64,000 bases of DNA from Candidatus Latescibacterota bacterium (GTDB lineage Bacteria; Latescibacterota; UBA2968; UBA8231). The position numbers were made by a program, and so were the translations under genes. The DNA lies in NCBI GenBank assembly GCA_965217585.1, contig OZ244561.1, positions 768,001 to 832,000 of the forward strand, in the 5' to 3' direction. The notes under the pieces are model-generated. The model saw only the letters and a program-made list of their open reading frames with translations. It ran no database searches and was not told the DNA's origin. Shown here piece by piece: positions 1 to 64,000 of this stretch (positions are counted from its first letter, which is position 1; every line of letters starts with the position of its first letter).

Positions 1-1716
1 CGTCACCCAATCGGAGCCGATCTCGGGCATGAACACGAACTTGATATGGCCACCGGTGACCAGCCCGGCGGTACACAGCATCAGTGATAAAGCTAAGGCG
101 GTAGTGGAGATCGGATGAGCCAGGGCCAAGCGCAGCGTGGGTTGATAGGCGTGGCGGATCACGTACTTGAGGCCGCGGTCAAAGACGACGACGACCCGGG
201 CGTGCCAATCGAGCGGGCGCATGAAAATCCGGCGGAAGAGGCGGCTGAGTGGCCCGTGTCCCTCAGAAGACAGGTGCGCTGGCAGAATGAATAGGCTCTC
301 GATCAGCGACAGCAGCAGCACGGAGATGACGATCACGGGGATGACCGACATGAACTTACCCATCATGCCCTCGACGAAAAACAGCGGCATAAAGGCCGCA
401 ATCGAGGTCATAATCGAGAACACGACCGGCGTACCGACTTCGAGCGCCCCGTCAATGGCGGCGCGACCAAAGGGTTTCCCCTGCACGCGATGGGAAAAGA
501 TGTTTTCGCCGACGATAATCGCGTCGTCAACCACAATGCCCAAGGCCACGATAAAGGCAAATAGCGACAGCATGTTGATCGAGGCGTCGAAAGGCTCCAT
601 CAGCACGAAGGCCCCCAAAAAGCTGATGGGAATGCCCATCATCACCCAGAAGGCCAAGCGGAGGTCGAGGAAGAAGCTCAGACAGATAAAGACCAGCACC
701 AGACCAAGGCGGGCGTTGCGGACCAGCAAATCTATGCGGCTGCGCAGGATGCGCGCGTCGTCGCGCGCATAGCCGATGTGGATCCCCGCCGGCAGGGTCG
801 GGCGTTTGTCCTCGATGTACTGGTGGACATAGGCGGAGATGTCGAGGGCGTTCTGGTCGCCAATGCGAAAGACCTGCACCACGGCCGCTGGCTGGCCGTT
901 GAAGCGCGAGATGAGATCGGTATCCTCAAAGCCATCGACGACGGTGGCCACGTCTTTGAGCTTGAGGGCGGTGCCGTCGGGGCGGGTGAGGACGACGACC
1001 TCTTCGTATTCGCGGCCGGCGCGCATCAGCCCCTGCGTGCGGAGCAAGATCGCGCCGTCCTCGCTCTCGACGCTGCCGGCGGGCAGGTCGATGCTAGTGC
1101 GGCGGACGGCATCGGCGACCTGCGCGAAGGTCAGACCGTAGCGGCGCAGGGCCTCTTCGGAGACTTCGACGGCAATCTCATCGACGCGCACGCCCTTGAG
1201 CTCGACCTGCGAAATGACGCCGCTGCTGCGCAGGTCGTCGCGCACTAGTTCGGCGGCTACTTTGAGGGCCTTCTCCTCCACATCGCCGTAGAGCACCACA
1301 TCGATGGCTTGATTGCGGCGAGTCAGCTCCTTGATGACCGGCTCTTCGATCTCGGCCGGGAAGGTGTCGATGCGGTCGATCTCGTTTTTGATGTCGTCGA
1401 GGAGTTTGTCCATATCGGCACCGCGCTCTAGCTCGATGCTGACTGCGCCCATGCCTTCAGAAGCTGTGGAGCGCACGCGGCGCACCCCCTCTAGGCCGCG
1501 CACCCGCTCCTCGATGCGCTTGCAGACGGCGTCTTCGACCTCGGCCGGGGTCGCGCCCAGATAGGGCACTTGGATTTGCACTTGGTCGAGCGACATCTCG
1601 GGGAAAGTCTCTTTCTTGGTCTGCATCATGGCAAACAGGCCGCTCAATATGATGAAACCCATCAGCAAATTGGCGGCGACGTGATTTTTCGCCATCCAAG
1701 ATACGGGTGCTTTCAC
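1..1716 (-). CDS. RND efflux permease (AcrB/AcrD/AcrF family), runs off the left edge
   Basis: Manual translation from GTG at 1716 (GTGA overlap with the MFP stop) gives MKAPVSWMAKNHVAANLLM. Further in: INMLSLFAFIVALGIVVDDAIIVGENIF (RND TM4 motif) and SLLLSLIESLFILPAHL. Confidence 0.93.
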   Translation of the reverse strand, partial: MKAPVSWMAKNHVAANLLMGFIILSGLFAMMQTKKETFPEMSLDQVQIQVPYLGATPAEVEDAVCKRIEERVRGLEGVRRVRSTASEGMGAVSIELERGADMDKLLDDIKNEIDRIDTFPAEIEEPVIKELTRRNQAIDVVLYGDVEEKALKVAAELVRDDLRSSGVISQVELKGVRVDEIAVEVSEEALRRYGLTFAQVADAVRRTSIDLPAGSVESEDGAILLRTQGLMRAGREYEEVVVLTRPDGTALKLKDVATVVDGFEDTDLISRFNGQPAAVVQVFRIGDQNALDISAYVHQYIEDKRPTLPAGIHIGYARDDARILRSRIDLLVRNARLGLVLVFICLSFFLDLRLAFWVMMGIPISFLGAFVLMEPFDASINMLSLFAFIVALGIVVDDAIIVGENIFSHRVQGKPFGRAAIDGALEVGTPVVFSIMTSIAAFMPLFFVEGMMGKFMSVIPVIVISVLLLSLIESLFILPAHLSSEGHGPLSRLFRRIFMRPLDWHARVVVVFDRGLKYVIRHAYQPTLRLALAHPISTTALALSLMLCTAGLVTGGHIKFVFMPEIGSDWVT

Positions 1717-2963
1717 TGTTGACCTCCTAAGCTCCCGTCCGCGAGGCGCACCTGCATACCGTCAGTAACACCGCTGAGCTGAGAGACGATAATCCGCTCT
1801 TCGGGGGTCATGTCGATATAGGCGAGTACCTCATCCTGGAGTGCGCGCACCACTTGCACTGGGCGGATGCTAAGGATGCCGTCACGGCCCACCGTCCACA
1901 CGCGATCGCCTTGGCGCAGCGCGACGCGGGGCAGGACGCGGACGCCATCGACGGTGCGGCCAGCGATGGCCACATCGACAAACATCCCCACCGTCAGCGG
2001 CGGGATCCCGGCGGCAATGCCGCCGTAGGGCGCTTCGACCTCGACGACTAAGCGGACCATGCGGCTTTGCGGGTCGAGCTCGCCCTCGGTGCGAACTAAG
2101 CGCCCGCTCCACTGATGCTGGCGGCCGGCAAAGGTCCCGCTGACCTCGGCGCTGGCCCCCTCTCGACTAAAAGCAAAGGCGCGGGGGCCGCCCTCGGCGT
2201 TGCGATCGGCAACGGACCCGGTGCCCGGTGCGCTGGCCGCCGCAATGTCGATGGGCATCGGCAGGGTGAACCACCCGAGGTCTTCGTCGGGAACCGGGAC
2301 GACGATCTCGGCCTTTTCAATGCTGTATATCTGGGCGATGGCTTGGCCGACGTTGAGGTGCTGGCCGACATCGACGCGAGCGGTGCGCACCCGGCCGGCA
2401 AACGGGGCGTACACTTTGGTGCGGTCGAGGCGCAGCTGCGCTTCGGCGAGGCGCGCTTCAGCTCCTTGGAGGCTGGCCTCGGCAGCGCGTAGCTGGGGTT
2501 TGCGCAGCACCAAGTCGGTGGGAGCTTGGTCTTCGGCGTGGAGCTTTTCCCACTCCTCCTCGGCGATGGCGGCTTCCTCCCGGGCCAAGTCGAGTTGGTA
2601 GCGCGCCTGCGCCACTTGGACGGCGGCCTGTTGGACGGTGAGTTCGTAGTCGCGTGGATCAATCCGAAAGAGCAGCGCGCCTTTGGCAAAGGTCCCTCCG
2701 GGTTCGAAGTCTGAGTCCTTCCACACCACAATACCCGAGACCTGCGGCACGAGGTCGATCTGGGCGTCGGGGCGCACCGTGCCCTGCCCCTCAACTACGA
2801 CCTGGACCTGTTGGAGCGGGGCGGCGATGGCTTCGACGAGCGGGCCGGCATAGGAGCGGGCGACGCGCTGCGGCGGCTCGCGCATCGAGGCCAGCAGTTG
2901 GAAGGCCCCAAAGCCGAGGGCGAGGATGAGGACCGGCAAGACTATTTTGAAGACGCGCATCAT
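1713..2963 (-). CDS. RND efflux periplasmic adaptor (membrane fusion protein)
   Basis: N-terminal anchor, PQVSGIV...LFRIDPRDY lipoyl half, coiled coil, TKVYAPFAGRV. Lies between the OMF and RND genes. Confidence 0.93.
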   Translation of the reverse strand: MMRVFKIVLPVLILALGFGAFQLLASMREPPQRVARSYAGPLVEAIAAPLQQVQVVVEGQGTVRPDAQIDLVPQVSGIVVWKDSDFEPGGTFAKGALLFRIDPRDYELTVQQAAVQVAQARYQLDLAREEAAIAEEEWEKLHAEDQAPTDLVLRKPQLRAAEASLQGAEARLAEAQLRLDRTKVYAPFAGRVRTARVDVGQHLNVGQAIAQIYSIEKAEIVVPVPDEDLGWFTLPMPIDIAAASAPGTGSVADRNAEGGPRAFAFSREGASAEVSGTFAGRQHQWSGRLVRTEGELDPQSRMVRLVVEVEAPYGGIAAGIPPLTVGMFVDVAIAGRTVDGVRVLPRVALRQGDRVWTVGRDGILSIRPVQVVRALQDEVLAYIDMTPEERIIVSQLSGVTDGMQVRLADGSLGGQQ

Positions 2964-4378
2964 TGCTGAATCTCCGCGTGCTGAGAGGCGAGGGTAAAGC
3001 CGCCACCAAGAGCTAGGTGTAAGTCGATGCGTGTATCGAGGCGCTGGCGACGGACGGCGAGTAGGCGGCTCTCGGCGTCAAAGGCCCGGCGCTGAGACTC
3101 TAGCAGGGCGATGAGATCGGCAAGCCCTCTGGCGTAGCGATCTTCGGCTAAGGCGCGCGCTGCTACGGCTTCTGCCGCGGCCGTGGCTAATGCTCGTTCT
3201 TGGTCGGCGAGGAAGCCTTCGGCGTTCAGCGCCCCCTCCACCTCGCCGTATGCTCTAAGTGCGCTCTGGGCGTAGGCAAAGAGCGCTTGCTCGGCCGCGG
3301 AAGCGGCCTGATCAACGCCAGCGCGCAGGCGCCCACCTTGCAGCAGGGGCTGCGCGATATTGCCCACGAGATTCCAGACCGAAAAATCGCCGTCGAGCAA
3401 GTCGCTCAACGCGCTCGACGAGCGGCCCGTAGAGGCCGTGAGGCTAATGCGGGGCAACAGGGCGCGCCGGGCTTGGGCCAGCCGGCGGTCGGCCGCGGCG
3501 AGGCGGCGCTCAGCGGCCACGAGGTCGGGCCGTCGGCTCACGAGCTGGGCGGGCAGGCCGGCTGGAACCGGGCCGCCGACAGCGGGCAGCTCGCCCCCGA
3601 CCTCAATCCGGGCGCTGGGATAGCGGCCCAAGATCAATTCGAGCTGGCGCAGCGCGGCATCCCTTTGCTGGCGGCGTTGGGCGAGGGTTGCTTCGGCCGC
3701 GGCCAAGCTCGACCGGCCCAAGCGCACGTCGAGCGACGAGCGCAAGCCGCGGCGATAGCGATCCTCTATCTGTTCGGTGGAGAGCCGGTAGTTTGCAACG
3801 GTCGCGCGCGCCAGCTCAACTTGGTGACCCGCCTCGACCGCAGCGAAATAGACCCGCGCCGTCTGCGCTGCCAGCGACAGGCGCGCCGCGCGGAAATCAG
3901 CGGCTGCGGCACCGGCGTCGGCCAGCCCGGCTTGGGCACCGGCGCGCAAGCGACCCCAGAGGTCGGCTTCCCAACTCGCCGTCAGATCGACGCCAAAGGA
4001 CGTGCTCTTAGAGGTCAAGACCTGATCCGGGTCTCGCCCGGGGATGGGCAGGCCGACGAAATTCTGTTTGCGCCGCGAGCCATTGGCATTGCCGCCGAGT
4101 TGGGGCCAGAGCGGCGCGCCAGCCACCCGAGCCTGGGCTTGGGCTTGGGCAAGACGCGCACCAGCGATCTTGAGGTCGTAGTTGTGCGCCAAGGCCAACG
4201 CCACGAGACTGTCGAGGCGCGCGGCTCCCATATCGCGCCACCAGTGGTCGGCGACTGGATCCTCTGACACTCCAGCCGTCCATTGGTCCGGCTGGGCCAA
4301 ATCGAGGGCCGGATATTCGACTTTAGGGGCGGAAGCACAGGCGAGCAGAAACAGCACCGGGAGGCACAACGGCCTCAT
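2960..4378 (-). CDS. Outer-membrane efflux lipoprotein (OprM/NodT/TolC family)
   Basis: Likely start ATG at 4378 (MRPLCLPVLFLLAC lipobox, ATGA overlap). Motifs ASWEADLWGRLR, PAQLVSRRPDL and LHLALGGG. Confidence 0.92.
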   Translation of the reverse strand: MRPLCLPVLFLLACASAPKVEYPALDLAQPDQWTAGVSEDPVADHWWRDMGAARLDSLVALALAHNYDLKIAGARLAQAQAQARVAGAPLWPQLGGNANGSRRKQNFVGLPIPGRDPDQVLTSKSTSFGVDLTASWEADLWGRLRAGAQAGLADAGAAAADFRAARLSLAAQTARVYFAAVEAGHQVELARATVANYRLSTEQIEDRYRRGLRSSLDVRLGRSSLAAAEATLAQRRQQRDAALRQLELILGRYPSARIEVGGELPAVGGPVPAGLPAQLVSRRPDLVAAERRLAAADRRLAQARRALLPRISLTASTGRSSSALSDLLDGDFSVWNLVGNIAQPLLQGGRLRAGVDQAASAAEQALFAYAQSALRAYGEVEGALNAEGFLADQERALATAAAEAVAARALAEDRYARGLADLIALLESQRRAFDAESRLLAVRRQRLDTRIDLHLALGGGFTLASQHAEIQQ

Positions 4379-5241
4379 GGCAATTTTCCAGGGGAAGCAG
4401 CAAAGTCCGCGTACAGGGCTTCTAACTGTGCGGGGCCGGGATCTTGGTCTAAGACGAAGAAAGCGTAGTGCAGTTCCAAGCACTCGCCGGCTGTCAGCTC
4501 TAAATCGCCTTCCATCAGTAGACCCGTGCCCAGCAAGTTGGCGCGGGTAAACCAAGTGACCGGGTGGCGCGGGTTGGCCGGGTGATCCATGAGCGCGACA
4601 AAGCCGCCGCTTTCCCCGCGCGCCCCGACCCAACGGGCGCGCTGCCCCATGATGTCCGCGTGCCCGCGGCGTCCCTCGCTGCAATAGTGGTCAGCCTCGG
4701 CAAAGGGAGGCCCCATGCGCAGTACCAATCCCGAGTAGCGCGCCGCCCGCGAGGCTCCCATCACCAACCGGTCACCGGCTGGCTCGATGCGCGTGGATAT
4801 CCGCAAGCAGTAGCCGCCCTCAGTGCTATAAAAGCCAAAAGAGCGCGACTCCCGCGCCATGAGTTGGTCGCGGCCGTCGAGCCAAGAAAGCGACTCAGTC
4901 ACACAGGCCGCGTCCAAGGCCGTGAAGCGATCGTGCCGCTGCACGCCGTGGCTGTCGTCGACGTGTTCGTATTTCTTTGTTTCCGGCAAATACCAACGCC
5001 CGCCCCACAAGTTCGCGTCGTTGACGTGGACCCAGCCGAAGAACAGCCCGGTGTGCCAAGCGTGGTCGGGCGGGCGGTACTCGGTCACGAGTTGACCAGA
5101 AAGCGTGTACAGCGGCGCGAAGCAGGGCTTGGGGGATTCGCTGCGGGGCAGCTCCTCGGTGGCGCGGTACAGGGCGAGCAGCCGGTTGGCCGCGTGGATT
5201 TCAACGCCGAGGGCGTTTTCTCGCAAATCAAAAGCACTCAT
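4375..5241 (-). CDS. PmoA-family/DUF6807 protein (probable carbohydrate-binding beta-sandwich; not a true methane monooxygenase)
   Basis: KPCFAPLYTLSG, PPDHAWHTGLFFGW and MDHPANPRHPVTWF motifs. Start MSAF at 5241 behind a GGAGA RBS. Confidence 0.7.
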   Translation of the reverse strand: MSAFDLRENALGVEIHAANRLLALYRATEELPRSESPKPCFAPLYTLSGQLVTEYRPPDHAWHTGLFFGWVHVNDANLWGGRWYLPETKKYEHVDDSHGVQRHDRFTALDAACVTESLSWLDGRDQLMARESRSFGFYSTEGGYCLRISTRIEPAGDRLVMGASRAARYSGLVLRMGPPFAEADHYCSEGRRGHADIMGQRARWVGARGESGGFVALMDHPANPRHPVTWFTRANLLGTGLLMEGDLELTAGECLELHYAFFVLDQDPGPAQLEALYADFAASPGKLP

Positions 5242-5243
5242 AG

Positions 5244-6179
5244 TTATTTCTCCAATTCTCGTTTGAACCATGCAATCGTCCGGCCCAGGCCTTCGTCCGA
5301 CCCCACGCGGGGCGTCCAGTCGAGCAGGGAGCGGGCCTTGTCAATGTCGGGCAGACGCACCCGGGGGTCGTCCTGCGGCAGCTCGCGGAAGGCAATGCGG
5401 CTCTTGGACTCAGTCATGGCAATGATTTTGTGGGCTAGGTCCAGCATGGTGATTTCACTGGGATTGCCGAGGTTGACCGGAGTGGTCACGTCGGACAGCA
5501 TGAGCTTGTAGAGGCCGGCGATCAAATCGCTGTAATGGCAGATGCTGCGCGTTTGCTGGCCGTCGCCATAGACGGTCAGATCGCGGCCCTTGAGGGCTTG
5601 GATGATGAAGTTGGGCACGGCCCGACCGTCGTCTTGGCGCATGCGTTCGCCATACGTATTGAATATGCGCGCAATGCGCACGTCCGTGCCGTGCATGCGG
5701 TGGTACGCCATGGTCATGGCCTCGGCAAAGCGCTTGGCCTCGTCGTACACGCCGCGGATGCCAATGGGGTTGACGTTGCCGAGGTACTCCTCGGACTGGG
5801 GATGCACCAAGGGGTCGCCATAGACTTCCGACGTGGAGGCCAGCAGGAACTTGGCCTGCTTGGCCACGGCCAGCCCCAAGGTCTTGTGCGTCCCCAATGC
5901 GCCGACCTTGAGGATGTTGATGCCCAACCGCTCGAAGTCGGCCGGGCTAGCTGGGCTGGCGAGGTGCAGGATGAAGTCGAGCGGACCGTCTACGTGGATG
6001 TAGTTGGTGACATCGTATTGGATAAACTGGAATCGCGGATGGCCGAGCAGATGGGCGATGTTCTCGGGCCGGCCCGTGAGGAAGTTGTCCATGCAGATGA
6101 TTTCGCAGTCTTTTTCCAGCAGCAGGTCGCTGAGGTGCGACCCCAAGAAACCCGCGCCGCCGGTGATCAGCACGCGCAT
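5244..6179 (-). CDS. UDP-glucuronic acid decarboxylase (UXS-like extended SDR)
   Basis: [34 protein letters not shown] and RIFNTYG motifs. Confidence 0.93.
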
Positions 6180-6338
6180 TATGTAGGCTCCTTTCGCTAC
6201 TGGTGGTCCGGCAATTCGCCGCTCGCTTTACTCCTAAGTTAAGCAACATAAAAATGTATTGCCGTCTTGAGGAATTTTCAACCTCGACCCGGGAATGCTG
6301 GCCTTAGAAAGCTGGAAGACCAGTGCATTTTGAACTAT

Positions 6339-6365
6339 ATTTATGATTTATTATGAACCATAAAT
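6339..6365. promoter_or_regulatory. Imperfect palindrome upstream of vapBC, probable autoregulatory operator
   Basis: ATTTATGATTTATTATGAACCATAAAT has ATTTATG/CATAAAT arms and lies just upstream of the antitoxin RBS. Confidence 0.45.
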
Positions 6366-6378
6366 GTGAGGTAAAGAT

Positions 6379-6618
6379 ATGGAATCTCTGACTATCCACA
6401 TGGACGATGCCTTGGCCCAACTCATACGCAAGAAAGCCACCGCCGAGGGAAAAAGCCTAAACAAGACTATAAACGGTGTGCTGAAGGAGGCCTTGGGGCT
6501 ACAGCCGACCGATCACCGAGCGGACTTTTTGGATCAGTGCGGCGTGTGGAGCACCGAGGAACGGACTGCATTCGACGCCTTGACTCGCCGCCAAGTAGAT
6601 CCTGAGGACTGGCAGTGA
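6379..6618 (+). CDS. vapB: Antitoxin (RHH/FitA-like, VapB type)
   Basis: 79 aa with the RHH pattern LTIHMDDALAQLIRKKATAEGKSLN. Overlaps the PIN gene (GTGA). Confidence 0.8.
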   Translation: MESLTIHMDDALAQLIRKKATAEGKSLNKTINGVLKEALGLQPTDHRADFLDQCGVWSTEERTAFDALTRRQVDPEDWQ

Positions 6619-7004
6619 AGGCCCTGTTGGATACCAATGCGTTAAGTGCCCTGTGGAGCGGCGACGAACGCGTACTCGAGGCCTTGGGTGAGGCAGAGGG
6701 CGTATTTATGTCCATCATCGTGCTCGGCGAATTATTCGCCGGTTTTCGCGGGGGGACGCGGCTGAAAGAGAATCGCGCCCGTTTGGCTGGGTTTTTAGCC
6801 AAACCCACCGTGCGCACGCTCGAATTGTCCACCGAGACGGCCGAGGTTTATGGTCAGATCAAGGATGTACTGAAAAGAGCCGGTACGCCTGTACCTATTA
6901 ACGATGTCTGGCTATCGGCTCAAGCCATTGAAACCGGCTCGGTCCTAATCACTTTTGACAACCACTTTAGCAACGTGCCAGGGGTCCGCCTGTGGGACCC
7001 CTAA
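6615..7004 (+). CDS. vapC: PIN-domain toxin VapC
   Basis: LLDTN, LGEL, PINDVWLSAQA and LITFDNHF acidic PIN motifs. Confidence 0.93.
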   Translation: MKALLDTNALSALWSGDERVLEALGEAEGVFMSIIVLGELFAGFRGGTRLKENRARLAGFLAKPTVRTLELSTETAEVYGQIKDVLKRAGTPVPINDVWLSAQAIETGSVLITFDNHFSNVPGVRLWDP

Positions 7005-7047
7005 CCTCTCAGCGTTCTTCCAAGTTGAGCCTCGGTCACGCCTAACC

Positions 7048-7809
7048 CTAAGAAGTCTCCAGCCCCATGTTCTGGTGCTGGCTTTGCAGGGACTCTTGGT
7101 ATCTCCGCCGACCTGCCTCATCCACCTTGCAACTGATGCCTTCGAAGACCATGGCAAAAGCGCGGCGGTGGCGCTGCGACGAGCGATTGGGGTCGGCCCG
7201 GTGGATGACTTCGCCGTGGTGGACTACCGCGTCGCCGGGCTGCAAATGCACCGCGATTTCGTTGGCTTGGTCTTGGGGGCCGTAACCGGCAATGCCCTGC
7301 GAAAAACCCAGCACCGAGGTGCGGTTGTGCGGTCGGATGCCCTTGCGGTGCGAGCCGGGGCTGTAGCGCAGGCAGCCGTTCTCCTCGTCAACCGGGTCGA
7401 GGGCCAGCCAAATGGAGGCGACGTTGGGCGGCGTGAGGTTGAAGTAGAAATTGTCCTGATGCGGCGGCGTAGGGTGTTCGGTCTGCGGCGGCTTGTTGAA
7501 CCACTCGGGCTGGCTCACCTCTGCGGCTTCGCCGATGAGGGTTTGGGATAGGGCCTTCCAGCGCGGCTGGTCGCGGTACTCGGAGAAGAAGGCGTCGTAG
7601 TTGCCCATGCGCTGTAGTTGTTTCAGGGTTTCGGGCCGGTCCTTGTCTTGGTAGAAAGCGGCCTGATCGGGCAGGGTTGGCACCACTTCGCGGATGTAGC
7701 GGGCGACTTGGGCCGTTAGGTCTTTGAGTTCGTCGGGGGGCAGGAAGTTGCGCACGAGGACGAAGCCGTCGCGGTCGTAATCAACTTTATAGGAAGTGTA
7801 GTCGGACAT
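7048..7809 (-). CDS. Phytanoyl-CoA dioxygenase (PhyH) family Fe(II)/2OG oxygenase
   Basis: DGFVLVRNFL, TPPHQDNFY (HxD), ENGCLRYSPGSH and distal His in VIHRA. Confidence 0.9.
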   Translation of the reverse strand: MSDYTSYKVDYDRDGFVLVRNFLPPDELKDLTAQVARYIREVVPTLPDQAAFYQDKDRPETLKQLQRMGNYDAFFSEYRDQPRWKALSQTLIGEAAEVSQPEWFNKPPQTEHPTPPHQDNFYFNLTPPNVASIWLALDPVDEENGCLRYSPGSHRKGIRPHNRTSVLGFSQGIAGYGPQDQANEIAVHLQPGDAVVHHGEVIHRADPNRSSQRHRRAFAMVFEGISCKVDEAGRRRYQESLQSQHQNMGLETS

Positions 7810-7953
7810 GGTGGCGCTCCCTTCGGCTTTGCTCAGGGCAAGCTCTCAGTTTTTCGGTCGCTTTGCGAAATGAACTCGTATTCGACCGTATCATTTTAAC
7901 TAACTTCATCGCTGAATGACAGTTAATGCGATCTATCCCCGACTTTTTTCATA

Positions 7954-8017
7954 TCAACTAAAATTTTAGTTGACAAGCCGAATGCCGTCGAGTATGTTCA
8001 ACTAAATTCTTAGTTGA
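7954..8017 (+). promoter_or_regulatory. sigma70 promoter flanked by two palindromic BlaI-type operators
   Basis: Perfect palindrome TCAACTAAAATTTTAGTTGA (7954-7973) overlaps -35 TTGACA (7970-7975). A 17-bp spacer leads to -10 TATGTT (7993-7998). Second operator TCAACTAAATTCTTAGTTGA at 7998-8017. Confidence 0.85.
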
Positions 8018-8028
8018 AAGGGCTTGCC

Positions 8029-8436
8029 ATGGCGACCAGAGACAAACCCGACAAAAAGCTGACCCCACTCGAAACGCTCATTATGAATGTCCTGTGGGAC
8101 GAGTCTCCCGCAGCCGTCAAGCAGGTGCAGGAGCGGCTAACGGCCGTCAAGCCGATGGCCTACAATACCGTGCTGACCATAATGCGTATCCTGCGCGAAA
8201 AGGGCTTTGTGGTCTCGGAACGAGAAGGTCGGTCCGACCTCTATCGCCCGGTGGTCACGCGCGAGGATATGGGGCGGCGCTCGCTGGGCGAAGTCATCGA
8301 CTCGTTCTTTTCCGGCTCGGCCGAAGCGCTGGTCAGCCAACTGCTGGACGGCCAGTCGCTCACTGACGAAGAGTTGACGGCGATCCGGGCGGAGTTAGAT
8401 CGAACCCTCGAGAACAGAAAAGGAGGCCAGCGATGA
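8029..8436 (+). CDS. BlaI/MecI/CopY family transcriptional repressor
   Basis: LTPLETLIMNVLW, AYNTVLTIMRILREKGFV, FFSGSAEALVSQL. Coupled to the M56 gene (ATGA). Confidence 0.93.
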   Translation: MATRDKPDKKLTPLETLIMNVLWDESPAAVKQVQERLTAVKPMAYNTVLTIMRILREKGFVVSEREGRSDLYRPVVTREDMGRRSLGEVIDSFFSGSAEALVSQLLDGQSLTDEELTAIRAELDRTLENRKGGQR

Positions 8437-10736
8437 ATGCGGCTTTGAACGGGCTGGGTAGCCAGCTATTCGGCTGGTTTGGTCAGCTAAGTATCGAGCT
8501 AGCGGCGCTGGCGGTCTTAGTCCTAGTAGCTAGTCGCCTGTTGCCGATCAAGTCGCCGGCCTTGCGCCACCTGCTGTGGGCGATCGTGCTGCTTAAGCCG
8601 CTCGTCTCCATCGCGGTCAGCTCGCCCTATACGCTATTCACACCGTTCGTGTCACTCTTGGAACCCAGTCAGGACACCCTCGCATTCTCGCCTGTCGAGC
8701 ACCCAACGGTGCAAGTAGCGGCTTCTCCGACAATTGCCACAAGTAGTGTGCATCTTACTACAGCCGGTTGGGGAGCGATACTGTGGATAGTAGGCGCGGC
8801 GCTGCTCATCGGGCGAATTCTGATCGGCTACGGCATCGTCTGGTGCTTGCGGCAGCAGGCTCAGATACAGCACGACGGGCCGCTTTTCGACGCCCTGCAG
8901 CAAGCGCGTCGGACGCTCGACTGCTATCCCAAGGTCGAGGTGGCGATCTCCCCTTCTATTGGCTCGCCGATGGCGCTGGGCATCCTGAGACCGATCATTG
9001 TTTTCCCCACCGATCTCGTGGAGAAACTCAGCGCCGATAAACTCGCCTTGATCCTCATGCACGAGCTAGCACACGTGCGCCGCTGGGACAACCTCACGCG
9101 GCTGCTGCACCGACTAATCGCCGCGGTATTGTTCTTCCATCCCGCCGTGTGGCTGTGTGGTCGCATGTTGCGGCGGGAAGCCGAACAGGCCTGCGACGAT
9201 CTCGTCGTATGTGCCACCGGCCACTCAGAAGCCTATGCGCGCGGCCTTGCCCACGTCGCCGAACGGGCGGTTCACTTAAACCCTTTAATAAGGAGAATCC
9301 CCACGATGAACGCCTTCGCAGCAGAATCGGATTTGGCGCTGAGAATCCGCAGGACGCTTGGCGGCGGTGCTCGTCGGATGGGCATGCGGGCGCGTGTGTT
9401 GACGGCGGTACTGCTATGCCCTCTGGCCGCCGTGACGCTGCCCTCTGTGTCTAAAATCTCGGCTGAGTCGAGTCAGGATGAGCGTCTCTTTATCGTCGCG
9501 GATCAAAACGGCAACATGAAGCTGAACGACAAACCAGTGACGTTTGCGACGCTTAAAGAGGAATTGCAAGCGAAGAGACGGGATGAGCGTCTCTCTATCG
9601 TCGCGGATCAAAACGGCAACATGAAGCTGAACGACAAACCAGTGACGTTTGCGACGCTTAAAGAAGAACTGCAGGCGCAGAGACGACTGCTGGACAATAC
9701 TACGATGATTGTCATCCAAAGCGACGGGCACACCCCGCACGGGCAGATCGTCCAGATCATGTATGTCGCCCGCCAAGTAGGGCTCGTCGATATGGTCGTT
9801 TGTGACACTACTCCGGAAGTGGCCAATGTCGCGACCGCGTTGAGTCGGAATGACGATAACCTTACCACAGAAAATCCCTTTATCGTCGTGGACCAGCACG
9901 GTAATATAAAACTGAACGACAAGTCAGTGACGTTTGCGGAGCTTAAAGAGAGATTGCGGACGAAGAGACGACTATTGGACAATACTACGATGATTATCAT
10001 CCAAGGAGACGAGCGTGCTCCGCACGGGATGATCGCCGGGATCATGGATATCGCCCGCCAAGTAGGGCTCGTCGATCAGGTAGTGGCCACGAAACCGCAA
10101 CCGGAAGTGACCAAAGTAGCGGTTGAGCCAAGTCGGAATAACAGAATCTGGCTGAAGGCGATGGCCACTAATCCAGATAGATGGTCCGACGAACTCAAAA
10201 CCCAGCTTCTCGCGCTCAAACCCAACAGAACCATCAAGGAAATCGCCTATGCGGTCCGTCAGAGCGTGGATAAAATCCGGCAAGAGGCGATGGCCACTGA
10301 TCCAGATGAATGGTCTGACGAACTCAAAACCCAGCTCCTCGCACTCAAAACCCTATTTTTCGGGCTTGAACCTGACAGTACCATCGAGGAAATCGCCGAG
10401 AAGGTCCGCCAGAGAAGGCTTTGGCGGCAGGCGGAAGAGACCGATTCAGACGAGTGGTCTGACGAACTCAAAACCCAGCTTCTCGCACTCAAACCCGGCA
10501 CCATCTCATATGAAATAGCCACCGCTGCATCGGATGAATTATTTATTTCTAACGTAGCCGGAGAGCTCGTTCGAACCTTTTTTTTAGATCATCAGAGTCC
10601 CGGCAAATATAGCATCGTCTGGGACGGGCGGGACGATGCCGGCCGCGAGCGCAGCAACGGCGTGTACCACTATTCGTTGAAATCCGACAGAGAGGCGAAC
10701 AAGCGGAGAAGGTATAGGACGATATTGGTTAGATAA
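8433..10736 (+). CDS. BlaR1-like M56 metallopeptidase with ExbD/TolR-like domains, helical repeats and a C-terminal FlgD-Ig-like domain
   Basis: HELAHVRRWD (HExxH) and REAEQACDD. ExbD-like IIIQGDERAPHGMIAGIMDIARQVG. Three WSDELKTQLLALK repeats. C-terminal WDGRDDAGRERSNGVYHY. Confidence 0.88.
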   Translation: MNAALNGLGSQLFGWFGQLSIELAALAVLVLVASRLLPIKSPALRHLLWAIVLLKPLVSIAVSSPYTLFTPFVSLLEPSQDTLAFSPVEHPTVQVAASPTIATSSVHLTTAGWGAILWIVGAALLIGRILIGYGIVWCLRQQAQIQHDGPLFDALQQARRTLDCYPKVEVAISPSIGSPMALGILRPIIVFPTDLVEKLSADKLALILMHELAHVRRWDNLTRLLHRLIAAVLFFHPAVWLCGRMLRREAEQACDDLVVCATGHSEAYARGLAHVAERAVHLNPLIRRIPTMNAFAAESDLALRIRRTLGGGARRMGMRARVLTAVLLCPLAAVTLPSVSKISAESSQDERLFIVADQNGNMKLNDKPVTFATLKEELQAKRRDERLSIVADQNGNMKLNDKPVTFATLKEELQAQRRLLDNTTMIVIQSDGHTPHGQIVQIMYVARQVGLVDMVVCDTTPEVANVATALSRNDDNLTTENPFIVVDQHGNIKLNDKSVTFAELKERLRTKRRLLDNTTMIIIQGDERAPHGMIAGIMDIARQVGLVDQVVATKPQPEVTKVAVEPSRNNRIWLKAMATNPDRWSDELKTQLLALKPNRTIKEIAYAVRQSVDKIRQEAMATDPDEWSDELKTQLLALKTLFFGLEPDSTIEEIAEKVRQRRLWRQAEETDSDEWSDELKTQLLALKPGTISYEIATAASDELFISNVAGELVRTFFLDHQSPGKYSIVWDGRDDAGRERSNGVYHYSLKSDREANKRRRYRTILVR
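9476..9684 (+). repeat. 105-bp (35-codon) tandem duplication inside the ExbD-like region
   Basis: GGATGAGCGTCTCT.TATCGTCGCGGATCAAAACGGC... starts at both 9476 and 9581 and the copies are near identical. Confidence 0.9.
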
Positions 10737-10929
10737 CCATCAAACGCGCACCCACAAGATGGTCAAGCCCCAATAGGAGTGTCCGTCTCTGTTTCACACC
10801 TGCTTGGTACCGATTCGCTCGGCCAATTCGGCTTGAATGCGCCACCGGCCGCTCAGAAGCCTATGCGCGCGGCCTTGCTCACGTCGCCGAACGGGCGGCT
10901 CACTTAAACCCCTTAGGAGAATCCCCACG

Positions 10930-11481
10930 ATGAACGCCTTTACAGAAGCAGAATCGAATTTGACGCTGAGAACCCGCAGGACGCTTGGCGGCAGTGCGCG
11001 CCGGATGGGCATGCGGGCACGCGTGTTAGCGGTCGTACTGCTATGTCCCTTGGCCGCCGTGACGCTGCCCTCTTGTGGCGCTACCTCGGAAGAGTCCAAC
11101 GTCTCGGCTGAGCCGAGTCGGGATGAGCATCGCGTTGTCGTCGAGGATCAAGATTCCAATACAAGTGGCGATACAGCCACACAAACAGAAAAACTGGACT
11201 TCAGCATGGAAAGTGCGCCACAAGATTCACTGGTGAAAATTGTGTACTGGATTCCAGAAACGGTTTATTCAGACTCTATCTTTGTAGAACTCGAATTTTT
11301 AAATAATGAGGGTATGATAGTGGCGAAGCCTGTCAATAAAATACACAATCCCGGCTCATATACTGTGTCCTTGTCTAAACGAGGACTTCCCGACGGAGGA
11401 TACTTTGCGAGACTAAGAACAAATCAATCAGAGCAAGATGTGATGCGCATGTTGAATCTGATTTGGGCCAATAGAAAGTGA
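10930..11481 (+). CDS. Orphan M56 C-terminal module: putative lipoprotein with a T9SS-CTD/FlgD-like tail
   Basis: 10838-~11120 is a copy of M56 nt ~9209-9482. AGGAGA RBS precedes ATG 10930. Lipobox-like LAAVTLPSC; tail PGSYTVSLSKRGLPDGGYFARLRT. Confidence 0.6.
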   Translation: MNAFTEAESNLTLRTRRTLGGSARRMGMRARVLAVVLLCPLAAVTLPSCGATSEESNVSAEPSRDEHRVVVEDQDSNTSGDTATQTEKLDFSMESAPQDSLVKIVYWIPETVYSDSIFVELEFLNNEGMIVAKPVNKIHNPGSYTVSLSKRGLPDGGYFARLRTNQSEQDVMRMLNLIWANRK

Positions 11482-12776
11482 GGTTCGAGATGTATTTCGA
11501 CAAGTGCAGACTGATAGCGAGCCTGGTGATGTGCCTGGTCGTATGTTCTCTGTGTTCTGCACAACAATCAACCCATTCAGAAGAAGAGATGAAGCGGTTT
11601 GACCAATTTAGGACTGGGTACCGCTCTCCCGAGACCACAGAGCAATATTGGGAAGGCATTTTGGGACTTGAGCAATTGCTTGCAGATTATCCCAATACCT
11701 TTCTGAAAGGCGACATCTCCATTACACTGTTGGATTATTATCAACAGGTCACTGATGATCCACACCTGTTGATTGAGCTGGCTGAAAAAATGCTTGCATT
11801 GCGGATGTACTCCAACGCTGTTTATAAAACTGCTGCTCGGGTACTTGTGGACAAGCAGGTTCGGTCTGATAAAACACTTCTATATGCACAGAACGCATTA
11901 AAAGGAGCATTGCAGAACCAAGAAAAATGGAGACTTAACGGCAAAGGAGAACTACACTATCGCGATCTATTGGCGCGTGCTTACCAACTAGTTGGGCAAC
12001 ACGATCAATCTGTCGCGGAAATGAAGACCGTGATTCGCGGATGGCAAACTCGAAAGGATTTAGGCGGCCTGGAACTGGAATATCGGCAGGCAGCCGTAGA
12101 TCGAGCAAAGGCCAATTTGCTGCGGATTTACATTGATCAAAAAGCCTGGAGCCAGGCTTACGAACTGGCATCAGAATTATTGCTAACTTCGGTCGTGCGT
12201 CGAGATGTTGCGGAATTGTGGAGCCAAGCTTACGTGGGGAAATTTGGCTCAGGCGTAGGGATGAGCAAAGCCTATGCTTCCTCAAAGGCCGAGTGGGATA
12301 AGAAAATTATCCAACGCGTTGAAAATGAGCGGATCTCACGACCTGCACCGACCCTTGCGGTGCAAAAGCTGGACGGTGAGCAGATCACTTCAGCCGATTT
12401 GCAGGGCAGGGCTTTGGTGGTGACGTTTTGGGCGGGGTGGTGTAGCCCGTGCATTGAAGAGTTGCCCTATCTGCAAAAACTCAAGAAGCAATTTCACGAG
12501 CAAAATGTTGAATTTTTAGCGGTGAATATTGACGAGGATAGTTCAATACGCAGAGATATGGTGGCGAGCTTTCGCTACCAGAGCGCCCCAAGTTTAACAT
12601 TTGTATTGGGTGATTTGGAAATGCGCAAGGCGTTTGGTTCTAACGAGATCCCCTATACGTGTATTATTGATCAGGACGGACAAATTCGCTATGAACGCAA
12701 GGGATTAGGCACTGATTTTAGCGTGGCAATGGCGCATCAGTTGCAGTGGGTGTTGGCAGAAAATCAGAATCCTTAG
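11478..12776 (+). CDS. Secreted TlpA/redoxin thiol-disulfide oxidoreductase with a helical (TPR-like) N-terminus
   Basis: Signal peptide, FWAGWCSPCIEELP, cis-Pro motif EIPYTCIIDQDG. Visibly more AT-rich than its flanks. Confidence 0.85.
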   Translation: MRFEMYFDKCRLIASLVMCLVVCSLCSAQQSTHSEEEMKRFDQFRTGYRSPETTEQYWEGILGLEQLLADYPNTFLKGDISITLLDYYQQVTDDPHLLIELAEKMLALRMYSNAVYKTAARVLVDKQVRSDKTLLYAQNALKGALQNQEKWRLNGKGELHYRDLLARAYQLVGQHDQSVAEMKTVIRGWQTRKDLGGLELEYRQAAVDRAKANLLRIYIDQKAWSQAYELASELLLTSVVRRDVAELWSQAYVGKFGSGVGMSKAYASSKAEWDKKIIQRVENERISRPAPTLAVQKLDGEQITSADLQGRALVVTFWAGWCSPCIEELPYLQKLKKQFHEQNVEFLAVNIDEDSSIRRDMVASFRYQSAPSLTFVLGDLEMRKAFGSNEIPYTCIIDQDGQIRYERKGLGTDFSVAMAHQLQWVLAENQNP

Positions 12777-12795
12777 AAGACTCTGAAAGAGAATG

Positions 12796-12825
12796 CATCA
12801 CCATTGTCAATTGCTTGAAACAAAA
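12796..12825 (+). repeat. 30-bp direct repeat, copy 1 (copy 2 at 18327-18356)
   Basis: CATCACCATTGTCAATTGCTTGAAACAAAA vs CATCGCCATTGTCAATTGCTTAAAACAAAA, 28/30 identical. Confidence 0.85.
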
Positions 12826-12838
12826 AAGGGAGCCAGCG

Positions 12839-14695
12839 ATGAATGCAGCTTTGAACGGGTTAGGTAGCCAGCTATTCGGCTGGTTTGGTCAGTTAAGTAT
12901 CGAACTAGCGGCGCTGGCGGTCTTAGTTCTAGCCGCCAGTCTCCTGTTGCCGATCAAGTCGCCGGCCTTGCGCCACCTGTTGTGGGCGGTCGTGCTAATC
13001 AAGCCGCTCGTCGCCATTGCGGTCAGTTCGCCCTATACGCTATTCACGCCGTTGGTGTCACTCGTGGAACCCGGTTGGAATGCCCCATCCTTGCCCGTCA
13101 ATCATTCAACGGTGCACGTAGCGGCTTCTCCGGCAATTGCCACAAGTAGTGTGCAACTTACTACAGCCGGCTGGGGAGCGATACTGTGGATAGTAGGTGC
13201 AGCGCTGCTCATCGGGCGGATGCTGATCGGCTACGGCATCGTCTGGTGCTTGCGGCAGCAGGCGCAAGTGCAGCGCGACGGTCCGCTTTGCGACGCCCTG
13301 CGGCAAGCGCGTCGGACGCTCGACTGCTATCCCAGAGTAGAGGTGGCGATCTCCCCTTCTATCAGTTCGCCGATGGCGCTGGGCATCCTGAGACCGATCA
13401 TTGTCTTGCCCGCCGATCTCGTGGAGAAACTCAGCGCCGATAAACTCGCCTTGATCCTCATGCACGAACTGGCACACGTGCGCCGCTGGGATAATCTCAC
13501 GAGGTTTCTGCACCGACTAGTCTCCGCCGTATTATTCTTCCATCCCGCCGTGTGGCTGTGCGGTCGCATGTTGCGGCGGGAAGCCGAACAGGCCTGCGAC
13601 GATCTCGTCGTATGTGCCACCGGCCGCTCAGAAGCCTATGCGCGCGGCCTGGCTCACGTCGCCGAACGGGCGGTTCACTTAAACCCTTTAATACGGAGAA
13701 TCCCCACGATGAACGCCTTTGCAGCAGAACCGGATTTGGCGCTGAGAATCCGCAGGACGCTTGGCGGCGGTGCGCGCCGGATGGGCATGCGGGCGCGCGT
13801 GTTGGCAGCGGTACTGCTATGCCCCCTAGCCGCCGTGACGCTGCCCTCTTGTGGCATTACTTCGAAAGTGTCCAAAGTCGCGGCTGAGTCGAGTAAGAAG
13901 AATATCTTTATCGTCGTGGATCAAGACGGCAACATGAAGCTGAACGACAAATCAGTGACGTTTGCAACTCTCAAAGAGGAATTGCAAGCGAAGAGACAAC
14001 AGCTAGACGACACCACAATGATTATCATCCAAGGAGACGAGCGCGCCACGCACAGTCAGATCGTCCAGATCATGGATATCGCCCGCCAAGTAGGGCTTGT
14101 CGATCAGGTCATCGCCACGGAACCGCAAACCAGCGGAGGCCAAAGTCGGGATGAATCGAGTCGGGATAACAAGGTCAAAGTCGCGGCTGAGCAGAGTCGG
14201 GATAAACATCGCGCTAGCGTCGTGGAACCAAACAGTATCTTGCGGCAGGCGATGGAGACCGAGCCGGACGAATGGTCCGACAAGTTGAAAGCCAAACTTC
14301 TCGCGCTCAGACCCGGCAGAACCATCGAAGAAATTGCCGAGGAAATCCGCAAGAGCAAGCTTTGGCGAAAGGCGGTGGAGACCGAGCCAGACGAGTGGTC
14401 CGACGAACTGAAAACCCAGCTTCTCGCGCTCAAACCCGACAGCACCACCTTCAATAGCAGCACGACTACCCTCCCGTATGAAATAGCCACCGCCGCATCG
14501 GCTGAATTAGCTATTTTTGATGTATTCGGACAGCACGTTCGAACCTTTGTTTTGGGCCATCAGAGTCCCGGCAAATATCGCATGATCTGGGACGAGCGGG
14601 ACGATGCCGGCCGCAAGCTTAGCAGCGGTGTGTACTTCTATAGGTTGCAAACCGACGCAGAGACGACGCTTCGCAGTAAGATATTGGTTAGATAA
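12839..14695 (+). CDS. Second BlaR1-like M56 peptidase paralogue (one ExbD-like domain, two helical repeats, FlgD-Ig-like C-terminus)
   Basis: N-terminus MNAALNGLGSQLFGW is near identical to 8433. HELAH motif; C-terminal WDERDDAGRKLSSGVYFYRL. Confidence 0.88.
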   Translation: MNAALNGLGSQLFGWFGQLSIELAALAVLVLAASLLLPIKSPALRHLLWAVVLIKPLVAIAVSSPYTLFTPLVSLVEPGWNAPSLPVNHSTVHVAASPAIATSSVQLTTAGWGAILWIVGAALLIGRMLIGYGIVWCLRQQAQVQRDGPLCDALRQARRTLDCYPRVEVAISPSISSPMALGILRPIIVLPADLVEKLSADKLALILMHELAHVRRWDNLTRFLHRLVSAVLFFHPAVWLCGRMLRREAEQACDDLVVCATGRSEAYARGLAHVAERAVHLNPLIRRIPTMNAFAAEPDLALRIRRTLGGGARRMGMRARVLAAVLLCPLAAVTLPSCGITSKVSKVAAESSKKNIFIVVDQDGNMKLNDKSVTFATLKEELQAKRQQLDDTTMIIIQGDERATHSQIVQIMDIARQVGLVDQVIATEPQTSGGQSRDESSRDNKVKVAAEQSRDKHRASVVEPNSILRQAMETEPDEWSDKLKAKLLALRPGRTIEEIAEEIRKSKLWRKAVETEPDEWSDELKTQLLALKPDSTTFNSSTTTLPYEIATAASAELAIFDVFGQHVRTFVLGHQSPGKYRMIWDERDDAGRKLSSGVYFYRLQTDAETTLRSKILVR

Positions 14696-16999
14696 CCAAT
14701 TGTGCCGATTAGAAATAAACCTAAATCGGGGCTGCACTACAACTTAGATTACTGTCGTGTACTAAGGGGATTGGTATGCTGCGAAGTCACTTGAAGTTGG
14801 CGCTGCGAAGCCTATTTCGATACAAAATACACTCGTCTATCAGTGTGTTGGGACTCGCGATCGGTTTTGCCTGCTTCATTATCGTGTTTGTCTTTATTGC
14901 GCATGAGATGAGCTACGATGACTTCCACGAAAATGCGGAGCGTCTGTATCGGGTTAGAGAGGATACAATCGAAAAACGGACGGGTACCCGACATAGTTAT
15001 GCTACGATCAAGCACTCCATGGCTTCTTTATTAAAAAGTGATTTTCCAGAAATCGAAGATATTGTACGCGTTCGTCGCTACAGAGAGAGCAGGTCCGTTC
15101 ACTATCAAGACAAACACTTATTGGAGGATCAAGTTTATTATACCGACCCGATGTTTTTTGATTTTTTCTCCTTTCCCCTGAAGGAAGGCGATGCACGAAC
15201 GGCACTGGAGGCTCCTTATTCCATTGTGTTGACGGAACAGACTGCCTCGAAATACTTCGGGAGCGACAACCCTGTGGGTAAAACCTTGCGCATCGGAATA
15301 GGTTATGGGGGTACAGGCGAATACCTTGTTACTGGCGTGGTCCAGGATCTCCCGTCTAATACACACTTCAAATTTGATTTTGTCGCGTCGATAAAGGAAT
15401 TCAAGCTCCGTAGGGACATTAATGATTCCTGGTACCACACCTACATTCGGCTGGCCGAAAACGCCTCACCGGAGGCTTTGGAGAACAAATTTCCCGAGTT
15501 TTTGGAACGACACAAATACAACTTAGAAGAATGGGGAACGCAACTTTTTCTCCAATCTTTACAAGACATCCACCTCCATTCCCATTTCAAGTGGGAACTG
15601 AGTCCCAACCGAGATGTCCGGTACCTGTATCTTTTGATGGGCATTGCGCTGGTCATTTTGCTTATTGTGTGCATCAATTATGTCAATCTCTCAACCTTTC
15701 GGTTTACCCAACGAGCTAAAGAAGTAGGGCTGCGAAAAGCACTGGGCAGTGTGCAGTCACAATTGGTTCAGCAGTTCTTGGGTGAAACACTTCTTTTGAC
15801 GTTCTTTGCGTTTCTGGTCAGTCTTACTCTGGTAATGTGTTCATGGCCTTATTTAAGTAGATTTCTTGGGCCGGATGTAGAGATAGCTGCTTTTCGCCTT
15901 GCGATAGACTATGGTCTCTGGCTCTTTGCTTCTATCGTGTGCATTGGTCTGATTGCTGGTTTGTATCCCGCCTTTTTTCTAGCCAAGTTCAACCCCGCGG
16001 CCACCTTGGGGGGACACACCCAAAGTGGAGCCACGGCCGGTTTCCTGAGAAAAACGCTGGTCATTTTCCAATTCGCGCTCTCCATCGTTCTCATTATCAC
16101 CACGCTCGCATTGCGCAATCAATTGGAATTCGTGAGAAGTCAGGACTTGGGGTTTGATCGGGAACAGGTGGCCGTAATTCCCGCGAAGATCTTCCAGCCA
16201 ACGCGCATTGCAGAGTATTTGCAGGATCCGAGAATTTTGAACATATCAGGTACTTTCGGATCACCCGGTGTCTTGGATACGAAGGGCAGGTTTATTCCGG
16301 AGGGACGGGATGCCGTAAGTATAAATACTATTGATGTCGATTATACCTATCTGGAAACCATGGGCTTGGAGCTCATCGCCGGGCGCGATTTTTCAAAAGA
16401 CTTCGCCTCTGATGAGCATGAAGCCTTCATCATTAACGAATCGGCTGCAAAATTCTTGGGGTGGAAAAACCCGGTCGCTAAACGCTTAGAACGCACTTCC
16501 ATGCCACAGCGTCGATCCGCTTCGAGCAAGGTCATCGGCGTAGTCAAGGATTTCCACTACCAGTCTTTGCACCATCCTATCGAACCGCTGATAATTGGTA
16601 TGCGGTGGAATATGCAGAACGTGCTTGCTATCAAACATCTTACGGTCAGAATCCACCCGGGAGACATATCGGGTGCCTTGGCGTTTCTCGAAGCCAAGAC
16701 GCGCGAGTTCGTGCCCAACGAGCCCTTTCAATACTATTTTCTCGACGACGTTTTCGCTCAATTCTACCGAGAAGAAGAGAAGATCTTCCGTCTGATCGGC
16801 TTTTTCAGCACCCTGTCTATTGTGATCATTTGCTTGGGTGTGTTGGGGCTGGCCTCTTTTTCGGTTGAGCAGCGCATGAAGGAGATCGGCATTCGCAAAG
16901 TGCTGGGGGCCTCTTCCCCGGGTCTTGTGTATTTGCTGATGAAACCCGTTCTGGTCTGGCTAGTCGTAGCCAATCTGCTTGCTTGGCCTGTCGCTTATA

Positions 17000-18136
17000 T
17001 AGCCGTCCTAAATCATTTAAGTGCCAAATTATATTGGCTTAACTTAGGGAATTGGAAGTATTTTTTCTGTCGAATGCCCTTGACAAATAGGTCTTTAATC
17101 TGTTCAAAACAGGTGGTCCATACCGCATGGGTACGGACAAAAGTCTTGCCTTTTAACCAGATGTCTTCGACCGGGTTTTCTTGCGGTGTATAGGGCGCTA
17201 ATCGCGTACAGCATATCTTCCATTCATCAGGCGGTAGATCGGCCTGCATCGTTTGTAGAAAATCGCGCATGGCCTGTTGGTGATGATAGGACACCCCATC
17301 CCAAAAGATCAATAACTTTTGTCCGGGACGCTGTTGTTGTAGGTAGCGTATAAAATCGACCGTATAGTGTGCATTGGCCTTGGGATATGGTTGCATGAGA
17401 AAGGTGCCCTTGACTATATCCAACGCCCCATAATAGGTTTGTCGTTGCCGTCCATTTTCAATGGCCACCTCCAGCCGTTGGTCTCGACGCCCCCAGCCAT
17501 AGCCGCAGGCATCGCCCCAGTGTAGATGCGATTCATCGATGAAAAAGGCACTGACTTGACCCGCTTGGAGTTCGGCCTTATGCTCGGTTAGTTTTTTTTA
17601 ATCGCTTCGCGTTTAGAAAGCCCCTGTTGGGGATCGGTCTTGGGGTGCCGAGCTTGGGCCTTTTTCCAGCTATAGCCCGCCTGAGCAAGCAGATCGTAAT
17701 AGCTTTGCGATGAGCGAAACACGACCCCAAACTGCGTTTGGATATAGGAGGCTAATGAGGCGACCGAAGGGTGCGACTGGGTCGCTAACCAAGCGTTGAT
17801 TTGGGCGCGCTGATCCGCCGACAAATACGGCTGTGAGCCTTTATAGCCTAAGCGAAAACAAGCGACCCCTTCGGCCAGATAGCGCTGCTTCCACGTACTG
17901 ATGAAGCTCGACTGCACACCGAGAATCGCTTGAATCGCACCTTGTTTAAGCCCCAAAAGCGTCATCTGAACCGCTAACGCCCGTTTCAGTTCGCGGGCGT
18001 CGGGATTGCTCGCGATAAACGCCGATAAAGACGAATCCGAAACCATAGAAAACACTCCTAAAAAAGAACAAGCATGAGAAAACATAGAAGCAAGATAAGA
18101 AAAAACCAAAACCTCTCAAGTCATTTAGGACTGCTA
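17000..18136 (-). mobile_element. IS630-family insertion sequence (1137 bp)
   Basis: Left TIR TAGCCGTCCTAAATCA; right end reverse-complements to TAGCAGTCCTAAATGA. Flanked by duplicated TA (16998-16999 and 18137-18138). Confidence 0.93.
17013..18046 (-). CDS. IS630 transposase, orfA (HTH) and orfB (DDE) joined by a probable -1 frameshift at an A8 run (17592-17599)
   Basis: orfA ends ATT AAA AAA AAC TAA. The -1 frame continues LTEHKAELQAGQVSAFFIDESHLHWGD...FWDGVSYH...PQENPVEDIW. Confidence 0.88.
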
Positions 18137-18326
18137 TATGACCAATCAAGCCTGGCTGCAGCATTTTGCGTATCGAACTGATTCCGCTGGGTGGGCGTTT
18201 TTGCTGGGTAGTCTGACTCAGGCCCTGACCGTTATAATCACCATCGTTTTGCAAACCAGCAAAGCGGTGCAGATAAACCCGATTCAGACACTCAAGAGCG
18301 AATAGTGGTTTATGTCGTTGTCTTTC

Positions 18327-18356
18327 CATCGCCATTGTCAATTGCTTAAAACAAAA
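18327..18356 (+). repeat. 30-bp direct repeat, copy 2
   Basis: Matches 12796-12825 at 28/30 and overlaps the 3' end of the DUF4143 fragment. Confidence 0.85.
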
Positions 18357-18745
18357 CCCCAATATCCCGCCATCCCAAGACGATGCCGTGGGCGCGTTCT
18401 TGGCGGCCTTCTCCGCCGTAGATCAGATGGTAGTCCTGCCCCACCGGCAAGGCCGTTGCCAACTTCTTATAGTAGCGCAAACCCTTAAACTGGTCCGTTC
18501 CCAGCGTCGTTCCCGCCTTGATCTCGACCACCTGCCGTCGGCCACTCCGTTCGTAAAGCAAGTCCAACTCGTTGCCAATATTGTCGCGCCAGAAGTAGAG
18601 ATCTGGACGACGGCCCGCGTTGACGTGCTGTTTGATTATCTCGGCAATGACCCAATTTTCAAAAATCGCCCCGCGTAAATAGTGGGTGGCGAGCTGGTCG
18701 GTCGCCTCCAGCCCCAAAAGCGAGCAAAGCAGGCCCGTGTCGTAG
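18346..18745 (-). pseudogene. 5'-truncated AAA+ ATPase (DUF4143 C-terminal fragment)
   Basis: YDTGLLCSLLG, GAIFENWV, YFWRDNIGNELD, VEIKAG. The N-terminal Walker domain is absent and the sequence breaks at ~18745. Confidence 0.8.
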
Positions 18746-18749
18746 GAGT

Positions 18750-18784
18750 TTTACAAAATAGGATCTGGAATCCTATTTTGTAAA
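18750..18784. terminator. Perfect 15-bp inverted repeat downstream of the sulfatase (terminator or binding site)
   Basis: TTTACAAAATAGGAT-CTGGA-ATCCTATTTTGTAAA. Confidence 0.5.
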
Positions 18785-18799
18785 GAAATTTGGGCTACT

Positions 18800-20290
18800 C
18801 TATTCCGATTCCTCCAGCGCCCCGTCATAAGGCCCGGCCAGTGCCTCGCCTTGGGCTTTGATTTCTTCCAAGCGGCGCGACAGACTGCGCACGATATCCG
18901 GGTGCTGACCGTACAGATTCTGCCGCTCGGCGATGTCGTCTTTGAGGTTGAACAATTCCCCGGGAAAATTGTGGTCGCTATAGCCCCGCTCCGCCTTAAA
19001 CCAATCCGGCTCGCGGTTGTCGTCGCCGGAAGGAGCGTCGATAAAGACCCAGTCGTCTTGGCGCAGGGCAAAGCGGCCCGCACAACTGTGATGCACGGCT
19101 GAGCGGCGCACCGGCGCGTCTATCTGCCCCTGCAACAAGGGAAAGATGCTAATGCTGTCCTCGGCCGCTCCCAAGGGCAACTGAACCCCGGTCAACTGGG
19201 CACAAGTGGCCATAAAATCGCCCAACAGAGCGAGCTGGTCGCAGACCGATCCGGCCGGCGTAACGCCGGGCCAGCGGGCGACAAAGGGCACGCGGTGGCC
19301 GCCTTCCCAAGTGTCGCGCTTGGCACCGCGCAAATGGGCCATGCTGTAGTGGCCGAATTGGCGCACGTGATCGTAGCAACCGCCGGCCGCGGCTGGGCTG
19401 CACTCGGGGCCGTTGTCGCTGGTGAAGATGAGCAGCGTGTCGTCGGTCAGCCCCTGCTCGTCGAGCGCGGCCATGATTTCCCCGACCACCCAATCGACTT
19501 CGCAGACAAAATCGCCGTACAGACCCGCCCCACTGCGGCCGATGAAGTCCTGGTTGGGTACAATCGGCGTATGCGGTGAGGTCAGCGGCAAGTAGAGGAA
19601 AAAGGGATCGGAGCCAGCTTCGGCGATGTAGGCGCGGGCGCGGCGGACGAATTCGGGGACCATGTCCTCCAGTTTCCAGCCCGGCTTCATGGCTCCGGGC
19701 AGACCGAACATCTCCTCGGGCTTTTGCTCGGTCGGAGCCGCAGCCAGCCGGTCCTGCTCAAACCAAGTGTAGGGCGGGAAATTCGGCACATCGACGCCAA
19801 AGTAGTAGTCAAAGCCACACGCTAGGGGACCGCCGCCTATGGGTTGGCTGTAGTCGATATTGCGCTCTAGGGCTTGGCGCTGGTCGCGGTCGAGGCGGCC
19901 GATGGGAGCGTCTCCGCAGGCTGGTTTGCCGTCCTTGGTCGCCCATTCCCAGCCGAGGTGCCACTTGCCGATGCAGGCGGTGCGGTAGCCCTGCTGGCGC
20001 AGTAGCTTGGCCGCGGTGGGGCGGTCGGCTTCTATCAAGGGCGGATCCCAAGGCCACAGGACGCTGCTTTTGAGCGGAGTGCGCCAGCAATAGCGGCCGG
20101 TAAGCAGGGCGTAGCGGCTGGGCGAGCACACGCTGGAGGAGGCGTGAGCGTCGGTAAAGCGCATCCCTTGGGCGGCGAGGCGGTCGAGGTGAGGCGTGGG
20201 AATTTTGCAGCCGGGGTTGTTACATCCCATATCGCCGTATCCCATGTCGTCGGCGAGGATGTAGATGATATTGGGTTTTTGCCGGGGCAT
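18800..20290 (-). CDS. Sulfatase (formylglycine-dependent, arylsulfatase A-like)
   Basis: PNIIYILADDMGYGD, CSPSRYALLTGR (CxPxR), GKWHLG, FTSDNG and WEGGHRVP motifs. Confidence 0.95.
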   Translation of the reverse strand: MPRQKPNIIYILADDMGYGDMGCNNPGCKIPTPHLDRLAAQGMRFTDAHASSSVCSPSRYALLTGRYCWRTPLKSSVLWPWDPPLIEADRPTAAKLLRQQGYRTACIGKWHLGWEWATKDGKPACGDAPIGRLDRDQRQALERNIDYSQPIGGGPLACGFDYYFGVDVPNFPPYTWFEQDRLAAAPTEQKPEEMFGLPGAMKPGWKLEDMVPEFVRRARAYIAEAGSDPFFLYLPLTSPHTPIVPNQDFIGRSGAGLYGDFVCEVDWVVGEIMAALDEQGLTDDTLLIFTSDNGPECSPAAAGGCYDHVRQFGHYSMAHLRGAKRDTWEGGHRVPFVARWPGVTPAGSVCDQLALLGDFMATCAQLTGVQLPLGAAEDSISIFPLLQGQIDAPVRRSAVHHSCAGRFALRQDDWVFIDAPSGDDNREPDWFKAERGYSDHNFPGELFNLKDDIAERQNLYGQHPDIVRSLSRRLEEIKAQGEALAGPYDGALEESE

Positions 20291-20305
20291 GGCCGGTCCT
20301 TTCTT

Positions 20306-21424
20306 TCAGATGGAAATCGTTACTGATAAGCTAAATACCCGATCGACGGCACCGTTCGGTCCTGGAGCGCCGACCCAGCCGTTGGCGAGGCGGTCGTAGG
20401 CCACGATCAGCCCATCGTCTCCCCAGGGCATCAGCGCGGTGTAAGACGTACTCATGGCGGGGTCCTCTCCGGCCTGCGCGTTGCAGAAGGCGTCCGAAAA
20501 GCCCGCATTCGGCTCGACCAGTTGGTTGTGATGCACCCCCAGATTTACCCGCTCCCATTCTTCGCCCTGCCCATCGGCACAGAGCCAGAGGAACAGGCCC
20601 GGGCGGCCACCAGTCAGCACTATCGCTCCATTGCCCAATCGGGCTAGCCGTGGCTGCACCGAGGCCATCCCTTCCATGCGAACCGATGGCGACCACGTCC
20701 GGCCCTCATCCGCGCTGATGCTCTTGTGGAAGTCCCACCTACCGCCGACGCGATAGACGCACAGCAAATCGCCATTGTCCAGCCGCAGGGTGTTGGATTC
20801 GTTGGGGCCTTCGGGCGCGCCGGGCGCGGCATCCGGGCCGGCGACAATGCTGCGGTACGTCCACGCAAAGCCACCGTCGTCGCTGACTACGGCGAACGTG
20901 TTATAGCCTTCTTCCCCGTCGAATTTTCCGTACATCGTCGTCAACAGACTCCCATCCTTTAGGCGCAGGATGTTGCCGTTGTGCTGGAGCCGCAGCTCAT
21001 CCCCGTGGTAATCGGCGAGCGGGCGCGGAAAATCAAAGACCCGCACGTCCCGGGGTTCGACCGCAAGCGCACCATCAACCATCGTCAGGACGTTGCCCGG
21101 CGCGAAGCAATTTTGCCGGTCTCCCGGCGCTTGCGGCCATTGCTCGTAGGGCATCATCAACGTGCTCGACGAATCTCGGACGGAGGTGTGGCCGTACGAG
21201 TCGATGCGCTGATCCGGGTGCCAGCTACCACCGGCATCGTGGCTCACGAAAAGATCGGCTGGCCATTTCCCCTGCGCGACGTCAGCGGAGCGGATGCAGG
21301 CACAAACCAGCGCGTCGTCACCGACTCGGTGCAAGGACGGAAACCAAAAATGACCGGTGCCCTGGCCCACTTCGACCGGAGCACCTGCCCGGACGAGACC
21401 ATTTTGAAGCGGATAATCGATCAT
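20306..21424 (-). CDS. BNR/Asp-box sialidase-like beta-propeller
   Basis: Asp boxes SHDAGGSW, SDDGGFAW and SADEGRTW; also GPNES and STSYT. Confidence 0.8.
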   Translation of the reverse strand: MIDYPLQNGLVRAGAPVEVGQGTGHFWFPSLHRVGDDALVCACIRSADVAQGKWPADLFVSHDAGGSWHPDQRIDSYGHTSVRDSSSTLMMPYEQWPQAPGDRQNCFAPGNVLTMVDGALAVEPRDVRVFDFPRPLADYHGDELRLQHNGNILRLKDGSLLTTMYGKFDGEEGYNTFAVVSDDGGFAWTYRSIVAGPDAAPGAPEGPNESNTLRLDNGDLLCVYRVGGRWDFHKSISADEGRTWSPSVRMEGMASVQPRLARLGNGAIVLTGGRPGLFLWLCADGQGEEWERVNLGVHHNQLVEPNAGFSDAFCNAQAGEDPAMSTSYTALMPWGDDGLIVAYDRLANGWVGAPGPNGAVDRVFSLSVTISI

Positions 21425-21491
21425 AGCAGTTCCCTTTCTTCAATCCACCTTAGCGAACTACCTAGCCCGTCGTTCGATGAAAAGCATTCGC

Positions 21492-22247
21492 TCACTGTCC
21501 ATCGGCTACTGGCTCCGGTGGCACTGGTGCAATTTCGTGAACTACGGAGAAGGTGAAAGACGCGCTCGCCACTTCTTTGGGCCGGTCAAAAGCGTCCACC
21601 CGCAAGACCATGCCGTCGATCACAACGGTAATCGCTTGGACATCCTCGTGCAATGGGGCAAACGCCACCTTGCCGGTGTACTCTTCTCCTTTAAACACGA
21701 ACGTGTGCCGCCTGAACAAATCCTGCCGCACCAGTCCCAAGCGTTCCTGGTAGTAATAATCTTCATTGCCGCCCTTGCCGCGCCGCTCCATGTAGTAGCG
21801 CTCAAAACTGTTGTCCGCGTCGCGTTTGAGCACGGCCCAGTATGTGTATTCGCCGCCCCGGTCGGTACGCAATACCATCTTCGCCGGATCGACCATCACC
21901 TTGGGATAGCTCTGGTTGACCACCGTCATTTGGAAAATCGTAAAACGCGGCGGCGGATAGCCCCGGTCCAAGTCTCGGTCCTGCCCATAGGTAAAGGGAT
22001 TCAGATTAGGTTCGCGAAAAGTAAAGCGGGCGTATTCCTGATTTAAGCTTTGGTCGTCGAGATAGCGCAGCTTGAGGCGAAAGCCCTCCTGCTCGAAGAC
22101 CGTGGTACTGTCCTCCGGGTCGAAATAGTAAGCGGCCTCCTGCAAAAGAGCTTCCTCGGGAACCACGCCGATCTTGTAGCGCAGGTCGGGTGGGAAACGA
22201 ATGCAGCCAGCCGCCAAAAGCACCAAAAGGCCCACTCCCCACCGCAT
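21492..22247 (-). CDS. Hypothetical lipoprotein
   Basis: Lipobox MRWGVGLLVLLAAGC; TGATG overlap with the TPR gene. Confidence 0.75.
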   Translation of the reverse strand: MRWGVGLLVLLAAGCIRFPPDLRYKIGVVPEEALLQEAAYYFDPEDSTTVFEQEGFRLKLRYLDDQSLNQEYARFTFREPNLNPFTYGQDRDLDRGYPPPRFTIFQMTVVNQSYPKVMVDPAKMVLRTDRGGEYTYWAVLKRDADNSFERYYMERRGKGGNEDYYYQERLGLVRQDLFRRHTFVFKGEEYTGKVAFAPLHEDVQAITVVIDGMVLRVDAFDRPKEVASASFTFSVVHEIAPVPPEPVADGQ

Positions 22248-25200
22248 CACTCCACCACCTCCTCGCCGAAATACGTGCGTCCGATCTCGGCGCGGTTGCT
22301 GCGGGCAAACTCTAAGGCACGCCATTCTTTTTCTCTTCCTTCGAGAACTGTAACGGCCCGCTCGTAGGCTTTGGCCGCTTGACGCCAGTCGCCCAACTGA
22401 TGGTGGGAAACGCCGATATTGCAGCGTGCCGCGGCCTCGCTGGGGGTGTTGGGATAGCGCTCGATAACCTCCTGTAGCACGGCGATGGCCTGGGCAAATT
22501 CGCCGCGGTCGTAGAGCACCATGCCTTCGGTATAAAGCGAATCGGCCTCGATGTCGGCCAGATAGATCAGCACTCGGCGCGCCTGCAGGGCCTCCTCAGT
22601 TTCGGGGAAGCGCTCCATCACTTGGGTGTAGAGTTGGGTAGCCTTGGCGAACTTGCGGCCGTTGTAGTAATAATCGCCTAGGTGCAAAAGCCCTATATGA
22701 GCGCGTTCGTGCCCTGAGTAGTCGCGCGCCAAGCGCAGGAAAGATTCTTGCATGTCCTCAATGCGTTCCATCTCCAGATGGCACCAAGCTGCCCCGTACA
22801 GGGCTTCGGGCGCGTCCTTGCTGGCCGGCCAGTCGCCAACGACCCGCTCGTAGTATTCAAGGGCGTGCTCGTACTCCTTATCCCCGTAGTGCAGTTCCCC
22901 GATCAGCAACGCCGCCTCTGGTGCCTGCGGCTGATCGGGATACGCCGCGATCAATTCCTCAAAATGCGCCCGCGCTGCGGCCTGTTTGCCTTGGGCTTGG
23001 AGGCTATGTCCCAAGTAGAATAAGGCGGCGGCCCGCACCGGACGGCGCGGTTTTTGTTCCAAAGTAGTGCGGAAGGCCGTCGCCGCAGCCTCGTAGTCGC
23101 GCTGTCCCAAGGCCACGCTGCCCAGCTCAAAGTGGAGTTCGGCCGCCAGTTCCGGAGTCGACTCTAGCGCGAGCGCCTCTTCCAACACAGCCTGAGCTGC
23201 GGCCAGACTGTCCTGAGCCGACAGGGCCTTGCCCAGCAGGAGCCGCGCTGGCAAACCATAGACGCGATCCCGGTGTGCTAGCAGGGGGCGGAGTTGGGCT
23301 ATGGCTTGCCCGGCATTCCCCTGATCGAGGTAGAACTGCCCCAGCCCCAACAAGCCTTCGGCGCGGGTGGCTTCGTTTTCCAGCATGGAGCGATAGACCG
23401 GTTCCACCCGCGCGGTGTCCTCCAAGGCTTGGGCGCACAACCCCAAGGCCCGCAGCAGGATGCGCCGCTGCGCGTCGTCTAGGGCACCCTCCTCTAGGGC
23501 GGCGATCCACTCGGCCCATGCCTCTTCGTAGCGCTCTGTTTTGTACAGGCTCCACCCCAGACCAAAGCGCGCCGATGCCCGCATGGCATCCCCCAGATGC
23601 GGCAGGGCCTCGACCAACAGCGGCAACGCGCGGTCGTGTTCTCCGCGCCCCTGATACAGCAACCCCAATTGCGCTTTGAACTGGGCTTGCAAATCGGCGT
23701 CGGCCGCCGGGGCCAACTGCTGGGCAATCAGCTTTATGGCCTTATCGTTGTGCCCGTCCTGAACGTAAATCTGCGCCAACTCCATTTGCGCGTACCCGTA
23801 CTGGGGCTGCCCCCGGTCGATGGACTCCAGCATTGTACGCGCCTCCGCGACGCGCCCGGCCCGCCGGTGGCGATGCCCCAACTCCAGCGCGGCAAAGGCC
23901 CGCACTTCCTCCTCCTCGCATTGTTCCAAAATTTGTTCGTAAAGCGCATCGCGGTGCTCGTCGCGCAGCCGGGCAATCTGCAACAAGGCGCGGCAACCCA
24001 ACTCGGGATCAGCTTCCCCTGCCACTAGCCGCTCGAACTTTTCTAGTGCTGCGTCGGGGTCGTCCAACGCCTGATAGAGGTACCCCTGCCAAAACAGGGC
24101 CTCGGGCACCAAGTAGCTCTCCGCCTGTTCAAGCACTTGACCGTACTGGGCGAGAGCCTCTTTGAACAAAACCCGAGCACTATCCGGGGCCACATGCTCC
24201 TCGCCGAGGAAACGCAGGCATTCGGCTACGCGGAACACGGCTTCGTCCGTGGATACGCCGGCCTCGTCGGCAAACTCCCCGTGCGCCGTCAGGTAGAGCC
24301 GGTGCGACGCTAGCGCCTCCTGGTAGTGCCCTTCGTCAAAGAGCAGACTCATCAAGCCGGCCTGCATGCGGGCGCGGAACCCCGGCCGCTCGGCCTTTTC
24401 CGCAGCATAGCGATAGACCGCCAGACTGGCGTCCGCCCCTTGTGTCTCCTGGGCCAGCAGCGCCTGCCGCACCCAAGCCATTTCGGCGAGGTGGGGCTCT
24501 TGGGAGAAATCCCCACTGACCTTTTTGTACGCGGTGAGGGCCTCCTCGGGACGGCCTAGGGCCTTGAGCATATCGCCCCGCTTGATCCAGGCTTTGGCCG
24601 CCATGGAGCGGCGGCTCTGCCCTTCGCGCAAACCGGCCAGAGCCACGGCGGTCTTCTCCTCGTAGTTCATGCCCGCGGGATCGTAGGAGTCCGCCAGCAA
24701 CTCAAAAACGGCGAGGGCCTCCTCGTAGCGCGCCAGTTCTTCCAAAGCCAAGCCGGTCTGCAAGCGCGCCCGGTCGGCCCGAATCCCCTCGGGCTCTCCC
24801 TGCGTATAGGCGCGAAAGGCCGCCACCGCCTGCTCGTATTCCTTTAGACGAAAGAAGGCCCAGCCGAGGGTGTAGCGCGTGCGGCTGGCGTAGCGGCTGT
24901 GCGGAAACAATTCGAGCAGCATCTGTCCAGCCGCCGCGGCGTCGGCGTAATCCTCGGTTGCAAACAGGCAGTCCACCACCATGTACGCAGCCGTCTGGCG
25001 CAATTCAAACGCCTCCTCGTCGCGCAGGGCGACAAAACGTCCAGCCGCCTCTCGCAGCGCCGCGGTAGCCAGCCCGGTTAGGGAATCGGCCTCCACTGCG
25101 TTGGCCAGGGCCGCTTCCTTGTGCCACAACTGCGCCTGCTTGCGCGCCAAATTGGCCAGTTGGTAGCGCGCTGCCGCCTGCACTCCCACTCGGCGTTCAT

Positions 25201-25408
25201 CGACCGCCACGCGCACATCCGAGGCGCGCAGCAGCGCCCCGTCCGGCACGGCCAACACGCTTTCATAGATCTGCCGCGCCCCGGCGAAATCGCCGGTGGC
25301 CAACAGCCGCTGCGCCTGGGCAAAGCGCTTGCTCAGATCCTCTGGATTGGTCACTAGCTGACTGCTGGCCACCAAGCCGGCGAGCACGAGGGGAAGCCAT
25401 AGGGCCAT
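22247..25408 (-). CDS. Large periplasmic TPR protein (CpoB/BamD-like repeats)
   Basis: Signal peptide and many TPRs with xYP turns (LIAAYPDQPQAPEA, IERYPNTPSEAAA). Confidence 0.85.
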   Translation of the reverse strand: MALWLPLVLAGLVASSQLVTNPEDLSKRFAQAQRLLATGDFAGARQIYESVLAVPDGALLRASDVRVAVDERRVGVQAAARYQLANLARKQAQLWHKEAALANAVEADSLTGLATAALREAAGRFVALRDEEAFELRQTAAYMVVDCLFATEDYADAAAAGQMLLELFPHSRYASRTRYTLGWAFFRLKEYEQAVAAFRAYTQGEPEGIRADRARLQTGLALEELARYEEALAVFELLADSYDPAGMNYEEKTAVALAGLREGQSRRSMAAKAWIKRGDMLKALGRPEEALTAYKKVSGDFSQEPHLAEMAWVRQALLAQETQGADASLAVYRYAAEKAERPGFRARMQAGLMSLLFDEGHYQEALASHRLYLTAHGEFADEAGVSTDEAVFRVAECLRFLGEEHVAPDSARVLFKEALAQYGQVLEQAESYLVPEALFWQGYLYQALDDPDAALEKFERLVAGEADPELGCRALLQIARLRDEHRDALYEQILEQCEEEEVRAFAALELGHRHRRAGRVAEARTMLESIDRGQPQYGYAQMELAQIYVQDGHNDKAIKLIAQQLAPAADADLQAQFKAQLGLLYQGRGEHDRALPLLVEALPHLGDAMRASARFGLGWSLYKTERYEEAWAEWIAALEEGALDDAQRRILLRALGLCAQALEDTARVEPVYRSMLENEATRAEGLLGLGQFYLDQGNAGQAIAQLRPLLAHRDRVYGLPARLLLGKALSAQDSLAAAQAVLEEALALESTPELAAELHFELGSVALGQRDYEAAATAFRTTLEQKPRRPVRAAALFYLGHSLQAQGKQAAARAHFEELIAAYPDQPQAPEAALLIGELHYGDKEYEHALEYYERVVGDWPASKDAPEALYGAAWCHLEMERIEDMQESFLRLARDYSGHERAHIGLLHLGDYYYNGRKFAKATQLYTQVMERFPETEEALQARRVLIYLADIEADSLYTEGMVLYDRGEFAQAIAVLQEVIERYPNTPSEAAARCNIGVSHHQLGDWRQAAKAYERAVTVLEGREKEWRALEFARSNRAEIGRTYFGEEVVE

Positions 25409-28023
25409 TAGCGATCGTACCCTGCGATAAGGACAATGAAAAAGCGCGACACTCCGCCATCGCGCGTGCGCGCCACTGCGGGATCGAGGTATTCTTCGTG
25501 GCGTAGTTCAATACCCGTGTTGGAAACAATGGTATAGCCGGTGTACTTGCCCTTGACCGTGAACATTAAAACAGAGCTGGTCGAGTTCAGTTGACGCGCT
25601 TCGTCAACGCGGTCGAGGATGCGGAAGGCCAGCGGTGCCCACAACGCCCGGGCGAAGGGGATGCCCAGCCCCTGCTGCCCGAACTGCACGAGGGTGTTTT
25701 CCGTTAGTCTCAGATCGAAGCGCAGGATGGGCGCAATCTGGTTCCACGACTCTAGGGCACGCCGCCGACCACTGTGGATGGCGTGTTTGTATAAATGCTT
25801 GAGCATAGCTTGGAAGCGCAGCCGGCCACGTTCGTATGTGTAGTCCGCCTTATTGACCAAGGTGAAGGTCTGTAAGTGCGTCTCGGCGCTCAGTTGTCGG
25901 TTTAAGATCCACTGCGCGTTGTTTTCGACATTGAGCTTGGCCAAACGCTGGAACTTGGTGCCGACAAAGGAGGTGTGGACCCACGAGTTGGCCATATTCA
26001 AAGGGTCGGGCGTCGGCGGCTGATTGGGGTTGTTGTCCTCGCCAGCGCGAAAGATAAAGACCGAGTCCGGCACCGTGTCCTCGACTCGCTTGCTGTCGTG
26101 GTTGAGCTGCACGCGGCCCCAGCGCGGCACGTCGAAATGGTAGGCAACGCGCCCGTAGCGCGACACGGCCTGCCCCGGCCCAACGATCTCTTGCTGGCGG
26201 TAGTAGCCCACCCCGCCCGATAGCCCTTGCCAAGCGGGCAGGGAGACAAAGCCATGCAGGCCCTCGCGGTCGCGGTCGTAGGGATAGTCGGGCTTGTTGT
26301 CGTTTTCGCGCTCGTCGATAACGCCGTTGTTGTTCAGGTCAATGCCATAGACAAATTCCTGCGGATCGGAAAAGTAGAGCAAAAACGGCTCCTCAAAATC
26401 CGGCACCCCGTTGGCGTTTTTGTCGTCGTCGGGGATGTTGTCGTTGTCCTCGTCGAGCCCGGGAAAAACGCCGGACTCGATCTCGGGGCCATTGGGATAG
26501 TCGCGCAAATTGTCGTCGGCGTAGCGGTCGTCGTCGTCGTTGTCATCGACCAAGGGAAACTCGGACAGCATTTGCTGGTCCTTGCTCTCACCGGCTTGGT
26601 CCGTGTAGAGCCGCACCCCGCCGCGCCGACTGTCGTACCCGCCGCCATAGCGCGGCCCCATGCGGAAGACTTCCCCACCCACTTCCCACAGACCGATGTC
26701 CTTGAGCGCGTTGACGTACCAGGCCGCGTCCTGCTCGGTGCCGTGCCGACCGCGCAGCACGGGGAAACTGCGGTAGAGCAGGTTGCGCTCGTATTCGGCG
26801 CGGACTTTTAGGCCGACAAAGGTGCCTGTGAGATCAAAGCCAAAAATCGTCTGGCCGGTAGAAAGGCCGTAGTCAAATGCCACCTCGCGCCGATTGGAAA
26901 AATCCCCGACCTCTTTAGCGGCCCGCGCCTGGGTCTGGAAGGGGGTGTTGCGCGGCGTGAACTGATCGCGCAGCGCGTCGAAGAACAGATGCTCCTGCGC
27001 CACTTCGATGCGGTAGTCGTTGGCCACGGCCGCCCGGATCGCCGCCCTTTGCGGCGCAAAATCCTCCGGCAGCACAAAGATGTATTCCACGGTCTCCGCG
27101 CCGCGCACCTCCCGGAAACCATCGCCGCGGCGGCCGCCCAACACTTGCGGTTGCAGAGCTGGGTCAAAGTGGGGATTGTCGGGATCGCTGCTAACGACCG
27201 CAACCCCTTCCGGCCCCTCTCCTTCCAGTTCGATGAAGATGTCGTACACCACGGCCCCGGCCGCATCGGTTTGGGGCGAGTCGTCGCGGACGCGCACGGT
27301 AATCTGGGTCGGCGGCTGCATCTCGGGATAGGGAATGCTGCCGCGCAAAAAGCCGCCCTTGCTGCCCTGGGCTATATTGACTTGGTGCTGGTTGACAAAG
27401 GTGGCACCAAAGCGGAGCACATCGCCCACTCGGGTCTGCCAGTGCCCGGCGAAGTTGTACACTGGGTTTTGCTCTTTCAGCGAGAGAAAATCGGTGAGGC
27501 TACCGCGCCCTTGTTCCACCGGCGAGGAAAAGCTACTGAGCGTGGGAAAGAGCGACGAGTCAAAGCCGCGCGCGGTGAGCAAGGTGATCTTATTGGCCGG
27601 AAAGATCACATCCCAGCGCAGGCCATTAAAGCCGGCCTGCCGGAAGGTCATGGGGGTGAGTTCCGTGCGCACCTCGTCGCCCACGGTCAAGGCCCAATTC
27701 CACGGCCCGTACGCGTCGTGGGCAATGACTAGGTTGTTGAGCGAGCGATAGAGCGTGCCTTTGGTGATCTCGCTCAGGCCGGGCCGTTGCTCGTCCAATT
27801 GGTAGAGCATGAACCCCTCGGCGAGAAAATTGCCCAAGAAATCGTAGCGCGGCTCCAGGCGAATTTCGCGGCGATAGGGCCGGTAGAGATCTTCGCCGTA
27901 ATTGGCGTACTGGCTCAGGGGCGGGCGGCGCAGGAAATTGCGCGAAGGCTCGGCGTCGGGCAGGTCGGCCCACAGGGGGTGCCCAACCAAGGCGATCAGA
28001 AGAATCCAGCGACGGCCGCTCAT
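25408..28023 (-). CDS. Large secreted/outer-membrane protein with an Asp-rich Ca-binding (TSP3-like) insert and a beta-rich C-terminus
   Basis: Signal MSGRRWILLIALVGHPLWA. Acidic stretches DDNDDDDRYADD, DEDNDNIPDDDKNANGVPD and DLNNNGVIDE. Ends FFIVLIAGYDR. TAATG coupling on both sides. Confidence 0.6.
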   Translation of the reverse strand: MSGRRWILLIALVGHPLWADLPDAEPSRNFLRRPPLSQYANYGEDLYRPYRREIRLEPRYDFLGNFLAEGFMLYQLDEQRPGLSEITKGTLYRSLNNLVIAHDAYGPWNWALTVGDEVRTELTPMTFRQAGFNGLRWDVIFPANKITLLTARGFDSSLFPTLSSFSSPVEQGRGSLTDFLSLKEQNPVYNFAGHWQTRVGDVLRFGATFVNQHQVNIAQGSKGGFLRGSIPYPEMQPPTQITVRVRDDSPQTDAAGAVVYDIFIELEGEGPEGVAVVSSDPDNPHFDPALQPQVLGGRRGDGFREVRGAETVEYIFVLPEDFAPQRAAIRAAVANDYRIEVAQEHLFFDALRDQFTPRNTPFQTQARAAKEVGDFSNRREVAFDYGLSTGQTIFGFDLTGTFVGLKVRAEYERNLLYRSFPVLRGRHGTEQDAAWYVNALKDIGLWEVGGEVFRMGPRYGGGYDSRRGGVRLYTDQAGESKDQQMLSEFPLVDDNDDDDRYADDNLRDYPNGPEIESGVFPGLDEDNDNIPDDDKNANGVPDFEEPFLLYFSDPQEFVYGIDLNNNGVIDERENDNKPDYPYDRDREGLHGFVSLPAWQGLSGGVGYYRQQEIVGPGQAVSRYGRVAYHFDVPRWGRVQLNHDSKRVEDTVPDSVFIFRAGEDNNPNQPPTPDPLNMANSWVHTSFVGTKFQRLAKLNVENNAQWILNRQLSAETHLQTFTLVNKADYTYERGRLRFQAMLKHLYKHAIHSGRRRALESWNQIAPILRFDLRLTENTLVQFGQQGLGIPFARALWAPLAFRILDRVDEARQLNSTSSVLMFTVKGKYTGYTIVSNTGIELRHEEYLDPAVARTRDGGVSRFFIVLIAGYDR

Positions 28024-29666
28024 TAGAACACCACCCCCACTGCGCCGGTCCATACATCGTCTATATCAGCATCGATCTCAACGCGCAACAAGTACAGCCC
28101 CGGCGCAACTAGCCGCCCCCCGTCGTTGCGGCCGTCCCATTGCAGCCGCTTGCGCCCGGCAGTGGCTGGCCGGTCGGCCCACAGGGTGCGCACTCGCCGG
28201 CCCGACAGGTCGTACAGGACCACAGTCATGGCCTGCGGATGTTGCACCTTGGCCAAGTCGATTTGAATGTGCACCGGACCAGAGCCGGCGTTAAAGGGGT
28301 TGGGCCGCACCGCAACGGCAGCGGCGGACAGGGGGCGGGACGCAAACCCCCGTCCCACGAGGGTCCAAGCATCTTCGGCGGCGGGCCGGGCGTTTTGGAA
28401 ATTGGTGCTGTCGCCGAGGGCAATACTAGCGCGCACCGCGAGGGTGGGGCGCAAAAGCGCCGAGGAAAAATCCACTTCCAGCCGGCCCGCTCGCCGGACG
28501 CGATGCTCCGTAGCCAACATCAGCCGAATTTCCCGGTCGTCCCACTCCGTCCAGTACCCGTCTTCCGGCAGCGCCACGCCGTCAAAGCGCACCTGCTGCA
28601 CATCGCCTGGCAGGCCAATGCGCACCCGGTCGAAGCCGAGGTCTTGGGCCTCTATATCCACGTCGAGGATGTAGGTGAACAGGGTATCGGCACCCAAGAC
28701 CGGCCGCCGCGGCTCAATGGCTCCCGTGACCTCCCTGGCAAAGAGCTGTTCGACAAAGGACACTTTCACTTGCTCCAAGACCGGGGTGGTGAGCGGATGG
28801 CGCGTTTCCATGATTGCCCGGTATTGCAAAAATTGCGCCGGCTCGGGTTCGCTGAGTCCAACGCCCTCCCCAGCCTCTGCGAGATTCCACGCCGGCACCC
28901 GGTGCCACGGCTCCCAAGTCTCGCCGTCGGCCGAGGTGCGGAACTGCAAGCGCAAGAGTGTGCCCGGCGACGCCTGCCCGGCAAAGTGCGCCCGGCCAAA
29001 GTTGACCGGCTGCCCGGCGTCGAACACCTCCGACTCAAACGACCCTTCCCCCATAAATCCCTCGCCGAACACTTCGATCTCGCCCACGGTGACCCAATTG
29101 GGCGGATCCTCGCGCGTTATGCGCAGCCGCACAAAGCGCCCCAGCACCGGCAGGGGCCTGCCGTCCGCAGCGGTCTCGATCCAAGTGGAATCAGCCGAGG
29201 TATCGACGATGGGGTCGGGATTTTCCGCCCACTGCGCCACGATGACCCAATCGTCCGGGGTGGCTTCCTGCGCCACTTCGAGGCGGTAGCCTTTCAAAAA
29301 GAACAGCGGGCGCTGTTCAATGGTTTTGCCAGAGAAGATGCGCACTCGGCTCACGCCCCGGTCGCCGCCCAAATCGAGCCGAATCCACTCCCCTAGGACT
29401 TCGGCCGTATTGTTGAAGCGCCACTCCGTGTCGGTATTGCCGTCCGTAACGCTGCGGCGGCCACTCAGAGTGTTCGGGCCGGAGAGGGCCGTCGCACCCA
29501 AGGCTAGGTTCGCACCGCGAAAGGAGGCCAGCGTCAACCGGCCCAAGCTGTCGATCTCCGTGCCCAACAAGAGGCCGGCTGAGAAATCGTCGGCTCCCGC
29601 CTGCACCCACTCGCCGGCCATTGCCGGAGCGCAACAGAGCACGACCGAGCCGAGCCAATGACCCAT
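28023..29666 (-). CDS. Secreted protein with a discoidin/F5-8-like domain and a C-terminal FlgD-Ig domain
   Basis: VTDGNTDTEW, WIRLDLG, RFVRLRI, GEIEVFG; C-terminal PNPFN...YDLSGRRVR...WDGRNDGGRLVAPGLYLLRV. Confidence 0.75.
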   Translation of the reverse strand: MGHWLGSVVLCCAPAMAGEWVQAGADDFSAGLLLGTEIDSLGRLTLASFRGANLALGATALSGPNTLSGRRSVTDGNTDTEWRFNNTAEVLGEWIRLDLGGDRGVSRVRIFSGKTIEQRPLFFLKGYRLEVAQEATPDDWVIVAQWAENPDPIVDTSADSTWIETAADGRPLPVLGRFVRLRITREDPPNWVTVGEIEVFGEGFMGEGSFESEVFDAGQPVNFGRAHFAGQASPGTLLRLQFRTSADGETWEPWHRVPAWNLAEAGEGVGLSEPEPAQFLQYRAIMETRHPLTTPVLEQVKVSFVEQLFAREVTGAIEPRRPVLGADTLFTYILDVDIEAQDLGFDRVRIGLPGDVQQVRFDGVALPEDGYWTEWDDREIRLMLATEHRVRRAGRLEVDFSSALLRPTLAVRASIALGDSTNFQNARPAAEDAWTLVGRGFASRPLSAAAVAVRPNPFNAGSGPVHIQIDLAKVQHPQAMTVVLYDLSGRRVRTLWADRPATAGRKRLQWDGRNDGGRLVAPGLYLLRVEIDADIDDVWTGAVGVVF

Positions 29667-29670
29667 CGCC

Positions 29671-29964
29671 CTAATCATCTATCCAAGCCTCCAAACCCCA
29701 GCTTTCTAACGTGGTCTGTATGGAAGGAGCGAGTTGCTGGAAGCGCAACGTCGGTCCCAATTGCCCCAAACGGATCACCTCTCGCTCGAGCAATGGATTG
29801 AGGCTTCGCACTTCGTTAGCCACGATGCAGACCTCCGTTACCCCTTCCTCGACATGCGATTGCAGGCACTCATACAAGATGTCGAACTCCAGCTTACTGA
29901 TATACCCCATGAGTTCGATGGTCAACGTCCCGCCACAGCGGTTCAATGTGTTAATGCGTATCAC
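29671..29964 (-). CDS. STAS-like small protein
   Basis: 97 aa with a STAS-like pattern (LTIELMGYI...LRFQQLAPSIQTTLESWGL). Confidence 0.5.
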   Translation of the reverse strand: MIRINTLNRCGGTLTIELMGYISKLEFDILYECLQSHVEEGVTEVCIVANEVRSLNPLLEREVIRLGQLGPTLRFQQLAPSIQTTLESWGLEAWIDD

Positions 29965-29981
29965 GCTGACGCCCTCCCATC

Positions 29982-31313
29982 TCAGTCCACATCGACTAAT
30001 TGCCGTGCCAATGAGCCTTCCCGCGTCAAGGCGTACACCAAGATGTTGATGCCAAGGTCATAGACCGGCAGCTCATCAGCACCCGTGTCAAAACGACCGA
30101 TAAGGTTGGCGGCCCGATCCGACTCGCGGATCCGTTCAGCCTCGCCAGCCCATAGGTCTGTGTAGTTTTTTTGTGAGTAAAACCCCACTATGTGGCCATT
30201 AACTTCAATGCCCTCTAGGTAATCGGGCGACAATTTGGCGCGAATCCTAGTGTTCCAATACCAGAAGCTGATGTCCCAGAAACCTCGCGGCAGGGTGCCC
30301 ACGTCGTAGAAGCAATGGTAGAGCGGGTGCTCGGGCGGCAAGCGCACAAAAGACCAATCCTTGTGTTCGGTGTAGTCAACTTGCTGAAAGGCTTGGCGAA
30401 TAAAATCGCGCAACGCCGGCAGGTCGTGCTGATGGCCGCCAGCGATGAGGAGAGGCTGGGAGACAATCTCCGCATAGAGGAATCCGCCCGACGTTAGATA
30501 GCGTCCCAGATTTTTAGCTTCGGCCTGGGTGAAGGCGACTTCTTCCTTAATCGTCAGCAGCAGAAACGGCACCTGCATCAGCCGCGGATCGTCCAAGGCG
30601 ATGCCGTCGAGCACTTGGGTGCGCACGCCGGTGCGCACGCTCATTTTGTCGGCTAGCCCCTGCAGGATGCGCCGCTCGGCAATGCTCCGCGACCACCCAC
30701 CGCTGCGCACCAAACCCGAACTGGCTTCGGCGCGCTCAAGGGCTTCGCTGTGGACGCCCGATAGGTAGAGAAAGCCCTTGAGATTGCGCCGATCGCGCGG
30801 ATCGACGACCACTAACGCCCGATGGCGACCCGTGTCGAGGGCATCCACATCGAGCAGTTCCATGTTCAGGTCGATCTCCTCGGCTTCCTGGTGGACCCCC
30901 TTTACGACGCCCGTGCGCATCTGAGGACCGATGCGTTGCGTTGGCAGGAGAGAAGCCGTAACCGTCGGCAGGATGGGCGGCGGTGTCTCGGTGACCGTCA
31001 GGGGTATAGGCATGCCCTGACGCAGGTTGTGGCGGGTAGTCAGGGGAGCGGGACGGACCGCGACCACCGGGGTCGGCCGTACCGTCGGACGGCGCACGAG
31101 GGGTCTTTGTATCTGCGGGGGTACGGGTCGCCGCAACAACCGGCGGTCGGGCGGTGGCCTTTTGTCGAATTTCAGCAATATGGGTCGCCGGTGATCCAGT
31201 GGCTCGTCGGCTATCCAGAGAAAGAGCAAGGACACGTGGAGGACCGCAGAGAGCCCGATGAATGCGGCGACGCGGCGACCAGAGGGAGATCGATATGGTC
31301 GGTAGAAGGGCAT
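29982..31313 (-). CDS. DUF4159 protein with a TonB-like N-terminus (TM SxxxH anchor plus Pro-rich linker)
   Basis: LSAVLHVSLL anchor and Pro-rich linker; AKNLGRYLTSGGFL, LPPEHPLYHCFYD, LEGIE and LGINILVYALT. Confidence 0.8.
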   Translation of the reverse strand: MPFYRPYRSPSGRRVAAFIGLSAVLHVSLLFLWIADEPLDHRRPILLKFDKRPPPDRRLLRRPVPPQIQRPLVRRPTVRPTPVVAVRPAPLTTRHNLRQGMPIPLTVTETPPPILPTVTASLLPTQRIGPQMRTGVVKGVHQEAEEIDLNMELLDVDALDTGRHRALVVVDPRDRRNLKGFLYLSGVHSEALERAEASSGLVRSGGWSRSIAERRILQGLADKMSVRTGVRTQVLDGIALDDPRLMQVPFLLLTIKEEVAFTQAEAKNLGRYLTSGGFLYAEIVSQPLLIAGGHQHDLPALRDFIRQAFQQVDYTEHKDWSFVRLPPEHPLYHCFYDVGTLPRGFWDISFWYWNTRIRAKLSPDYLEGIEVNGHIVGFYSQKNYTDLWAGEAERIRESDRAANLIGRFDTGADELPVYDLGINILVYALTREGSLARQLVDVD

Positions 31314-31335
31314 CGTCGGTTTGGATTTTTCTCGT

Positions 31336-32890
31336 CTAATCGTCCGGTTTTGTCTGGTTGGACAAGATGTATATGCCACTGCCCCCACCACGAACGGCAT
31401 TCTCCAGCACTACCAAATCTAGATCACCGTCTCCATCCACATCGCCTTCCACAATCGTCCCGCCCAACCCTTGCAACGGATAGCGGCCTTCCCGGAGTGG
31501 CATTCCGTTCTTTCTTCCCATACTGACGACGAGTGCCGGCTGGCGGAAATCGCGATCTACAAACATCGCGTCCAAGAGACCATCTTCATTTAGGTCGGAA
31601 AATACCGCATCCTGTTGCACGAAACCCCTTTCATACCATGCAACCTTGTCCAAGACGCCGTCTCCTCGATTGATTAAAAGATCTAGCCCGGTGAGCATAG
31701 GACTCATATTCATAGAGGCGACGGCCCTTCCCGCAACCATATCTGTATCTCCATCCCGATCAAGATCGCCCGCGTAGCATATCAAATCCGCCGCCGCATC
31801 CACTCTGAGATACTCTTGAATGGTTTCCCCATGTTCACCCAAATAGGTCGCCATATAGTCATGCGGGGTGCCAACATCGGGGCCTTTCCAAAGTAATCCA
31901 GTCTTTCGGCCGCCCGGAACATGGTAGATCAGACGCATGGGGAACCAAGCAAACTCGCCCAATTCGGGTGCCAGAGCCATTTGTTCGTCGAACTGTCCCT
32001 CACCGTCATTGAGCAAAATGACGGCACGCGCCGAGGTCTTGGAGTACAGCTCAGTCAACCATATATCCTCGTATCCATCCCCATCGACATCTCCTATACC
32101 CAAGGGGATCGCCCTATCTGCATGTCGTGCCACCGACCATCCGGCCGGTGCATGCTCCAGTATGTCGAGTGAATGACCAAAGCCCACCACGAGTTCCATA
32201 CGCTGATCGCCGCTTAGGTCGGCACCGACCAGCCTGGGTATGGGGCCGATTCTGGGAAATGGCTCTATGCGTACCTCGGGGGAGAAACGGCCCCCTTCAT
32301 TAAACGCGCACAGCCAACCGGCCCTGCCGGAATTAGGCTTGGGATCCCAGTCTTCCCATACTGCTGCCATATCCATGTCGCCATCGCCATCCAGATCTCC
32401 CAACTCGGCTACGGGCCTGCCGCGCTGTCCTATGTCCAATCCTTGCAGATCTAACGGGTAAAAGAGCGGTAGAGCAAAGAGCGTCCCGACAGGATGCGGC
32501 TCTTCCCTTCTCGGCGGCGCGAACTCTGAGTCTGGCCTTTCCGCATGGGTCAACTCGATCCAATCAACTTCCACCGCCTCGGGGATTTCCCCCGGTCCCT
32601 CCACAACCTTCGAATGGTTGAACAAAGACAGTTGAAGGCGTATTTCGATCAATTCATCTTCCCAGACGCGCCGATATACCTTCAGTCGTCTCCGAATGCA
32701 GCGGTGCTCTAATTACTGCTCCCGAAGCGTCACTTTCCCAGGCCACCCAACCCTGGGCGTCGTCTTCCTGGGTAAAATCCCAAGTGAGGGCACCGAGGCG
32801 CGAAGGATGTAGCAACCACAGGGCCACTAACGCGACCAATCCACCAGATCGCAACGCATATTTCACTGCCGATGCGGAGGGAGTAACCAT
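31336..32890 (-). pseudogene. FG-GAP propeller paralogue with an internal deletion/frameshift in the N-domain and no CTD
   Basis: Signal plus ALTWDFTQEDDAQGW (32654-32890) jumps to VWEDELIEIR...EVDWIELT and DxDGDGD repeats (31336-32652). Ends GIYILSNQTKPDD. Confidence 0.75.
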
Positions 32891-32990
32891 AGAACAACCT
32901 TCCTCTGAAGAGTTTAAAGTGAGTTAGGAGGGAAGTTATCTCAGGAAGCAGAGGCACAGCGCAGCACCGCCTAAAACACAGGAGGTCGAT

Positions 32991-33500
32991 TCATAGGGGG
33001 CTACCCGCAATCATTTTTTCTAGGTCCTCTGCTTGCTCTATCTGGCCCAGTTGACGGAAGATTTCCTGCGCCTGTTTCCAGTTCAATATCGCGTCGTAGC
33101 CCTTTCCCCAAGCCGAGTACATAGCGCCCAACCACACGTGAGCGGCAGCACAGGCCTCGTCGTTGCCCAGGCTCTTTTGGTAGATCAGGCATTTGCGGTA
33201 CATTTGCTCGGCGCGCTCGAACGAACCCTCGGCACAATACAGCTCGGCTAAGAGTCCCGCCTGCCAGGCAATGCCCTGCATATCCTCTATTTCTTCGAAC
33301 AACTGTAGCGATCGGTGCGCCATCTCGGTCGCGCGCTCGTGCGCTTGGCTCTTCTGATATACCACGCTCAGATAGCCGGCGGCGGCGGCTTGGTTGCGCT
33401 TGTGTCCCAAGCGCTCCTGCACGGACAGGGCTTTCCGATACATGGATTCGGCCTCGTCGAAGCGCTCTGTCTGAAGATAGATTTGTCCCAAGGTGCCGTA
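32991..33500 (-). pseudogene. TPR-repeat protein C-terminal fragment
   Basis: YGTLGQIYLQTERFDEAESMYRKAL repeats. No proper start; abuts the truncated transglutaminase. Confidence 0.65.
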
Positions 33501-34672
33501 CTCTGACGCGCCGCGATACCCTGTAGCCGACAAAGGGCGATAAACGCATTGGATAGTGTTATGCAGTGGCCGCCGCTATCGTTCAATACCACGTGGATAG
33601 AAGAGGCCAGATCCTGCGATTGCTCTTTGGTTTTTTTAAAGCGCTTGACCCCGACCAATTGGGCGTACATGCGACGCGCCTTTTCCAACGGATCTTCCAC
33701 GCCGTCCAGGTCCAGTTCGGCAAAAAAGTTTTTGACTACCGCTTCTCGCGCCAGCTTTGGGTCGATTTCGCTGTAGCGGCGGTATTCGCAGGCCGACAGC
33801 GAAGCCGAGGCCGTTGGGCCTATGCGGCCCTGCACGGTCAACTCACAGGTGTAAGAAAAATCCACCGAGGCTGAAGCGGCCTCTTCCACCTGGATGGGAT
33901 AGCCGTAGAAAAAACCGGCCTGCGGCACCAAGCAAGTTCGCAGGTCGTCTGGCACACAGGCGCGCAACTCGATATCCCCCTGATGCGGACTGGGGATGGG
34001 ATAGGGCAGAAAGAGCTGGGCCTTGGTGTCTGGCGGCAAGGTCGGTGGGTAGAGCCGATAGGTATAGGTGAGGCGGTAGCGCTGACGATCCCGATGCAGT
34101 GCGATGTGGCCATTGGCGTGCTGGAAAAAATGGCGGCGTCTCTCTTCGAGGGCGCGATAATCGCTTTCAAAAAACGCGGGCTCGTGGTCGTAGAGCCAGT
34201 TCCAGGAAGCGGCCCGATCAAAGGCGATTCGGCTGCCCTCTCGGGTGTGCGGCATACCGCGACTCAGGTTGCGGTGGAGCAAGGTGCGGATCGCCTCGAC
34301 GTCGAGGTCGGTCGGGGTGCTCAAGTTGAGAGAGTGGACAAATTCGGGCTCCGACATCAGGTAGGCCGTCCCTATGTGATGGGCGGAATGCTGGCCTACA
34401 AAAAAGGCGTCGACCGCGTACACCTGAAAGCCCTCGGCGGCGATTCGGGCAGCGTGGGGTCCCATCCCGGCGAATTCGACGGGGTAGCCGCGCGCCCGCA
34501 GCGCTCGTCCCACGACCAGCGGCCGGATGGTGTGGGCTAGGCTGTAGCCGTGGAAAAAGATCAGTACGGGACACTCGTGGTGCGGTAGGCGCTCGATCGT
34601 GCCGGCCCGTTGCAGGCGGACGCTCAAATGCTGCAAGCCAGCCGCTAAGTTTTGGCGCAATGTCTCTAGCAT
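33500..34672 (-). pseudogene. Chimeric remnant: glycosyltransferase N-terminus fused to a truncated transglutaminase-like gene
   Basis: HGYSLAHTIRPLVVGRALRARGYPVEFAG is a GT-B N-terminus. MSEPEF (ATG 34357) leads to GGHCITLSNAFIALCRLQGIAAR (TGase Cys motif), cut before the His/Asp. Confidence 0.65.
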
Positions 34673-34693
34673 GTCAGATTCAGATTCGTGCGT

Positions 34694-36793
34694 CTAGTCG
34701 AGTTTGACCATCTTGCGGATGCGCGTCTGTTCGCCCATCTGAAGCCGATACAGATAGACCCCAGCGGCGACAGGCTGCCCCTGCCCGTCCCGGCCATCCC
34801 AAGTCAGCCGGTGTTCGCCCGCCGCCAGCGGACCTGCCCACACTTGGCGCACCGGCTGACCCAACACGTTGTAGATGGCCAACCGCACCGCCTCAGTTCC
34901 GGCCGGCACGGATAGGGGGATGGTCGTGGCTGGATTGAACGGGTTGGGGTAGTTGGAACCCAAGCGAAAGGCCGAGGGTACCGCCACCTCGCTGGCCACG
35001 GCCGTAATCGGGGTGCCCTGGTTGATATAGACGAACACGCCGCCGGGACCGCCTTCAATACTGAGTCCCAGCACGACCAGATCGTCGTCGCCATCGCCGT
35101 CCACATCGCCAGCGAGCACCTGGGTGCCCGTGCCCGGCAGGGGATAGCGCCCTTCGACGACGGGCACCCCGTCGCGCTGGCCCACCAGCACCACCAGCGC
35201 CGGACCCGTGAGCAAGTTGCGATCAACCAAGGTCAAATCCAGCAGACCATCGCCGGTCAGGTCACTGGCCGTGGCCGCATGCGAAGGAAATACCTGCAAG
35301 TCGAGTAGGGAGTGGTGTGCCAACACGCCCGATTCATCCAGACGCCACAGGTCCAATCCGTGGTGGCTGGTATCGCCGTATAAGTTTCGCTTGGGAGAGC
35401 CGAGTACATCCACCGCCCCATCGCCCTCCAGATCGACGAGCAGGTGCAGATTACACGGATTGATCGCCGCCTCGAAAAACAGCGGCGGCTCCGCGCTGGC
35501 CGCCCACGGCCGGGTCAATTGCCAAGTCCCCTGGGGCTGATAGCAGGCTCGGTTCCATAACAGGCGTACAGCTTGGCCCAGCGGTTGCCCGGCGGGTAGA
35601 TAGGGGAAGCGCCGCACCTTGCCGTCGAGGACGAACCGATGGCTGCGGACAAAACCGTCAGCGCTATCGTTAAGCCACAGGATTGCGTGGGACGATTCGT
35701 CGTCATCTATGACCAACAGGTCCACCTCGCCATCGCCATCGCCATCGGCCAAGCCAACGAACTCGACACCGGACAGTTGCAGGATGGTTGCAAAGCCGTC
35801 CTCGCCTTGGTTGTGCCACAGTTCGATATTCGGACCTTCGTTAAGGACCAAGTCCAAGAGCCCATCCCCGTCGAAATCGCTCCCCCAGAGCCCCCAAATG
35901 ACAGTGCTTGAACTCGTGAACTGTCGGGTGGGGACAAAGCCACCCAACCCGTCGTTGGACGCCACCATCCAGCCCAATACTTCTTCTCCGGTGTCCGTAT
36001 AGCGCTCCCAGACTGCCACTAGATCCACATCGCCATCGCCGTCCACATCGCCCAAAGCGCCCCTCGATTGTCTCAGAAAGCCTCTGACCCCGATGCCCTC
36101 GCCGAGGGGGAAAAAGCTAGGCGCAGCGAATAACGCACTGGACAACCCCGCCTCGAGCACGACCTCCCGAGGCGGCAATTCCCCCAACAGCAACTCCTCC
36201 GTCCCCGTCAGTTGAATCCAGTCCACTTCTACAAAGTCGGGATAGTCATCCGGGCCCTCAGCGTCGTAGTTTAACTCCAAGTCGAGCTGAAAATTAAAGA
36301 GGGTGTCCTGCCAGATGAGCTCCGCTTCTGGGTCCGCAGCCAGAGCGCGTATATCTATCGTGATGTCTTCCCATTCGGTGGGATAGAGTTGCCAACGGCC
36401 TGTAACAAACCTTGACTCCCAGAAATCGGATGGGTCCGCTGCCCTGATGCGTCTGGCCTCGGAGTTGAACCACCATATCTGGAGTCCCCCTGGGGTGGGG
36501 CGATGGTGGATGATGCGTAGCCGTAGGGTGACCCGATCGAATAGGGCTGAGTCTTCCTCAATCAGCGGCGAGTGCAATCGAATGGACGACAAAGAGCCCG
36601 GCACCGGCGCAATGCGCCAAATGCCGTCGGCCACTTCGCTGCGCACCGTGTTGAGAGCCGGTACACTTCGACGGCCGAGGAAACCTTCCTGGGCCGTCCA
36701 ACCCCAGGTGGTATCCTCGGTGAAGTCCCACGTTAAGGCACTCCCCCCCCGTGGAGCCGCCAACAACAAGATGGCCAAGAACATGCCGCGCAT
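34694..36793 (-). CDS. Secreted variable beta-sandwich + FG-GAP/VCBS propeller + FlgD/T9SS-CTD-like protein (copy 1)
   Basis: Signal...ALTWDF, EVDWIQLTG, GDVDGDGDVDL repeats, NYPNPFN...RKMVKLD. Confidence 0.88.
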   Translation of the reverse strand: MRGMFLAILLLAAPRGGSALTWDFTEDTTWGWTAQEGFLGRRSVPALNTVRSEVADGIWRIAPVPGSLSSIRLHSPLIEEDSALFDRVTLRLRIIHHRPTPGGLQIWWFNSEARRIRAADPSDFWESRFVTGRWQLYPTEWEDITIDIRALAADPEAELIWQDTLFNFQLDLELNYDAEGPDDYPDFVEVDWIQLTGTEELLLGELPPREVVLEAGLSSALFAAPSFFPLGEGIGVRGFLRQSRGALGDVDGDGDVDLVAVWERYTDTGEEVLGWMVASNDGLGGFVPTRQFTSSSTVIWGLWGSDFDGDGLLDLVLNEGPNIELWHNQGEDGFATILQLSGVEFVGLADGDGDGEVDLLVIDDDESSHAILWLNDSADGFVRSHRFVLDGKVRRFPYLPAGQPLGQAVRLLWNRACYQPQGTWQLTRPWAASAEPPLFFEAAINPCNLHLLVDLEGDGAVDVLGSPKRNLYGDTSHHGLDLWRLDESGVLAHHSLLDLQVFPSHAATASDLTGDGLLDLTLVDRNLLTGPALVVLVGQRDGVPVVEGRYPLPGTGTQVLAGDVDGDGDDDLVVLGLSIEGGPGGVFVYINQGTPITAVASEVAVPSAFRLGSNYPNPFNPATTIPLSVPAGTEAVRLAIYNVLGQPVRQVWAGPLAAGEHRLTWDGRDGQGQPVAAGVYLYRLQMGEQTRIRKMVKLD

Positions 36794-36849
36794 AATGCAC
36801 CTCCAAAGTCATAGGGACAGTTTATATCCCTCACCTCTAGCTCTATCGT

Positions 36850-38982
36850 CTAGTCGAGTTTGACCATCTTGCGGACGCGCGTCTGCTCGCCCACCTGCAG
36901 CCGATACAGATAAACCCCAGCGGCTACAGACTGTCCCAGCTCATCCCGGCCATCCCAGCCCAGCCGATGCTCGCCCGCCGCTAGCGGACCAGCCCACACC
37001 TGGCGCACTGGCTGCCCCAGCACATTGTAGATAGCTAATTCCACGTCCTCAGCTCCGGCTGGCACTATCAGGGGAATGATCGTGCTCGAATTAAACGGGT
37101 TGGGATAGTTGGCTCCCAAGCTAAAGGCCAAAGGCTGCACTGCCTCGCTGGCCATAGCCGTGACCGGAGCGCGCTGGTTGATAAAGACAAAGACGCCATC
37201 GTTGCCCGCACCCGGCTCCACCCCCTCCCCAGCTTCCGCACTGATACCCAGCACCACCAGATCATCGACCCCATCGCCATCCACATCGCCCGCCAGCACC
37301 TGCCGGCCCTTGCCTAGCAGCGGGTAGCGCCCTTCGAGCACGGGCACCCCGTCGCGCTGGCCCAGCAACACCACCAGCGCCGGACCGGTCGCCAAGTTGA
37401 TATCGACCAGGGCCACGTCGAGCAGCCCATCGCCGTTCAGGTCCCGGGCGATGCCCCTAGCCGAAAAGAAGACCTCGGAGTCGAACAGGGTGTGGTGAGC
37501 CACCACGCCCGACGCATCGAGGCGCCACAGTTCCAACCCGTGGTAGGTGTTGAAGTAGACGCGGGGACGTAGATTCCGCTCCGGGGAGCCGAGTAGATCC
37601 ACATGGCCATTGCCATCTAGATCGGCCAGCAGGTGTAGGGCGCACGGGTTGACCGCGGCCTCAAAGAAAAGCGCCGGCTCCGGCTGGGCCGCCCACGGAC
37701 GGCTCAGCCGCCAAGGGCCCAGAGGCTGGCCGCACCGTCGGTTCCACAACAGGCGCACGGCCTCGCCGGGGGGTTGGCCGGCGGGCAGGACGGGTACATA
37801 GCCGTTCAGAACCAACCGATCCCCCTGGACAAAGCCACCCTCGCCGTCGTTGGCCCACAACGTCGCGGAGGACGTCGCGTCCTCCCACTCGCCTTCTTCT
37901 GCTGCTACCACCAGATCCACATCGCCATCGCCGTCGCCATCGACCAGACCGATCAGCCGGACGCCAAAGGGCAGGTGCAGGATGGGTTCAAAACCGGCCT
38001 CGCCCCGGTTGAGCCACAGTTCGGTGATCAGACCCTCCGTAAGGACCAGATCCAGCAGCCCATCGCCGTTGAAGTCGTGGCCCTTGAGCTGAAATAAAGA
38101 GGCTTGGCGCGGGATCCGTTGGGTCGGCCTAAAGCGACCCTGCCCGTCGTTAGACGCCACCGTCAAGCGCATTTGATCGGCAACCAAGAGGTCTTCTTGA
38201 TGGACAGACACGGCCGTCACCAGATCCACATCCCCATCGCCGTCCACATCGCCCAACGCGCCATATGAGAAGAACGGGATCCCTGAATTGTCAACTCCTC
38301 CACCTAAGGGCGAAAAGACGGGATCGGCCAACAGCACGCCGGGCCGCCCCGACCCCACCGCCACCTCCCGAGGCGACAACTCCCCCAGCACCAACTCTTC
38401 GGTCCCCGTCAATTGAATCCAGTCCACTTCTAAAAAGTCGGGAAAGTCCTCCGGCCCCTCAGCATAGCTGTTTAACCCTAGGTATAGCTCAAAGTGAAAG
38501 AGAGTGTCTTGCCAAGCGAGACCCTCTTGGTCTAGCGCGATGGTGATGTCTTGCCATTCAGTAGTAAAGACGGGACCGGGACGAGGAGTCACTATATAAC
38601 CCGGTACTATGAATTCGTTCATTTCATAGAGGCGTCTGCGCTCGGCATTGAACCACGACATCTGGAGCCACCCCTCGGTAGGGCTATGGTGTATCAGACG
38701 CAGCCGGAGAGTGACGTGGTCGAACAGAGCCGAGTCTTCGCCGATCCACGGCGAAAGCAATTCAATGCTAGGGTACCGAGAGCCTGGTGCCGGTGCAATG
38801 CGCCACACGCCGTCGGCAACCTCGCTGTGCACCGTCGTCGTCGTTGCCGTACCACCCATACTGGCACCGGCCCCCTCCTGTGCCGCCCAGCCCCAAGTGG
38901 TCTCCTCGGCGAAATCCCACGTTAAGGCGAAAACCCCGGGTGCAGCCGCCAACAACAAAATGGCCAAGAACATGCCGCGCAT
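36850..38982 (-). CDS. FG-GAP + CTD paralogue (copy 2)
   Basis: Same architecture and motifs as copy 1. Confidence 0.88.
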   Translation of the reverse strand: MRGMFLAILLLAAAPGVFALTWDFAEETTWGWAAQEGAGASMGGTATTTTVHSEVADGVWRIAPAPGSRYPSIELLSPWIGEDSALFDHVTLRLRLIHHSPTEGWLQMSWFNAERRRLYEMNEFIVPGYIVTPRPGPVFTTEWQDITIALDQEGLAWQDTLFHFELYLGLNSYAEGPEDFPDFLEVDWIQLTGTEELVLGELSPREVAVGSGRPGVLLADPVFSPLGGGVDNSGIPFFSYGALGDVDGDGDVDLVTAVSVHQEDLLVADQMRLTVASNDGQGRFRPTQRIPRQASLFQLKGHDFNGDGLLDLVLTEGLITELWLNRGEAGFEPILHLPFGVRLIGLVDGDGDGDVDLVVAAEEGEWEDATSSATLWANDGEGGFVQGDRLVLNGYVPVLPAGQPPGEAVRLLWNRRCGQPLGPWRLSRPWAAQPEPALFFEAAVNPCALHLLADLDGNGHVDLLGSPERNLRPRVYFNTYHGLELWRLDASGVVAHHTLFDSEVFFSARGIARDLNGDGLLDVALVDINLATGPALVVLLGQRDGVPVLEGRYPLLGKGRQVLAGDVDGDGVDDLVVLGISAEAGEGVEPGAGNDGVFVFINQRAPVTAMASEAVQPLAFSLGANYPNPFNSSTIIPLIVPAGAEDVELAIYNVLGQPVRQVWAGPLAAGEHRLGWDGRDELGQSVAAGVYLYRLQVGEQTRVRKMVKLD

Positions 38983-39028
38983 AATGCACCTCCCGAGTTT
39001 GTGATCGTGCGGTTTAGCCTTGCGTTGC

Positions 39029-40351
39029 TCACTCCACCGCCACCAATTGCTGCGCCAAAGAGCCTTCCCGCGTCAAGGCATACACCAAGATGTTGACGCC
39101 GAGGTCATAGGCCGGGAACTCGTCCGCGACGGCGACAAAACGACCGAGAATGCTGCGGGCTCGATCCCACTCGCGTTGCCGCTCGGCCTCGCCCCCCCAC
39201 ATATCTGGGTAGCGCTTTTGCGAATAGAGCCCCACTAGACGGCCATCGACCTCAATGCCCTCCAGGTAATTGGGCGACGGTTCGGCGCGGCCCGCAGTGG
39301 CAGTGTTCCAATACCAGTCGCTGAGGTCCCAGAAGCCCCGCGGCAGGGTGTCGATGTCGTAGAAGCAATGATAGAGCGGGTGCTCCGGCAGCAGCCGCAC
39401 AAAAGCCCAATCTTTGCCCTCGGCGTAGCCTATCTGCGCAAAGGCCTGGCGGATGAAATCGCGCAACGCCGGCAGATCGTGCACAAGGCCCTCGCCGATT
39501 TCTAGGGGCACAGAGACGATATCCGTATAGAGGAACCCCCCGGACGTCAGGTAGCGCCCCAGATTTTTCGCTTCGGCCTGAGTGAACGCCACCTCGTAGT
39601 TGATCGTCAGCAGCAGAAACGGCACTTGCAGCAGGCGCGGATCGTCCAAGTCAATGCCGTCGAGCACTTGGGTGCGCACGCCCGTGCGCTGGCTCATTTT
39701 GTCGGCCAGTCCCCGCAGGGTGCGCCGCTCGGCGACGCTCCGCCGGACAAAACCGCTGCGCGGCATCACTGCGGATTCGGCGCGCTCGAGGGCTTCGCTG
39801 TGGACACCCGATAGGTAGAGGAAGCCCTTGAGCGCGCGCCGGTCGCGTGGATCAACGACCACTAACGCCCGATGGCGACCCGTGTCGAGGGCATCCACGT
39901 CGAGCAATTCCATGTTCAGGTCGATCTCTTCTGCTTCCTGGTGGACCCCCTTTACGACGCCCGTGCGCATCTGAGGACCGATGTGTTGCGTCGGCGGGAG
40001 AGAAGAAGTAACCGTCGGCAAAACAGGGGGCGGAGCCTCGGTGACGGTTAGGGGTATGGACATGCCCTGACGCAGGTTGCGGCGGGTGGTTAAGGGGGCG
40101 GGGCGGACCGCGGCCACGGGGGTCGGTCGCACCGCTGGACGGCGCACCAGAGGTCTTTGTATCTGCGGGGACACCTGCCGACGAGCTAGGAGGCGGCGGT
40201 CGGGCGGTGGGCTTTTGTCAAATTTCAATAATATGGGTCGCCGGTGCTCTAGCGGCTGGTCGGCGCTCCAGAGGAAGAGCAAGGATAGATGGAGCACCGC
40301 AGAGAGCCCGATGAATCCGGCGATGCGGAGACGCTGGGGGGATCGGGGCAT
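39029..40351 (-). CDS. DUF4159 protein with a TonB-like N-terminus (paralogue of 29982-31313)
   Basis: Near-identical N-half to 29982-31313; C-terminal LGVNILVYALTREGSLA. Confidence 0.8.
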   Translation of the reverse strand: MPRSPQRLRIAGFIGLSAVLHLSLLFLWSADQPLEHRRPILLKFDKSPPPDRRLLARRQVSPQIQRPLVRRPAVRPTPVAAVRPAPLTTRRNLRQGMSIPLTVTEAPPPVLPTVTSSLPPTQHIGPQMRTGVVKGVHQEAEEIDLNMELLDVDALDTGRHRALVVVDPRDRRALKGFLYLSGVHSEALERAESAVMPRSGFVRRSVAERRTLRGLADKMSQRTGVRTQVLDGIDLDDPRLLQVPFLLLTINYEVAFTQAEAKNLGRYLTSGGFLYTDIVSVPLEIGEGLVHDLPALRDFIRQAFAQIGYAEGKDWAFVRLLPEHPLYHCFYDIDTLPRGFWDLSDWYWNTATAGRAEPSPNYLEGIEVDGRLVGLYSQKRYPDMWGGEAERQREWDRARSILGRFVAVADEFPAYDLGVNILVYALTREGSLAQQLVAVE

Positions 40352-40422
40352 AGTCGGTTTAGACTTTTCTCGTCTAAGTGTAAACATCTAATAGCGCTAG
40401 CGTTGTCGGTGGGTCGGGGCGT

Positions 40423-42579
40423 CTATTCGAGTTTGACCATCTTGCGAGTGCGCGTCTGGTCGCCCACATGTAACCGATACAAATAGACCCCAGCGGCGAC
40501 GGGTTGGCCCCACTCGTCCCGGCTATCCCAAGTCAGCCGGTGCGAACCGGCCGCCAGTGGACCAGCCCACAATTGGCGCACCGGCTGCCCCAACGTGTTG
40601 TAGATGGTTAAGTCCACATCGCCGGCTCCAGCGGATACCGTAAAGGGGATGGTCGTGGCCGGATTGAACGGGTTGGGGTAATTGGCACCAAGGACAAACG
40701 AAACCGGCTGATATCCCCCTATTGTTTCGGCGACTGCCGTGGCCTCGTCCGAAGTAGTGTTGAGCAGCACATGCACTCCTCCTCCCCCTACAGCAGCCGA
40801 CTCCGACACTACTATATCTACATCGTCATCGCCGTCTAGGTCGCCGGCAGCGATGCTCCCACCCGGTCCACTGAGAGGGTAGTAGCCCTCCTGTCGTGGT
40901 GGACCGTTCTCCTGACCTAGGTGAACCACGACGCCGGGATGGCGAAAATCGCTGTTGACGAAAACCAAATCGAGCCGACCGTCGCCGTTCAGGTCTCGGG
41001 ACAGGACCCTGCCGACGAGGACCACGTCCCGGTGTAACCGCATCTCCTCCAAGCCCCCATCGTCCGTGTTGATCCCTAGGGTCAGCCCTTTGAACATCGG
41101 ATTATTATCAAAAATTTTCACATCGGCCGTGGCCCAATCCACATCCCCGTCCCGGTCAAAATCTCCCACATAGCGGAGCAGGCTAGACTGTTCAAGATGG
41201 TCTATCCGAACGGGGAGAGACCTAATCTCCAGCTCTCCGACCGCATTGATATGCGTCGTCTTGTAGCCCGCCCCCGGATTGTCAAAAGGCGGCCGCCACA
41301 ACATACCTGGCACTTGGCTCACGCCTATCGCCTCTATGAACCGGGACGGCTGAAACCCCATCTGTGGGCTCAGCGACAGGCTATTCTGCGAGCCAAATTG
41401 GCCCGTGCCGTCGTTTAACAGCACCAGCACGTCGGCGTCGTCAAAGCCAAAGTTCATGAGGCCCCACATATCTTCGTAGCCATCTCCATTAATGTCCGCC
41501 AAGGCAAAAGACGAAAAGGTTTTGTAGTCGAAAAAGAAAGAGCCTAACTCTTCTTCAGTGAAACCCTCTGCGCCATAATTGACGAGCACCTCGATGGTCG
41601 CTCCGTTTGACACCACGATATCTAACAACCCGTCTCTATTGATATCGCCACCGTTTATGCGTGACCACCCCCTCGGTGTTGGCACCGTCTTCGCATACCC
41701 GTATGAAAATCCGCCTGAACCGTCTCCAAACGCGACGAGCCAGCCTTTTCTTACCTTTGCAACCCACTGGGCAACCAAGTCTATCGTCCCGTTCCCGTCC
41801 ACATCACCCAGCAACGGTGCAAATTGTGTACTCGGTCGCACCTCCAGAGGATGGAAAGTGGGCGAGTTAAACAAGCGGCCAAAGGAGGCGGACAACTCTA
41901 CTGCGGGCGGCGGCAGTTCGCCCTGGATCAGCTCTTCCACGCCCGTCAACTGTATCCAGTCGATCTCCACGGCCTCCGGCACCTCGTCTGCTCCCTGCAC
42001 CAAGGCATTCTCTGAGCCCGCTGTAGATAGCTGTAGATCGATCCGTATGTCGTCCAATGCCCCTTCCCATAAGATGTTGACCAACCTGCCGCTCAATTCG
42101 GAGGGCCTCGTCTCCAAATCTGCGTAGACGATCTCCTGCCAGTCCGTGGTATAGACATGCTGCTGGAAAACCCAGAAGAAGACATTCCGATCTACTTGTT
42201 CACGAGGTTCCCAACCAGGGGTCAAGCGATTGTGCGCATTGGTCCAGTGGAGTTGAGAACTACCAAAAATCGGGTCGGTATGCACCACGCGAAGACGCAC
42301 CCGGACCCGATCAAACAGACCGGAATCCTGCCCGATAAGAGGAGAGACTAACTGGAGCGACGGATTGCGCCCACGCTCAAAGGGGGGTATATCAATGCGC
42401 CAGACCCCATCGCTCACTTCTGAGCGCAAGTGGGCTAGAGTATTCGTAGGGACGTCCGAGTAGAAGCTTTCGCGGGCGGTCCAACCTTGGGTGTCTCCTG
42501 CTGCGTCGAATTCCCAGGTTATAGCGCCAGCGCGGGGAATTTGAGTGGCGAGGAACAGAACCGCGAATAGAACTTTCAT
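40423..42579 (-). CDS. FG-GAP + CTD paralogue (copy 3, divergent subtype)
   Basis: AITWEFDAAGDTQGW, PEAVEIDWIQLTG, FG-GAP repeats, NYPNPFN...RKMVKLE. Confidence 0.88.
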   Translation of the reverse strand: MKVLFAVLFLATQIPRAGAITWEFDAAGDTQGWTARESFYSDVPTNTLAHLRSEVSDGVWRIDIPPFERGRNPSLQLVSPLIGQDSGLFDRVRVRLRVVHTDPIFGSSQLHWTNAHNRLTPGWEPREQVDRNVFFWVFQQHVYTTDWQEIVYADLETRPSELSGRLVNILWEGALDDIRIDLQLSTAGSENALVQGADEVPEAVEIDWIQLTGVEELIQGELPPPAVELSASFGRLFNSPTFHPLEVRPSTQFAPLLGDVDGNGTIDLVAQWVAKVRKGWLVAFGDGSGGFSYGYAKTVPTPRGWSRINGGDINRDGLLDIVVSNGATIEVLVNYGAEGFTEEELGSFFFDYKTFSSFALADINGDGYEDMWGLMNFGFDDADVLVLLNDGTGQFGSQNSLSLSPQMGFQPSRFIEAIGVSQVPGMLWRPPFDNPGAGYKTTHINAVGELEIRSLPVRIDHLEQSSLLRYVGDFDRDGDVDWATADVKIFDNNPMFKGLTLGINTDDGGLEEMRLHRDVVLVGRVLSRDLNGDGRLDLVFVNSDFRHPGVVVHLGQENGPPRQEGYYPLSGPGGSIAAGDLDGDDDVDIVVSESAAVGGGGVHVLLNTTSDEATAVAETIGGYQPVSFVLGANYPNPFNPATTIPFTVSAGAGDVDLTIYNTLGQPVRQLWAGPLAAGSHRLTWDSRDEWGQPVAAGVYLYRLHVGDQTRTRKMVKLE

Positions 42580-42672
42580 CCTTTTACTCCTAATTGCACT
42601 ACTTCGGTCACAGTATAGTCGAGCTTAGACCTCAAAGGTCAACAACAGACGAATCCTCTTAGGTCAGGGCGT

Positions 42673-44837
42673 CTATTCGAGTTTGACCATCTTGCGGGTA
42701 CGCGTCTGCTCGTCCACCTGCACCCGATACAAATAGACTCCGTCGGCGACGGATTGGCCCTGCGCGTCCCGGCCATCCCATGTCAACCGATGCGAGCCGG
42801 CCGCCAGCGGACCCGCCCACACGTGGCGCACCGGCTGCCCTAAGATGTTATAGATGGTTAAGTCCACATCCCCGGCTCCGGCAGGTACGGTAAGGGGGAT
42901 GGTTGTGGCGGGATTGAACGGATTAGGATAGTTAGCACCCAAAGCAAAGGCCATTGGCGTTGCCGCCGTCTCGGCCGCGATAGCGGTGGCTGGAACGCCT
43001 TGGTTGAGGAAGACGAAGGCCCCGCCGGGACCGCCTTCCACACTCCGCCCCAGCACCACCAGATCGGTCGCCCCATCGCCGTTTACATCGCCGGCGAGCA
43101 CTTGGCTACCAATGCCCGGCAGGGGGTAGCGCCCTTCGACGACGGGCACCCCATCGCGCTGGCCGACCAGCACCACCAGCGCCGACCCGGTGGCCACGTT
43201 GACATCGACCACGGCCAGGTCCAACAGGCCATCGCCGGTCAGGTCACTGGCAAGGACCCCACCCTCATCCGACACGAGCACCTGCGGCCCGAGCAGGGTG
43301 TGGCGTTCCACCCCGCCCGAGGCGTCCACACGCCACAGCGCCAAACCGTGGTGGGTGGTGGCACCAAAAAAGTCGAAGTATAGATTCCGCTCAGGGGTCC
43401 CGACGAACTCCACCGCCCCATCGCCATCCAGATCGGTGAGTAGGTACAGGTCACAGGGATTGACCGCGGCCTCAAAAAACAGCGGTGGCTGCTGGCTGGC
43501 CGCCCACGGCTGGGTCAGTTGCCAAGGCCCCGTGGGCTTGTAGCACACTCGGTTCCACAACAGGCGCACGGCCTCGCCCAACGGTTGCCCAGCGAGCAGA
43601 AAAGGATTGAGCTCCTCTTCGCTGTCGAGGGCGAACCAATCACTGTGGGCAAAACCGGCCGCGCCGTCATTGATCCACAGAGTCACGTTGGACCACGTGT
43701 CGCCTTCTATGACCAACAGGTCCACATCGCCGTCGCCATCGCCATCGGCTAGGCCAAGGGAAAAGACGTCGGATAGCTGGAGGATGGTTTCAAAGCCATT
43801 CTCGCCCCGGTTGAGCCACAATTCGAGGGTCAGACCTTCCCGAAAGGCCAAATCGAGCAGCCCATCCCCGTCGAAATCGCCCCCTGCAATCTCCATGATA
43901 GGCGCGAACTCGCCTTGGCTTGGGCGGAGAACCTCTCGGGTGGGGACCAAGCCGCCCAAACCGTCGCTGGTCGCTACCGTCCAGCCCGCTTGGGCCGTCA
44001 TCGTACTCGTCTCTGGGACACCGTGTAGTGTGTCCAGACCACTACCAGATCGGCATCGCCATCGCCGTCCACATCGCCCAAAGTACCTTGCGATAGTGGG
44101 CCACCGATACCTTGGCCCAGCACAGAAAAGCGCGGTTCGGCGAACAACGCGCCGGGCGACCCGGCCTCCACGGCGATCTCCCGGGGCGGCAATTCCCCCA
44201 GCACCAGCTCTTCGGCCCCCGTCAGTTGAATCCAGTCCACTTCGACAAAGGCTGGATGATCGGCCGGGCCCTGTGGGTCGATGTTTAAGTTTAGGTCTAG
44301 TTGCAAGTGGAAGAGGGTGTCCTGCCAAGTGATCGCGAGCCACTCTTCTTCTGGGTTCGCTTCCGCCGCGGCCTCCAAGGCGCGTATGTCTATGGTGACG
44401 TTTTCCCATTCCGTGGGATAGAGTTGATAACGGCCCGTATAAAACCCCGCCCGGCTGTCCATTCCGCGGTCGCCTGCTTCCTTCCTGAGGTGTCTGGACT
44501 CGACATTGGACCAGTCCATCAGGAGGTTCCCCTCGGTGGGGCGATCGTGTACGATGCGTAGCCGTAGGGTGACCCGGTCGAACAGGGCGGAGTCTTCCCC
44601 AATCAGCGGCGAGAGCAAGCGAATGGCTGGTCGTTGACCGACCGGCACCGGCGCAATGCGCCAGACGCCGTCTTCGACTTCGCTGTACACCGTGGTGGGA
44701 CTAACTCCACCGTTATTGCCTAAGTAGCTCTCGTGGGCCGTCCAGCCCCAAGTGGTGCCCTCGTCAAAATCCCACGTTAAGGCAAAGGCGCTAGGTGGAG
44801 CCGCCAATAACAAAATTGCTAAGAGAACACAGTGCAT
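42673..44837 (-). pseudogene. FG-GAP + CTD paralogue (copy 4), frameshifted near 44000-44035
   Basis: N-half is in ORF 43998-44837 and C-half in the frame of 42673-44409. The 2165-nt span is not a multiple of 3. Confidence 0.85.
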
Positions 44838-44931
44838 TGTTTGCCTCCAGAGTTTGTGGTCGTGCGGTTTAGCTGCCTCATCTCCAAGCCCTATCGCCTA
44901 TTCGAGTTTGACCATCTTGCGGGTGCGCGTC
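44838..44931 (-). repeat. Conserved 60-bp cassette spacer plus orphan 3' end of a CTD (TRTRKMVKLE*)
   Basis: 44898-44931 CTATTCGAGTTTGACCATCTTGCGGGTGCGCGTC matches the FG-GAP gene ends. The spacer matches 47102-47161 and 49247-49306. Confidence 0.9.
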
Positions 44932-44968
44932 GTGCTTAATTAAACCGTATTGATCTTAAAACGGCTTC

Positions 44969-47101
44969 TCACAAGCTCGCCTCAATCGCCGCTACCGTCG
45001 CGTCTGTATTCCCCCTTAAGCCAGAATCCTCCACGATCAGCCCTTGTGAGTCCACCAAGTAATACGAAGGAATGCCCATCACTTGGTAGGACTTGGCCAC
45101 GTCCGCACCCCAGCCGTCCCCCCGCACGTGGACGCCTTTGATCTCGTGTTTGTCAATCGCCTCTCGCCAAGCAGCCTCATCCGCGTCCAGCGATATGTTG
45201 AGGAAGACGACCGGCCAGCCAGACGTCTTTTCCTTGACTTCTCGGAGATAGGGTAGGTCGCCGATACACGGGACACACCAACTCGCCCAGAAGTCGAGCA
45301 GAACCACCTGCCCCTTGAACTGGCTCAGCGATACCGGCTGACCGTCGAGGTCGTCGAGGGTAAAGTCGGGGGCGGCTTGTCCGGGTTGTAGCTTCATGGC
45401 GGTAGCCAGAGCCACTAGGACGGCCTCATTGTATTCCGGATACGGGTTGATCTGTTGGAACTCTTCCCACTTGCGCTGGGCCGCCGCAAAGCCTTCACTG
45501 CCACCGCGCTTGAGCGTATTGATCAGCTCTCCGGCTAAAAACCAGTAGAGCACTCTCCCCTCCAGTTTTTCTTTGGCCAAGTTGTATTTAGACCCAAACC
45601 AGTGTCCTTTTTCGGCATAGATCGAATCGAGTTGCGCTTGGGCGGCTTCCGATAGTCCCAAGCCCGATAGATCAATCTTCGCCGACAGCCCGAGCGGTTG
45701 GCGATGTTCGTACATCGAGTCGAGCTGGGCCTGAGCGGCTTCCGACAGCCCCAAGCCCGATAAATCGAGCTTTGCAGACAGCTTGAGTGGCTCTTTGGTT
45801 AGGGAATTCCACGGTACTGAGAAAGGCTTATGGAACACCACCTCTCCGTCCGTCGTATCCGCCCTAGGCTTCTCTTCCTCACTTGGGTAGACGTTGAGAG
45901 CCCTAGCGGACTTTTCGTACAGAGAGTCGAGTTGCGCGTGGGCACTTTCCGAAACACCAAACGCCGATAAATCGTACAGTTCGGACAGCTTGAGCCAGCG
46001 GCCATCCCTTTCGTACAGAGAATCGAGTTGCACTTGGGCACTCGCTGAAACACCAACCACGGACAAATTGACCATTTTCGACAGCACGGGCTGTCGGCCG
46101 TCCTTTTCGTACAGGGAGTCGAGTTGCGCTTGGATCTCCTCCGACAACTCCAAACCCGATAGATCGTACCGCTTGGATAGCTTGGGGGGGCTCCATTCGA
46201 ACTCGTTATGGTCTTCCTAGCCCAAGGTCCTCTCCACAAACTCGCGATAATGCCAGACGCCTATGGCCTTTTCGTCCACTAGGGGGAATTCCTGCAGGAA
46301 GTCGTAGTACTCTGGGGTGATGTCTCTGTTCTTGCGTTTGTTGGCAAAGCGGTAAGCCGTCGAGTAAGACATCATCTCATTGACCCACATATAGTTGACG
46401 TAGTTTGTCACATAGTCGATGCACCCTAAAGACAGCGCATATCGCTCGCGCCCTGCGGCCAAGAACTCGAACTGATCTCGCCGCTGCTGTTCCATGCGGC
46501 GCGAAAACTCTTCCAACTCCAGACCCTCGTAATCGAGGTGGAAGAATTGGAAGCGCGGAAACCACTCGGAAGTGAAGCGGCTGTTGTCTGCGTTGGAGCC
46601 GCTGAACGAATAGGAAGGAACGAAAAAGCCCTCCTCCACGGCCACGTGCAGACTGTCGCCGGGTTCGACGAAGAGAGTCAGGAATTTGCGCTCGAAAAGG
46701 AACGATCCTAACCACTGTACCCATTTCCATCTCGGCTGCCCGCCTTCGAAATACCCCCAGACGAGGGTCCCTCGGACGACAGGCAGCTCAAGGGCGAAGC
46801 GATCCAAGCTGTCGAGCGCGACGCGCTGCTCGGGGCTTTCCAGCGCCGACAGCGATTCGTACCTAAATGTGATTTCCCGCGAGCGAGGATCCCGGACTTC
46901 GCCGGTGATGATCACAACCGATGGCTGGCTCTGAGTACTATCTGCGTCCAAACGAGGACTCGCTACCATGCTTTCGCTGCTCACCATGGTAGCCGTTGCG
47001 GAACTCTCCTGTGCCGCCCAGCCCTCGGCGAAATCCCACGTTAAGTCAGAGACTCCGTGTGGAGCCGCCACCAACAACATTGCAAAGAGAACGCGGCGCA
47101 T
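44969..47101 (-). pseudogene. TlpA/redoxin with an FG-GAP-derived leader and helical repeats, one in-frame TAG at 46217-46219
   Basis: ORFs 46217-47101 and 44969-46153 share a frame with 63 open nt between them. FWASWCVPC, GIPSYYLVD; leader MRRVLFAMLLVAAPHG...LTWDFAEGWAAQE. Confidence 0.85.
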
Positions 47102-47161
47102 AATACACCTCCAGAGTTTGTGGTCGTGTGGTTTAGATCCCTCATCTCCAAGCCCTATCGT
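47102..47161 (-). repeat. Conserved 60-bp cassette spacer
   Basis: ...CCTCCAGAGTTTGTGGTCGTGTGGTTTAGATCCCTCATCTCCAAGCCCTATCGT. Confidence 0.85.
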
Positions 47162-49246
47162 CTATTCGATTTTGACCATCTTGCGGGTACGCGTCTGATC
47201 ATCCACCTGCAACCGATACACATAGACCCCAGTGGCGACGGGTTGACCCTGCGCATCCCGGCCATCCCAAGTCAGCCGATGCTCGCCAGCGGGCAGCGGC
47301 CCCGTCCACACCTGGCGCATCGGCTGCCCCAGGACATTGTAGATGGTTAAGTCCACGTTCCTCGCTCCGGCGGGTACGACCAAGGGGATGGTCGTGGTGG
47401 GATTGAACGGATTGGGATAGTTGGCACCTAAAGCAAAGGCTGTTGGCGTGGCCGCCTCGGCCGCTATTGCTGTGGCCGGAGTGCCTTGGTTGGTCAAGAC
47501 GAAGACGCCGCCTTGGCCGCTGGCCGGATTCGTTCCCAGCACGACCAGATCGATGTCGCCATCGCCGGTGACATCGCCGGTGAGGACCTGATTGCCCTCG
47601 CCGGGCAGGGGGTAGTAGCCTTCGAAGACGGGTGCGCCGTCGCGCTGGCCGAGCCACACCAATAGAGCCGGACGACCGATGCTCAAGTTGCCAGCGACCA
47701 TAGCCACATCCAGCACGCCATCGCCGTTGAGGTCGCTGGCCGTGGCTGCGTGCGCCGGGAGCACCTTCCAATCGAGCAAGGAATGGCGTGCCACCACGCC
47801 GGAGGCGTCCAGACGCCACAGGGACAAGCCGTAGTAGTGGTTGCCGAAGAAGAAAAAACCTTTGGGGGAGTCGAGTAGGTCCACCATCCCATTGCCGTCG
47901 AGATCAGCCATCAGGTGCAGGGCGGAGGGATTGACCGCGGCCTCGAAAGAGCGCGGTGGTTCTGGGATGGCGGCCCACGGTCGGGTCAGTTGCCAAGGCC
48001 CCTGGGCCTGGTACCACAACAGGCTCGCAGCTTCGCCGAGGGGTTGCCCGGCGGGTAGGTAGGCAGGGAAATGCTCTCCGCTGTCGAGGATGAATTCCTC
48101 GCCGCGGACAAAGTCGTAGCCGTCGTTGATCCATAGAACCACTTTTCGGGACAACGCGTCGTACTCCCCGACCAACAGGTCCGTATCGCCGTCGCCGTCG
48201 CCATCGGCCAAGCCAACGAGCCAGACATCGAACAGTTGCAGGGAGGGTTCAAAGCCGTCGCCCCAGTTGTACCACACTTCGACGATTCCGTTCTCGTCAA
48301 CGACCAGATCTAGGAGTCCATCGTCGTCGAAGTCGTTTCCCCAGAGGTCCATGATTGGAAAGGAGTCAAAGGATGCGGTGGTTGAGAGAGTGACCTCTTG
48401 GGTGGGTTCAAAGCCGCCTAGCCCGTCGTTGGACGCCACCGTCCAGCCTAGTTGTCTTTCGCGGTCCACGAGGCGGTTCCAAGCCACCACGAGATCCGCA
48501 TCGCCATCGCCGTCTACGTCGCCCACCGCGCCTTGCGATGCTCGCCAATAGATTGGGGTGCCGATGCCCTTTCCAAGCGGAAAAAAGTCGGGGGCGGCGA
48601 ACAGCGTGCCGGGCGGCTCCAACTCCACACCGATATCCCTAGGCACCAATTCCCCCTGCGCCAACTCTTCGGCTCCTGTGAGCTGGATCCAGTCTATTTC
48701 TAGAAACTTTGGGTGGTTGTCCACGTCCTGCGAGTCCCGATATAACAGCATGTCTATAAAAAAATTAAAAAGAGTATCCTGCCAGGTGATCGCCCATTCT
48801 GTGTCTGCTTCTGCCAAGGCGCGTAGATCTACGGTGATGTCTTCCCATTCGATGGGATACGATTGCTCACGTCCCGTACTAAACACTCCTTTTGTGTCAG
48901 AGTCAGGGTGGCTCACGGCATTGGACCAAATCATCGAGAATTGTTCCTCAGTGGGGCTATGGTGTATGAGGCGCAGCCGTAGGGTGAGGCGGTCGAACAG
49001 GGCCGAGTCTTGCCCGATCAACGGTGAGCGCAATTGAACAGTGGGTCTGCGACCAGGCACGGGCGCAATGCGCCAGACGCCATCGACGACTTCGCTCTGT
49101 AGTGGTTCGAGACTGCCTCTTGTATTGCTATGAAAACCTTCCCGGGCGGTCCAGCCCCAAGTGGAGCCGTCGGCGAAATCCCACGTTAAGGCAAAGGCCC
49201 CGTGTGGAGCCGCCACCAGCAACATTGCAAAGAGAACGCGGCGCAT
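47162..49246 (-). CDS. FG-GAP + CTD paralogue (copy 5)
   Basis: Same architecture; very similar to copy 6 outside the loops. Confidence 0.88.
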   Translation of the reverse strand: MRRVLFAMLLVAAPHGAFALTWDFADGSTWGWTAREGFHSNTRGSLEPLQSEVVDGVWRIAPVPGRRPTVQLRSPLIGQDSALFDRLTLRLRLIHHSPTEEQFSMIWSNAVSHPDSDTKGVFSTGREQSYPIEWEDITVDLRALAEADTEWAITWQDTLFNFFIDMLLYRDSQDVDNHPKFLEIDWIQLTGAEELAQGELVPRDIGVELEPPGTLFAAPDFFPLGKGIGTPIYWRASQGAVGDVDGDGDADLVVAWNRLVDRERQLGWTVASNDGLGGFEPTQEVTLSTTASFDSFPIMDLWGNDFDDDGLLDLVVDENGIVEVWYNWGDGFEPSLQLFDVWLVGLADGDGDGDTDLLVGEYDALSRKVVLWINDGYDFVRGEEFILDSGEHFPAYLPAGQPLGEAASLLWYQAQGPWQLTRPWAAIPEPPRSFEAAVNPSALHLMADLDGNGMVDLLDSPKGFFFFGNHYYGLSLWRLDASGVVARHSLLDWKVLPAHAATASDLNGDGVLDVAMVAGNLSIGRPALLVWLGQRDGAPVFEGYYPLPGEGNQVLTGDVTGDGDIDLVVLGTNPASGQGGVFVLTNQGTPATAIAAEAATPTAFALGANYPNPFNPTTTIPLVVPAGARNVDLTIYNVLGQPMRQVWTGPLPAGEHRLTWDGRDAQGQPVATGVYVYRLQVDDQTRTRKMVKIE

Positions 49247-49306
49247 TGTTTACCTCCAGAGTTTGTAGTCGTGCGGTTTAGCTCCCCCACCTCCAAGCCC
49301 TATCGT
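49247..49306 (-). repeat. Conserved 60-bp cassette spacer
   Basis: TGTTTACCTCCAGAGTTTGTAGTCGTGCGGTTTAGCTCCCCCACCTCCAAGCCCTATCGT. Confidence 0.85.
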
Positions 49307-51412
49307 CTATTCGATTTTGACCATCTTGCGGGTGCGCGTCTGGTCGCCCACCTGCAACCGATACACATAGACCCCAGCGGCAACAGGTTGACCCTGCGCA
49401 TCCCGGCCATCCCAAGTCAGCCGATGCTCGCCAGCCGGCAGCGGCCCCGTCCACACTCGGCGCATCGGCTGCCCCAGGACATTGTAGATGGTTAAGTCCA
49501 CGTTTTTGGCTCCGGCGGGCACGGCCAAGGGGATGGTCGTGGCGGGATTGAACGGATTGGGATAGTTGGCTCCGAGGGCAAAGGTCGTGGGCGTGGCCGT
49601 CTCGACCGTCACGGCTGTGGCCGGGGTGCCTTGGTTGATCAAGACGAAGACGCCACCGAGGCCGCTGGCCGGATTCGTTCCCAGCACGACCAGATCGGTG
49701 TTGCCATCGCCGTTGACATCGCCGGTGAGCACCTGATTGCCCTCGCCTGACAGGGGGTAGTAGCCTTCGAGGACGGGTGCGCCGTTGCGCTGGCCGAGCC
49801 ACACCAATAGAGCCGGACGACCGATGCTCAAGTTGCCAGCGACCATAGCCACATCGAGCACGCCATCACCGTTGAGGTCGCTGGCGGTGGCTTCGTGCGC
49901 TATGAACGCCTTCCAGTCGAGCAAGGAATGGCGTGCCAACACGCCCGAGGCGTCCAGACGCCACAGAGCCAAGCCGTAGTAGTCGGTTTCACCGAACCTA
50001 TCTATGCTCTCAGGGGAGCCGAGTAGGTCCACCATCCCATTGCCGTCGAGATCAGCCAGTAGGTGCAGGGCATAGGGATTGACCCCGGCTTCGAAAGAGC
50101 GCGGTGGTTCTTGGCTGGCGGCCCACGGCCGGGTCAGTTGCCAAAAGTCTTGAGGCTCAAAGCAGCCCCCATTCCACAACAGGCTGGCGGCTTCGCCCAA
50201 GGGTTGGCCGTCGGGCAGATAGGGGCACAGCTTCTCTCTGTCGGGGGAGAATGTATCACTGCTGACAAAATCGTAGCCGTCGTTGCTCCACAAGGTCGCG
50301 TAATACGATTCGCCGTCATACCCCCCGACTAACAGGTCCACATCGCCGTCGCCGTCGCCATCGACCAAGCCAATGGGCCAGACGTCGAACAGTTGCAGAG
50401 CGGGATCAAAGCCGTCGCCCCAGTTGTACCACACTTCGACGATTCCTCTTTCGGCAACGACCAGATCTAGGAGTCCATCGCCGTCGAAGTCGCTTCCCCA
50501 GAGGTCCATGATTGGAAAGGAGTCAAAGGATGCGGTGGTTGAGAGAGTGACCTCTTGGGTGGGTTCAAAGCCGCCTAGCCCGTCGTTGGATGCCACCGTC
50601 CAGCCCAGTTGGCTTTCGCGGTCCACGAGGCGGTCCCAGAGCACCACGAGATCCGCATCGCCATCGCCGTCTACGTCGCCCACCGCACCTTGCGATGCTC
50701 GCCGATAGCTTGGGGTGCCGATGCCCTTTCCGAGCGGAAAAAAGTCGGGGGCGGCGAACAGCGTGCCGGGCGGCTCCAACTCCACACCGATATCCCTAGG
50801 CGACAATTCCCCCTGCGCCAACTCTTCGGCCCCGGTCAGCTGGATCCAGTCTATTTCTAAAAACTTTGGATGGTTATCCACGTCCTGCGAGTCCCGATAT
50901 AACACCATCTCTATATCAAAATTGAAGAGAGTATCCTGCCAGGTGATCTCCCATTCTGTGTCTGCTTCTGCCAAGGCGCGTAGATCTATGGTGATTTCTT
51001 CCCATTCGAGGGGATAGGATTGCCGACGTCCCGTACCAAATACTCTTTTTGTGCCAGAGACAGGGCGGCGTCTTTTCTCGGCATTGGACCAGTTCATCAC
51101 GAATAGTTCCTCGGTGGGGCTATGGTGTATGAGGCGTAGCCGTAGGGTGAGGCGGTCGAACAGGGCCGAGTCTTCCCCGATCAACGGTGAGCGCAATCGA
51201 ACGGTGGGCCTTCGACCGGGCACGGGTGCAATGCGCCAGACGCCATCGACGACTTCGCTCTGTAGTGGGTCTCTATTAATAAAAGTTACATTGCTATGAC
51301 CACTTTCCCGGGCGGTCCAGCCCCAGGTAGAGCCATCGTCGAAATCCCACGTTAGAGCAAAAGCCCCGTGTGGAGCCGCCAAGAAGCCAATAGTGAATAG
51401 CAAGTGGCGCAT
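49307..51412 (-). CDS. FG-GAP + CTD paralogue (copy 6, first in the array)
   Basis: Same architecture, ending ...RKMVKIE. Confidence 0.88.
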   Translation of the reverse strand: MRHLLFTIGFLAAPHGAFALTWDFDDGSTWGWTARESGHSNVTFINRDPLQSEVVDGVWRIAPVPGRRPTVRLRSPLIGEDSALFDRLTLRLRLIHHSPTEELFVMNWSNAEKRRRPVSGTKRVFGTGRRQSYPLEWEEITIDLRALAEADTEWEITWQDTLFNFDIEMVLYRDSQDVDNHPKFLEIDWIQLTGAEELAQGELSPRDIGVELEPPGTLFAAPDFFPLGKGIGTPSYRRASQGAVGDVDGDGDADLVVLWDRLVDRESQLGWTVASNDGLGGFEPTQEVTLSTTASFDSFPIMDLWGSDFDGDGLLDLVVAERGIVEVWYNWGDGFDPALQLFDVWPIGLVDGDGDGDVDLLVGGYDGESYYATLWSNDGYDFVSSDTFSPDREKLCPYLPDGQPLGEAASLLWNGGCFEPQDFWQLTRPWAASQEPPRSFEAGVNPYALHLLADLDGNGMVDLLGSPESIDRFGETDYYGLALWRLDASGVLARHSLLDWKAFIAHEATASDLNGDGVLDVAMVAGNLSIGRPALLVWLGQRNGAPVLEGYYPLSGEGNQVLTGDVNGDGNTDLVVLGTNPASGLGGVFVLINQGTPATAVTVETATPTTFALGANYPNPFNPATTIPLAVPAGAKNVDLTIYNVLGQPMRRVWTGPLPAGEHRLTWDGRDAQGQPVAAGVYVYRLQVGDQTRTRKMVKIE

Positions 51413-51521
51413 GGTACCTCCAGAGTCGAAGAGTGTGCGTTTAGCCGGTCCCCAACGCGGCTCTATGTGGCCGCTGGAGGACGTGACGAATTAATTAGTG
51501 GACCGGATAAGACAGGGTTGG

Positions 51522-51551
51522 CGTAGGGGCGGTCCTCAAGCCGCCCCTACG
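51522..51551. repeat. GTAG-type REP-like hairpin
   Basis: CGTAGGGGCGG-TCCTCAAG-CCGCCCCTACG: 11-bp stem, no U-tract. Confidence 0.6.
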
Positions 51552-51563
51552 GACGAGACGCGA

Positions 51564-52436
51564 TTAACGGGTACCCTCTGAACGCAGCGCTTTGATCCGT
51601 CCCCACGACTGGGCTTCGACACTAGTAGCAGCAGGAAGCACCGGTCGCCAAGCAGGAGAGTGTCCACCTAAGCCGTTGGTCAGGTCGACCCAGTTGTCCC
51701 CGTCTGTATCAGCGGCCCAAATCTCAAACTGACCCATGAAATCGAGAAAACCAGAGAAGGCTATTCTCATGCCATCGGGCGACCAAGTAGGAAACGTTCG
51801 CCAATTTTCGTAGGGTTCGGTGTATATCAGTTTATTCTGGAGTGATTCAGGTAGGAGATAACCTGGGTGCATGTGATCACTGGCACTGGTGCGGATGTAG
51901 AAATTGACATGCTTATGGCCCCCTCCATCCCACAACGAGACGGTTGCTAGTAGGGTTCCGTCTGGAGAAACACCAGGGAGGAAGCGGCTATATACCTCTC
52001 TCCAGTCCACAGGCGACGCGCCACTGCCGTCCAGCGCCGTAACAAACGCATCAGGGCCGTCCCACTCGTCTGGAATCGGCAAAGTCATGACGGCGATATA
52101 GTAAATGTTACTCCCGTCTTCAGACCAAAAAAGCCTCGCTTTATCGACTGCATCGTCTGTCACCTGTTGCGGATTACTGCCGTCGGCATTCATCAACCAG
52201 ATTTCACCACTGGCAATATAGGCGATCTGCGTGCCATCTGGAGACCAAGCCGGGCTAGCGCACTCCCGGCCTTGGGTTAGGTTTATGGGATCGCTCCCAT
52301 CCGCATTCATAATCCACACGTCACCGTACCCCTCGCGGTCGGATATAAATGCGATTTTACCGCCGACTTGCCCCCAGCTAGCCACGGCCAGCCCCAGCGT
52401 TGCCAAGCAGACGATCAGTATCGACCGATAGTTCAT
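51564..52436 (-). CDS. Secreted TolB-like PD40 beta-propeller with a C-terminal TSVExxSWGxIK motif
   Basis: GKIAFISDREG, WIMNADGS, PAWSPDG repeats; tail AATSVEAQSWGRIKAL. Confidence 0.85.
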   Translation of the reverse strand: MNYRSILIVCLATLGLAVASWGQVGGKIAFISDREGYGDVWIMNADGSDPINLTQGRECASPAWSPDGTQIAYIASGEIWLMNADGSNPQQVTDDAVDKARLFWSEDGSNIYYIAVMTLPIPDEWDGPDAFVTALDGSGASPVDWREVYSRFLPGVSPDGTLLATVSLWDGGGHKHVNFYIRTSASDHMHPGYLLPESLQNKLIYTEPYENWRTFPTWSPDGMRIAFSGFLDFMGQFEIWAADTDGDNWVDLTNGLGGHSPAWRPVLPAATSVEAQSWGRIKALRSEGTR

Positions 52437-52599
52437 AACGCATCTCCTTTCAGATGGATGGATTGAGTAAGAAGAGTTCATACACGCATCTCCTTTCAGA
52501 TGGATGGATGGAATATTTGCCCCAAGAGTTGGGGGGTGGCTGCGAGATGATCTGTTGGCGTCGCCTGCACGCTTGGCAACAAGCATCAATTCTATATAT

Positions 52600-52615
52600 A
52601 GCATACTTCGTGCCA
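52600..52615 (-). promoter_or_regulatory. sigma54 (-24/-12) promoter
   Basis: Minus strand TGGCACGAAGTATGCT is GG-N10-GC with TGGCAC, and lies downstream of the bEBP gene. Confidence 0.8.
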
Positions 52616-52630
52616 CACAGCAGATCCCGC

Positions 52631-52665
52631 ACAAAAAAATCCTTTAGGATGGACCCTAAAGGATT
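52631..52665 (-). terminator. Probable intrinsic terminator of the bEBP transcript
   Basis: Minus strand AATCCTTTAGG-GTCCAT-CCTAAAGGATT runs into a T-tract. Confidence 0.55.
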
Positions 52666-52750
52666 GGAAAACATAGTGGTTATATAGCGTGAAACTTCTT
52701 TTTATTAGGCGTGATGTCCGTCGTCGTTACAAGGTGATCTAAAGTAATTC

Positions 52751-52808
52751 CGTATTAAATACGACTTTCCCGTATTAAATACGACTTATTTCGTATTAAA
52801 TACGACTT
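52751..52808. promoter_or_regulatory. Three phased palindromic repeats, probable bEBP upstream activator sites
   Basis: CGTATTAAATACGACTT at 52751, 52771 and 52792 (period 20-21 bp). The core CGTATT-A-AATACG is self-complementary. Confidence 0.7.
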
Positions 52809-52852
52809 AACCCCAACAGCGCCGTGGCTCCGGCCGGCCGCGGCCCTCCCCT

Positions 52853-55800
52853 TTAAGGCCCTTTCTTCGGTCGTCGCAACCCGTACACGCGCATGCGGGA
52901 ACGCAGTCGCTCTGGGTTCATGCCCAACAAGTGCGCCGCCCCCCGCTCTCCATAGATCTTCCCCTCGGCGGCTTGGAGCGCCTCCACGATTTGCTGTTTC
53001 TCGGCCTTGAACTCGGCTTCAACCGGAGCGGCGGCCGGCGGCTCAAGAGGCCCCTCCGTGGCCTCGTCTTCAGCAGCCAGCGGCACATCCTCCACCTGAA
53101 TGACCTCCCCTTGGCATAGCACCACTGCCCGCCGGATCAGATGCTCCAACTCGCGCACATTCCCCGGCCACGCGTACGCCTGCAAATGCTTCACCACTCC
53201 GTCGCCCAAAGCTGGCACGGGTCGCTGCAGACTTTGGGCATACCGGCGCGCAAAATCCGCCGCCAAGACCGGGATATCCTCTCGACGCTCCCGCAGCGGC
53301 GGCAGCTTCACCGGCCACACGCTCAAGCGGTAGAACAGATCTTCCCGGAACGTCCCCGCCCGGATCACCTGTTTCAGATCCTTGTTGGTCGCCGCAATCA
53401 CCCGCACATCCACCGGGATGGACTTCTCGCCGCCGACGCGCGTCAGGTAGCGATTCTCCAGAATGCGGAGCAGTGCCTGTTGGACTTCTAACGACAGATC
53501 GCCGATTTCATCGAGGAACAAGGTGCCGTAGTTAGCTCGTTCAAAACAGCCGATATGCCGCTTCACTGCGCCAGTAAAAGATCCTCGCTCGTGGCCAAAC
53601 AGCTCGCTCTCGATCAGCCCAGCGGGCAGGGAGCCGCAATTGAGCGCGACAAAGGGGTGCCCTCGGCGCTGGCTCAGGTTGTGGATCCTACGAGCGAGTA
53701 CGCCCTTGCCCACCCCAGTCTCGCCTAGCACCAGCATCGTCATATCGGTATCGGCCATCTGCTCGATCCCCTCTAAGAGCTCGGTCATGGCTGGGCTCTG
53801 ACTGAGAAAGTCCTGACCCGCATCCCTCAGCATGTGTTCTAAGCGCTGAAGGCGTACGCTCTTCTCGTCGGCAAACACCTGTACATCGAGAGTGGCGACT
53901 TCCGACATGAGGCCATCCCGATCTAAGGCCCGCACTTCAAAGCGGAATTGGCCAGCCGGTACGCGGTGGTACGACACTCTGTTGGAAGGAGTGAACGCAC
54001 TCCACTCTTCTGCCGGGTCGTAGCCGACGAGCCGATGGCTGTAGCGCATCTGCTCGGCCCCGCTCCGGAAGCTGAGGCCCTGGAAGTGAAACTGAATCTC
54101 GGGGGTGCTATCCGGGCAGGACACGGCTTGGGGCATCTCCAAGAGACGCCCCGCCACGACTTGGCGGATCACGATACCCGGAGGCGTATCGCCAGGCTGG
54201 TACGCAATCAGCCCCGCCCTCGTCCCAAACCACAACCGGCCCCGGCTATCGGGCAGGATGGCCTCGACGATATTCTCCAAGGTAGACTTGCCCAAACGGA
54301 TGCTCTGAAACCCCCGACCATCGTACTTCAGCACGCCCCCACCGCTCGTCCCAATCCACAGACATCCCTGCTGGGGATCAGCTACCAGAGCCAAGATGCT
54401 ATTGACGGAAAGATCGCCTTGGTCCGCCGTAAACCGACGCACCTGCTGAGCGCGGTAGTCAAAGGAGAAAAGGCCGTTGGCCGTCCCGACCCAAAGCGCA
54501 TCTTCATGTTCACACAATGCACTCACATAAGCGACGGTTTCTATCCCGGCCATGTCAGACGCGTGGAAATGGCCGTCTTTGTAATAGTACAGAGCCGGCG
54601 TTGTCCCATAGCTACCGATCCACAAGGTGCCTTCGCTATCCTGCAACGCGACTCGGCAATAATCAGGTCCCTGCTGCTCGGCTATAAAGCGGTCGTCTTC
54701 TATCCTGCCCAAGCATCCCCCGGAAGTGCCGACCCTTATGCGCCCTTCTCGGTCTGGGTACAGCATGATTTCTTCGGCGTTGTGGTCTTTTGCCACCTCG
54801 ATCACTTGGGCCTCTTCCCCCACCCCTTTAATTACTTTGTCCTCGGGGCTCCCGCGCCAGATTTGCCCCTCGCGGTCTATGGCCAACGCCGTGACCTTGT
54901 GCCCGGTCTCCACCGGGCGAATCCGGTCGTCTTCAAGACAGGCTAAGCCCCCCATCGTGCCGATCCAGATCCGGCCTTGGTGATCTTCGCTTAGCTGGTG
55001 GACCCCGCTATCGGGCAGACCGTCGGCTTCGGTGTATAGCTGGACGCTGACCGGATCGCAAAAAACCAGCCCGCCGCCCCAAAGCCCCACCCAGATATTT
55101 CCTTCGCGGTCCGCGTAGGTCAGCCGCGCATCCGAAAAGTGAATATCCGGCAAGCCAGCGGAAAAGGGATGCCACTCCTCTCCGTCGTACACTAGCACGC
55201 CCCGGCGAGTCATCCACAGCCAGCCTCTAGCGTCCAAACGCACATGGCGCGTGCCGTGATTTACGGCCTCCGTCCCTTCGATAGCTGCGTCCGCATTGAT
55301 CAGGTCGAGTTGTTGGCTATCTGGATCATAGCGGCCTATAACGGCTTCGGTGCCAATGTAGCGAAAGGCGATCCACAGCAGGCCGGAGGCGTCTTGGGCG
55401 AATTTCCACGGCCACTGCATCGCGCCGTTCCCCGCACTCATGCGCCGACCGTCTAGGCTAATGACCCCCCACTTCAGCGTCGCCAGCCACGTCGTACCCG
55501 TTGCGTCGGTGGCCATGTCGAACATCCGCCCTATGGGCTGACCCGCAATTTCTGTCACGCGCTCTACGCACCGCCCCTCGGCGAACCAGCCTATTCCTGC
55601 GCTGGTCAGAACCCGTATCGAGCCATCGGCTTGGGATTGCAGGCCCAATATGTCGTTGGAGGGCAGCCCGTGCTCGGTGGTGTACACCTGAAAGCCACGC
55701 TCGTCGTAAGCCGCCAGCCCACCGCCGAGCGTACCGAAGAGCAGTCGCCCGTCTTGGTCCTCGGCAATGGTCATTACCGTGAGAGTGGGTAGTCCATCCG

Positions 55801-56008
55801 ACAGGCCAAAGGTATCGAAATGCGCTCCGTCGAACCGGCTTACGCCGCCGTCGGCCGTGGCGATCCACAGCAGGCCGCGCTGATCTTGGTAGATGTCTTC
55901 CACCTGCATCCCGGCCAGCCCGTCGAAGACGGTGTACTGGTGCCCTAGGATGCGATCAAAGGGCTTTTTCTGTGTTGGGGGGGTTGCGGATTCCCTCGCG
56001 TCGGTCAT
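52853..56008 (-). CDS. sigma54-dependent enhancer-binding protein with N-terminal two-component-regulator propellers and a Y_Y_Y domain
   Basis: QDQRGLLWIAT..GGVSRFDG repeats; YHRVPAGQFRFEVRA (YYY); GETGVGKG, ESELFGHERGSFTGA, LFLDEIG, FREDLFYRL and WPGNVRELE; Fis-type HTH. Confidence 0.93.
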   Translation of the reverse strand: MTDARESATPPTQKKPFDRILGHQYTVFDGLAGMQVEDIYQDQRGLLWIATADGGVSRFDGAHFDTFGLSDGLPTLTVMTIAEDQDGRLLFGTLGGGLAAYDERGFQVYTTEHGLPSNDILGLQSQADGSIRVLTSAGIGWFAEGRCVERVTEIAGQPIGRMFDMATDATGTTWLATLKWGVISLDGRRMSAGNGAMQWPWKFAQDASGLLWIAFRYIGTEAVIGRYDPDSQQLDLINADAAIEGTEAVNHGTRHVRLDARGWLWMTRRGVLVYDGEEWHPFSAGLPDIHFSDARLTYADREGNIWVGLWGGGLVFCDPVSVQLYTEADGLPDSGVHQLSEDHQGRIWIGTMGGLACLEDDRIRPVETGHKVTALAIDREGQIWRGSPEDKVIKGVGEEAQVIEVAKDHNAEEIMLYPDREGRIRVGTSGGCLGRIEDDRFIAEQQGPDYCRVALQDSEGTLWIGSYGTTPALYYYKDGHFHASDMAGIETVAYVSALCEHEDALWVGTANGLFSFDYRAQQVRRFTADQGDLSVNSILALVADPQQGCLWIGTSGGGVLKYDGRGFQSIRLGKSTLENIVEAILPDSRGRLWFGTRAGLIAYQPGDTPPGIVIRQVVAGRLLEMPQAVSCPDSTPEIQFHFQGLSFRSGAEQMRYSHRLVGYDPAEEWSAFTPSNRVSYHRVPAGQFRFEVRALDRDGLMSEVATLDVQVFADEKSVRLQRLEHMLRDAGQDFLSQSPAMTELLEGIEQMADTDMTMLVLGETGVGKGVLARRIHNLSQRRGHPFVALNCGSLPAGLIESELFGHERGSFTGAVKRHIGCFERANYGTLFLDEIGDLSLEVQQALLRILENRYLTRVGGEKSIPVDVRVIAATNKDLKQVIRAGTFREDLFYRLSVWPVKLPPLRERREDIPVLAADFARRYAQSLQRPVPALGDGVVKHLQAYAWPGNVRELEHLIRRAVVLCQGEVIQVEDVPLAAEDEATEGPLEPPAAAPVEAEFKAEKQQIVEALQAAEGKIYGERGAAHLLGMNPERLRSRMRVYGLRRPKKGP

Positions 56009-56053
56009 CTCCGCCCTCTCTTTTCTAAGTGGTCCGTCGGGCCCGACAAGGCA

Positions 56054-56083
56054 TTGACAAGCTTCGGCTGGAAAACATAGGTT
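56054..56083 (+). promoter_or_regulatory. Possible sigma70 promoter for the DUF6785-like gene
   Basis: TTGACA (56054-56059), 18-bp spacer, TAGGTT. Confidence 0.4.
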
Positions 56084-56164
56084 GGGACAAAGATAGGCCA
56101 GGGCTTGGCCTCCACAAAATCCCCGTGCTCAGCCCACCGAGCGACTGCAATCTAGGCATCCGGC

Positions 56165-58159
56165 TTGAAAAAAGAAATCCCCGCCAGTCTGCGGGCCCGT
56201 CTCGCCGAACGCTCCGCGCCCCGGGCCCGGGAACGCCCCGACGCCCACATCACTTTCCGCGGCCTGTTTCTCGGCGCCCTGCTGTGCGTTGCCATCGCCT
56301 TGGGCGTGCCCCATACCACCATGCTGGTCAAGGGCACGCCCATGGGCTTTTCCTCGTCGACTCCGGCGGCGTACTGCCTGCTTTTTTTTCTTCTGATTAC
56401 CGTCCACGTGGTACTGGCCCTGCCCAAGCGGCAATGGGGTCTGCAATGGGGCGAACTGGTCACCATCGCCATTATGATGATGGTCGCCGCGGCCATCCCC
56501 ACCCGGGGCGTGACCGGCATGCTCCTGCCCATGATCACCGGGACCTACTACTACGCCTCGGCCGAGAACAAATGGGCCGAAGTCGTCCATCCCCATCTCA
56601 CCGAATGGATGCTGATGGGCGACCCCGAGGCCGTGCGCGGTTTCTACGAAGGCAGTATCGGCACCACGGCCATCCCCTGGGCCAGCTGGTTGCCCCCCCT
56701 GGGCTACTGGCTGCTGTTCTACGCCGCCCTGTACCTCACCCTCATCTCCATTGCCGTGATCCTGCGCCGCCAGTGGGTCGAACACGAGCGTTTAGCCTAT
56801 CCCCTGGCCCAGGTGGCCCTAGCCATGATCGAGGACGAGGGCCGGCCCTCCCTGCTCAAGCCCTTTTTTAAAAACAGGCTCATGTGGATCGGCTTTGCCA
56901 TCCCCTTCCTGGTCGGCAGCCTCAATGCCCTGCACCACTATTTCCCCTCCGTGGCCCAGATCGGGCTGAAAACCAGCGTGTCCTTCCTCGGCACCAATCT
57001 GCCGGTCAACCTCAATTTCCTCATGCTGGGCTTCTCCTTCCTCATCAATTCCACCCTCTCGCTCAGCCTGTGGTTCTTCCTCCTAATCTACACGCTGCAA
57101 CAACACGTCCTCGGCCTGTTGGGCATCGATACCCTGCAGGCCACCCTCGGCCCCTGGAGCAGTCCAGTGACCGGCCACCAGATGATGGGGGCCCTGATCG
57201 TAATGGTGGGGGCGGGCCTGTGGGTGGGGCGGCACCACCTAGCCGAGGTGTGGCACCAAGCCCTGTCGAGGAAGGCCCCGGTCGACGACGCCGATGAGAT
57301 CATGTCCTACCGCAGCGCCCTGTTGGGGCTTCTCGTCGGCACCGCGGGCATGACCCTCTGGCTGTGGCAAAGCGGCATTCCCGCCTGGGTCGCGCCGCTG
57401 TTCGTCTTTTCGGCCCTGGTCATCTTCATCGGCCTGACGCGCGCCATTGTCGAGGCCGGCATCCCCACATTGAGCCCGGCCATGGTGCCCCTCGGTTTCG
57501 TGGTTTCCGCGGTGGGCGTCCCGGCCCTCGGGGCCAAGGGCATGGTGGCCGCGGCCTACTCCCTCATCTGGGTCGGCGAATTGCTGGTCTTCATGATGGC
57601 GCCCCTGTCCAACGGCCTGCGCCTGACCAGCGAGACCGCGGGCAACCGGCGCCGGCTCCTGTGGGGCATTGCCGGCGCCATGTTCATCACCTTGGCCGTC
57701 TCCATCTACTACACCCTCCACTTGGCCTATGACTATGGCGGGGTCAATCTCCACAGCCAGTTCTTCGGCCAGAGCTTCCCGAGCTATCCCTCCAGATTCG
57801 CCCTGCGCAAATTGAGCGAGCCCTCCGCAGTCAGCGTCGATGGCTGGCTCTGGACCTTGAGCGGCGGCTTGGTCATGGCCCTCCTCATGATCGCCCGCCA
57901 GCGCCTGATGTGGTGGCCCTTCCACCCGCTGGGCTTTGCCGTCAGCGCCGGGTGGACCATGCGCTACATCTGGTTCTCCGTCTTTTTGGCCTGGCTGATC
58001 AAACTCGCCATCCTGCGCTACGGCGGCGTCGGTCTATACCACAAAATCCGCCCCTTTTTTCTCGGCCTGATCGTCGGTCAATTCGCCACCGGAGGTCTGT
58101 GGCTAGTAGTCGACGCGTTTACCGGCACAGTGGGCAATGTCATTCCGGTGATGTACTGA
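56165..58159 (+). CDS. Polytopic membrane protein, DUF6785/DUF6784-like (OPT-like putative transporter)
   Basis: Many TM segments; LRRQWVEHERLAYPL, WWPFHPLGF, ILRYGG and RPFFLGLIVG. Confidence 0.75.
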   Translation: MKKEIPASLRARLAERSAPRARERPDAHITFRGLFLGALLCVAIALGVPHTTMLVKGTPMGFSSSTPAAYCLLFFLLITVHVVLALPKRQWGLQWGELVTIAIMMMVAAAIPTRGVTGMLLPMITGTYYYASAENKWAEVVHPHLTEWMLMGDPEAVRGFYEGSIGTTAIPWASWLPPLGYWLLFYAALYLTLISIAVILRRQWVEHERLAYPLAQVALAMIEDEGRPSLLKPFFKNRLMWIGFAIPFLVGSLNALHHYFPSVAQIGLKTSVSFLGTNLPVNLNFLMLGFSFLINSTLSLSLWFFLLIYTLQQHVLGLLGIDTLQATLGPWSSPVTGHQMMGALIVMVGAGLWVGRHHLAEVWHQALSRKAPVDDADEIMSYRSALLGLLVGTAGMTLWLWQSGIPAWVAPLFVFSALVIFIGLTRAIVEAGIPTLSPAMVPLGFVVSAVGVPALGAKGMVAAAYSLIWVGELLVFMMAPLSNGLRLTSETAGNRRRLLWGIAGAMFITLAVSIYYTLHLAYDYGGVNLHSQFFGQSFPSYPSRFALRKLSEPSAVSVDGWLWTLSGGLVMALLMIARQRLMWWPFHPLGFAVSAGWTMRYIWFSVFLAWLIKLAILRYGGVGLYHKIRPFFLGLIVGQFATGGLWLVVDAFTGTVGNVIPVMY

Positions 58160-58162
58160 CGC

Positions 58163-59173
58163 TTAAGGCCCTCCTTCAATCCACGTCGGCTCAAAGCGAG
58201 CCAAGCGCAAACAGCCAGAGCGCTCGGCCTCGTACAGACACAAAACCTGCCCGTCGGGAGCCACCGCCAAATCGGAGTACGCAGCCGCACCCGGCTCAAG
58301 TACTCGCGCTATGGGCCAACTGTGACCTTGGTCCCCGCTCAGTCGCAAGGTCAACTCGGCGCGCTCGTCGGGCTTACTGGGATGCGCCATTAAGATGCGT
58401 CCATCGTCGAGGCGCACAATGCTACCCTGGCAAGAGGGTTCGGGCAGGGCCGGCTCGTAGGCGACCGCAGACCAAGTTGCGCCGCCATCGCGACTGCGCG
58501 ACCAGCCCCGGCAGCGGCGTTCGTTGCGACTGCGCAGCGTCATGTACAGAGAGCCGTCGGCCATTTCCACGGCCTCGCATTCGTCCGAGGCGTCGTGCGT
58601 CAACTTAGCTCCAGCCTGCCAAGTGTGGCCGCCATCGTCGCTGTAAAAAGCGATGGAAGACTGCACTTGGCCCCAAGTCGGCGGTGGCTGACGCCAAGTG
58701 GCCGGGCCGGGACTTTCATCGACCCACGAGGGCACGAACAAGCGACCGCTTTGCAGTTGAATGCCGTGGCCGGGTCCAGTGCCGAGGTAGGTCCACAAAG
58801 GAGCCTTCACTTGGGATGTGATTTCCACGGGGTCGGTCCAGGTGCGCCCACCGTCGGTGCTGCGGCTGACAAAGATTTCTTGGTTGTCCTTGCAAAAGGG
58901 CAGCAACACGGTGCTGCGGTCGTGGTCAACTACGGGACAGGGGTTGCCGCAGGTGCGCTCGCCATCGGCGACAATCCGTTGGCGAGGTGCCCAAGTGCGC
59001 CCGCCGTCGGTGCTGCGGCGCAGGAGAATGTCGATTTGATCGTCGTCGCGGCCGGTGTGGCGACGCGCTTCGCAAAAGGCCAGCACCGCGCCGTCTGGCG
59101 CTACGGCCAAGGCGGGGATGCGATAGGTGTGGTAGCCTTCTTGGCCGGAGATGAATAGGTCTTGTATTTGCAC
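58163..59173 (-). CDS. Sialidase (GH33)
   Basis: YRIP motif; Asp boxes STDGGRTW (x2), SDDGGHTW, SRDGGATW; GPGHGIQL; AAYSDL. Confidence 0.92.
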   Translation of the reverse strand: MQIQDLFISGQEGYHTYRIPALAVAPDGAVLAFCEARRHTGRDDDQIDILLRRSTDGGRTWAPRQRIVADGERTCGNPCPVVDHDRSTVLLPFCKDNQEIFVSRSTDGGRTWTDPVEITSQVKAPLWTYLGTGPGHGIQLQSGRLFVPSWVDESPGPATWRQPPPTWGQVQSSIAFYSDDGGHTWQAGAKLTHDASDECEAVEMADGSLYMTLRSRNERRCRGWSRSRDGGATWSAVAYEPALPEPSCQGSIVRLDDGRILMAHPSKPDERAELTLRLSGDQGHSWPIARVLEPGAAAYSDLAVAPDGQVLCLYEAERSGCLRLARFEPTWIEGGP

Positions 59174-59197
59174 GTTTCGCTCCTGTGGGAAAGGGCT

Positions 59198-60154
59198 TCA
59201 GCCACGCACGAGTCCGTGGGCACCGTAGCCAATTAGGTAGCGCACGGTAGGCGACAGTGCGCGCGCTTTGTGTGGCGCAATGCTGTTGTGGAAGTCGTTG
59301 AAGGGCTTGACCCACGAGCGGCTGTAGTAGCACAGCACAGCGCGGCGGGGGGCTTGGGTCCGATTGGGACCGGAGCGATGCCAAGTATTGGACAACCACA
59401 GCGCCACCGAGCCGGCCGGCCCGGTGAGGGCGATCTCGTCTGCCAATGGACCGCCCCCCCAAGGCGGTTTACGCCGCCAGCGGTGACTGCCCGGCACCAC
59501 GCGGGTAGCCCCGTTGTCGGGAGTGAAATCGTCGAGCATCCATACGTTCTGGGTCGTCAGAGGAAAGTCGGGCAAAGGCTCGGGGAGCTGGCCCAGCGGC
59601 ACATCGACGTGCCAGGCTCCGCCGTCGTCGGTGCCGGGGCCAATGCTGGTGGTGCTGCAATCGGATAGCACGCAGTCGGCTCCCAAGACAGCCCGCGTCA
59701 GACTCAATACCACGGGGTGTTCAACCAAGGCCGGGGCAGCCTCGCACTTGTCCAGCAAATTCCACAGCCGCTGCGAGCGCTCATCGTCGAACAAGGTCGG
59801 CAAGTGCAGGAAGAGCTTTTGCACTTGGCCCAGCTCAACCGGCCAAGGGGTGTCGAGTTGGGTGGCCCGCGTATGGCGAATGCGCCGCATGAGGCGGGCC
59901 CGTTCCGCAGGGCTGACCGCGTAGTTGGCCGCCAGAAAGGCTTCAATGGCTTCGTCGTCCGGCATTGGGGCTCCGTCGCCAGGATCGAAAGGCGCGGCGC
60001 GTTCGATGGCCAACGCAGCGTCAACTTGGTGCCGCAGCGTTGCGAGGCACTCTTCATCCAGCACTCCAGGCAGGATCGCATAGCCGTGCTCCTGCAAGTG
60101 GTCGAGGGCGGCGCGGTGCTCCGATTCGTCGAGGGCTAGTGGGTCCACAATCAA
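59198..60154 (-). CDS. PhyH-family Fe(II)/2OG dioxygenase
   Basis: WHVD, WMLDDFTPDNGATRVVPGSH and TWHRSGPN. Confidence 0.88.
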   Translation of the reverse strand: MIVDPLALDESEHRAALDHLQEHGYAILPGVLDEECLATLRHQVDAALAIERAAPFDPGDGAPMPDDEAIEAFLAANYAVSPAERARLMRRIRHTRATQLDTPWPVELGQVQKLFLHLPTLFDDERSQRLWNLLDKCEAAPALVEHPVVLSLTRAVLGADCVLSDCSTTSIGPGTDDGGAWHVDVPLGQLPEPLPDFPLTTQNVWMLDDFTPDNGATRVVPGSHRWRRKPPWGGGPLADEIALTGPAGSVALWLSNTWHRSGPNRTQAPRRAVLCYYSRSWVKPFNDFHNSIAPHKARALSPTVRYLIGYGAHGLVRG

Positions 60155-60228
60155 TTCTCCACAGTTGCGTGAGGGTGTGCCTTAGCGCATCCAGCCCACC
60201 TGTGCAAAGACGGGATTTTGCGTGCTGT

Positions 60229-61059
60229 CTAGGTGAGTTTCTCCAACACGTGTTCCTGGTAGTACGATTTGGAAAAACCGGCCTCGGCGTAGGCCTGGGT
60301 GGCCGCGGACCACTGGCTGTAAAAGATGCGTTGCTCGGGGTCTGGATGTTCGGCCAAGCGCTGGGGTAGAAGCACCCAATTAGTCAAAGGCTGGCTGGCG
60401 GCGCGGCTGTAGTAGTGGTGCAAAGTGCGCCGAGCACGGACGCGCTGTCCGGGCAGGCGGGTGTGAAAAATGGCGATGTCGTACAAAACCAAGGTGCCGG
60501 CCGGGCCGCGGATGGGCACTTCCGCATAGGCATCGCCCAGTTCGGCGCGGGCCTCAGCCAACGTCTCATAGGAGCCGCTGTTCGGCACGACGCAAAAGCA
60601 GGGATCACTGCCCCCCACGTCGCTCAAGTAGTGAATGGCGCAGACATAGGTGCATTCGTAGGGGCGCTTAGGCTCGGTCCGGGTGGTAGGTTCGTAGGAC
60701 CGGTCGCGATGGAAGTGCATCTCGCCGTCGCCCTTGCCAGCGGGCACGTCGCGGAAATCGAATTGGGCAAAGCGGGGTTGAGGAGCCATAACGGCTTGCA
60801 CTATATCGTAGGAGATCGCCGGCTGGACAAAGCGGTCCAACTCGGGGTGGTGAACTAGGATTTGCCCGTGCGAAAAGACGCCCAAGCGGTCAGGCCCCCA
60901 TTCGCGGGGAATTTCCCCTTTGGAGCGATCGACAAAGGCGTTGAGGGTGCGGATGTCGTCGGCTGGTAGGGCGTCGGCGACTGCGACGTACTTATACTGC
61001 TGAAAAAAAGCGAGTACGTCTTCCTTGTTGTCCGGGTCAAAAATGGGGGGCTGGGCCAT
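60229..61059 (-). CDS. PhyH-like dioxygenase
   Basis: FHRD, YLSDV, GPAGTLVLYDIAIFHT. Start MAQPP at 61059. Confidence 0.75.
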   Translation of the reverse strand: MAQPPIFDPDNKEDVLAFFQQYKYVAVADALPADDIRTLNAFVDRSKGEIPREWGPDRLGVFSHGQILVHHPELDRFVQPAISYDIVQAVMAPQPRFAQFDFRDVPAGKGDGEMHFHRDRSYEPTTRTEPKRPYECTYVCAIHYLSDVGGSDPCFCVVPNSGSYETLAEARAELGDAYAEVPIRGPAGTLVLYDIAIFHTRLPGQRVRARRTLHHYYSRAASQPLTNWVLLPQRLAEHPDPEQRIFYSQWSAATQAYAEAGFSKSYYQEHVLEKLT

Positions 61060-61183
61060 GATGAATTCCCTTTTAAAATTGCTGTTTGGAATGGTACTCT
61101 GAGCCTCCACCGCCTGCAACTGGAGTTTAAGATAAGGCGACTACCCAAGCCAAGAAGTACATTTGGGGCGGATATTTATTACA

Positions 61184-64000
61184 TCAATTTCCATCTGCCT
61201 CCACATAGGCATCTAGATCCCGCTGTGCCTTCTCGCTATTGGCATGACCTCCAGCCCGATAGCACCGCACCCTAGCTTCGAGCAGTTTGCGCTTCCACGG
61301 TATGTGCGGCTCCAGTTGTTCGAGCACCTCTATACAGCCGCGCGGTGAGTCGAGCCGAAAACTCAAATTCAACAGAGTTTCCAGACGTCCCTCTTTGGCA
61401 AAGTCCATGACAAAGGGTTGGCGCAGGGCATTGTACAGCCGGCGCGCATGACCCGCATCCCGGGTCCCCAAATCCACAGCCAGCGCTAGGGCGCTCTTCA
61501 CCAGCGCGGGCCAGGCCCATGGGTCGGTCCGGCAGCCCAAAAAGGCCGACTCCAGGGCGGCCACCCCTTTATCAGTCTGCCCCTCGTGGGTGTGCAGAAT
61601 GGCCATAATGATATCGGCTTCGATCGGTTGGAATGCCCGCAGCCGCTCGGCATACTGCAGCGTTTCCTCGCGCTGATTGTGGGCCATGATGGCCGCCACA
61701 AATAGCTGTTCGTGCAGACCCGCAGGTGGATCCGATTGCTTGGACCACCATTCGAACGCAGTGGTCGACTCACCTTGTTGCCAAGCCGCCAGAGCCTTCA
61801 TACGGTTTTTCTGGTCGGCGTTCAAGTGGGGATACCGACGCGGATGGAGGCGCTCTCCCTGACCGATCAAGAAGGCAATGCGCTGATTTTGCACCCGTTC
61901 CCAATCCACCGTACCGTTCGCAATCTGCGGTCTATGCTCTTGGCCGTCGCGGGCCAAATTCTCAAGTGTCTCCACGTCGAAGTGCTGTCTGGCACCCAAA
62001 CTCCGCGCTAGGGCATATTCGACGTGCGTGCGGTCGTCCGTGTTCAGCTTCGCCCCAGCACTCCAAAGGCGCGCGGTTTGGGGACCGGCGACGAAGTGGG
62101 CCAAAAAACCTTCCAAATCAACCGACCGCCAAGCCACTGCCAGCGCGCTGCGGTAGGGCTCCTCCGCAATCCGGGCCCGCAGCCGGGAGACGTCGTAGGA
62201 CACTGGCTCTAAAGAAGCGACCAGCAGTAGATCCCGCTTCTTGGTCTGCCAGGTTTCTACAAATGGGAAGACCGAGCCGAGACTGGCGTAGATGGTCTGG
62301 ATGGTTTCCTGGTCTATTTCGTAGGCCTGCAACCACTGGAGGAACAGACCCCCTTCATCCAGCCGCGCAGCAATGCCCTGGTAAAATTCCCGGGTGTAGA
62401 GGCTGGAGACACCGGCCCTGAAGGGATTCGAGGGTTCGGAAAAAACAAGGTCGTAACGCCGGCGACCGGTCAGCACGGCCTCCCGCGCGTCCCCAATGAG
62501 CAGGTGCACCTTGGCATTGCCGAGGACATCTTTGTTGACGGTCTCAAACACCGGCGCTGCTTCGATCACCGCTGCCTCCAGCTCCACTACATCGACTCGC
62601 TCGACGCTCGGTATGGCGCCCAACCAGCCGGCACTGCTTCCCGTTCCCAGACCGATGACCAGCGCCTTGCGGGGATGCGGATGTAAGATCGCCCCCACCA
62701 TCCCGCCCATAATTTGGGTGGGGGCATCGCCGATGGCCGAACCGTCGCTTTTGCCATTTAAAAAAAGGGCCGGTCCCGCGTCCGTCAGGCGCAGGGCCAC
62801 CGCGCTTTCCCTGCCCTCCCGCTCCCAGAAGACCGCCCGGCGCTGTTCGTGCAACCAATCGCGCATCTCGTTGGCGTTGCGACCATAGAGCACCTCCAAG
62901 CCCGCTCCGATCGGACTATGGCGCCACGCCGCCGTCGGCCCGGTCGCCCGCGCCAGCAGCAGGGCTGACAGCGCAGTCGCGAGCACCAACCCCGACCTCC
63001 AAATCGGTCCAGTCCGCGCTTGCTGACGTTCCTTGCTAATCCGCGAAACTGCCGCAATCCCCATCCCCAAAATCGCCAGTAAGAAGATCGCCAACTTCCA
63101 AGCACCGGGGGCGGATAAAAGCGGCAGCAGTGCGAACCCTCCGGCCAACGCGCCCAGCATGGTGCCCAGGGTGTTCCAGGCGTAGGCCCAGCCCACATCA
63201 CCGCCCAATCGGCGCTCCCCCGACCCCATTAGCGCAATGAGTAGTGGGAATTGATAACCAGCGACTATAGCTGTGGGCAGGACCACGAGGCCGGTGACCG
63301 CAGTCCACGAGAGCAGCAATCCGCCAAACCCCGCACTGCTCCATTGGCGCAGCTCGCCTGCCAACACGGCCACCCGGTCGCCCAAGGCGTAGGGCAGGGC
63401 AATGCACAGGGCTTCGATAACGCAGGTGAGTGCCAGATCGGAAAGCACCGGGGCTTGCCTTCTCCCCCATAGGGCGTAGACGATGCTACCCAAGCCTATG
63501 CCCAGCAACCCCATGGCCAGAATGATTCCAAAGGTATAGGTAGTGCCTCCGAGCACAGAGGCCAGCATCCGGTACCAAACCAGCTCCATGAGCAGAAAGG
63601 CAAATCCCACAGCCGCGGCCGCGGCCAAGACAAATGCCCTCTGACGCGCGGGCTGCCTCGACCCTTCCCCTTTTGCTAGGTCACCCTGCCCATGAGTTGC
63701 ATTTGCAAAAACGCCCGAATGGGAGAACCTCAGGGCCAGTACTCCGATAGCGGCGTTGACTGCGCAGGCCAGCCACAGCGTGCCGCGGGCTCCCAGATAT
63801 TCCAAAAGGGCAAAGGTGGCCAGTAGGGTCCCACTTACAGCACCTAAGGTATTGGCGCCGTAGAGCGCAGCCACCCGCTGCCGGCCCGCATCTTTATCGC
63901 GGGTGACGGCTCTGGCCGCGGCGGGCAGGGTTCCGCCCATGAGCAAGGTCGGCGCAGCCAGCACCACAGCGGTTAGACCGATGCGAACCCAGGTCGCCAA
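61184..64000 (-). CDS. Fused MFS-like membrane domain/spermidine synthase-like protein (5' end outside the window)
   Basis: LYGANTLGAVSG TM repeats; LVIGLGTGSS, DVVELE, GDARE and DLVFSEPSNP. Confidence 0.9.
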   Translation of the reverse strand: MATWVRIGLTAVVLAAPTLLMGGTLPAAARAVTRDKDAGRQRVAALYGANTLGAVSGTLLATFALLEYLGARGTLWLACAVNAAIGVLALRFSHSGVFANATHGQGDLAKGEGSRQPARQRAFVLAAAAAVGFAFLLMELVWYRMLASVLGGTTYTFGIILAMGLLGIGLGSIVYALWGRRQAPVLSDLALTCVIEALCIALPYALGDRVAVLAGELRQWSSAGFGGLLLSWTAVTGLVVLPTAIVAGYQFPLLIALMGSGERRLGGDVGWAYAWNTLGTMLGALAGGFALLPLLSAPGAWKLAIFLLAILGMGIAAVSRISKERQQARTGPIWRSGLVLATALSALLLARATGPTAAWRHSPIGAGLEVLYGRNANEMRDWLHEQRRAVFWEREGRESAVALRLTDAGPALFLNGKSDGSAIGDAPTQIMGGMVGAILHPHPRKALVIGLGTGSSAGWLGAIPSVERVDVVELEAAVIEAAPVFETVNKDVLGNAKVHLLIGDAREAVLTGRRRYDLVFSEPSNPFRAGVSSLYTREFYQGIAARLDEGGLFLQWLQAYEIDQETIQTIYASLGSVFPFVETWQTKKRDLLLVASLEPVSYDVSRLRARIAEEPYRSALAVAWRSVDLEGFLAHFVAGPQTARLWSAGAKLNTDDRTHVEYALARSLGARQHFDVETLENLARDGQEHRPQIANGTVDWERVQNQRIAFLIGQGERLHPRRYPHLNADQKNRMKALAAWQQGESTTAFEWWSKQSDPPAGLHEQLFVAAIMAHNQREETLQYAERLRAFQPIEADIIMAILHTHEGQTDKGVAALESAFLGCRTDPWAWPALVKSALALAVDLGTRDAGHARRLYNALRQPFVMDFAKEGRLETLLNLSFRLDSPRGCIEVLEQLEPHIPWKRKLLEARVRCYRAGGHANSEKAQRDLDAYVEADGN

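Follow-up and report, generated by a model that had tools for sequence, protein, structure and literature searches.

A composite sigma-54-associated locus in Latescibacterota, tentatively linked to surface display and glycan capture

The stretch of Candidatus Latescibacterota DNA analysed here (the window, 64,000 nucleotides) carries, between positions 56008 and 18800, a composite of four units: a regulatory unit, an array of cargo genes, an envelope cassette and a set of enzymes. Our preferred and still tentative reading is that these may together form an inducible locus for surface display and glycan capture. Observed are the genes and motifs themselves, how large their families are and how far relatives share the synteny; surface exposure, the binding partners, the inducing ligand and the extent of transcription are what we infer from it.

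Organization of the locus

The first-pass annotation had placed every gene from 52436 down to 18800 on one strand and, indeed, a Pfam profile search of the window puts every supported open reading frame (ORF) from 56008 down to 18800 on the minus strand; of the plus-strand ORFs here, 12 measure 159-418 aa, and none of these is matched by Pfam at E<=0.01. The order along the minus strand is PD40, array, discoidin-FlgD_ig protein, 881-aa Asp-rich protein, TPR protein, lipoprotein, BNR protein and sulfatase, as had been listed from PD40 to sulfatase, except that the earlier list omitted a transglutaminase/TPR remnant within the array (see below). Divergent from the activator gene, on the plus strand (56165..58159), lies a gene for a polytopic membrane protein with about 12 hydrophobic segments and Pfam matches to DUF6785 (396 bits) and DUF6784 (113 bits), whose family also adjoins the 881-aa-protein cassette elsewhere. 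At the opposite end, a perfect 16-bp palindromic hairpin (18750..18784, minus strand; -17.3 kcal/mol, z -8.2, with 0/200 shuffles folding equally well) is found directly 3' of the sulfatase stop codon, and the transcription unit likely ends there. No promoter was recognised in the array and cassette gaps other than the sigma-54 element ahead of PD40: the scans found neither sigma-70-like nor FCB-type -33/-7 sites in these gaps, nor a second sigma-54 site in the intergenic gaps.

The regulatory unit

The regulatory unit is a classical one-component sigma-54 module. Its activator (bEBP; 52853..56008, minus strand) consists of Reg_prop, Y_Y_Y and AAA+ sigma-54 domains followed by an HTH-like C-terminal tail, with Pfam scores (Sigma54_activat 226 bits, Reg_prop 115 bits, Y_Y_Y 34 bits) that bear out the propeller-sensor bEBP originally described. 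Neither a signal peptide nor a TM or other hydrophobic segment was seen in this protein, which is therefore taken to be cytoplasmic. The activator family comprises 2842 clusters at E<=0.001, and among the matches listed all 120 carry both PF07494 and PF00158. About 80 nt 5' of the activator start codon (56088..56118, minus strand) is the sequence TTTG...TAtcTTTG, which we take to be a Bacteroidota-type -33/-7 motif and thus a candidate promoter; the pattern occurs 2 times in the window against 0.25 expected, and this match lies between genes in the proper orientation.

Three exact palindromes CGTATTtAATACG (core TCGTATTTAATACGA) occupy 52751..52804, with copies at 52751-63, 52771-83 and 52792-804. 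Their spacing of 20 and 21 bp agrees with the phasing noted at the outset, and they precede the -24 GG by 143-184 bp. At <=2 mismatches CGTATTtAATACG has 4 matches in the window against a shuffle mean of 1.06, and 2/100 shuffles reach 4. The palindromes are presumably the sites bound by the activator. Between them and the promoter, a 12-pair hairpin with a run of 7 U (52638..52665, minus strand; centroid -14.5 kcal/mol, z -2.0) is likely to be the intrinsic terminator of the activator gene.

The -24/-12 element itself, TGGCACGAAGTATGCT at 52615-52600 on the minus strand (GG at 52614-13, GC at 52602-01), is not significant as a motif: the degenerate pattern at <=1 mismatch has 3 matches in the window against 5.64 expected, and the strict form TGGCAC-N5-TTGC has 0. 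The promoter first claimed here carries weight because of its position and because a homologous module in a relative, L002, has a perfect consensus. Transcription would start near 52590.

Activators of the XylR/DmpR/NorR/PrpR type are one-component proteins in which a sensor is fused directly to an AAA+ sigma-54 domain and an HTH. The present module shares with them this fusion and the repeated upstream sites, 140-185 bp from a -24/-12 promoter. It differs in its sensor, a double Reg_prop propeller plus Y_Y_Y, in its AAA+ loop, which reads GSFTGA where theirs is GAFTGA, and in the terminator-like hairpin that stands between the presumed binding sites and the promoter. Reg_prop and Y_Y_Y are also, we presume, the domains of the sensors of hybrid two-component systems (HTCS).

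The PD40 gene and the FG-GAP array

The first gene 3' of the promoter (51564..52481, minus strand) encodes a secreted PD40 (TolB-like propeller) protein. A 26-nt duplication gives it two in-frame ATGs, at 52481 and 52436, each with a GGAG ribosome-binding site. Directly 3' of its stop codon, a GC-rich hairpin with no U tract (51522..51551, minus strand; -23.7 kcal/mol, z -1.8) is possibly an attenuator or an RNA-stabilising element; a similar hairpin follows PD40 in the relative L003.

The array, again on the minus strand throughout, had been described as seven FG-GAP/CTD paralogues, of which five proved intact, one frameshifted, and one both CTD-less and internally deleted. The intact copies encode 701 aa (49307..51412; TIGR04183 37.6 bits), 694 aa (47162..49246; 82.5% identity to the 701-aa copy), 718 aa (40423..42579; the most divergent, at 36-39% identity to the others), 710 aa (36850..38982) and 699 aa (34694..36793). 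The frameshift, near 44010-44030, affects the copy at 42673..44837. The CTD-less paralogue (31336..32923) belongs to a subtype conserved in L004 and L007; relative to L007 it lacks ~120 internal codons and has changed frame, and it is probably a pseudogene.

The paralogues are built of a leader, a conserved 200-aa N-domain with no Pfam match, an FG-GAP propeller and the CTD. The YPNPFN...GVY tails reported earlier are present, and all 6 CTD-bearing paralogues exceed the TIGR04183 cut-off of 23, at 34.6-39.7 bits. Variability between copies is patchy, with leader, core motifs and CTD conserved, as befits the diversified family first proposed. Their sequences support the view that they are secreted-type proteins. 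Public MAGs already carry annotations of the family, and in domain content and naming it resembles the FG-GAP/VCBS repeat proteins with a T9SS type A sorting domain (NCBI names); it is set apart from these by the N-domain, by its tandem arrays and by its very large size, at least 1219 clusters.

Other genes are lodged among the paralogues. The TlpA slot of the first-pass annotation does hold a TlpA fold, but as part of one 710-codon frame (44969..47101) that one in-frame TAG (46219-46217) interrupts and that comprises a paralogue-type leader, an unknown domain, five ~32-aa repeats and the TlpA/ResA thioredoxin fold (WCVPC). The DUF4159 gene noted in the array is likewise present, but as one of two in the window, their products (a and b) 79% identical; protein b (39029..40387) has an N-terminal TM anchor, a Pro-rich linker and the DUF4159 domain. 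The omitted remnant (32991..34693), transglutaminase-core plus TPR_12 in two frames, was left by deletion in a larger gene; L004 has ~0.9 kb and ~2.1 kb extra, and the L003 form, of 829 aa, is intact. The array is clade-specific and partly decayed, and its TAG, frameshift and two deletion remnants would be polar in a single operon.

The envelope cassette and terminal enzymes

An envelope module had been claimed as the locus's own. An envelope gene set does follow the array on the same strand, its genes overlapping or nearly abutting, but this DUF4159-to-lipoprotein set is one copy of a widespread, unstudied, multi-copy Latescibacterota cassette, confirmed in at least 617 stretches of species-representative genomes, several to a genome. 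From the gene for DUF4159 protein a through that for the lipoprotein, all on the minus strand, neighbours overlap or are separated by <=17 nt. The conserved cassette opens with the gene for protein a (29982..31400), which has a TonB/TolA-like topology, with a TM anchor joined by a Pro-rich linker to a periplasmic domain; its family is present in 26 of the 73 sources sampled for synteny. It is followed by a 97-aa protein of no known family (29671..29964), 57-91% identical across 6 orthologous loci. The STAS identity given to this ORF found no support: Pfam (E<=1) and NCBIfam returned 0 matches, and a PDB profile search a single one, to GCN4 at E=1.

Next is a secreted discoidin (F5/8 type C) protein (28023..29678) with a FlgD_ig-type C-terminal domain that aligns with the paralogue CTD (35% over 77 aa, E 6e-14) and has a match in the CTD of PorU (PDB 6za2, E 0.0012); no CHU_C match was found in it. 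The discoidin-CTD family numbers 103 copies and adjoins the 881-aa family in 60/73 sources. FlgD_ig is also C-terminal in two inner-membrane BlaR1-ExbD proteins of the window, so it need not act as a sorting signal here.

The signature gene of the cassette (25408..28053) encodes the 881-aa secreted Asp-rich protein, with two EF-hand-like loops and no cysteine. This protein is presumed to be a large outer-membrane beta-barrel. A leader is present and a TM helix absent, and amphipathic beta segments number 22 against 9.3±2.8 in shuffles; SlpA_C gives weak matches in 3/21 family members, and no PorP, PorV or TonB-receptor model was matched by the protein. In the family tree each synteny type forms one clade (SH-aLRT 95-100). 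The cassette closes with a 1053-aa secreted TPR protein (22247..25408) bearing repeated YbgF/CpoB-like and BamD-like modules, its family found in 40/73 sources, and a lipoprotein of no known family (21492..22250; lipobox LLAAGC; 34/73 sources). No PorP/PorV-like gene occurs in the window cassette, and Pfam detects no OmpA_C peptidoglycan-binding domain in the window genes.

The last two genes of the cluster, also on the minus strand, encode a BNR/sialidase-like protein (20306..21424; 93% identity in L007) and a sulfatase with a CSPSR motif (18800..20290; 97% identity in L007), both without a signal peptide. This pair was counted in favour of a glycan link, as was L072, a non-orthologous cassette that again brings together an FG-GAP/CTD paralogue, CTD proteins, barrels, sulfatase, MFS transporter and FGE.

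Linkage in relatives

The synteny sample comprised 73 sources, 72 fetched loci plus the window. The cassette occurs with FG-GAP paralogues in 6 and with the activator in 2, which does not fit the single new system originally proposed. The locus L002 has the palindrome core TCGTATTTAATACGA at 6385-6397 and then a perfect sigma-54 promoter, TGGCACGAAATTTGCA, directly upstream of the DUF4159-to-lipoprotein cassette; activators of the window's type therefore do control the cassette within the clade. The array of L002 sits 5' of this promoter, which places it and the cassette in different transcription units. L003 has its activator and PD40 genes downstream of the cassette, with the sigma-54 element TGGTACGGAATGTGCA 3' of the activator gene. 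Judged from these sequences, array and cassette are separable units rather than one fixed system. The first-pass annotation had made its case depend on array, bEBP and core cluster staying linked in relatives; in view of the two counts and of the L002 and L003 layouts, that linkage is in part lacking.

Such layouts also bear on a different account, somewhat unlikely in our estimate, by which the sigma-54 promoter serves PD40 only, perhaps with the first paralogues, and array, cassette and sulfatase pair are expressed separately. The hairpin 3' of PD40, conserved in L003, would suit this account, as would the palindromes and promoter that L002 has directly before its cassette, the placement of the L003 activator-promoter-PD40 unit on the cassette's other side, the activator linkage in 2/73 sources and the polar effect expected of the array lesions; moreover, internal promoters could escape notice, since the phylum's promoters may be of other types than those sought. 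It is opposed by the array gaps, which measure 21-151 nt and contain no recognisable promoter or U-tract terminator, by the 60 nt upstream of the paralogues, which are conserved yet hold a ribosome-binding site only, and by L002, where the cassette is clearly the target of an activator of this type. The hairpin after PD40, the array lesions, the L002 array upstream of its promoter and the rarity of linkage were counted against the preferred reading as well.

Proposed mechanism and related systems

Under the display and glycan-capture reading, the activator would bind the three palindromes and fire the -24/-12 promoter, and expression of the PD40 gene and the FG-GAP array would yield secreted propellers with a T9SS-type CTD. 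The cassette products (DUF4159, 97-aa, discoidin-CTD, 881-aa, TPR and lipoprotein) would assemble an outer-membrane complex that keeps binding proteins with a CTD at the cell surface, the discoidin protein as well as, in this locus, the FG-GAP propellers, in a manner akin to the PorE-PorP-type-B-CTD modules of the T9SS. The displayed proteins may capture sulfated or sialylated glycans, the cytoplasmic sulfatase and BNR protein would finish the breakdown products, and the activator would sense these products and induce the locus.

PorE likewise begins with TPR, lipoprotein and PD40 propeller parts; it forms a bridge to the PorP barrel, by which type-B cargo is held (PMC9143113). Likenesses to these modules are a CTD-tagged surface protein gene adjoining an outer-membrane barrel gene, a periplasmic TPR plus propeller lipoprotein component, and several modules per genome (PMC9143113). 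Cargo proteins of sister cassettes score above the cut-off for CHU_C, the type-B CTD (L044 35.2 bits, L053 41.9, L072 30.5-33.9), and a small protein between cargo and barrel in 17 loci matches PorV/PorQ below threshold (45.7 bits, cut-off 90). Unlike in the PorP modules, the barrel here belongs to the unrelated 881-aa Asp-rich family; the TPR, lipoprotein and PD40 parts are separate genes lacking OmpA_C, and the window cargo scores with FlgD_ig/TIGR04183, not CHU_C. The missing PorP/PorV-like gene and OmpA_C, the 881-aa protein's lack of a PorP, PorV or TonB-receptor match, the discoidin protein's lack of CHU_C, the FlgD_ig ends of the inner-membrane proteins, and a cytoplasmic sensor unlike those of HTCS were all counted against the preferred reading.

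HTCS regulators control polysaccharide utilisation loci (PULs) in Bacteroides (PMC11253607). The presumed likeness of their sensors to the present one was counted in favour of the glycan link as well. With those loci the present one shares an expanded Reg_prop/Y_Y_Y regulator family, a regulator adjoining outer-membrane/surface-binding genes and a sulfatase/BNR pair, and many paralogous loci in each genome. It differs in having no SusC or SusD, a sensor without a membrane segment, and a sigma-54 AAA+ output in place of kinase, receiver and AraC domains.

Pressed further, the PUL likeness would make this an importer, which we consider unlikely: the 881-aa barrel would be a SusC-like transporter energised via ExbB/ExbD and a TonB-like DUF4159 protein, the discoidin and FG-GAP proteins would be surface glycan-binding proteins, and DUF6785/6784 or another carrier would cross the inner membrane. 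Import is implied by the cytoplasmic location of sulfatase, BNR protein and sensor, and would draw on the anchor-linker-periplasmic build of DUF4159, on ExbB and ExbD genes, each found in 8 cassette loci, on DUF6785/6784 adjacent in 15/73 sources (window included), on a MalK-like ABC ATPase in type-F loci and on the MFS transporter in L072. On the other hand, the searches gave no match to Plug, TonB_dep_Rec or SusD, ExbB/ExbD genes are absent from the window cassette, and the giant TPR and CTD proteins at nearly every barrel are not PUL features. As a lead only, the Atlas cluster with a name nearest to two homologues is DUF6029, 'TonB-dependent receptor-like beta-barrel', at 0.89, a score below the 0.9 level that shuffled proteins often reach.

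A Tol-Pal or Glt/Nfs-like trans-envelope machine for envelope tethering or surface motility, assembled from PD40 (TolB-like), TPR (YbgF/GltD-like), barrels, lipoprotein, a TolA/TonB-like anchor and integrin-like adhesins (the Glt comparison being our assumption), is improbable: the TPR protein does match TIGR02795 YbgF in 5 stretches (201 bits, cut-off 90), PD40 gives partial TolB matches, sister cassettes carry ExbB/TolQ and ExbD/TolR and the DUF4159 topology fits, but TolB stays at 76.7 bits against a cut-off of 343, the Pal model is not reached, the window has no Pal/OmpA_C, TolQ, TolR or TolA, and the several cassette types per genome differ in their lectin-like cargo, so that substrate-specific modules fit better than one housekeeping machine.

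For this group of Latescibacterota, then, the regulatory link to the cassette is real in the clade, yet the combination of parts brought together in the window is not fixed among its relatives.

A recurrent cassette around the 881-aa protein

Between 31400 and 21492 (-) the locus contains a tightly packed cassette of six envelope genes, encoding a DUF4159 protein, a 97-aa protein, a discoidin-CTD protein, an Asp-rich 881-aa protein, a TPR protein and a lipoprotein; the 881-aa protein and the lipoprotein carry no family annotation. A protein search with the former returned 64 homologues, the named ones mostly from Latescibacterota MAGs and several encoded on one long contig. The corresponding profile (A1, 21 members), run against a search space of 1.84 billion, matched 1123 representative clusters at E <= 0.001, 774 at 1e-10 and 359 at 1e-30, and in species-representative genomes it matched at least 651 stretches, of which at least 617 were confirmed. 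The best 80 of these gave 72 loci (L001 to L072), counted as 46 assemblies, with titles that are nearly all Latescibacterota and include a few Gemmatimonadota, Handelsmanbacteria, Planctomycetota and Zipacnadia.

Open reading frames were called in the 72 loci and the window, together 73 sources, and clustered into families. Many loci are truncated by contig ends, the loci retained are the most query-like, and the counts are not independent because close genomes repeat the same arrangement; with that proviso, the 881-aa family occurs in all 73 sources (126 copies), the discoidin/CTD family in 60 (103 copies), the TPR family in 40, the lipoprotein in 34, DUF4159 and a SurA-like PPIase in 26 each, a PorV/PorQ-like small protein in 17, DUF6785/6784 in 15 (the window gene at 56165-58159 included), and ExbB and ExbD in 8 each. 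A tree of the 120 copies of at least 750 aa, leaving out 6 shorter ones, places each synteny type in a single clade (SH-aLRT 95-100), with tandem positions in subclades of their own. Since each type forms one supported clade, the cassette types are paralogous lineages of old standing, several of which occur together in single genomes.

The evidence that the 881-aa protein (25408-28053, -) is an outer-membrane barrel is indirect. The protein has a leader and no transmembrane helix, and 22 amphipathic beta segments can be counted in it, against 9.3 ± 2.8 in shuffled sequences (maximum 18), a pattern consistent with a barrel. It contains no cysteine, and a conserved Asp-rich stretch at about residues 500-600 includes two loops resembling EF-hands or dockerins, DKNANGVPDFEE and DLNNNGVIDERE, neither matched by the Pfam dockerin, TSP3 or EF-hand models. 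A weak SlpA_C match in 3 of the 21 aligned members (best E 0.00031, below cut-off) adds to the indirect evidence, but SlpA_C was set aside as the family of the protein. Two stored homologues fall in unnamed Atlas clusters with a lead to DUF6029 (score 0.89). The profile found no match in the PDB, where DUF4159 gave weak matches only (E 0.094).

The sigma-54 control module

The window contains all parts of a sigma-54 control module. The first-pass annotation had placed a sigma-54 promoter, three palindromes and an enhancer-binding protein (bEBP) ahead of the minus-strand genes, and each of these elements was located. The activator (52853..56008, -) is a 1051-aa protein with Reg_prop, Y_Y_Y, Sigma54_activat and AAA lid domains; a PF00158 match of 226 bits (cut-off 20.2) identifies a bEBP AAA+ domain, the GSFTGA loop is one substitution from the GAFTGA consensus, and no membrane segment was seen. 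Past the end of its gene at 52853 lie three exact copies of CGTATTtAATACG, with centres 21 and 20 bp apart, at 143, 163 and 184 bp upstream of the promoter GG. As predicted activator sites they are thus repeated and fall within the range of about 80-200 bp from the promoter used to recognise such sites. The promoter itself, TGGCACGAAGTATGCT at 52615-52600, matches 10 of the 11 specified positions of the consensus TGGCAC-N5-TTGCW, with the -24 GG and -12 GC ten bases apart. Between palindromes and promoter there is a hairpin with a U7 tail (52665-52638).

By number, -24/-12 motifs are not above chance in the window (3 matches to a loose pattern, 5.64 expected). The promoter is credible because of where it lies, 143-184 bp below the palindromes, just upstream of the first gene and adjoining an activator with a GSFTGA loop and no membrane segment, and because homologous modules occur in two relatives. 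L002 has a perfect TGGCACGAAATTTGCA, preceded at a distance of 150 bp by the same 15-bp palindrome core with flanking half-sites; the regulatory regions of the two loci align with each other. In L003, TGGTACGGAATGTGCA lies directly past the orthologous activator gene, the two activators being 63% identical; a search for palindromes there gave a single match with three mismatches, which is at chance level. Internal sigma-54 promoters were discounted, since the only other window sites with at least 10 of 11 positions are at 12730 (+), 41680 (+) and 32826 (-), of which the second is antisense to its host gene and the third lies within a pseudogene's N-terminal fragment.

A Bacteroidota-type -33/-7 motif about 80 nt upstream of the activator start codon fits separate and constitutive expression of the activator. 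Its family is large, with 2842 clusters at E <= 0.001 among 8000 candidates scored; the 120 listed are 62-93% identical, all of them combine Reg_prop with Sigma54_activat, and several share the same long contigs. No rpoN was found among the genes of the 64-kb window, and scans of the window returned no Rfam family and no tRNA. The first gene past the promoter, encoding a PD40 protein, carries a 26-nt direct duplication of its ribosome-binding site and start region (52463-52509, -), giving two in-frame ATG starts 45 nt apart.

The gene run and its array

From 56008 to 18800 the minus strand holds one continuous run of genes, as had been proposed, and none of 12 plus-strand ORFs (159-418 aa) in the region matches Pfam at E <= 0.01. 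The order is activator, a secreted PD40 propeller protein, FG-GAP/CTD proteins of about 700 aa, a TlpA-type protein, two DUF4159 proteins, a transglutaminase/TPR remnant, the 97-aa ORF, a discoidin-FlgD_ig protein, the 881-aa protein without family, a 1053-aa TPR protein, the lipoprotein, a BNR protein and a sulfatase. Judged with Pfam and NCBIfam, this content largely agrees with the first-pass annotation. The STAS label for the 97-aa ORF (29671-29964) found no support: Pfam gave nothing at E <= 1, NCBIfam nothing, and a PDB profile search only GCN4 (E = 1).

Five FG-GAP/CTD paralogues are intact, with pairwise identities from 36% to 82.5%. For two of them the nearest relative lies outside the array, at 99.4% and 93.6% identity, so the copies predate this genome. 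Their family comprises no fewer than 1219 clusters at E <= 0.001; the top 120 match at 70% identity or more over at least 92% of the query, and the source records name them 'FG-GAP-like repeat-containing' or 'VCBS repeat-containing' protein. Across 125 aligned sequences the leader, two core motifs and the CTD are conserved, and variation is concentrated in patches at residues 41-60, 101-140, 221-240, 281-300, 361-400 and 461-480. The leaders at the paralogue N-termini (MRHLLFTIGFLAAPHGAFA/LTWDF and alike) are candidate Sec signal peptides, judged by inspection. Neither the 200-aa N-domain of the paralogues nor the N-part of the TlpA fusion matched Pfam at E <= 1.

The earlier reading of the paralogue tails as resembling T9SS CTD/FlgD domains holds, TIGR04183 scoring 34.6-39.7 bits (cut-off 23) in all six CTD-bearing paralogues. 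PF18962 matched one of the six, below its cut-off (22.5 against 27), and Pfam assigns FlgD_ig. Two BlaR1(M56)-ExbD fusions on the plus strand, at 8433-10736 and 12746-14695, also end in FlgD_ig, one with a TIGR04183 score of 22.0 bits, just below cut-off; its place at the end of inner-membrane proteins argues against FlgD_ig being a secretion tag in every case in this lineage. In L007 a BlaR1-ExbD/BlaI pair stands beside the sulfatase gene. Between the two fusions of the window lies a second TlpA-type gene (11478-12776), rejected as close kin of the array's TlpA part, to which it is only 27% identical.

In this genome the array is in decay. A frameshift near 44.0 kb disrupts one paralogue, and the CTD-less FG-GAP subtype, of which L007 has an intact copy, has lost about 120 codons. 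The TlpA-type gene and an upstream 294-aa ORF make one 710-codon frame (44969-47101, -) interrupted by an in-frame TAG at 46219-46217; its leader and the 60 nt upstream are the same as in the FG-GAP paralogues, so a paralogue 5' end has apparently been grafted onto it. Compared with L004, two stretches of about 0.9 kb and about 2.1 kb are missing from the transglutaminase/TPR gene. Assembly error could account for the frameshift and the TAG, and is less likely to explain the deletions. From 31400 down to 18800 no lesions were seen. Invertible or shufflon-like elements were also considered, and the 11 inverted pairs found look like chance matches.

Linkage of array, activator and cassette

The first-pass annotation joined array, activator and core cluster into one system and expected their linkage to be conserved. 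What is conserved is the cassette: the type A loci, which are the window and L001-L007, share the gene order DUF4159, 97-aa, discoidin-CTD, 881-aa, TPR, lipoprotein, with L006, which is short upstream at a contig end, showing discoidin-CTD to lipoprotein only. The neighbours, on the other hand, differ from locus to locus. FG-GAP paralogues lie upstream of the cassette in L001, L002 and L007, only the CTD-less subtype does so in L004, and transglutaminase, TPR and glycosyltransferase genes take their place in L003 and L005. A non-orthologous cassette from another genome (L072) opens with part of a paralogue, which is 80% identical to the window's 701-aa protein (49307..51412, -); behind it come three CTD proteins of CHU_C type, two barrels, a sulfatase, an MFS transporter and a formylglycine-generating enzyme. 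The activator was found in the window and L003 only, so in at least 2 of 73 sources, a lower bound because 10-kb flanks miss activators beyond a long array; in L003 it is downstream of the lipoprotein gene, between PD40 genes.

The closest relative by its flanks is L007. Across window 18800-31400 and L007 6630-19173, the sulfatase (97% identical, dS 0.32), the BNR protein (93%, dS 0.31) and the 97-aa gene have diverged by a dS of 0.31-0.39, against 1.10 for the TPR gene, 1.04 for discoidin and 0.75 for the 881-aa gene, with dN/dS between 0.05 and 0.29 in all genes compared. In the 881-aa tree the window barrel branches outside six closely grouped orthologues, that of L007 among them, and a barrel 95% identical to it (P0001) occurs elsewhere. 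This mosaic divergence suggests that whole cassette alleles are exchanged between close genomes.

Transcription starting at 52590 might extend as far as the cassette. The gaps of array and cassette show no further recognisable promoter or U-tract terminator, and those of the array contain no sigma-70-like or FCB-type promoter. Against read-through stand the hairpin after PD40 and the array lesions, which would be polar; in L002 the cassette has its own promoter copy. With an array that is turning over and cassette alleles that, between close relatives, have diverged much further than their flanks, counting such loci as a single system would overstate their coherence.

Flanking genes

Directly past the sulfatase terminator, IS630-type transposase fragments (DDE_3, HTH_33/23/32) and a DUF4143 fragment (17013-18717, -) mark the cluster boundary. 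At the other end, the DUF6785/DUF6784 gene (56165-58159, +) lies near a fused MFS/spermidine-synthase-like protein (61184-64000, -), a family seen in 5 of 73 sources. In L054, L058 and L061 the two genes sit side by side next to cassettes of other types, and they may be further parts of the same envelope neighbourhood. The flanks also encode a second BNR protein, three PhyH-type dioxygenases and a DUF6807 protein (58163-61119, 7048-7809 and 4375-5271, all -), and an RND efflux set (OEP, HlyD, AcrB) at 1-4684.

Comparison with known systems

The nearest worked example for the cassette is the PorE-PorP-type-B-CTD complex, in which the barrel binds cargo and a TPR/propeller lipoprotein bridges it to the cell wall (PMC9143113). 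Flavobacterium johnsoniae has six porP-like genes adjoining porE-like genes (PMC9143113). The parts differ, however. The window discoidin protein scores 29.5 bits with FlgD_ig and has no match to CHU_C, the type-B signature, which passes its cut-off of 27 in sister cassettes (L044, 35.2 bits; L053, 41.9; L072, 30.5-33.9). The 881-aa protein is not a recognisable PorP/SprF barrel, having no NCBIfam match and in Pfam only the weak SlpA_C, and in place of a PorE-like lipoprotein there are separate TPR, lipoprotein and PD40 genes without OmpA_C.

Other systems share less. Type A T9SS cargo is represented by the CTDs of the six paralogues, but no T9SS core gene (SprA/Sov, PorK-N, PorV, PorU) was found in the window. 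The one signal resembling a T9SS component comes from 17 related loci, which carry a PorV/PorQ-like gene scoring below threshold. The product of this gene in L017 (9053-9913) is a 286-aa protein between the CTD cargo gene and the barrel of type-B cassettes, another cassette arrangement, with the same position in 16 other loci; it matches PorV/PorQ (45.7 bits, cut-off 90), PorP/SprF and FadL, each below threshold, and is unrelated to the 881-aa protein (hhalign probability 0.3). As for Bacteroidota PULs, no gene of the region matches Plug, TonB_dep_Rec or SusD, and the activator has only the sensor part in common with hybrid two-component regulators, lacking transmembrane, kinase, receiver and AraC domains. 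Tol-Pal fares no better: TolB (TIGR02800) reaches 76.7 bits against 343, the window holds no Pal/OmpA_C or TolQRA, and the sole model exceeded is the YbgF domain (201 bits against 90), inside the 1053-aa TPR protein. Because the defining features tested fail for T9SS anchoring, PUL and Tol-Pal, the cassette is better said to work like these systems than to be one of them.

How the cassette might work

By this analogy, the cassette would form an outer-membrane complex that receives CTD proteins and holds them at the surface. The cargo consists of secreted-type proteins with a shared CTD, the discoidin and paralogue CTDs being 35% identical (E 6e-14), and the BNR protein and sulfatase are two cytoplasmic glycan-finishing enzymes. 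Across loci the barrel is accompanied by a lectin bearing a CTD tag, a giant TPR protein, a lipoprotein and a membrane-anchored DUF4159 protein, often with ExbBD, PPIase and DUF6785. A rival reading has the barrel importing; it draws on ExbBD, on DUF4159 with its TonB-like topology, on DUF6785, and on the cytoplasmic location of enzymes and sensor. Anchoring and import are compatible, and neither excludes the other. Tentatively, and with considerable doubt, the 881-aa cassette may represent a new class of Latescibacterota outer-membrane machine, in which a partner barrel holds, or imports through, CTD-tagged binding proteins in a role equivalent to PorP/PorE or SusC/D, each copy paired with a cargo of its own and in some cases with a dedicated Reg_prop sigma-54 activator: a third 'PUL-like' paradigm.

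Novelty and significance

Sigma-54 activators, FG-GAP/T9SS-CTD proteins, TPR proteins and sulfatases are known or already annotated. Full-text searches of open-access papers and preprints found no account of the 881-aa protein cassette as a recurrent unit, of its pairing with CTD lectins, of the Reg_prop/Y_Y_Y sensor with sigma-54 output as an expanded family, or of a palindrome tying this type of regulator to the cassette. Open-access full text likewise yielded nothing on Latescibacter with type IX secretion/T9SS or FG-GAP, on sigma-54 with Reg_prop, or on DUF6785/DUF6784/PF20581, and for DUF4159 only the Pfam database paper; the available portion of PMC7081726 makes no mention of TonB, sigma factors, outer membrane or adhesins.

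The Latescibacterota are uncultured, and their surface biology has been inferred only from genomes. With a barrel and a lipoprotein that are unannotated and no paper found on it, the cassette is a good target for structural, metatranscriptomic and metaproteomic work. If the reading offered here is true, the palindrome TCGTATTTAATACGA would provide a concrete handle on a regulon, searchable in complete genomes, and three expanded families, Reg_prop sigma-54 activators, FG-GAP/CTD proteins and 881-aa cassettes, would be joined in one inducible logic of surface capture.

What the first reader, a model, noticed from the sequence alone, without database searches (positions are those of the whole stretch)
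31336..51412. Antibody-like paralogue array: constant framework with hypervariable loops
Seen: the ~190-aa N-domains share a framework (TWDF..GW.A.E / SEV.DG.WRI / SPLIG.DSALFDR..LRLR..H / W.N / EW..ITID / WQDTLF / E.DWIQLTG.EE) but differ completely at fixed loops. Loop 1: GFLGRRSVPALNT, GAGASMGGTATTTT, SFYSDVPTNTLAH, SYLGNNGGVSPTT, GFHSNTRGSLEP, SGHSNVTFINRDP. Loop 2: SEARRIRAADPSDFWESRF, AERRRLYEMNEFIVPGY, AVSHPDSDTKGVF, AEKRRRPVSGTKRVF. Even the near-identical copies 5 and 6 differ mainly there, with indels. Inference: a jelly-roll binding domain under diversifying selection, displayed on an integrin-like propeller.
Basis: partly seen in the sequence, partly recalled or inferred. Interest (0 to 1): 0.85.

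Follow-up and report, generated by a model that had tools for sequence, protein, structure and literature searches.

The report
Expanded family of secreted binding proteins
This is a tandem array from a large, lineage-restricted family of secreted bacterial proteins whose two outer domains have diverged at particular surface patches, which looks like a fixed set of receptors with different specificities and not like an antibody-style hypervariable system.

Summary
The quoted motifs and loops are real. Window 31336-51412 (minus strand) holds five intact copies, one frameshifted copy and one degraded copy. The genome, a 7.3 Mb Latescibacterota chromosome, has at least 19 full-length paralogues in three arrays.

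Each protein has four parts:
- a signal peptide;
- a roughly 190-aa N-domain with no Pfam match, predicted as a CBM-like beta-jelly-roll;
- a seven-bladed FG-GAP propeller;
- a T9SS type-A sorting domain.

Variation is not confined to the N-domain. The propeller is equally divergent, and its variable sites lie on the face opposite the Ca-binding loops.

In the N-domain variable segments, omega is about 1.4 on branches between paralogues and 0.66 within orthologue groups. The framework shows no such shift (0.23 vs 0.19). Site models favour a class with omega above 1 in both the N-domain and the propeller.

The N-domain and the rest of the gene have incompatible trees, so the genes are recombinant mosaics. 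I found no mutagenic machinery (reverse transcriptase or invertible repeats) beside the arrays.

In other Latescibacterota the same two-domain module forms the outer part of membrane-tethered ECF sigma factors, which supports a ligand-sensing role.

Verdict: a germline-encoded repertoire of surface binding proteins, not antibody-like. The ligand is unknown. Clustering of the selected sites in 3D could not be tested.

The parts
49307..51412 (-). Copy A, 701 aa: signal peptide, N-domain, FG-GAP propeller, T9SS sorting domain
   Evidence: ORF and translation. Pfam FG-GAP_3, FG-GAP and FlgD_ig. NCBIfam TIGR04183 scores 37.6 bits against a cut-off of 23.
50798..51355 (-). Copy A N-domain (aa 20-205): CBM-like beta-jelly-roll with no Pfam family
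   Evidence: No Pfam hit. AF2 model pLDDT 89.9, pTM 0.86. Fold matches to CBM families. No PDB sequence match.
51260..51310 (-). Copy A variable segment 1 ('loop 1', aa 35-51), between strands 2 and 3 of the model
   Evidence: Column identity 0.12. omega 1.18. Sites 38, 44 and 46 are in the omega>1 class.
51092..51106 (-). Copy A strand beta-7, aa 103-107; alternate residues 103, 105 and 107 vary
   Evidence: Nonsynonymous change counts run 7,1,8,1,7 along the strand. All three sites have posterior above 0.9.
51017..51082 (-). Copy A variable segment 2 ('loop 2', aa 111-132)
   Evidence: Column identity 0.13. omega 1.42. Sites 113 and 130 are in the omega>1 class.
49640..50746 (-). Copy A seven-bladed FG-GAP propeller (aa 223-591); a DxDxDG Ca-binding-type motif in six of seven blades
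   Evidence: AF2 model pLDDT 88.5, pTM 0.88, with 29 strands. Foldseek hits to the FG-GAP proteins CRTAC1 and integrin alpha, plus a KICSTOR chain. omega by loop class.
49316..49564 (-). Copy A C-terminal T9SS type-A sorting domain (aa 617-699)
   Evidence: TIGR04183 above its cut-off. The genome has PorU, SprA and 133 such domains.
47162..49246 (-). Copy B, 694 aa, 84% identical to A; a mosaic relative to A
42673..44837 (-). Copy C, broken by a frameshift near 44015-44021 (a net 10-nt deficit relative to paralogue e2)
40423..42579 (-). Copy D, 718 aa, the most divergent copy; closest in this genome to the module of the sigma-fused relatives
36850..38982 (-). Copy E, 710 aa
34694..36793 (-). 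Copy F, 699 aa
31336..32923 (-). Copy G, degraded: the N-domain core is deleted and frameshifted, and there is no sorting domain
   Evidence: Pfam finds FG-GAP only.
39029..40387 (-). DUF4159 companion gene (452 aa)
   Evidence: Pfam. Close copies recur in the 6.79-6.82 Mb array.
29982..31400 (-). Second DUF4159 companion gene (472 aa)
44969..47101 (-). Companion gene pair: an unknown 294-aa protein (46217-47101), which begins with the family's signal peptide and first N-domain residues, and a TlpA-like redoxin (44969-46153)
   Evidence: The pair recurs in the other two arrays.
52853..56008 (-). Sigma-54 activator with a Reg_prop/Y_Y_Y propeller sensor, just upstream of the array
   Evidence: Pfam. 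Four paralogues at 62-63% identity lie inside the 6.79-6.85 Mb array.

Best explanation
The region is one of three tandem arrays of a multigene family found in one family of Latescibacterota.

What each gene encodes. Each gene encodes a Sec-exported protein that the type IX secretion system most likely carries across the outer membrane. The protein is then either attached to the cell surface or released. Its working part has two domains. The first is a CBM-like beta-jelly-roll. The second is a seven-bladed FG-GAP propeller that carries Ca-binding-type motifs.

How the family evolved. The family grew by tandem and segmental duplication with gene birth and death. After duplication, amino-acid change was accelerated at discrete surface patches. 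These patches are two loops and the solvent-facing side of two strands in the jelly-roll, and the 2-3 and 4-1 loops on the top face of the propeller. Gene conversion and recombination reassorted blocks, including whole N-domains against propellers. Once a paralogue's patch sequences were established, they were kept among orthologues in different species.

What this amounts to. The result is a stable, germline-encoded repertoire of about 20 binding proteins per genome, each probably with its own ligand specificity.

Shown here: the architecture, the folds, the distribution of variation, the selection contrasts, the recombination, and the presence of T9SS genes.

Inferred: surface display, ligand binding, and that the ligands are glycans (suggested by the CBM-like fold and by sulfatase and BNR genes nearby).
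For: Architecture.
- Pfam finds FG-GAP_3, FG-GAP and FlgD_ig in all five intact copies.
- TIGR04183 scores above its cut-off.
- The genome has PorU (627 bits against a cut-off of 420), SprA, and 133 sorting-domain matches.

Folds.
- N-domain model: pLDDT 89.9. It matches CBM28 (Z 10.9), CBM22 (10.6), CBM15 (10.2) and CBM27 (9.9). Foldseek gives CBM86, CBM11, CBM22 and CBM30 at E about 1e-5 to 1e-4.
- Language-model neighbours are Lyase_N, CBM30, Exop_C and SGBP_B_XBD.
- Propeller model: pLDDT 88.5, seven blades, nearest to FG-GAP proteins and integrin alpha.

Family size and range.
- The genome has 23 matches, 19 of them full-length, in three arrays.
- 36 of 168 genomes of the phylum have a match, and all 36 are in one family.
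- The N-domain has only 141 cluster representatives among 1.84 billion proteins.

Selection.
- Eight closest paralogues: variable segments omega 1.37, framework 0.22.
- 23 sequences: variable segments have omega 1.41 on between-paralogue branches and 0.66 within orthologue groups (Fisher odds ratio 2.1, p=0.0007). The framework has 0.23 and 0.19 (p=0.33).
- Pairwise: orthologue-like pairs 0.54, paralogue pairs 1.16.
- M2a against M1a for the N-domain: LRT 44.5, with 7% of sites at omega 2.9. For the rest of the protein: LRT 150, with 5% at omega 3.6.
- Controls are null: framework columns LRT 0, sorting domain LRT 1.1.
- Propeller top loops have omega 0.82 and bottom loops 0.23 (odds ratio 3.8, p=7e-24). 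All 13 selected propeller sites lie in top loops or at strand ends next to them.

Recombination.
- Each partition rejects the other's tree (delta lnL 172 and 300; AU p=4e-124 and 4e-9).
- The nearest neighbour of A and of B switches along the gene.

Ligand-sensing role.
- 5 of 8 alternative-architecture relatives scanned are ECF sigma factor + membrane helix + this same N-domain + propeller, with no sorting domain. One of them is named as Latescibacterota.
Against: - No ligand is known, and no sequence-level membership in any CBM family was found: Pfam and NCBIfam give nothing for the N-domain, and a PDB sequence search gives nothing.
- The propeller fold list is flat (Z 19-23 for many unrelated seven-blade propellers) and includes enzymes, so a catalytic role is not excluded.
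- omega for the variable segments as a whole is only marginally above 1 (P=0.02-0.03). The segments were chosen after seeing the data on 8 of the 23 sequences.
- The site-model test is my own implementation with branch lengths fixed up to a scale. Demonstrated recombination and uncertain alignment in indel-rich loops can both inflate such tests.
- Parsimony undercounts changes on long branches.
- Spatial clustering of the selected N-domain sites was not tested.
- Expression and surface location are not shown.
Confidence: 0.6

Rival explanations
1. One reading: an antibody-like system in which a constant propeller displays a jelly-roll whose loops are under continuing diversifying selection or hypermutation.
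For: There is a conserved framework with very divergent loops. A class of N-domain sites has omega 2.9. Even the 84%-identical pair A/B concentrates its N-domain differences in the loops.
Against: The propeller is as divergent as the N-domain (0.46 vs 0.45 column identity) and has its own selected sites. Loops are conserved between orthologue-like pairs (omega 0.54 and 0.66). The only reverse transcriptase match is at 4.94 Mb, far from the arrays. No inverted repeats that could support an invertible switch were found. All copies are complete genes with their own signal peptides, not cassettes.
Confidence: 0.08
2. The proteins are carbohydrate-active enzymes: an N-terminal CBM targets a catalytic beta-propeller (a lyase or hydrolase), and the paralogues differ in substrate.
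For: CBM-plus-catalytic-domain-plus-T9SS-tail is a common layout for secreted glycan-degrading enzymes (established knowledge). The propeller model aligns to a rhamnose-glucuronate lyase (Z 21.4), an aldos-2-ulose dehydratase (Z 22.4) and a glycoside hydrolase (Z 19.3). A sulfatase and BNR-repeat genes lie in the window.
Against: Those Z-scores are no higher than for integrins, lectins and WD40 proteins in the same flat list. The invariant and near-invariant propeller residues in 45 homologues are mostly Asp and Gly, most of them in the Ca-binding-type DxDxDG motifs, and I saw no obvious conserved catalytic residue on the variable top face. The same module also serves as the outer part of membrane-tethered ECF sigma factors, which fits sensing better than catalysis.
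Confidence: 0.15
3. Nothing adaptive is happening: the surface loops of redundant paralogues simply drift under relaxed constraint.
For: omega for the variable segments as a whole is near 1 (1.16-1.41). Loops of any beta-sandwich or propeller tolerate change. Several copies are broken or truncated.
Against: The same segments have omega 0.54-0.66 among orthologue-like sequences at similar synonymous divergence, so they are constrained once established. The between/within contrast is significant in the variable segments but absent in the framework. M2a beats M1a in two partitions and not in two controls.
Confidence: 0.1
4. The proteins are exposed surface antigens or phage receptors, diversified to escape phages or a host's recognition rather than to bind different ligands.
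For: They are probable surface proteins with fast-evolving exposed patches and frequent recombination. The best structural match of the N-domain is a phage baseplate protein domain (8gtc_M, Z 12.4).
Against: An arms race predicts continued turnover between close relatives, but the loops are largely kept among orthologues. Maintaining about 20 intact copies and fusing the module to sigma factors argues for a function that needs the module's own binding activity.
Confidence: 0.07

Closest known systems
Type B carbohydrate-binding modules with a beta-jelly-roll fold (CBM4, CBM22, CBM28, CBM15, CBM27, CBM11, CBM30)
   Same: The predicted fold is the same (VIA Z 9-11 over 133-150 aligned residues; Foldseek E 2e-5 to 4e-4). 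It is an N-terminal appended module of a secreted protein. Variation sits in loops and on one side of strands. From recall, in these CBMs a sheet face and its flanking loops form the binding cleft. CBM4-2 has been used as an engineered diversity scaffold (PMC2783032, abstract seen in the listing).
   Different: There is no detectable sequence similarity to any CBM family or solved chain. No recognised catalytic partner domain is attached. Carbohydrate binding is untested. The family is confined to one family of Latescibacterota.
FG-GAP / VCBS propeller proteins (integrin alpha head, CRTAC1)
   Same: Pfam FG-GAP and FG-GAP_3 score above their cut-offs. The model has seven blades. DxDxDG hairpins are conserved on one face and variable loops lie on the opposite face. 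From recall, that opposite face binds ligand in integrins. Among the top Foldseek hits are CRTAC1, integrin alpha-v, integrin alpha-IIb and a KICSTOR chain.
   Different: There is no beta-subunit partner, I-domain or leg domains. The protein is bacterial, fused to a CBM-like domain and a T9SS tail, and present in about 20 paralogues per genome.
T9SS type-A C-terminal-domain cargo proteins of Bacteroidota
   Same: The C-terminal TIGR04183 domain scores above its cut-off. PorU sortase and SprA translocon genes are present. Type-A cargo is anchored to anionic LPS or released (abstracts of PMC9143113 and PMC10202324, seen in the listing).
   Different: The host is Latescibacterota, not Bacteroidota. 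Attachment chemistry and surface location are untested here. The cargo domains are of a new sequence family.
Diversity-generating retroelement targets and antibodies (framework plus hypervariable loops)
   Same: A conserved scaffold carries a few highly variable segments.
   Different: Diversity is encoded in separate germline paralogues that are conserved between species. There is no nearby reverse transcriptase and no invertible repeat. Variation includes indels and also affects a second domain.
ECF sigma factors with fused C-terminal extensions
   Same: Five relatives carry Sigma70_r2/r4 domains, and the three whose sequences were fetched and read also show a hydrophobic membrane segment, followed by this N-domain plus propeller. 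C-terminal extensions are the second most common way ECF sigma factors are regulated (PMC7826278, passages read).
   Different: None of the window's copies has a sigma domain. They have a signal peptide and a sorting tail instead. No fused form was found in this genome with these queries.

Membership tests
T9SS type-A cargo | C-terminal sorting domain (TIGR04183 Por_Secre_tail) above the curated cut-off | tested here: met
   Copies A and D score 37.6 bits against a cut-off of 23. In the whole-genome scan the ends of the other copies also match above the cut-off.
T9SS type-A cargo | The genome encodes the T9SS machinery | tested here: met
   PorU scores 627.5 bits against a cut-off of 420. SprA scores 483.5 bits against a cut-off of 200. 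PorK/L/M/N and PorV were not searched.
T9SS type-A cargo | N-terminal Sec signal peptide | tested here: inconclusive
   Read from the sequence only: a basic start, a hydrophobic run and an A-x-A motif before LTWDF in the copies. No signal-peptide predictor was available.
T9SS type-A cargo | Secretion and surface attachment depend on T9SS | not testable with these tools
   Needs proteomics or genetics.
FG-GAP / integrin-alpha-like propeller | FG-GAP repeats above the Pfam cut-offs | tested here: met
   FG-GAP_3 scores 59.9-80.6 bits (cut-off 26.9) and FG-GAP scores 30.7-47.7 bits (cut-off 22.1) in the five intact copies.
FG-GAP / integrin-alpha-like propeller | Seven four-stranded blades closed into a ring | tested here: met
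   The AF2 model has pLDDT 88.5 and pTM 0.88, with 29 strands assignable to 7 blades. It aligns to integrin alpha heads at Z 21-22.
FG-GAP / integrin-alpha-like propeller | Ca-binding DxDxDG hairpins | tested here: met
   The motif is present in 6 of 7 blades of copy A, and its Asp residues are invariant in 45 homologues. Metal binding itself was not tested.
Carbohydrate-binding module (a CAZy CBM family) | Sequence membership in a defined CBM family | tested here: not met
   No Pfam or NCBIfam family covers aa 20-215. No PDB chain matches at E up to 10. dbCAN/CAZy models were not available.
Carbohydrate-binding module (a CAZy CBM family) | Beta-sandwich jelly-roll fold | tested here: met
Carbohydrate-binding module (a CAZy CBM family) | Demonstrated carbohydrate binding | not testable with these tools
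   Needs glycan arrays or ITC.
Diversity-generating retroelement target | Reverse transcriptase in the locus | tested here: not met
   The single RVT_1 match in the genome is at 4.94 Mb. The arrays are at 0.80-0.82, 3.64-3.66 and 6.79-6.84 Mb.
Diversity-generating retroelement target | Template/variable repeat pair with adenine-specific differences | not tested
   The direct-repeat scan showed only paralogue-to-paralogue repeats. No dedicated search around the reverse transcriptase was made.
Gene family under diversifying selection | A class of codons with omega above 1 that is preferred over a nearly neutral model | tested here: met
   M2a against M1a: LRT 44.5 for the N-domain and 150 for the rest. 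The controls are null. Caveats: my own implementation, and recombination is present.
Gene family under diversifying selection | The selected sites cluster on one surface | not testable with these tools
   No model coordinates are returned. Indirect evidence only: positions i, i+2, i+4 on strand beta-7, and all propeller sites on the face opposite the Ca loops.

The most novel reading that the evidence does not exclude
One lineage of Latescibacterota has evolved a dedicated, modular ligand-recognition system built from a two-domain sensor: a new CBM-like jelly-roll plus an FG-GAP propeller. The binding faces of both domains are diversified by positive selection after duplication and reshuffled by recombination. 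The sensor is deployed in two ways. One is as roughly 20 T9SS-displayed surface receptors per genome. The other is as the outer domain of membrane-tethered ECF sigma factors. The same recognition scaffold would then serve both capture or adhesion and transcriptional sensing of environmental or host glycans.
Probability: 0.25. Interest if true: 0.7.

Novelty: new variant of a known kind. Interest (0 to 1): 0.48.

Why it matters
The family shows how an uncultured phylum builds a large repertoire of secreted recognition proteins from one scaffold. It defines a new sequence family with a CBM-like fold, restricted to one bacterial family and expanded to about 20 copies per genome. It also gives a clean case in which post-duplication acceleration can be separated from later constraint, because orthologue groups exist across several complete genomes. 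The link to ECF sigma factors suggests the module is a sensor, which gives a starting point for finding what these bacteria recognise. It does not reveal a new diversification mechanism. Duplication, point change, indels and gene conversion are enough to explain what is seen.

Tried and rejected
- Diversity-generating retroelement. The only RVT_1 match in the genome is at 4.94 Mb, far from all arrays. Rejected as the source of variation.
- Invertible switch or shufflon. One weak inverted pair (29 nt, 76% complementary) lies inside the redoxin gene, and none flank the copies.
- Sigma-54 promoters upstream of the copies. The motif gave 72 matches against 74 expected by chance, and none fall in the short gaps before the copies.
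- Metagenomic variant density.
  - 20 holder runs were found, all stored as contigs, and no RNA holder was listed.
  - Four runs were laid.
  - The pieces shown were only 130-394 bases long.
  - Hundreds of pieces at 88-99% likeness fit two places.
  - Paralogues and strains could therefore not be told apart.
  - No conclusion was drawn on SNV density or expression.
  - Joints skipping about 2.1-2.25 kb, the spacing of A and B, may be recombinants or assembly cross-links.
- Spatial clustering of the N-domain sites. The structure tools return no coordinates, so this was not computed. A canonical jelly-roll strand order (recalled, not tested) would put beta-6, beta-7 and beta-10 in one sheet.
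- PDB sequence search with the N-domain. No match at E up to 10.
- Earlier findings of this scan.
- Literature.
  - 'Latescibacteria' with 'FG-GAP' found 0 papers.
  - A paper on sponge-associated Latescibacterota (PMC12993501, term search only) has no occurrence of VCBS, integrin, T9SS, secretion system or adhes-.
  - 'VCBS repeat', 'T9SS' and 'paralog' found nothing on this family among the 10 papers listed.
  - These three searches are the only basis for saying I found no description of the family in print.
- A sigma-fused form in this genome. Not found with three fused relatives as tblastn queries. The best sigma-part hit, at 5.59 Mb, is an unrelated ECF protein whose extension has no DxDxDG motif.
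- Habitat. Not established here, because run organisms are coded and the record titles of relatives name only the phylum.

Full report
**What is there**

On the minus strand of window 31336-51412 lie five intact genes of 694-718 codons: A 49307-51412, B 47162-49246, D 40423-42579, E 36850-38982 and F 34694-36793. Copy C (42673-44837) is split over two reading frames by a net 10-nt deficit near 44015-44021 relative to its closest paralogue. Copy G (31336-32923) keeps the signal peptide and the first and last strands of the N-domain. It has lost the core of that domain, is frameshifted, and has no C-terminal domain.

Other genes sit between the copies:
- two DUF4159 genes;
- a transglutaminase-like gene;
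- a pair made of an unknown 294-aa protein and a TlpA-like redoxin.

**Architecture**

Pfam finds FG-GAP_3, FG-GAP and FlgD_ig in every intact copy and nothing for residues 20-215. NCBIfam places the last ~80 residues in TIGR04183, the T9SS type-A sorting domain, at 37.6 bits against a cut-off of 23. The genome encodes PorU (627 bits, cut-off 420), SprA, and 133 matches to the sorting domain. The start of each protein reads as a Sec signal peptide ending in A-x-A. This is from the sequence only, not from a predictor.

The N-domain was folded with 57 homologues and gives a confident beta-sandwich (pLDDT 89.9, pTM 0.86).
- Its best matches are a phage baseplate protein domain (Z 12.4) and a run of carbohydrate-binding modules: CBM28 10.9, a mannanase CBM 10.8, CBM22 10.6, CBM15 10.2 and CBM27 9.9. 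Laminin IV-type domains also appear.
- Foldseek ranks CBM86, CBM11, a xylanase CBM, CBM22 and CBM30 first, at E 2e-5 to 1e-4.
- A language-model search points the same way: Lyase_N, CBM30, Exop_C and SGBP_B_XBD at 0.93-0.95.
- There is no sequence match to any solved chain.

The region after the N-domain folds as a seven-bladed propeller (pLDDT 88.5, pTM 0.88). Among the best Foldseek hits are the FG-GAP proteins CRTAC1 and integrin alpha-v/alpha-IIb, together with a KICSTOR chain. The exhaustive search gives a flat list at Z 19-23 that also contains lectins, enzymes and WD40 proteins. The fold alone therefore says little about function.

**Family size and range**

The N-domain matches 23 places in this single-contig 7.32 Mb genome, in three arrays at 0.80-0.82, 3.64-3.66 and 6.79-6.84 Mb. 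Nineteen of these are full-length genes of 694-731 codons, and the rest are truncated.

The window array and the 6.79 Mb array share companion genes and flanks: DUF4159, PD40, a sigma-54 activator, and a pair made of an F5/8-type-C protein and an 881-aa protein. The 294-aa/redoxin pair recurs in all three arrays.

An exhaustive search of 1.84 billion cluster representatives found only 141 with this N-domain. A word-indexed search found 565 close relatives, and the few named ones are 'VCBS repeat-containing protein' from Latescibacteria, with one from Gemmatimonadota. All 28 loci fetched from species-representative genomes are titled Latescibacterota or Latescibacteria, except the two from one MAG titled Gemmatimonadetes. 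Across the phylum, 36 of 168 genomes have a match.

**Where the variation is**

Across the six window copies, mean column identity is 0.45 in the N-domain, 0.46 in the linker plus propeller, and 0.78 in the sorting domain. There are five low-identity islands in the N-domain and ten further on. The 19-paralogue identity matrices agree that N-domains are as similar as propellers, or slightly more so.

For the closest window pair, A and B, 18 of 32 N-domain differences fall in the two named loops (odds ratio 8.1, p=1e-6). That is only 18 of 123 differences overall, and 71 are in the propeller. It is not special to the N-domain, and the propeller is not a constant platform.

**Selection**

Eight closest paralogues (A, B and six from the 3.65 Mb array). 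I counted changes by parsimony on a maximum-likelihood tree. Five N-domain segments together have omega 1.37 (S 41, N 199). These are aa 35-51, 103-107, 111-132, 148-156 and 164-170 of copy A. Other regions have these values:

| Region | omega |
|---|---|
| N-domain framework | 0.22 |
| Propeller | 0.55 |
| Sorting domain | 0.27 |

On strand beta-7 the nonsynonymous counts alternate 7,1,8,1,7, so one side of the strand varies and the other does not.

Twenty-three sequences. Adding 15 genes from other genomes revealed orthologue groups that share loop sequences across species.

| Comparison | Variable segments | Framework |
|---|---|---|
| 12 orthologue-like pairs, pooled | 0.54 | 0.18 |
| 9 within-genome paralogue pairs, pooled | 1.16 | 0.16 |
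| Branches between paralogue lineages | 1.41 (S 45, N 213; P=0.02 against omega=1) | 0.23 |
| Branches within orthologue groups | 0.66 (S 72, N 162) | 0.19 |

The between/within contrast is significant in the variable segments (Fisher odds ratio 2.1, p=0.0007) and not in the framework (p=0.33). The pairwise comparisons were made at similar synonymous divergence.

Site models. A likelihood comparison I wrote myself uses M1a against M2a with F3x4 codon frequencies, a fixed topology and branch lengths scaled by one factor.

| Partition | LRT | Class with omega above 1 |
|---|---|---|
| N-domain | 44.5 (p=2e-10) | 7.1% of sites at omega 2.9 |
| Rest of the protein | 150 (p=2e-33) | 5.0% of sites at omega 3.6 |
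| Control: N-domain framework columns | 0 | none |
| Control: sorting domain | 1.1 (p=0.58) | none |

In the N-domain, sites 38, 44, 46, 103, 105, 107, 113 and 130 have posterior above 0.9. In the rest of the protein 14 sites do, 13 of them in the linker and propeller.

Propeller loops. I assigned strands to blades from the model. The loops on the face opposite the DxDxDG hairpins (2-3 and 4-1) have omega 0.82. The Ca-loop face has 0.23 (odds ratio 3.8, p=7e-24). All 13 selected sites lie in those top loops or at the strand ends next to them. That the Ca hairpins mark the lower face and that the opposite face binds ligand is taken from what is known of integrins, not tested here.

Caveats:
- The variable segments were picked after seeing the eight-sequence data.
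- Parsimony undercounts changes on long branches. The framework control argues that this is not the whole effect.
- Loop alignments contain indels.
- Recombination, shown below, is known to inflate site-model tests.

**Recombination**

The N-domain partition rejects the tree of the rest of the gene (delta lnL 172, AU p=4e-124). The reverse also holds (delta lnL 300, AU p=4e-9).

Along the gene, A and B are 97% identical in nucleotides over aa 264-318 but only 68-76% identical over aa 337-434. One gene from another genome (L001) is closest to B in aa 337-434 and closest to A in aa 418-507. Synonymous divergence between A and B swings from 0-0.1 to 0.4-0.55 between blocks. The genes are therefore mosaics, made by exchange between paralogues in blocks of some tens of codons. 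N-domains have also been reassorted against propellers.

**What it is not**

I found no sign of a mutagenic or switching device.
- The genome's only reverse-transcriptase match is at 4.94 Mb.
- No inverted repeats flank the copies.
- Every copy is a complete gene on the same strand.

I could not test within-population variation. The public runs that hold the stretch are stored as short contigs that mix paralogues and strains.

**A clue to function**

Among the distant N-domain relatives, 5 of the 8 with unusual lengths that I scanned begin with ECF sigma-factor domains (Sigma70_r2 and r4). After these come this N-domain and an FG-GAP propeller, with no sorting tail. In the three whose sequences I fetched and read, a hydrophobic membrane segment separates the sigma part from the module. 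One is named a sigma-70 family factor of a Latescibacterota MAG. In this genome, the copy most like their module is the divergent copy D, at 36% identity over 634 residues.

ECF sigma factors regulated by fused C-terminal extensions are a recognised class (PMC7826278, passages read). Use of the same two-domain module as the outer part of a one-protein signalling device argues that the module recognises an external ligand. It makes a purely catalytic role less likely.

The CBM-like fold, and the sulfatase, BNR and F5/8-type-C genes in the window, make glycans the most likely ligands. That step is inference.

**Comparison with known systems and verdict**

The parts are of known kinds: a T9SS type-A cargo tail, an FG-GAP propeller and a CBM-type fold. 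Multigene families of surface binding proteins are common. Four things are new:
- the N-domain sequence family;
- its restriction to, and expansion in, one lineage;
- the parallel diversification of two binding faces, with modular recombination;
- the dual use of the module as secreted protein and as sigma-factor sensor.

Three literature searches found no description of the family. The antibody analogy fails on mechanism, because the variation is germline-encoded and conserved between species. It also fails on anatomy, because the supposed platform varies too. I rate this a new variant of a known kind, of moderate interest.

Noticed in passing
P0205, P0223, P0247, P0249, P0256 (relatives): These are fusion proteins of 775-993 aa. 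Each has an ECF sigma factor followed by this family's N-domain and an FG-GAP propeller, with no T9SS tail. A hydrophobic membrane segment after the sigma part was seen in the three whose sequences were read (P0205, P0223, P0256). One is named as Latescibacterota.
   Followed up: partly
window 46217-47101 and 44969-46153: An unknown 294-aa protein begins with the family's signal peptide and first N-domain residues and then continues as unrelated sequence. A TlpA-like redoxin follows it. tblastn finds 14 places for the first and 16 for the second across the genome, including all three arrays.
   Followed up: partly
window 45611-46184: The N-terminal half of the TlpA-like redoxin is built from five tandem copies of an 82-nt unit spaced about 93-96 nt apart (one gap of 207 nt). 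Each copy encodes a repeat containing the motif AQAQLDSLYE.
   Followed up: no
window 52853-56008: A 1051-aa sigma-54 activator whose sensor part is a Reg_prop/Y_Y_Y propeller. No signal peptide or membrane segment is visible in the sequence. Five paralogues at 62-69% identity exist, four of them inside the 6.79-6.85 Mb array.
   Followed up: partly
window 25408-28053 and 28023-29678: An 881-aa protein with no Pfam or NCBIfam family lies next to an F5/8-type-C protein with a FlgD_ig tail. Each has at least 60 tblastn places in the genome (60 was the cap I set). A 74-80% identical pair flanks the 6.79 Mb array, so the two arrays are a segmental duplication.
   Followed up: no
window 8433-10736 and 12746-14695: Two proteins combine a BlaR1-type M56 peptidase domain, an ExbD domain and a C-terminal FlgD_ig domain, which is an unusual fusion.
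   Followed up: no
window 10001-18000: G+C falls to 0.49-0.55 here, against about 0.57-0.68 in the rest of the window.
   Followed up: no
G000:C1 6807690-6808124, 6813576-6813656, 6840866-6841360: Further truncated family members, with open frames of 236, 550 and 202 aa. Together with copies C and G these point to gene birth and death in the arrays.
   Followed up: no
window 47162-51412 (table 5): Contigs from four coded public runs contain joints that skip or go back about 2.1-2.25 kb, which is the spacing of copies A and B. These could be recombinant paralogues in other strains or assembly cross-links.
   Followed up: no

Follow-up and report, generated by a model that had tools for sequence, protein, structure and literature searches.

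Integrons, with their IntI, attI and attC components, are platforms that provide the promoterless gene cassettes inserted into them with expression signals. Among the periplasmic oxidoreductases of the TlpA/ResA/DsbE type, proteins with long N-terminal extensions are found in the Bacteroidota and their relatives. At Rhs and CDI loci, C-terminal toxin tips are exchanged recurrently together with their immunity genes, and orphans can be re-expressed. Such polymorphic-toxin loci contain orphan modules (PMC3967940), and in the tpr gene family of treponemes, chimeric genes are formed by deletion or recombination within tandem arrays of paralogues (PMC3656149).

Here we describe a tandem array of FG-GAP cassettes in a 64,000-nucleotide window of a Candidatus Latescibacterota genome (contig OZ244561.1, positions 768,001 to 832,000), in which the interior of one cassette, referred to in the following as the slot, is replaced by a TlpA-family gene. 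As in tpr-type arrays, to the extent that the cited source outlines them, conserved 5' and 3' ends are common to the members, the interior is of other origin and the resulting gene is passed on like any other; unlike in that outline, the interior of the slot comes from a different family, and there is no sign of strain-to-strain variation. The slot also resembles the Rhs/CDI loci, as far as the source treats their orphan modules, in that a truncated former gene end was left downstream after the replacement and short homology blocks bound the exchanged part, but it was exchanged only once, and its orphan is 10 codons long and eroding. Like an integron cassette, the slot gene takes its expression signals from its place of insertion; unlike one, it has neither IntI nor attI/attC, and it is an in-frame coding fusion from a single event. 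The slot protein shares with the TlpA/ResA/DsbE-type proteins a C-terminal thioredoxin fold with a WCxPC motif and a predicted N-terminal export signal, whereas its N-terminal part of ≈560 residues has no Pfam family, it misses the equivalog cut-offs and its signal is borrowed from another family. Neither this array nor its fusion with a TlpA gene was found described in the literature searched, at the level of the listings. The slot is probably a fixed, old chimeric gene that arose by in-frame fusion and was inherited by a clade, with the leftovers now fossils. It looks like an ordinary one-off gene fusion rather than a gene-capture system, and opens no new kind of system.

The slot gene and the cassettes concerned all lie on the minus strand (Table 1). 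Cassette B, the upstream neighbour, matches FG-GAP_3 (1.3e-18) and FlgD_ig (1.9e-11) in Pfam and scores 39.7 bits against the cut-off of 23 for the T9SS type A sorting domain TIGR04183. Junctions between cassettes consist of direct repeats of coding tail, spacer and coding leader. The array also includes a DUF4159 gene, X, between cassettes D and E. A promoter and terminator scan of positions 42400-49500 found sites to be no commoner than in shuffled sequence, with none inside the spacers.

Table 1. Features of the slot and of the cassettes discussed in the text, by position in the window.
Feature	Position	Strand	Description
Cassette E (copy 2 of the sequence-only reading)	36850..38982	-	Closest match to the LTWDFAE/GWAAQE of the slot
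Cassette C, downstream neighbour	42673..44837	-	Frameshifted near 44007 as assembled; ORFs 43998-44837 and 42673-44409
Spacer with RBS ahead of cassette C	44838..44897	-	Standard type; from junction alignment
Orphan cassette tail	44898..44931	-	34 nt: last 10 codons of a T9SS CTD and TAG stop; non-coding here
3' flank of TlpA gene	44932..44968	-	37 nt, A+T-richer; no cassette match
Entire chimeric gene	44969..47101	-	710 codons and stop; TlpA-family protein
Thioredoxin-fold domain	45002..45409	-	Residues about 565-700; WCVPC (CxxC active-site motif) at 45266-45280
In-frame TAG, codon 295	46217..46219	-	Divides the chimeric frame into two ORFs (294 and 394 aa)
Junction stretch, codons 44-59	46925..46972	-	From N-terminal alignment; short-stretch homology inferred
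Cassette-derived 5' end of chimera, codons 1-43	46973..47101	-	Signal peptide and stub of cassette N-terminal domain (LTWDFAE, GWAAQE, up to SSE)
Inter-cassette spacer 5' of slot gene	47102..47161	-	Standard 60 nt with GGAGG ribosome-binding site; from junction alignment and BLAST
Cassette B (copy 5 of the sequence-only reading), upstream neighbour of slot	47162..49246	-	694 aa; FG-GAP/VCBS protein, T9SS type A C-terminal sorting domain

From its start at 47101, the slot gene encodes MRRVLFAMLLVAAPHG, the same 16 residues as in cassette B, and then LTWDFAE/GWAAQE, nearest to cassette E; aligned with the cassettes, it has a 12-nt gap here, and a second gap within codons 1-43 falls in a variable stretch. 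BLASTN from 70 nt upstream of the ATG gave 90% identity to cassette B over 152 nt (E = 2e-55), 83% to cassette C over 149 nt and 78% to cassette E over 143 nt, and pairwise DNA alignment extended the cassette homology to codon 43, at position 46973. Codons 44-59 look like the C-terminal part of the signal peptide native to the relatives (ASSACL...SAQSQ), so that the crossover probably fell within the signal peptide that the TlpA gene itself had. The 5' junction, which is identical in all members of the clade described below that keep it, is straddled by a 9-nt inverted repeat (46962-46970 and 46985-46993). Since codons 1-43 match only cassettes and the sequence from about residue 57 onward matches TlpA relatives whose N-termini are different, the gene is a chimeric (fusion) gene.

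At the other end, the TlpA stop codon (44969-44971) is followed after 37-38 nt by the orphan tail, in which 44898-44930 translates to TRTRKMVKLE and a stop; the tail and spacer are 93% identical to those of cassette A over 98 nt (E = 6e-37, BLASTN). The 20-nt tail motif occurs seven times in the window (0.01 expected) and the leader motif six times (0.00 expected). A sequence-only reading of the window had described the gene as a copy-5 signal followed by a copy-2-like LTWDFAE-GWAAQE and a TlpA body, with the orphan tail about 40 bp past the stop and then the standard spacer. Both descriptions agree with the BLASTN results, the measured gap and the junction and pairwise alignments, and the BLAST and alignment results likewise confirm that the cassette interior was replaced by a TlpA-family gene that uses the cassette spacer and RBS, start codon and signal peptide.

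The thioredoxin domain of the slot protein was recognized in Pfam by Redoxin (73.3 bits, 2.4e-20; cut-off 26.6) and AhpC-TSA (66.7 bits, 2.4e-18; cut-off 26), and sequence matches in the PDB included 2lja (2.6e-23) and TlpA, 1jfu (1.6e-13). The Foldseek match to ResA (1su9) had a target-normalised TM-score of 0.85 and an rmsd of 2.1; the thioredoxin fold and the CxxC active site (WCVPC) are thus both present. The equivalog cut-offs were missed for TlpA (NF047696, 58.4 bits versus 230) and ResA (NF002854, 76.1 versus 170). The slot protein thus belongs to the TlpA/ResA-type family but is no orthologue of the studied proteins. Its N-terminal ≈560 residues matched no Pfam family and had no solved structural look-alike, the structure search matching the thioredoxin domain only. 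AlphaFold2 modelled the orthologue P0002 as a β-sandwich (about residues 62-168) followed by a helical region with five to six internal repeats of about 32 residues and by the C-terminal thioredoxin fold; pLDDT is 24-46 over residues 1-59 and mostly above 75 afterwards. The N-terminus of the slot gene product is signal-like, with MRR and then a hydrophobic run, and residues 2-11 form a helix in the P0002 model. No T9SS CTD (TIGR04183 or Por_Secre_tail) is present in frame, only the 10 CTD codons located 3' of the stop and the 37 nt that follow it, and because of this the protein should remain in the periplasm rather than exit via the T9SS. We had also considered that the native forms, in which a conserved Cys ends the signal, might be lipoproteins, but dropped this idea, since the residues before the Cys depart from the canonical lipobox.

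The 120 homologues listed include more than 60 clusters at 90% identity, from related MAGs, that start with the cassette-type signal; full-length homologues are 680-724 residues long and up to 94% identical to the query. TlpA homologues lacking the leader, which the sequence-only reading had suggested looking for, do exist: in 44 relatives (51-67% identity), the SQPSVAIITGE start comes immediately after an unrelated signal peptide of their own. A search of genome contigs with the TlpA alignment kept 80 loci, dominated by the generic L[LI]DFWASW pattern, and yielded a single full-length relative, in a Latescibacterota genome (locus L001), which has its own signal and no FG-GAP array or tail motif nearby.

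In a FastTree phylogeny of 113 rows, calculated from the mature part only, all 69 proteins with a non-native N-terminus grouped in one clade (support 99) that branched from within the own-signal relatives, and a single change was needed to account for the own-signal versus replaced-N-terminus label. A quick IQ-TREE run on 45 of the 113 rows recovered the same single clade (SH-aLRT 99). This nesting of one clade within the own-signal relatives indicates that the leader swap was one old event inherited by the whole clade. No intermediate, that is, a native-signal TlpA gene sitting in an array, was seen. The own-signal paralogues and the leader forms are listed with chromosome-scale contigs of equal size (e.g., 6633482, 7393604 and 7335155), and the GC content of the slot (0.53-0.59) is inside the range of the surrounding window, giving no compositional sign of foreign origin. 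The equal contig sizes and the GC content point to a payload that belongs to a resident paralogue family and is not foreign. The slot is also about as large as its neighbours, as had been pointed out earlier (2204 nt versus 2085-2165 nt for the cassettes). The similarity itself stands, but it is probably a coincidence: the own-signal relatives are 609-712 residues long (most about 670-710) anyway, and we rejected equal size as a sign of a size-constrained socket.

A second genome provides a view of the 3' junction. Protein P0192, a read-through (frameshifted) protein of a relative, is collinear with window positions 45496-44628, running from the TlpA C-terminal end (84% identity) through the 3' flank and the beginning of the orphan tail to a cassette leader. 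The translation of the flank, which travelled with the TlpA gene, is identical at 12 of 13 positions (ELVRSRFKINTV). P0192 lacks 17 codons between the start of the orphan tail and the cassette leader. This shows that the genome behind P0192 has the TlpA gene and a cassette in the same order, with a more eroded orphan tail; the evidence for a conserved array context, which comes from this one frameshifted read-through protein and from the equal contig sizes, is indirect.

The leader searches yielded 161 leader-bearing proteins (81 + 30 + 50, from three overlapping searches), among which the only non-cassette bodies were TlpA and one DUF4159 remnant of 132 residues, P0215. Other bodies were absent from the 81 matches of 381-1215 residues and from the 30 matches under 381 residues, and the 50 cluster representatives, from a search of 1.84 billion proteins, had as their only exceptions P0215 and one spurious repeat protein; this last search is blind to swapped proteins if a native form stands for their 50% cluster. 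Strain variation of the body behind the leader was not found: the non-cassette proteins with the leader all had a TlpA-type N-terminus, and beyond short fragments, their bodies were TlpA, at 72-94% identity to the query. In P0215, leader residues 1-39 (88% identical to the leader of cassette C over the 26 aligned residues 14-39) are joined to the last 95 residues of a DUF4159 protein (64% identity to residues 358-452 of X in the window), showing that deletion fusions occur in such arrays. A third N-terminal swap was seen in the TlpA orthologues P0065, P0067 and P0068, which have a MacB/FtsX-like N-terminus. N-terminal exchange is thus not a strictly unique occurrence in this lineage.

The sequence-only reading had proposed that the tail-spacer-leader junctions are reusable sockets that repeatedly capture foreign genes and give them an RBS and an export signal, an integron-like result with no visible integrase. 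The position of the TlpA gene exactly between cassette ends fits this proposal, as do the leader/foreign-body chimera P0215 in another genome and the three TlpA orthologues with yet another N-terminus. We nevertheless consider it highly improbable. The TlpA fusion arose once, its payload comes from a resident family and the leader searches uncovered no other working payload. The breakpoints of TlpA (codon 43) and P0215 (codon 39) differ, and P0215, which keeps no more than the final 95 of about 450 residues, has the look of a deletion remnant. The search for further payloads that had been suggested as a check came out against capture, and an isolated event lacking further captured payloads, which the same reading had named as counting against it, is essentially what the trees and leader searches show. 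The DUF4159 gene X in the array itself has neither leader nor orphan tail. The absence of a visible integrase holds, since Pfam searches found no integrase, recombinase or transposase in 35 ORFs of the window (11 + 24; outside the array, those of about 200 residues or more), but the likeness to an integron does not extend to a single event without att-like sites. Inverted repeats of 8 nt or longer were absent from 44780-45010, the one 9-nt pair in 46960-47240 lies inside coding sequence, and the RNA fold of the 3' junction (44838-44990) had a z-score of 0.74, with no structure or hairpin. A weaker form of the idea is that the junctions are recombinase-free hot spots that, over evolutionary time, repeatedly supply resident envelope genes with the translation start and Sec signal of the array. 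In that case, a TlpA gene would have received them once, with subsequent fixation, and a DUF4159 gene at least once, and the MacB/FtsX-type N-terminus of three TlpA orthologues would fit; export signals would be unusually exchangeable in this lineage and tandem arrays a source of swaps. We regard this as unlikely. The array is repetitive, two of its eight genes are disrupted as assembled and many database relatives are frameshifted, all of which might suggest that the chimera was produced by reads misjoined across repeated cassette ends. The same chimeric N-terminus, however, is found in more than 60 clusters from different contigs, so that a local misassembly is ruled out. On the tree, this N-terminus and the mature part vary together, and P0192 has the 3' junction in another genome, making an artefact vanishingly improbable.

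A different question is whether the fusion, though old, has stayed recombinationally active, with the ≈190-bp junction repeats still undergoing gene conversion, so that the TlpA leader is overwritten by, or overwrites, its neighbours. Such conversion is compatible with the old fusion and adds an active process to it. The leader is a mosaic: its signal equals that of cassette B, with one difference in the first 48 nt, its stub is E/F-like, resembling E, and in the basal orthologues P0075 and P0076 the leader is F-like and has TEDTTWGW in full. This hints at later gene conversion and at junctions that may not be recombinationally inert. On the other hand, in several genomes TlpA proteins as well as B-type cassettes have MRRVLFAMLLVAAPHG, so that the identity may be old shared ancestry, the c-regions are consistently different (VSD versus AFA), and the FG-GAP matches were picked by their similarity to the leader of B, which biases the comparison; ongoing conversion is thus possible, but somewhat doubtful. 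Of the 69 clade members placed on the tree, 43 (72-94% identity to the query) retain the LTWDF stub, as might be expected if it had a function of its own, such as a sorting or interaction tag common to the FG-GAP proteins. Yet the LTWDF label needs nine changes inside the clade, corresponding to at least 8-9 independent losses, some of them complete, with the signal alone kept (P0019, P0051, P0055 and others), the stretch is disordered in the P0002 model, and the motif forms the first strand of a ≈200-residue cassette domain of which the slot protein has nothing else. A retained function is therefore very unlikely, and the LTWDF...GWAAQE stub and the 34-nt tail are probably both fossils, the stub predicted to be unstructured and repeatedly deleted.

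For the old fusion, which we favor, we propose the following origin. In the ancestor of an FCB-group clade (in database names, Gemmatimonadota and Latescibacterota MAGs), a resident TlpA/ResA-type paralogue probably entered the array, so that a gene for a ≈700-residue periplasmic thiol-disulfide oxidoreductase ended up within one FG-GAP cassette. Illegitimate recombination or deletion fused cassette codon 43 in frame to the end of the TlpA signal peptide, and all but the last 10 codons of the cassette body were removed, perhaps in one replacement or perhaps by an insertion and one or two deletions. The chimera now uses the cassette spacer and RBS, ATG and Sec signal peptide, with predicted export. 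This makes the slot a clean, datable case of a periplasmic enzyme exchanging its signal peptide by in-frame fusion with a neighbouring gene, with fossils visible on both sides and the decay of a useless stub traceable along the tree. It also serves as a caution that odd, repeat-bounded genes in arrays need not mean a capture mechanism.

An in-frame TAG at codon 295 had gone unremarked in the earlier reading. At this position, 91 of the 120 homologues have Trp and 25 have Arg; in this genome, the gene has a TGG-to-TAG nonsense change. The sequence from a second assembly, P0257, with two substitutions, likewise ends after residue 294, and because the same ORF end is seen in both assemblies, the gene is probably a recent pseudogene here. 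For annotation, the case is instructive, since family assignment would be led astray by the borrowed N-terminus and the gene appears as two ORFs because of the TAG.

The slot, the array position holding the chimeric TlpA/ResA-type gene, is located in a minus-strand array whose paralogous genes are each about 700 codons long. The cassettes encode FG-GAP/VCBS repeats with a FlgD_ig/Por_Secre_tail C-terminal domain (CTD) by Pfam, and cassette B scores 39.7 bits against the NCBIfam model for T9SS type A sorting domains, above its cut-off of 23. The spacers are mostly 46–60 nt and have a common conserved sequence with GGAGG at the end, the exceptions in size being D–X (35 nt) and C–D (93 nt). No promoter-like or terminator-like sites stood out when the array was scanned. 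Gene X, flanked by D and E, has neither a leader (the cassette 5' end, encoding the signal and an LTWDF...GWAAQE stub) nor an orphan tail. The leader of cassette D (ITWEFD..GDTQGW; 42460–42579, minus) is divergent and lies next to a longer, unrelated spacer (42580–42672), and D-type leaders also occur in more distant database matches (P0217, P0225–P0239).

Features of the FG-GAP array, in order of decreasing coordinate
Feature	Window coordinates	Strand	Remark
Cassette A	49307–51412	-	array member
Cassette B	47162–49246	-	array member
Slot	44898–47101	-	array position with TlpA gene
Cassette C	42673–44837	-	frameshift near 44007
Cassette D	40423–42579	-	array member
X, DUF4159 gene	39029–40387	-	between D and E
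Cassette E	36850–38982	-	array member
Cassette F	34694–36793	-	array member

The sequence-only reading had placed a TlpA gene between the 5' and 3' ends of a cassette, and this was borne out by leader matches, orphan tail and standard spacer. The 70 nt upstream and first 82 nt of the slot gene are 90% identical to B over 152 nt (E 2e-55); for the 5' region, identity is 83% to C, 78% to E and 76% to F. In pairwise alignments, cassette homology extends to codon 43 (window 46973), the slot gene showing two gaps relative to the cassettes, one of them 12 nt long. At the other end, the TlpA stop codon (44969–44971) is followed by 37 nt that are A+T-richer and unrelated to the cassettes, then by the orphan tail (44898–44931), comprising the last 10 CTD codons and a TAG, and finally by the standard spacer and cassette C. 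The window contains seven such tails and six leaders, where chance would give 0.01 and 0.00, respectively.

The slot gene (44969–47101) is a single 710-codon frame, broken by an in-frame TAG. Its last ≈140 residues correspond to a TlpA/ResA-type thioredoxin fold with WCVPC; the protein scored below the NCBIfam equivalog cut-offs, and Pfam gave no family in the first ≈560 residues. The AlphaFold2 model of P0002, an intact database orthologue with 94% identity (mean pLDDT 78), comprises a beta-sandwich (62–168), a long helical region and the thioredoxin domain, while residues 1–59, the signal and cassette stub, have pLDDT 24–46. Five to six tandem-like repeats of ≈32 aa (DLSGLGLSE..AQAQLDS.YE type) were seen in the TlpA body at ≈45400–46200 (minus), with DNA self-matches of 74–81% over 80–125 nt; they are helical in the model and have a match in neither Pfam nor PDB. 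Slot GC (0.53–0.59) is inside the window's range.

The in-frame TAG, absent from the sequence-only reading, is at codon 295 (46217–46219, minus) and results in ORFs of 294 and 394 aa. Since the cassettes themselves end in TAG, it is a stop codon in this organism. Among the matches listed, 91 of 120 homologues have W at this position and 25 have R; W being the residue in 91, the change here is TGG to TAG. The TAG could, less probably, be a systematic assembly error, as many database relatives are frameshifted and assembly quality is thus uneven in this group. The window's 294-aa ORF is itself a database entry, P0258 (cluster of 4 sequences), and P0257, also of 294 aa and differing from it by two substitutions, is on a contig of the same size as that of P0123, a near-identical B orthologue. 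Because P0257 ends at the same place, the stop is probably real and common to at least two assemblies, and the exported product as assembled would be without the thioredoxin domain. With cassette C, which passes from frame 1 to frame 3 (tblastn, cassette F as query), 2/8 array genes are disrupted as assembled. The numerous relatives of the slot gene that are truncated or frameshifted in public assemblies (P0064, P0072, P0074, P0079, P0107, P0120, P0187–P0189, P0192) suggest either error-prone assemblies or frequent decay of this gene.

A word-index search gave 692 significant proteins among 8000 scored candidates, and 120 of the 692 were listed; the few annotated relatives are named TlpA family proteins of Gemmatimonadota MAGs by their sources. 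We classified the N-termini of 114 sequences with a length of 600 aa or more, including the query and the protein from the Latescibacterota locus L001, after dropping 8 shorter ones. Among the matches listed, 44/114 carry the cassette signal with LTWDF, 22 a cassette-type signal without it and three a MacB/FtsX-like first transmembrane helix, and one starts inside the stub. The leaderless TlpA homologues envisaged in the sequence-only reading were also found: among the matches listed, 44/114 have an unrelated signal of their own, leading directly into the SQPSVAIITGE start. The L001 protein (51% identity), encoded on a Latescibacterota chromosome, is of this group; around its gene lie a further TlpA-like gene and genes for an S41 peptidase, a Kelch protein and SMC, but neither an FG-GAP array nor the tail motif. 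Leader and own-signal forms are assigned to contigs of equal, chromosome-scale size, and are therefore paralogues within genomes. The payload is thus not foreign, and belongs to a resident family.

A tree was built on the mature part only, with N-termini removed before the ITGE motif (113 rows; P0076 was excluded because no trimming motif could be located in it, as were 8 short sequences). The 69 proteins whose N-terminus has been replaced all fell in one clade with support 99, nested within the own-signal forms (root L001). IQ-TREE in quick mode on 45 of the same rows gave the identical split (SH-aLRT 99). The N-terminal replacement therefore had a single origin. Inside the clade, 9 changes are needed to explain the LTWDF label, which means that the decaying stub was deleted repeatedly and independently. 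In the MacB/FtsX-like proteins (P0065, P0067, P0068), that N-terminus replaces the cassette signal while part of the stub is kept; the helix is 36% identical over 42 aa (E 3e-9) to the MacB-like gene at window position 14776 (compare 14776–14955, plus). The sister of these three is P0075, which carries the most complete leader. The MacB-type N-termini thus represent a second replacement within this lineage, one that came later.

In the N-terminal alignment, the cassette part runs as far as the SE of SEV.DGVWRI, a motif conserved among the cassettes. It is followed by SMVSSARL... in most orthologues and ITASSVRL... in P0076, and because this short stretch resembles the end of native signal peptides (MASSACL...SAQSQ), the crossover was probably within the signal peptide native to the TlpA gene. 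The fusion junction is spanned by a perfect inverted repeat of 9 nt (46962–46970 and 46985–46993, with 14 nt between the arms), which may be due to chance, with ≈0.1 expected in a region of that size by our estimate, or be a scar of the joining event. The slot leader is a mosaic of a B-like signal and an E/F-like stub, and is F-like in the basal P0075 and P0076. Gene conversion with neighbouring cassettes may still homogenise it.

The arrangement was conserved in one further genome. P0192, a representative protein whose frameshifted reading continues past the TlpA C-terminal domain into the following gene, is collinear with window 45496–44628 by tblastn: the TlpA C-terminal end is 84% identical and the 3' flank identical at 12 of 13 positions, followed by the first orphan-tail residues, a 17-codon gap, and a cassette leader with the start of the N-domain. 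This collinearity shows that TlpA, 3' flank, orphan tail and cassette already stood in this order before these genomes diverged, and the gap shows erosion of the tail. Equal contig sizes are likewise recorded for TlpA orthologues and B-type cassettes, the smallest being 10,882 bp (P0002 and P0126), an indirect hint of linkage.

The sequence-only reading further proposed that cassette ends are sockets capturing foreign genes in an integron-like manner. Residues 1–50 of the B leader matched 81 of 95 candidates among proteins of 381–1215 aa, 64 with FG-GAP Pfam domains and 17 TlpA-type (including three frameshifted copies, inspected by eye), and 30 of 32 candidates below 381 aa, 17 of them cassette-type or leader-only fragments and 13 TlpA-type. 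Both searches rely on 5-residue words in common with the leader. A profile of seven window leaders, run against 1.84 billion cluster representatives and blind to any swapped protein whose 50% cluster has a native representative, gave 50 matches: 39 cassette-type or short fragments, 8 TlpA-type fragments, P0192, P0215 and one unrelated repeat protein matching only profile positions 17–36. P0215 (132 aa), from another genome, is a fusion between a cassette leader (residues 1–39, of which the 26 aligned, 14–39, are 88% identical to the C leader) and the C-terminal 95 residues of a DUF4159 protein, a part with 64% identity to X residues 358–452. A deletion that started in a leader and removed the genes downstream as far as X would produce such a protein, so that fusion of leaders with downstream genes by deletion does occur in these arrays. 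Apart from the TlpA-type proteins and this remnant, the three leader searches found no further working payload. No integrase, recombinase or transposase was present in the 35 ORFs scanned, and the junctions are hairpin-free direct repeats, each combining a coding tail, the spacer and a coding leader. Recombinase genes and att-like sites are thus absent from the ORFs and junctions covered, and because these defining features were looked for and not found, the locus is not an integron-like system. A bolder reading, in which the junction repeats act as hot spots where export signals are grafted again and again, is improbable.

Rather, the locus behaves as any chimeric gene with a newly acquired 5' end, which could have arisen by one replacement, or by an insertion and one or more deletions. 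The slot protein would be exported by Sec through the borrowed signal and kept in the periplasm for lack of a CTD, its gene presumably being co-transcribed with the array. Literature searches found no published description of this locus. The orphan modules of Rhs/CDI loci resemble the orphan remnant here, and the conserved-ends pattern of paralogue families such as tpr resembles that of the array.

Elsewhere in the window, a second DUF4159 gene (29982–31400) adjoins a shorter FG-GAP gene (31336–32652; region 29982–32652, minus). At 8433–14695 (plus), two BlaR1-M56/ExbD proteins with a FlgD_ig-type C-terminus lie on either side of a TlpA-like gene (11478–12776), which is distant from the slot protein, with 28% identity over the thioredoxin domain.
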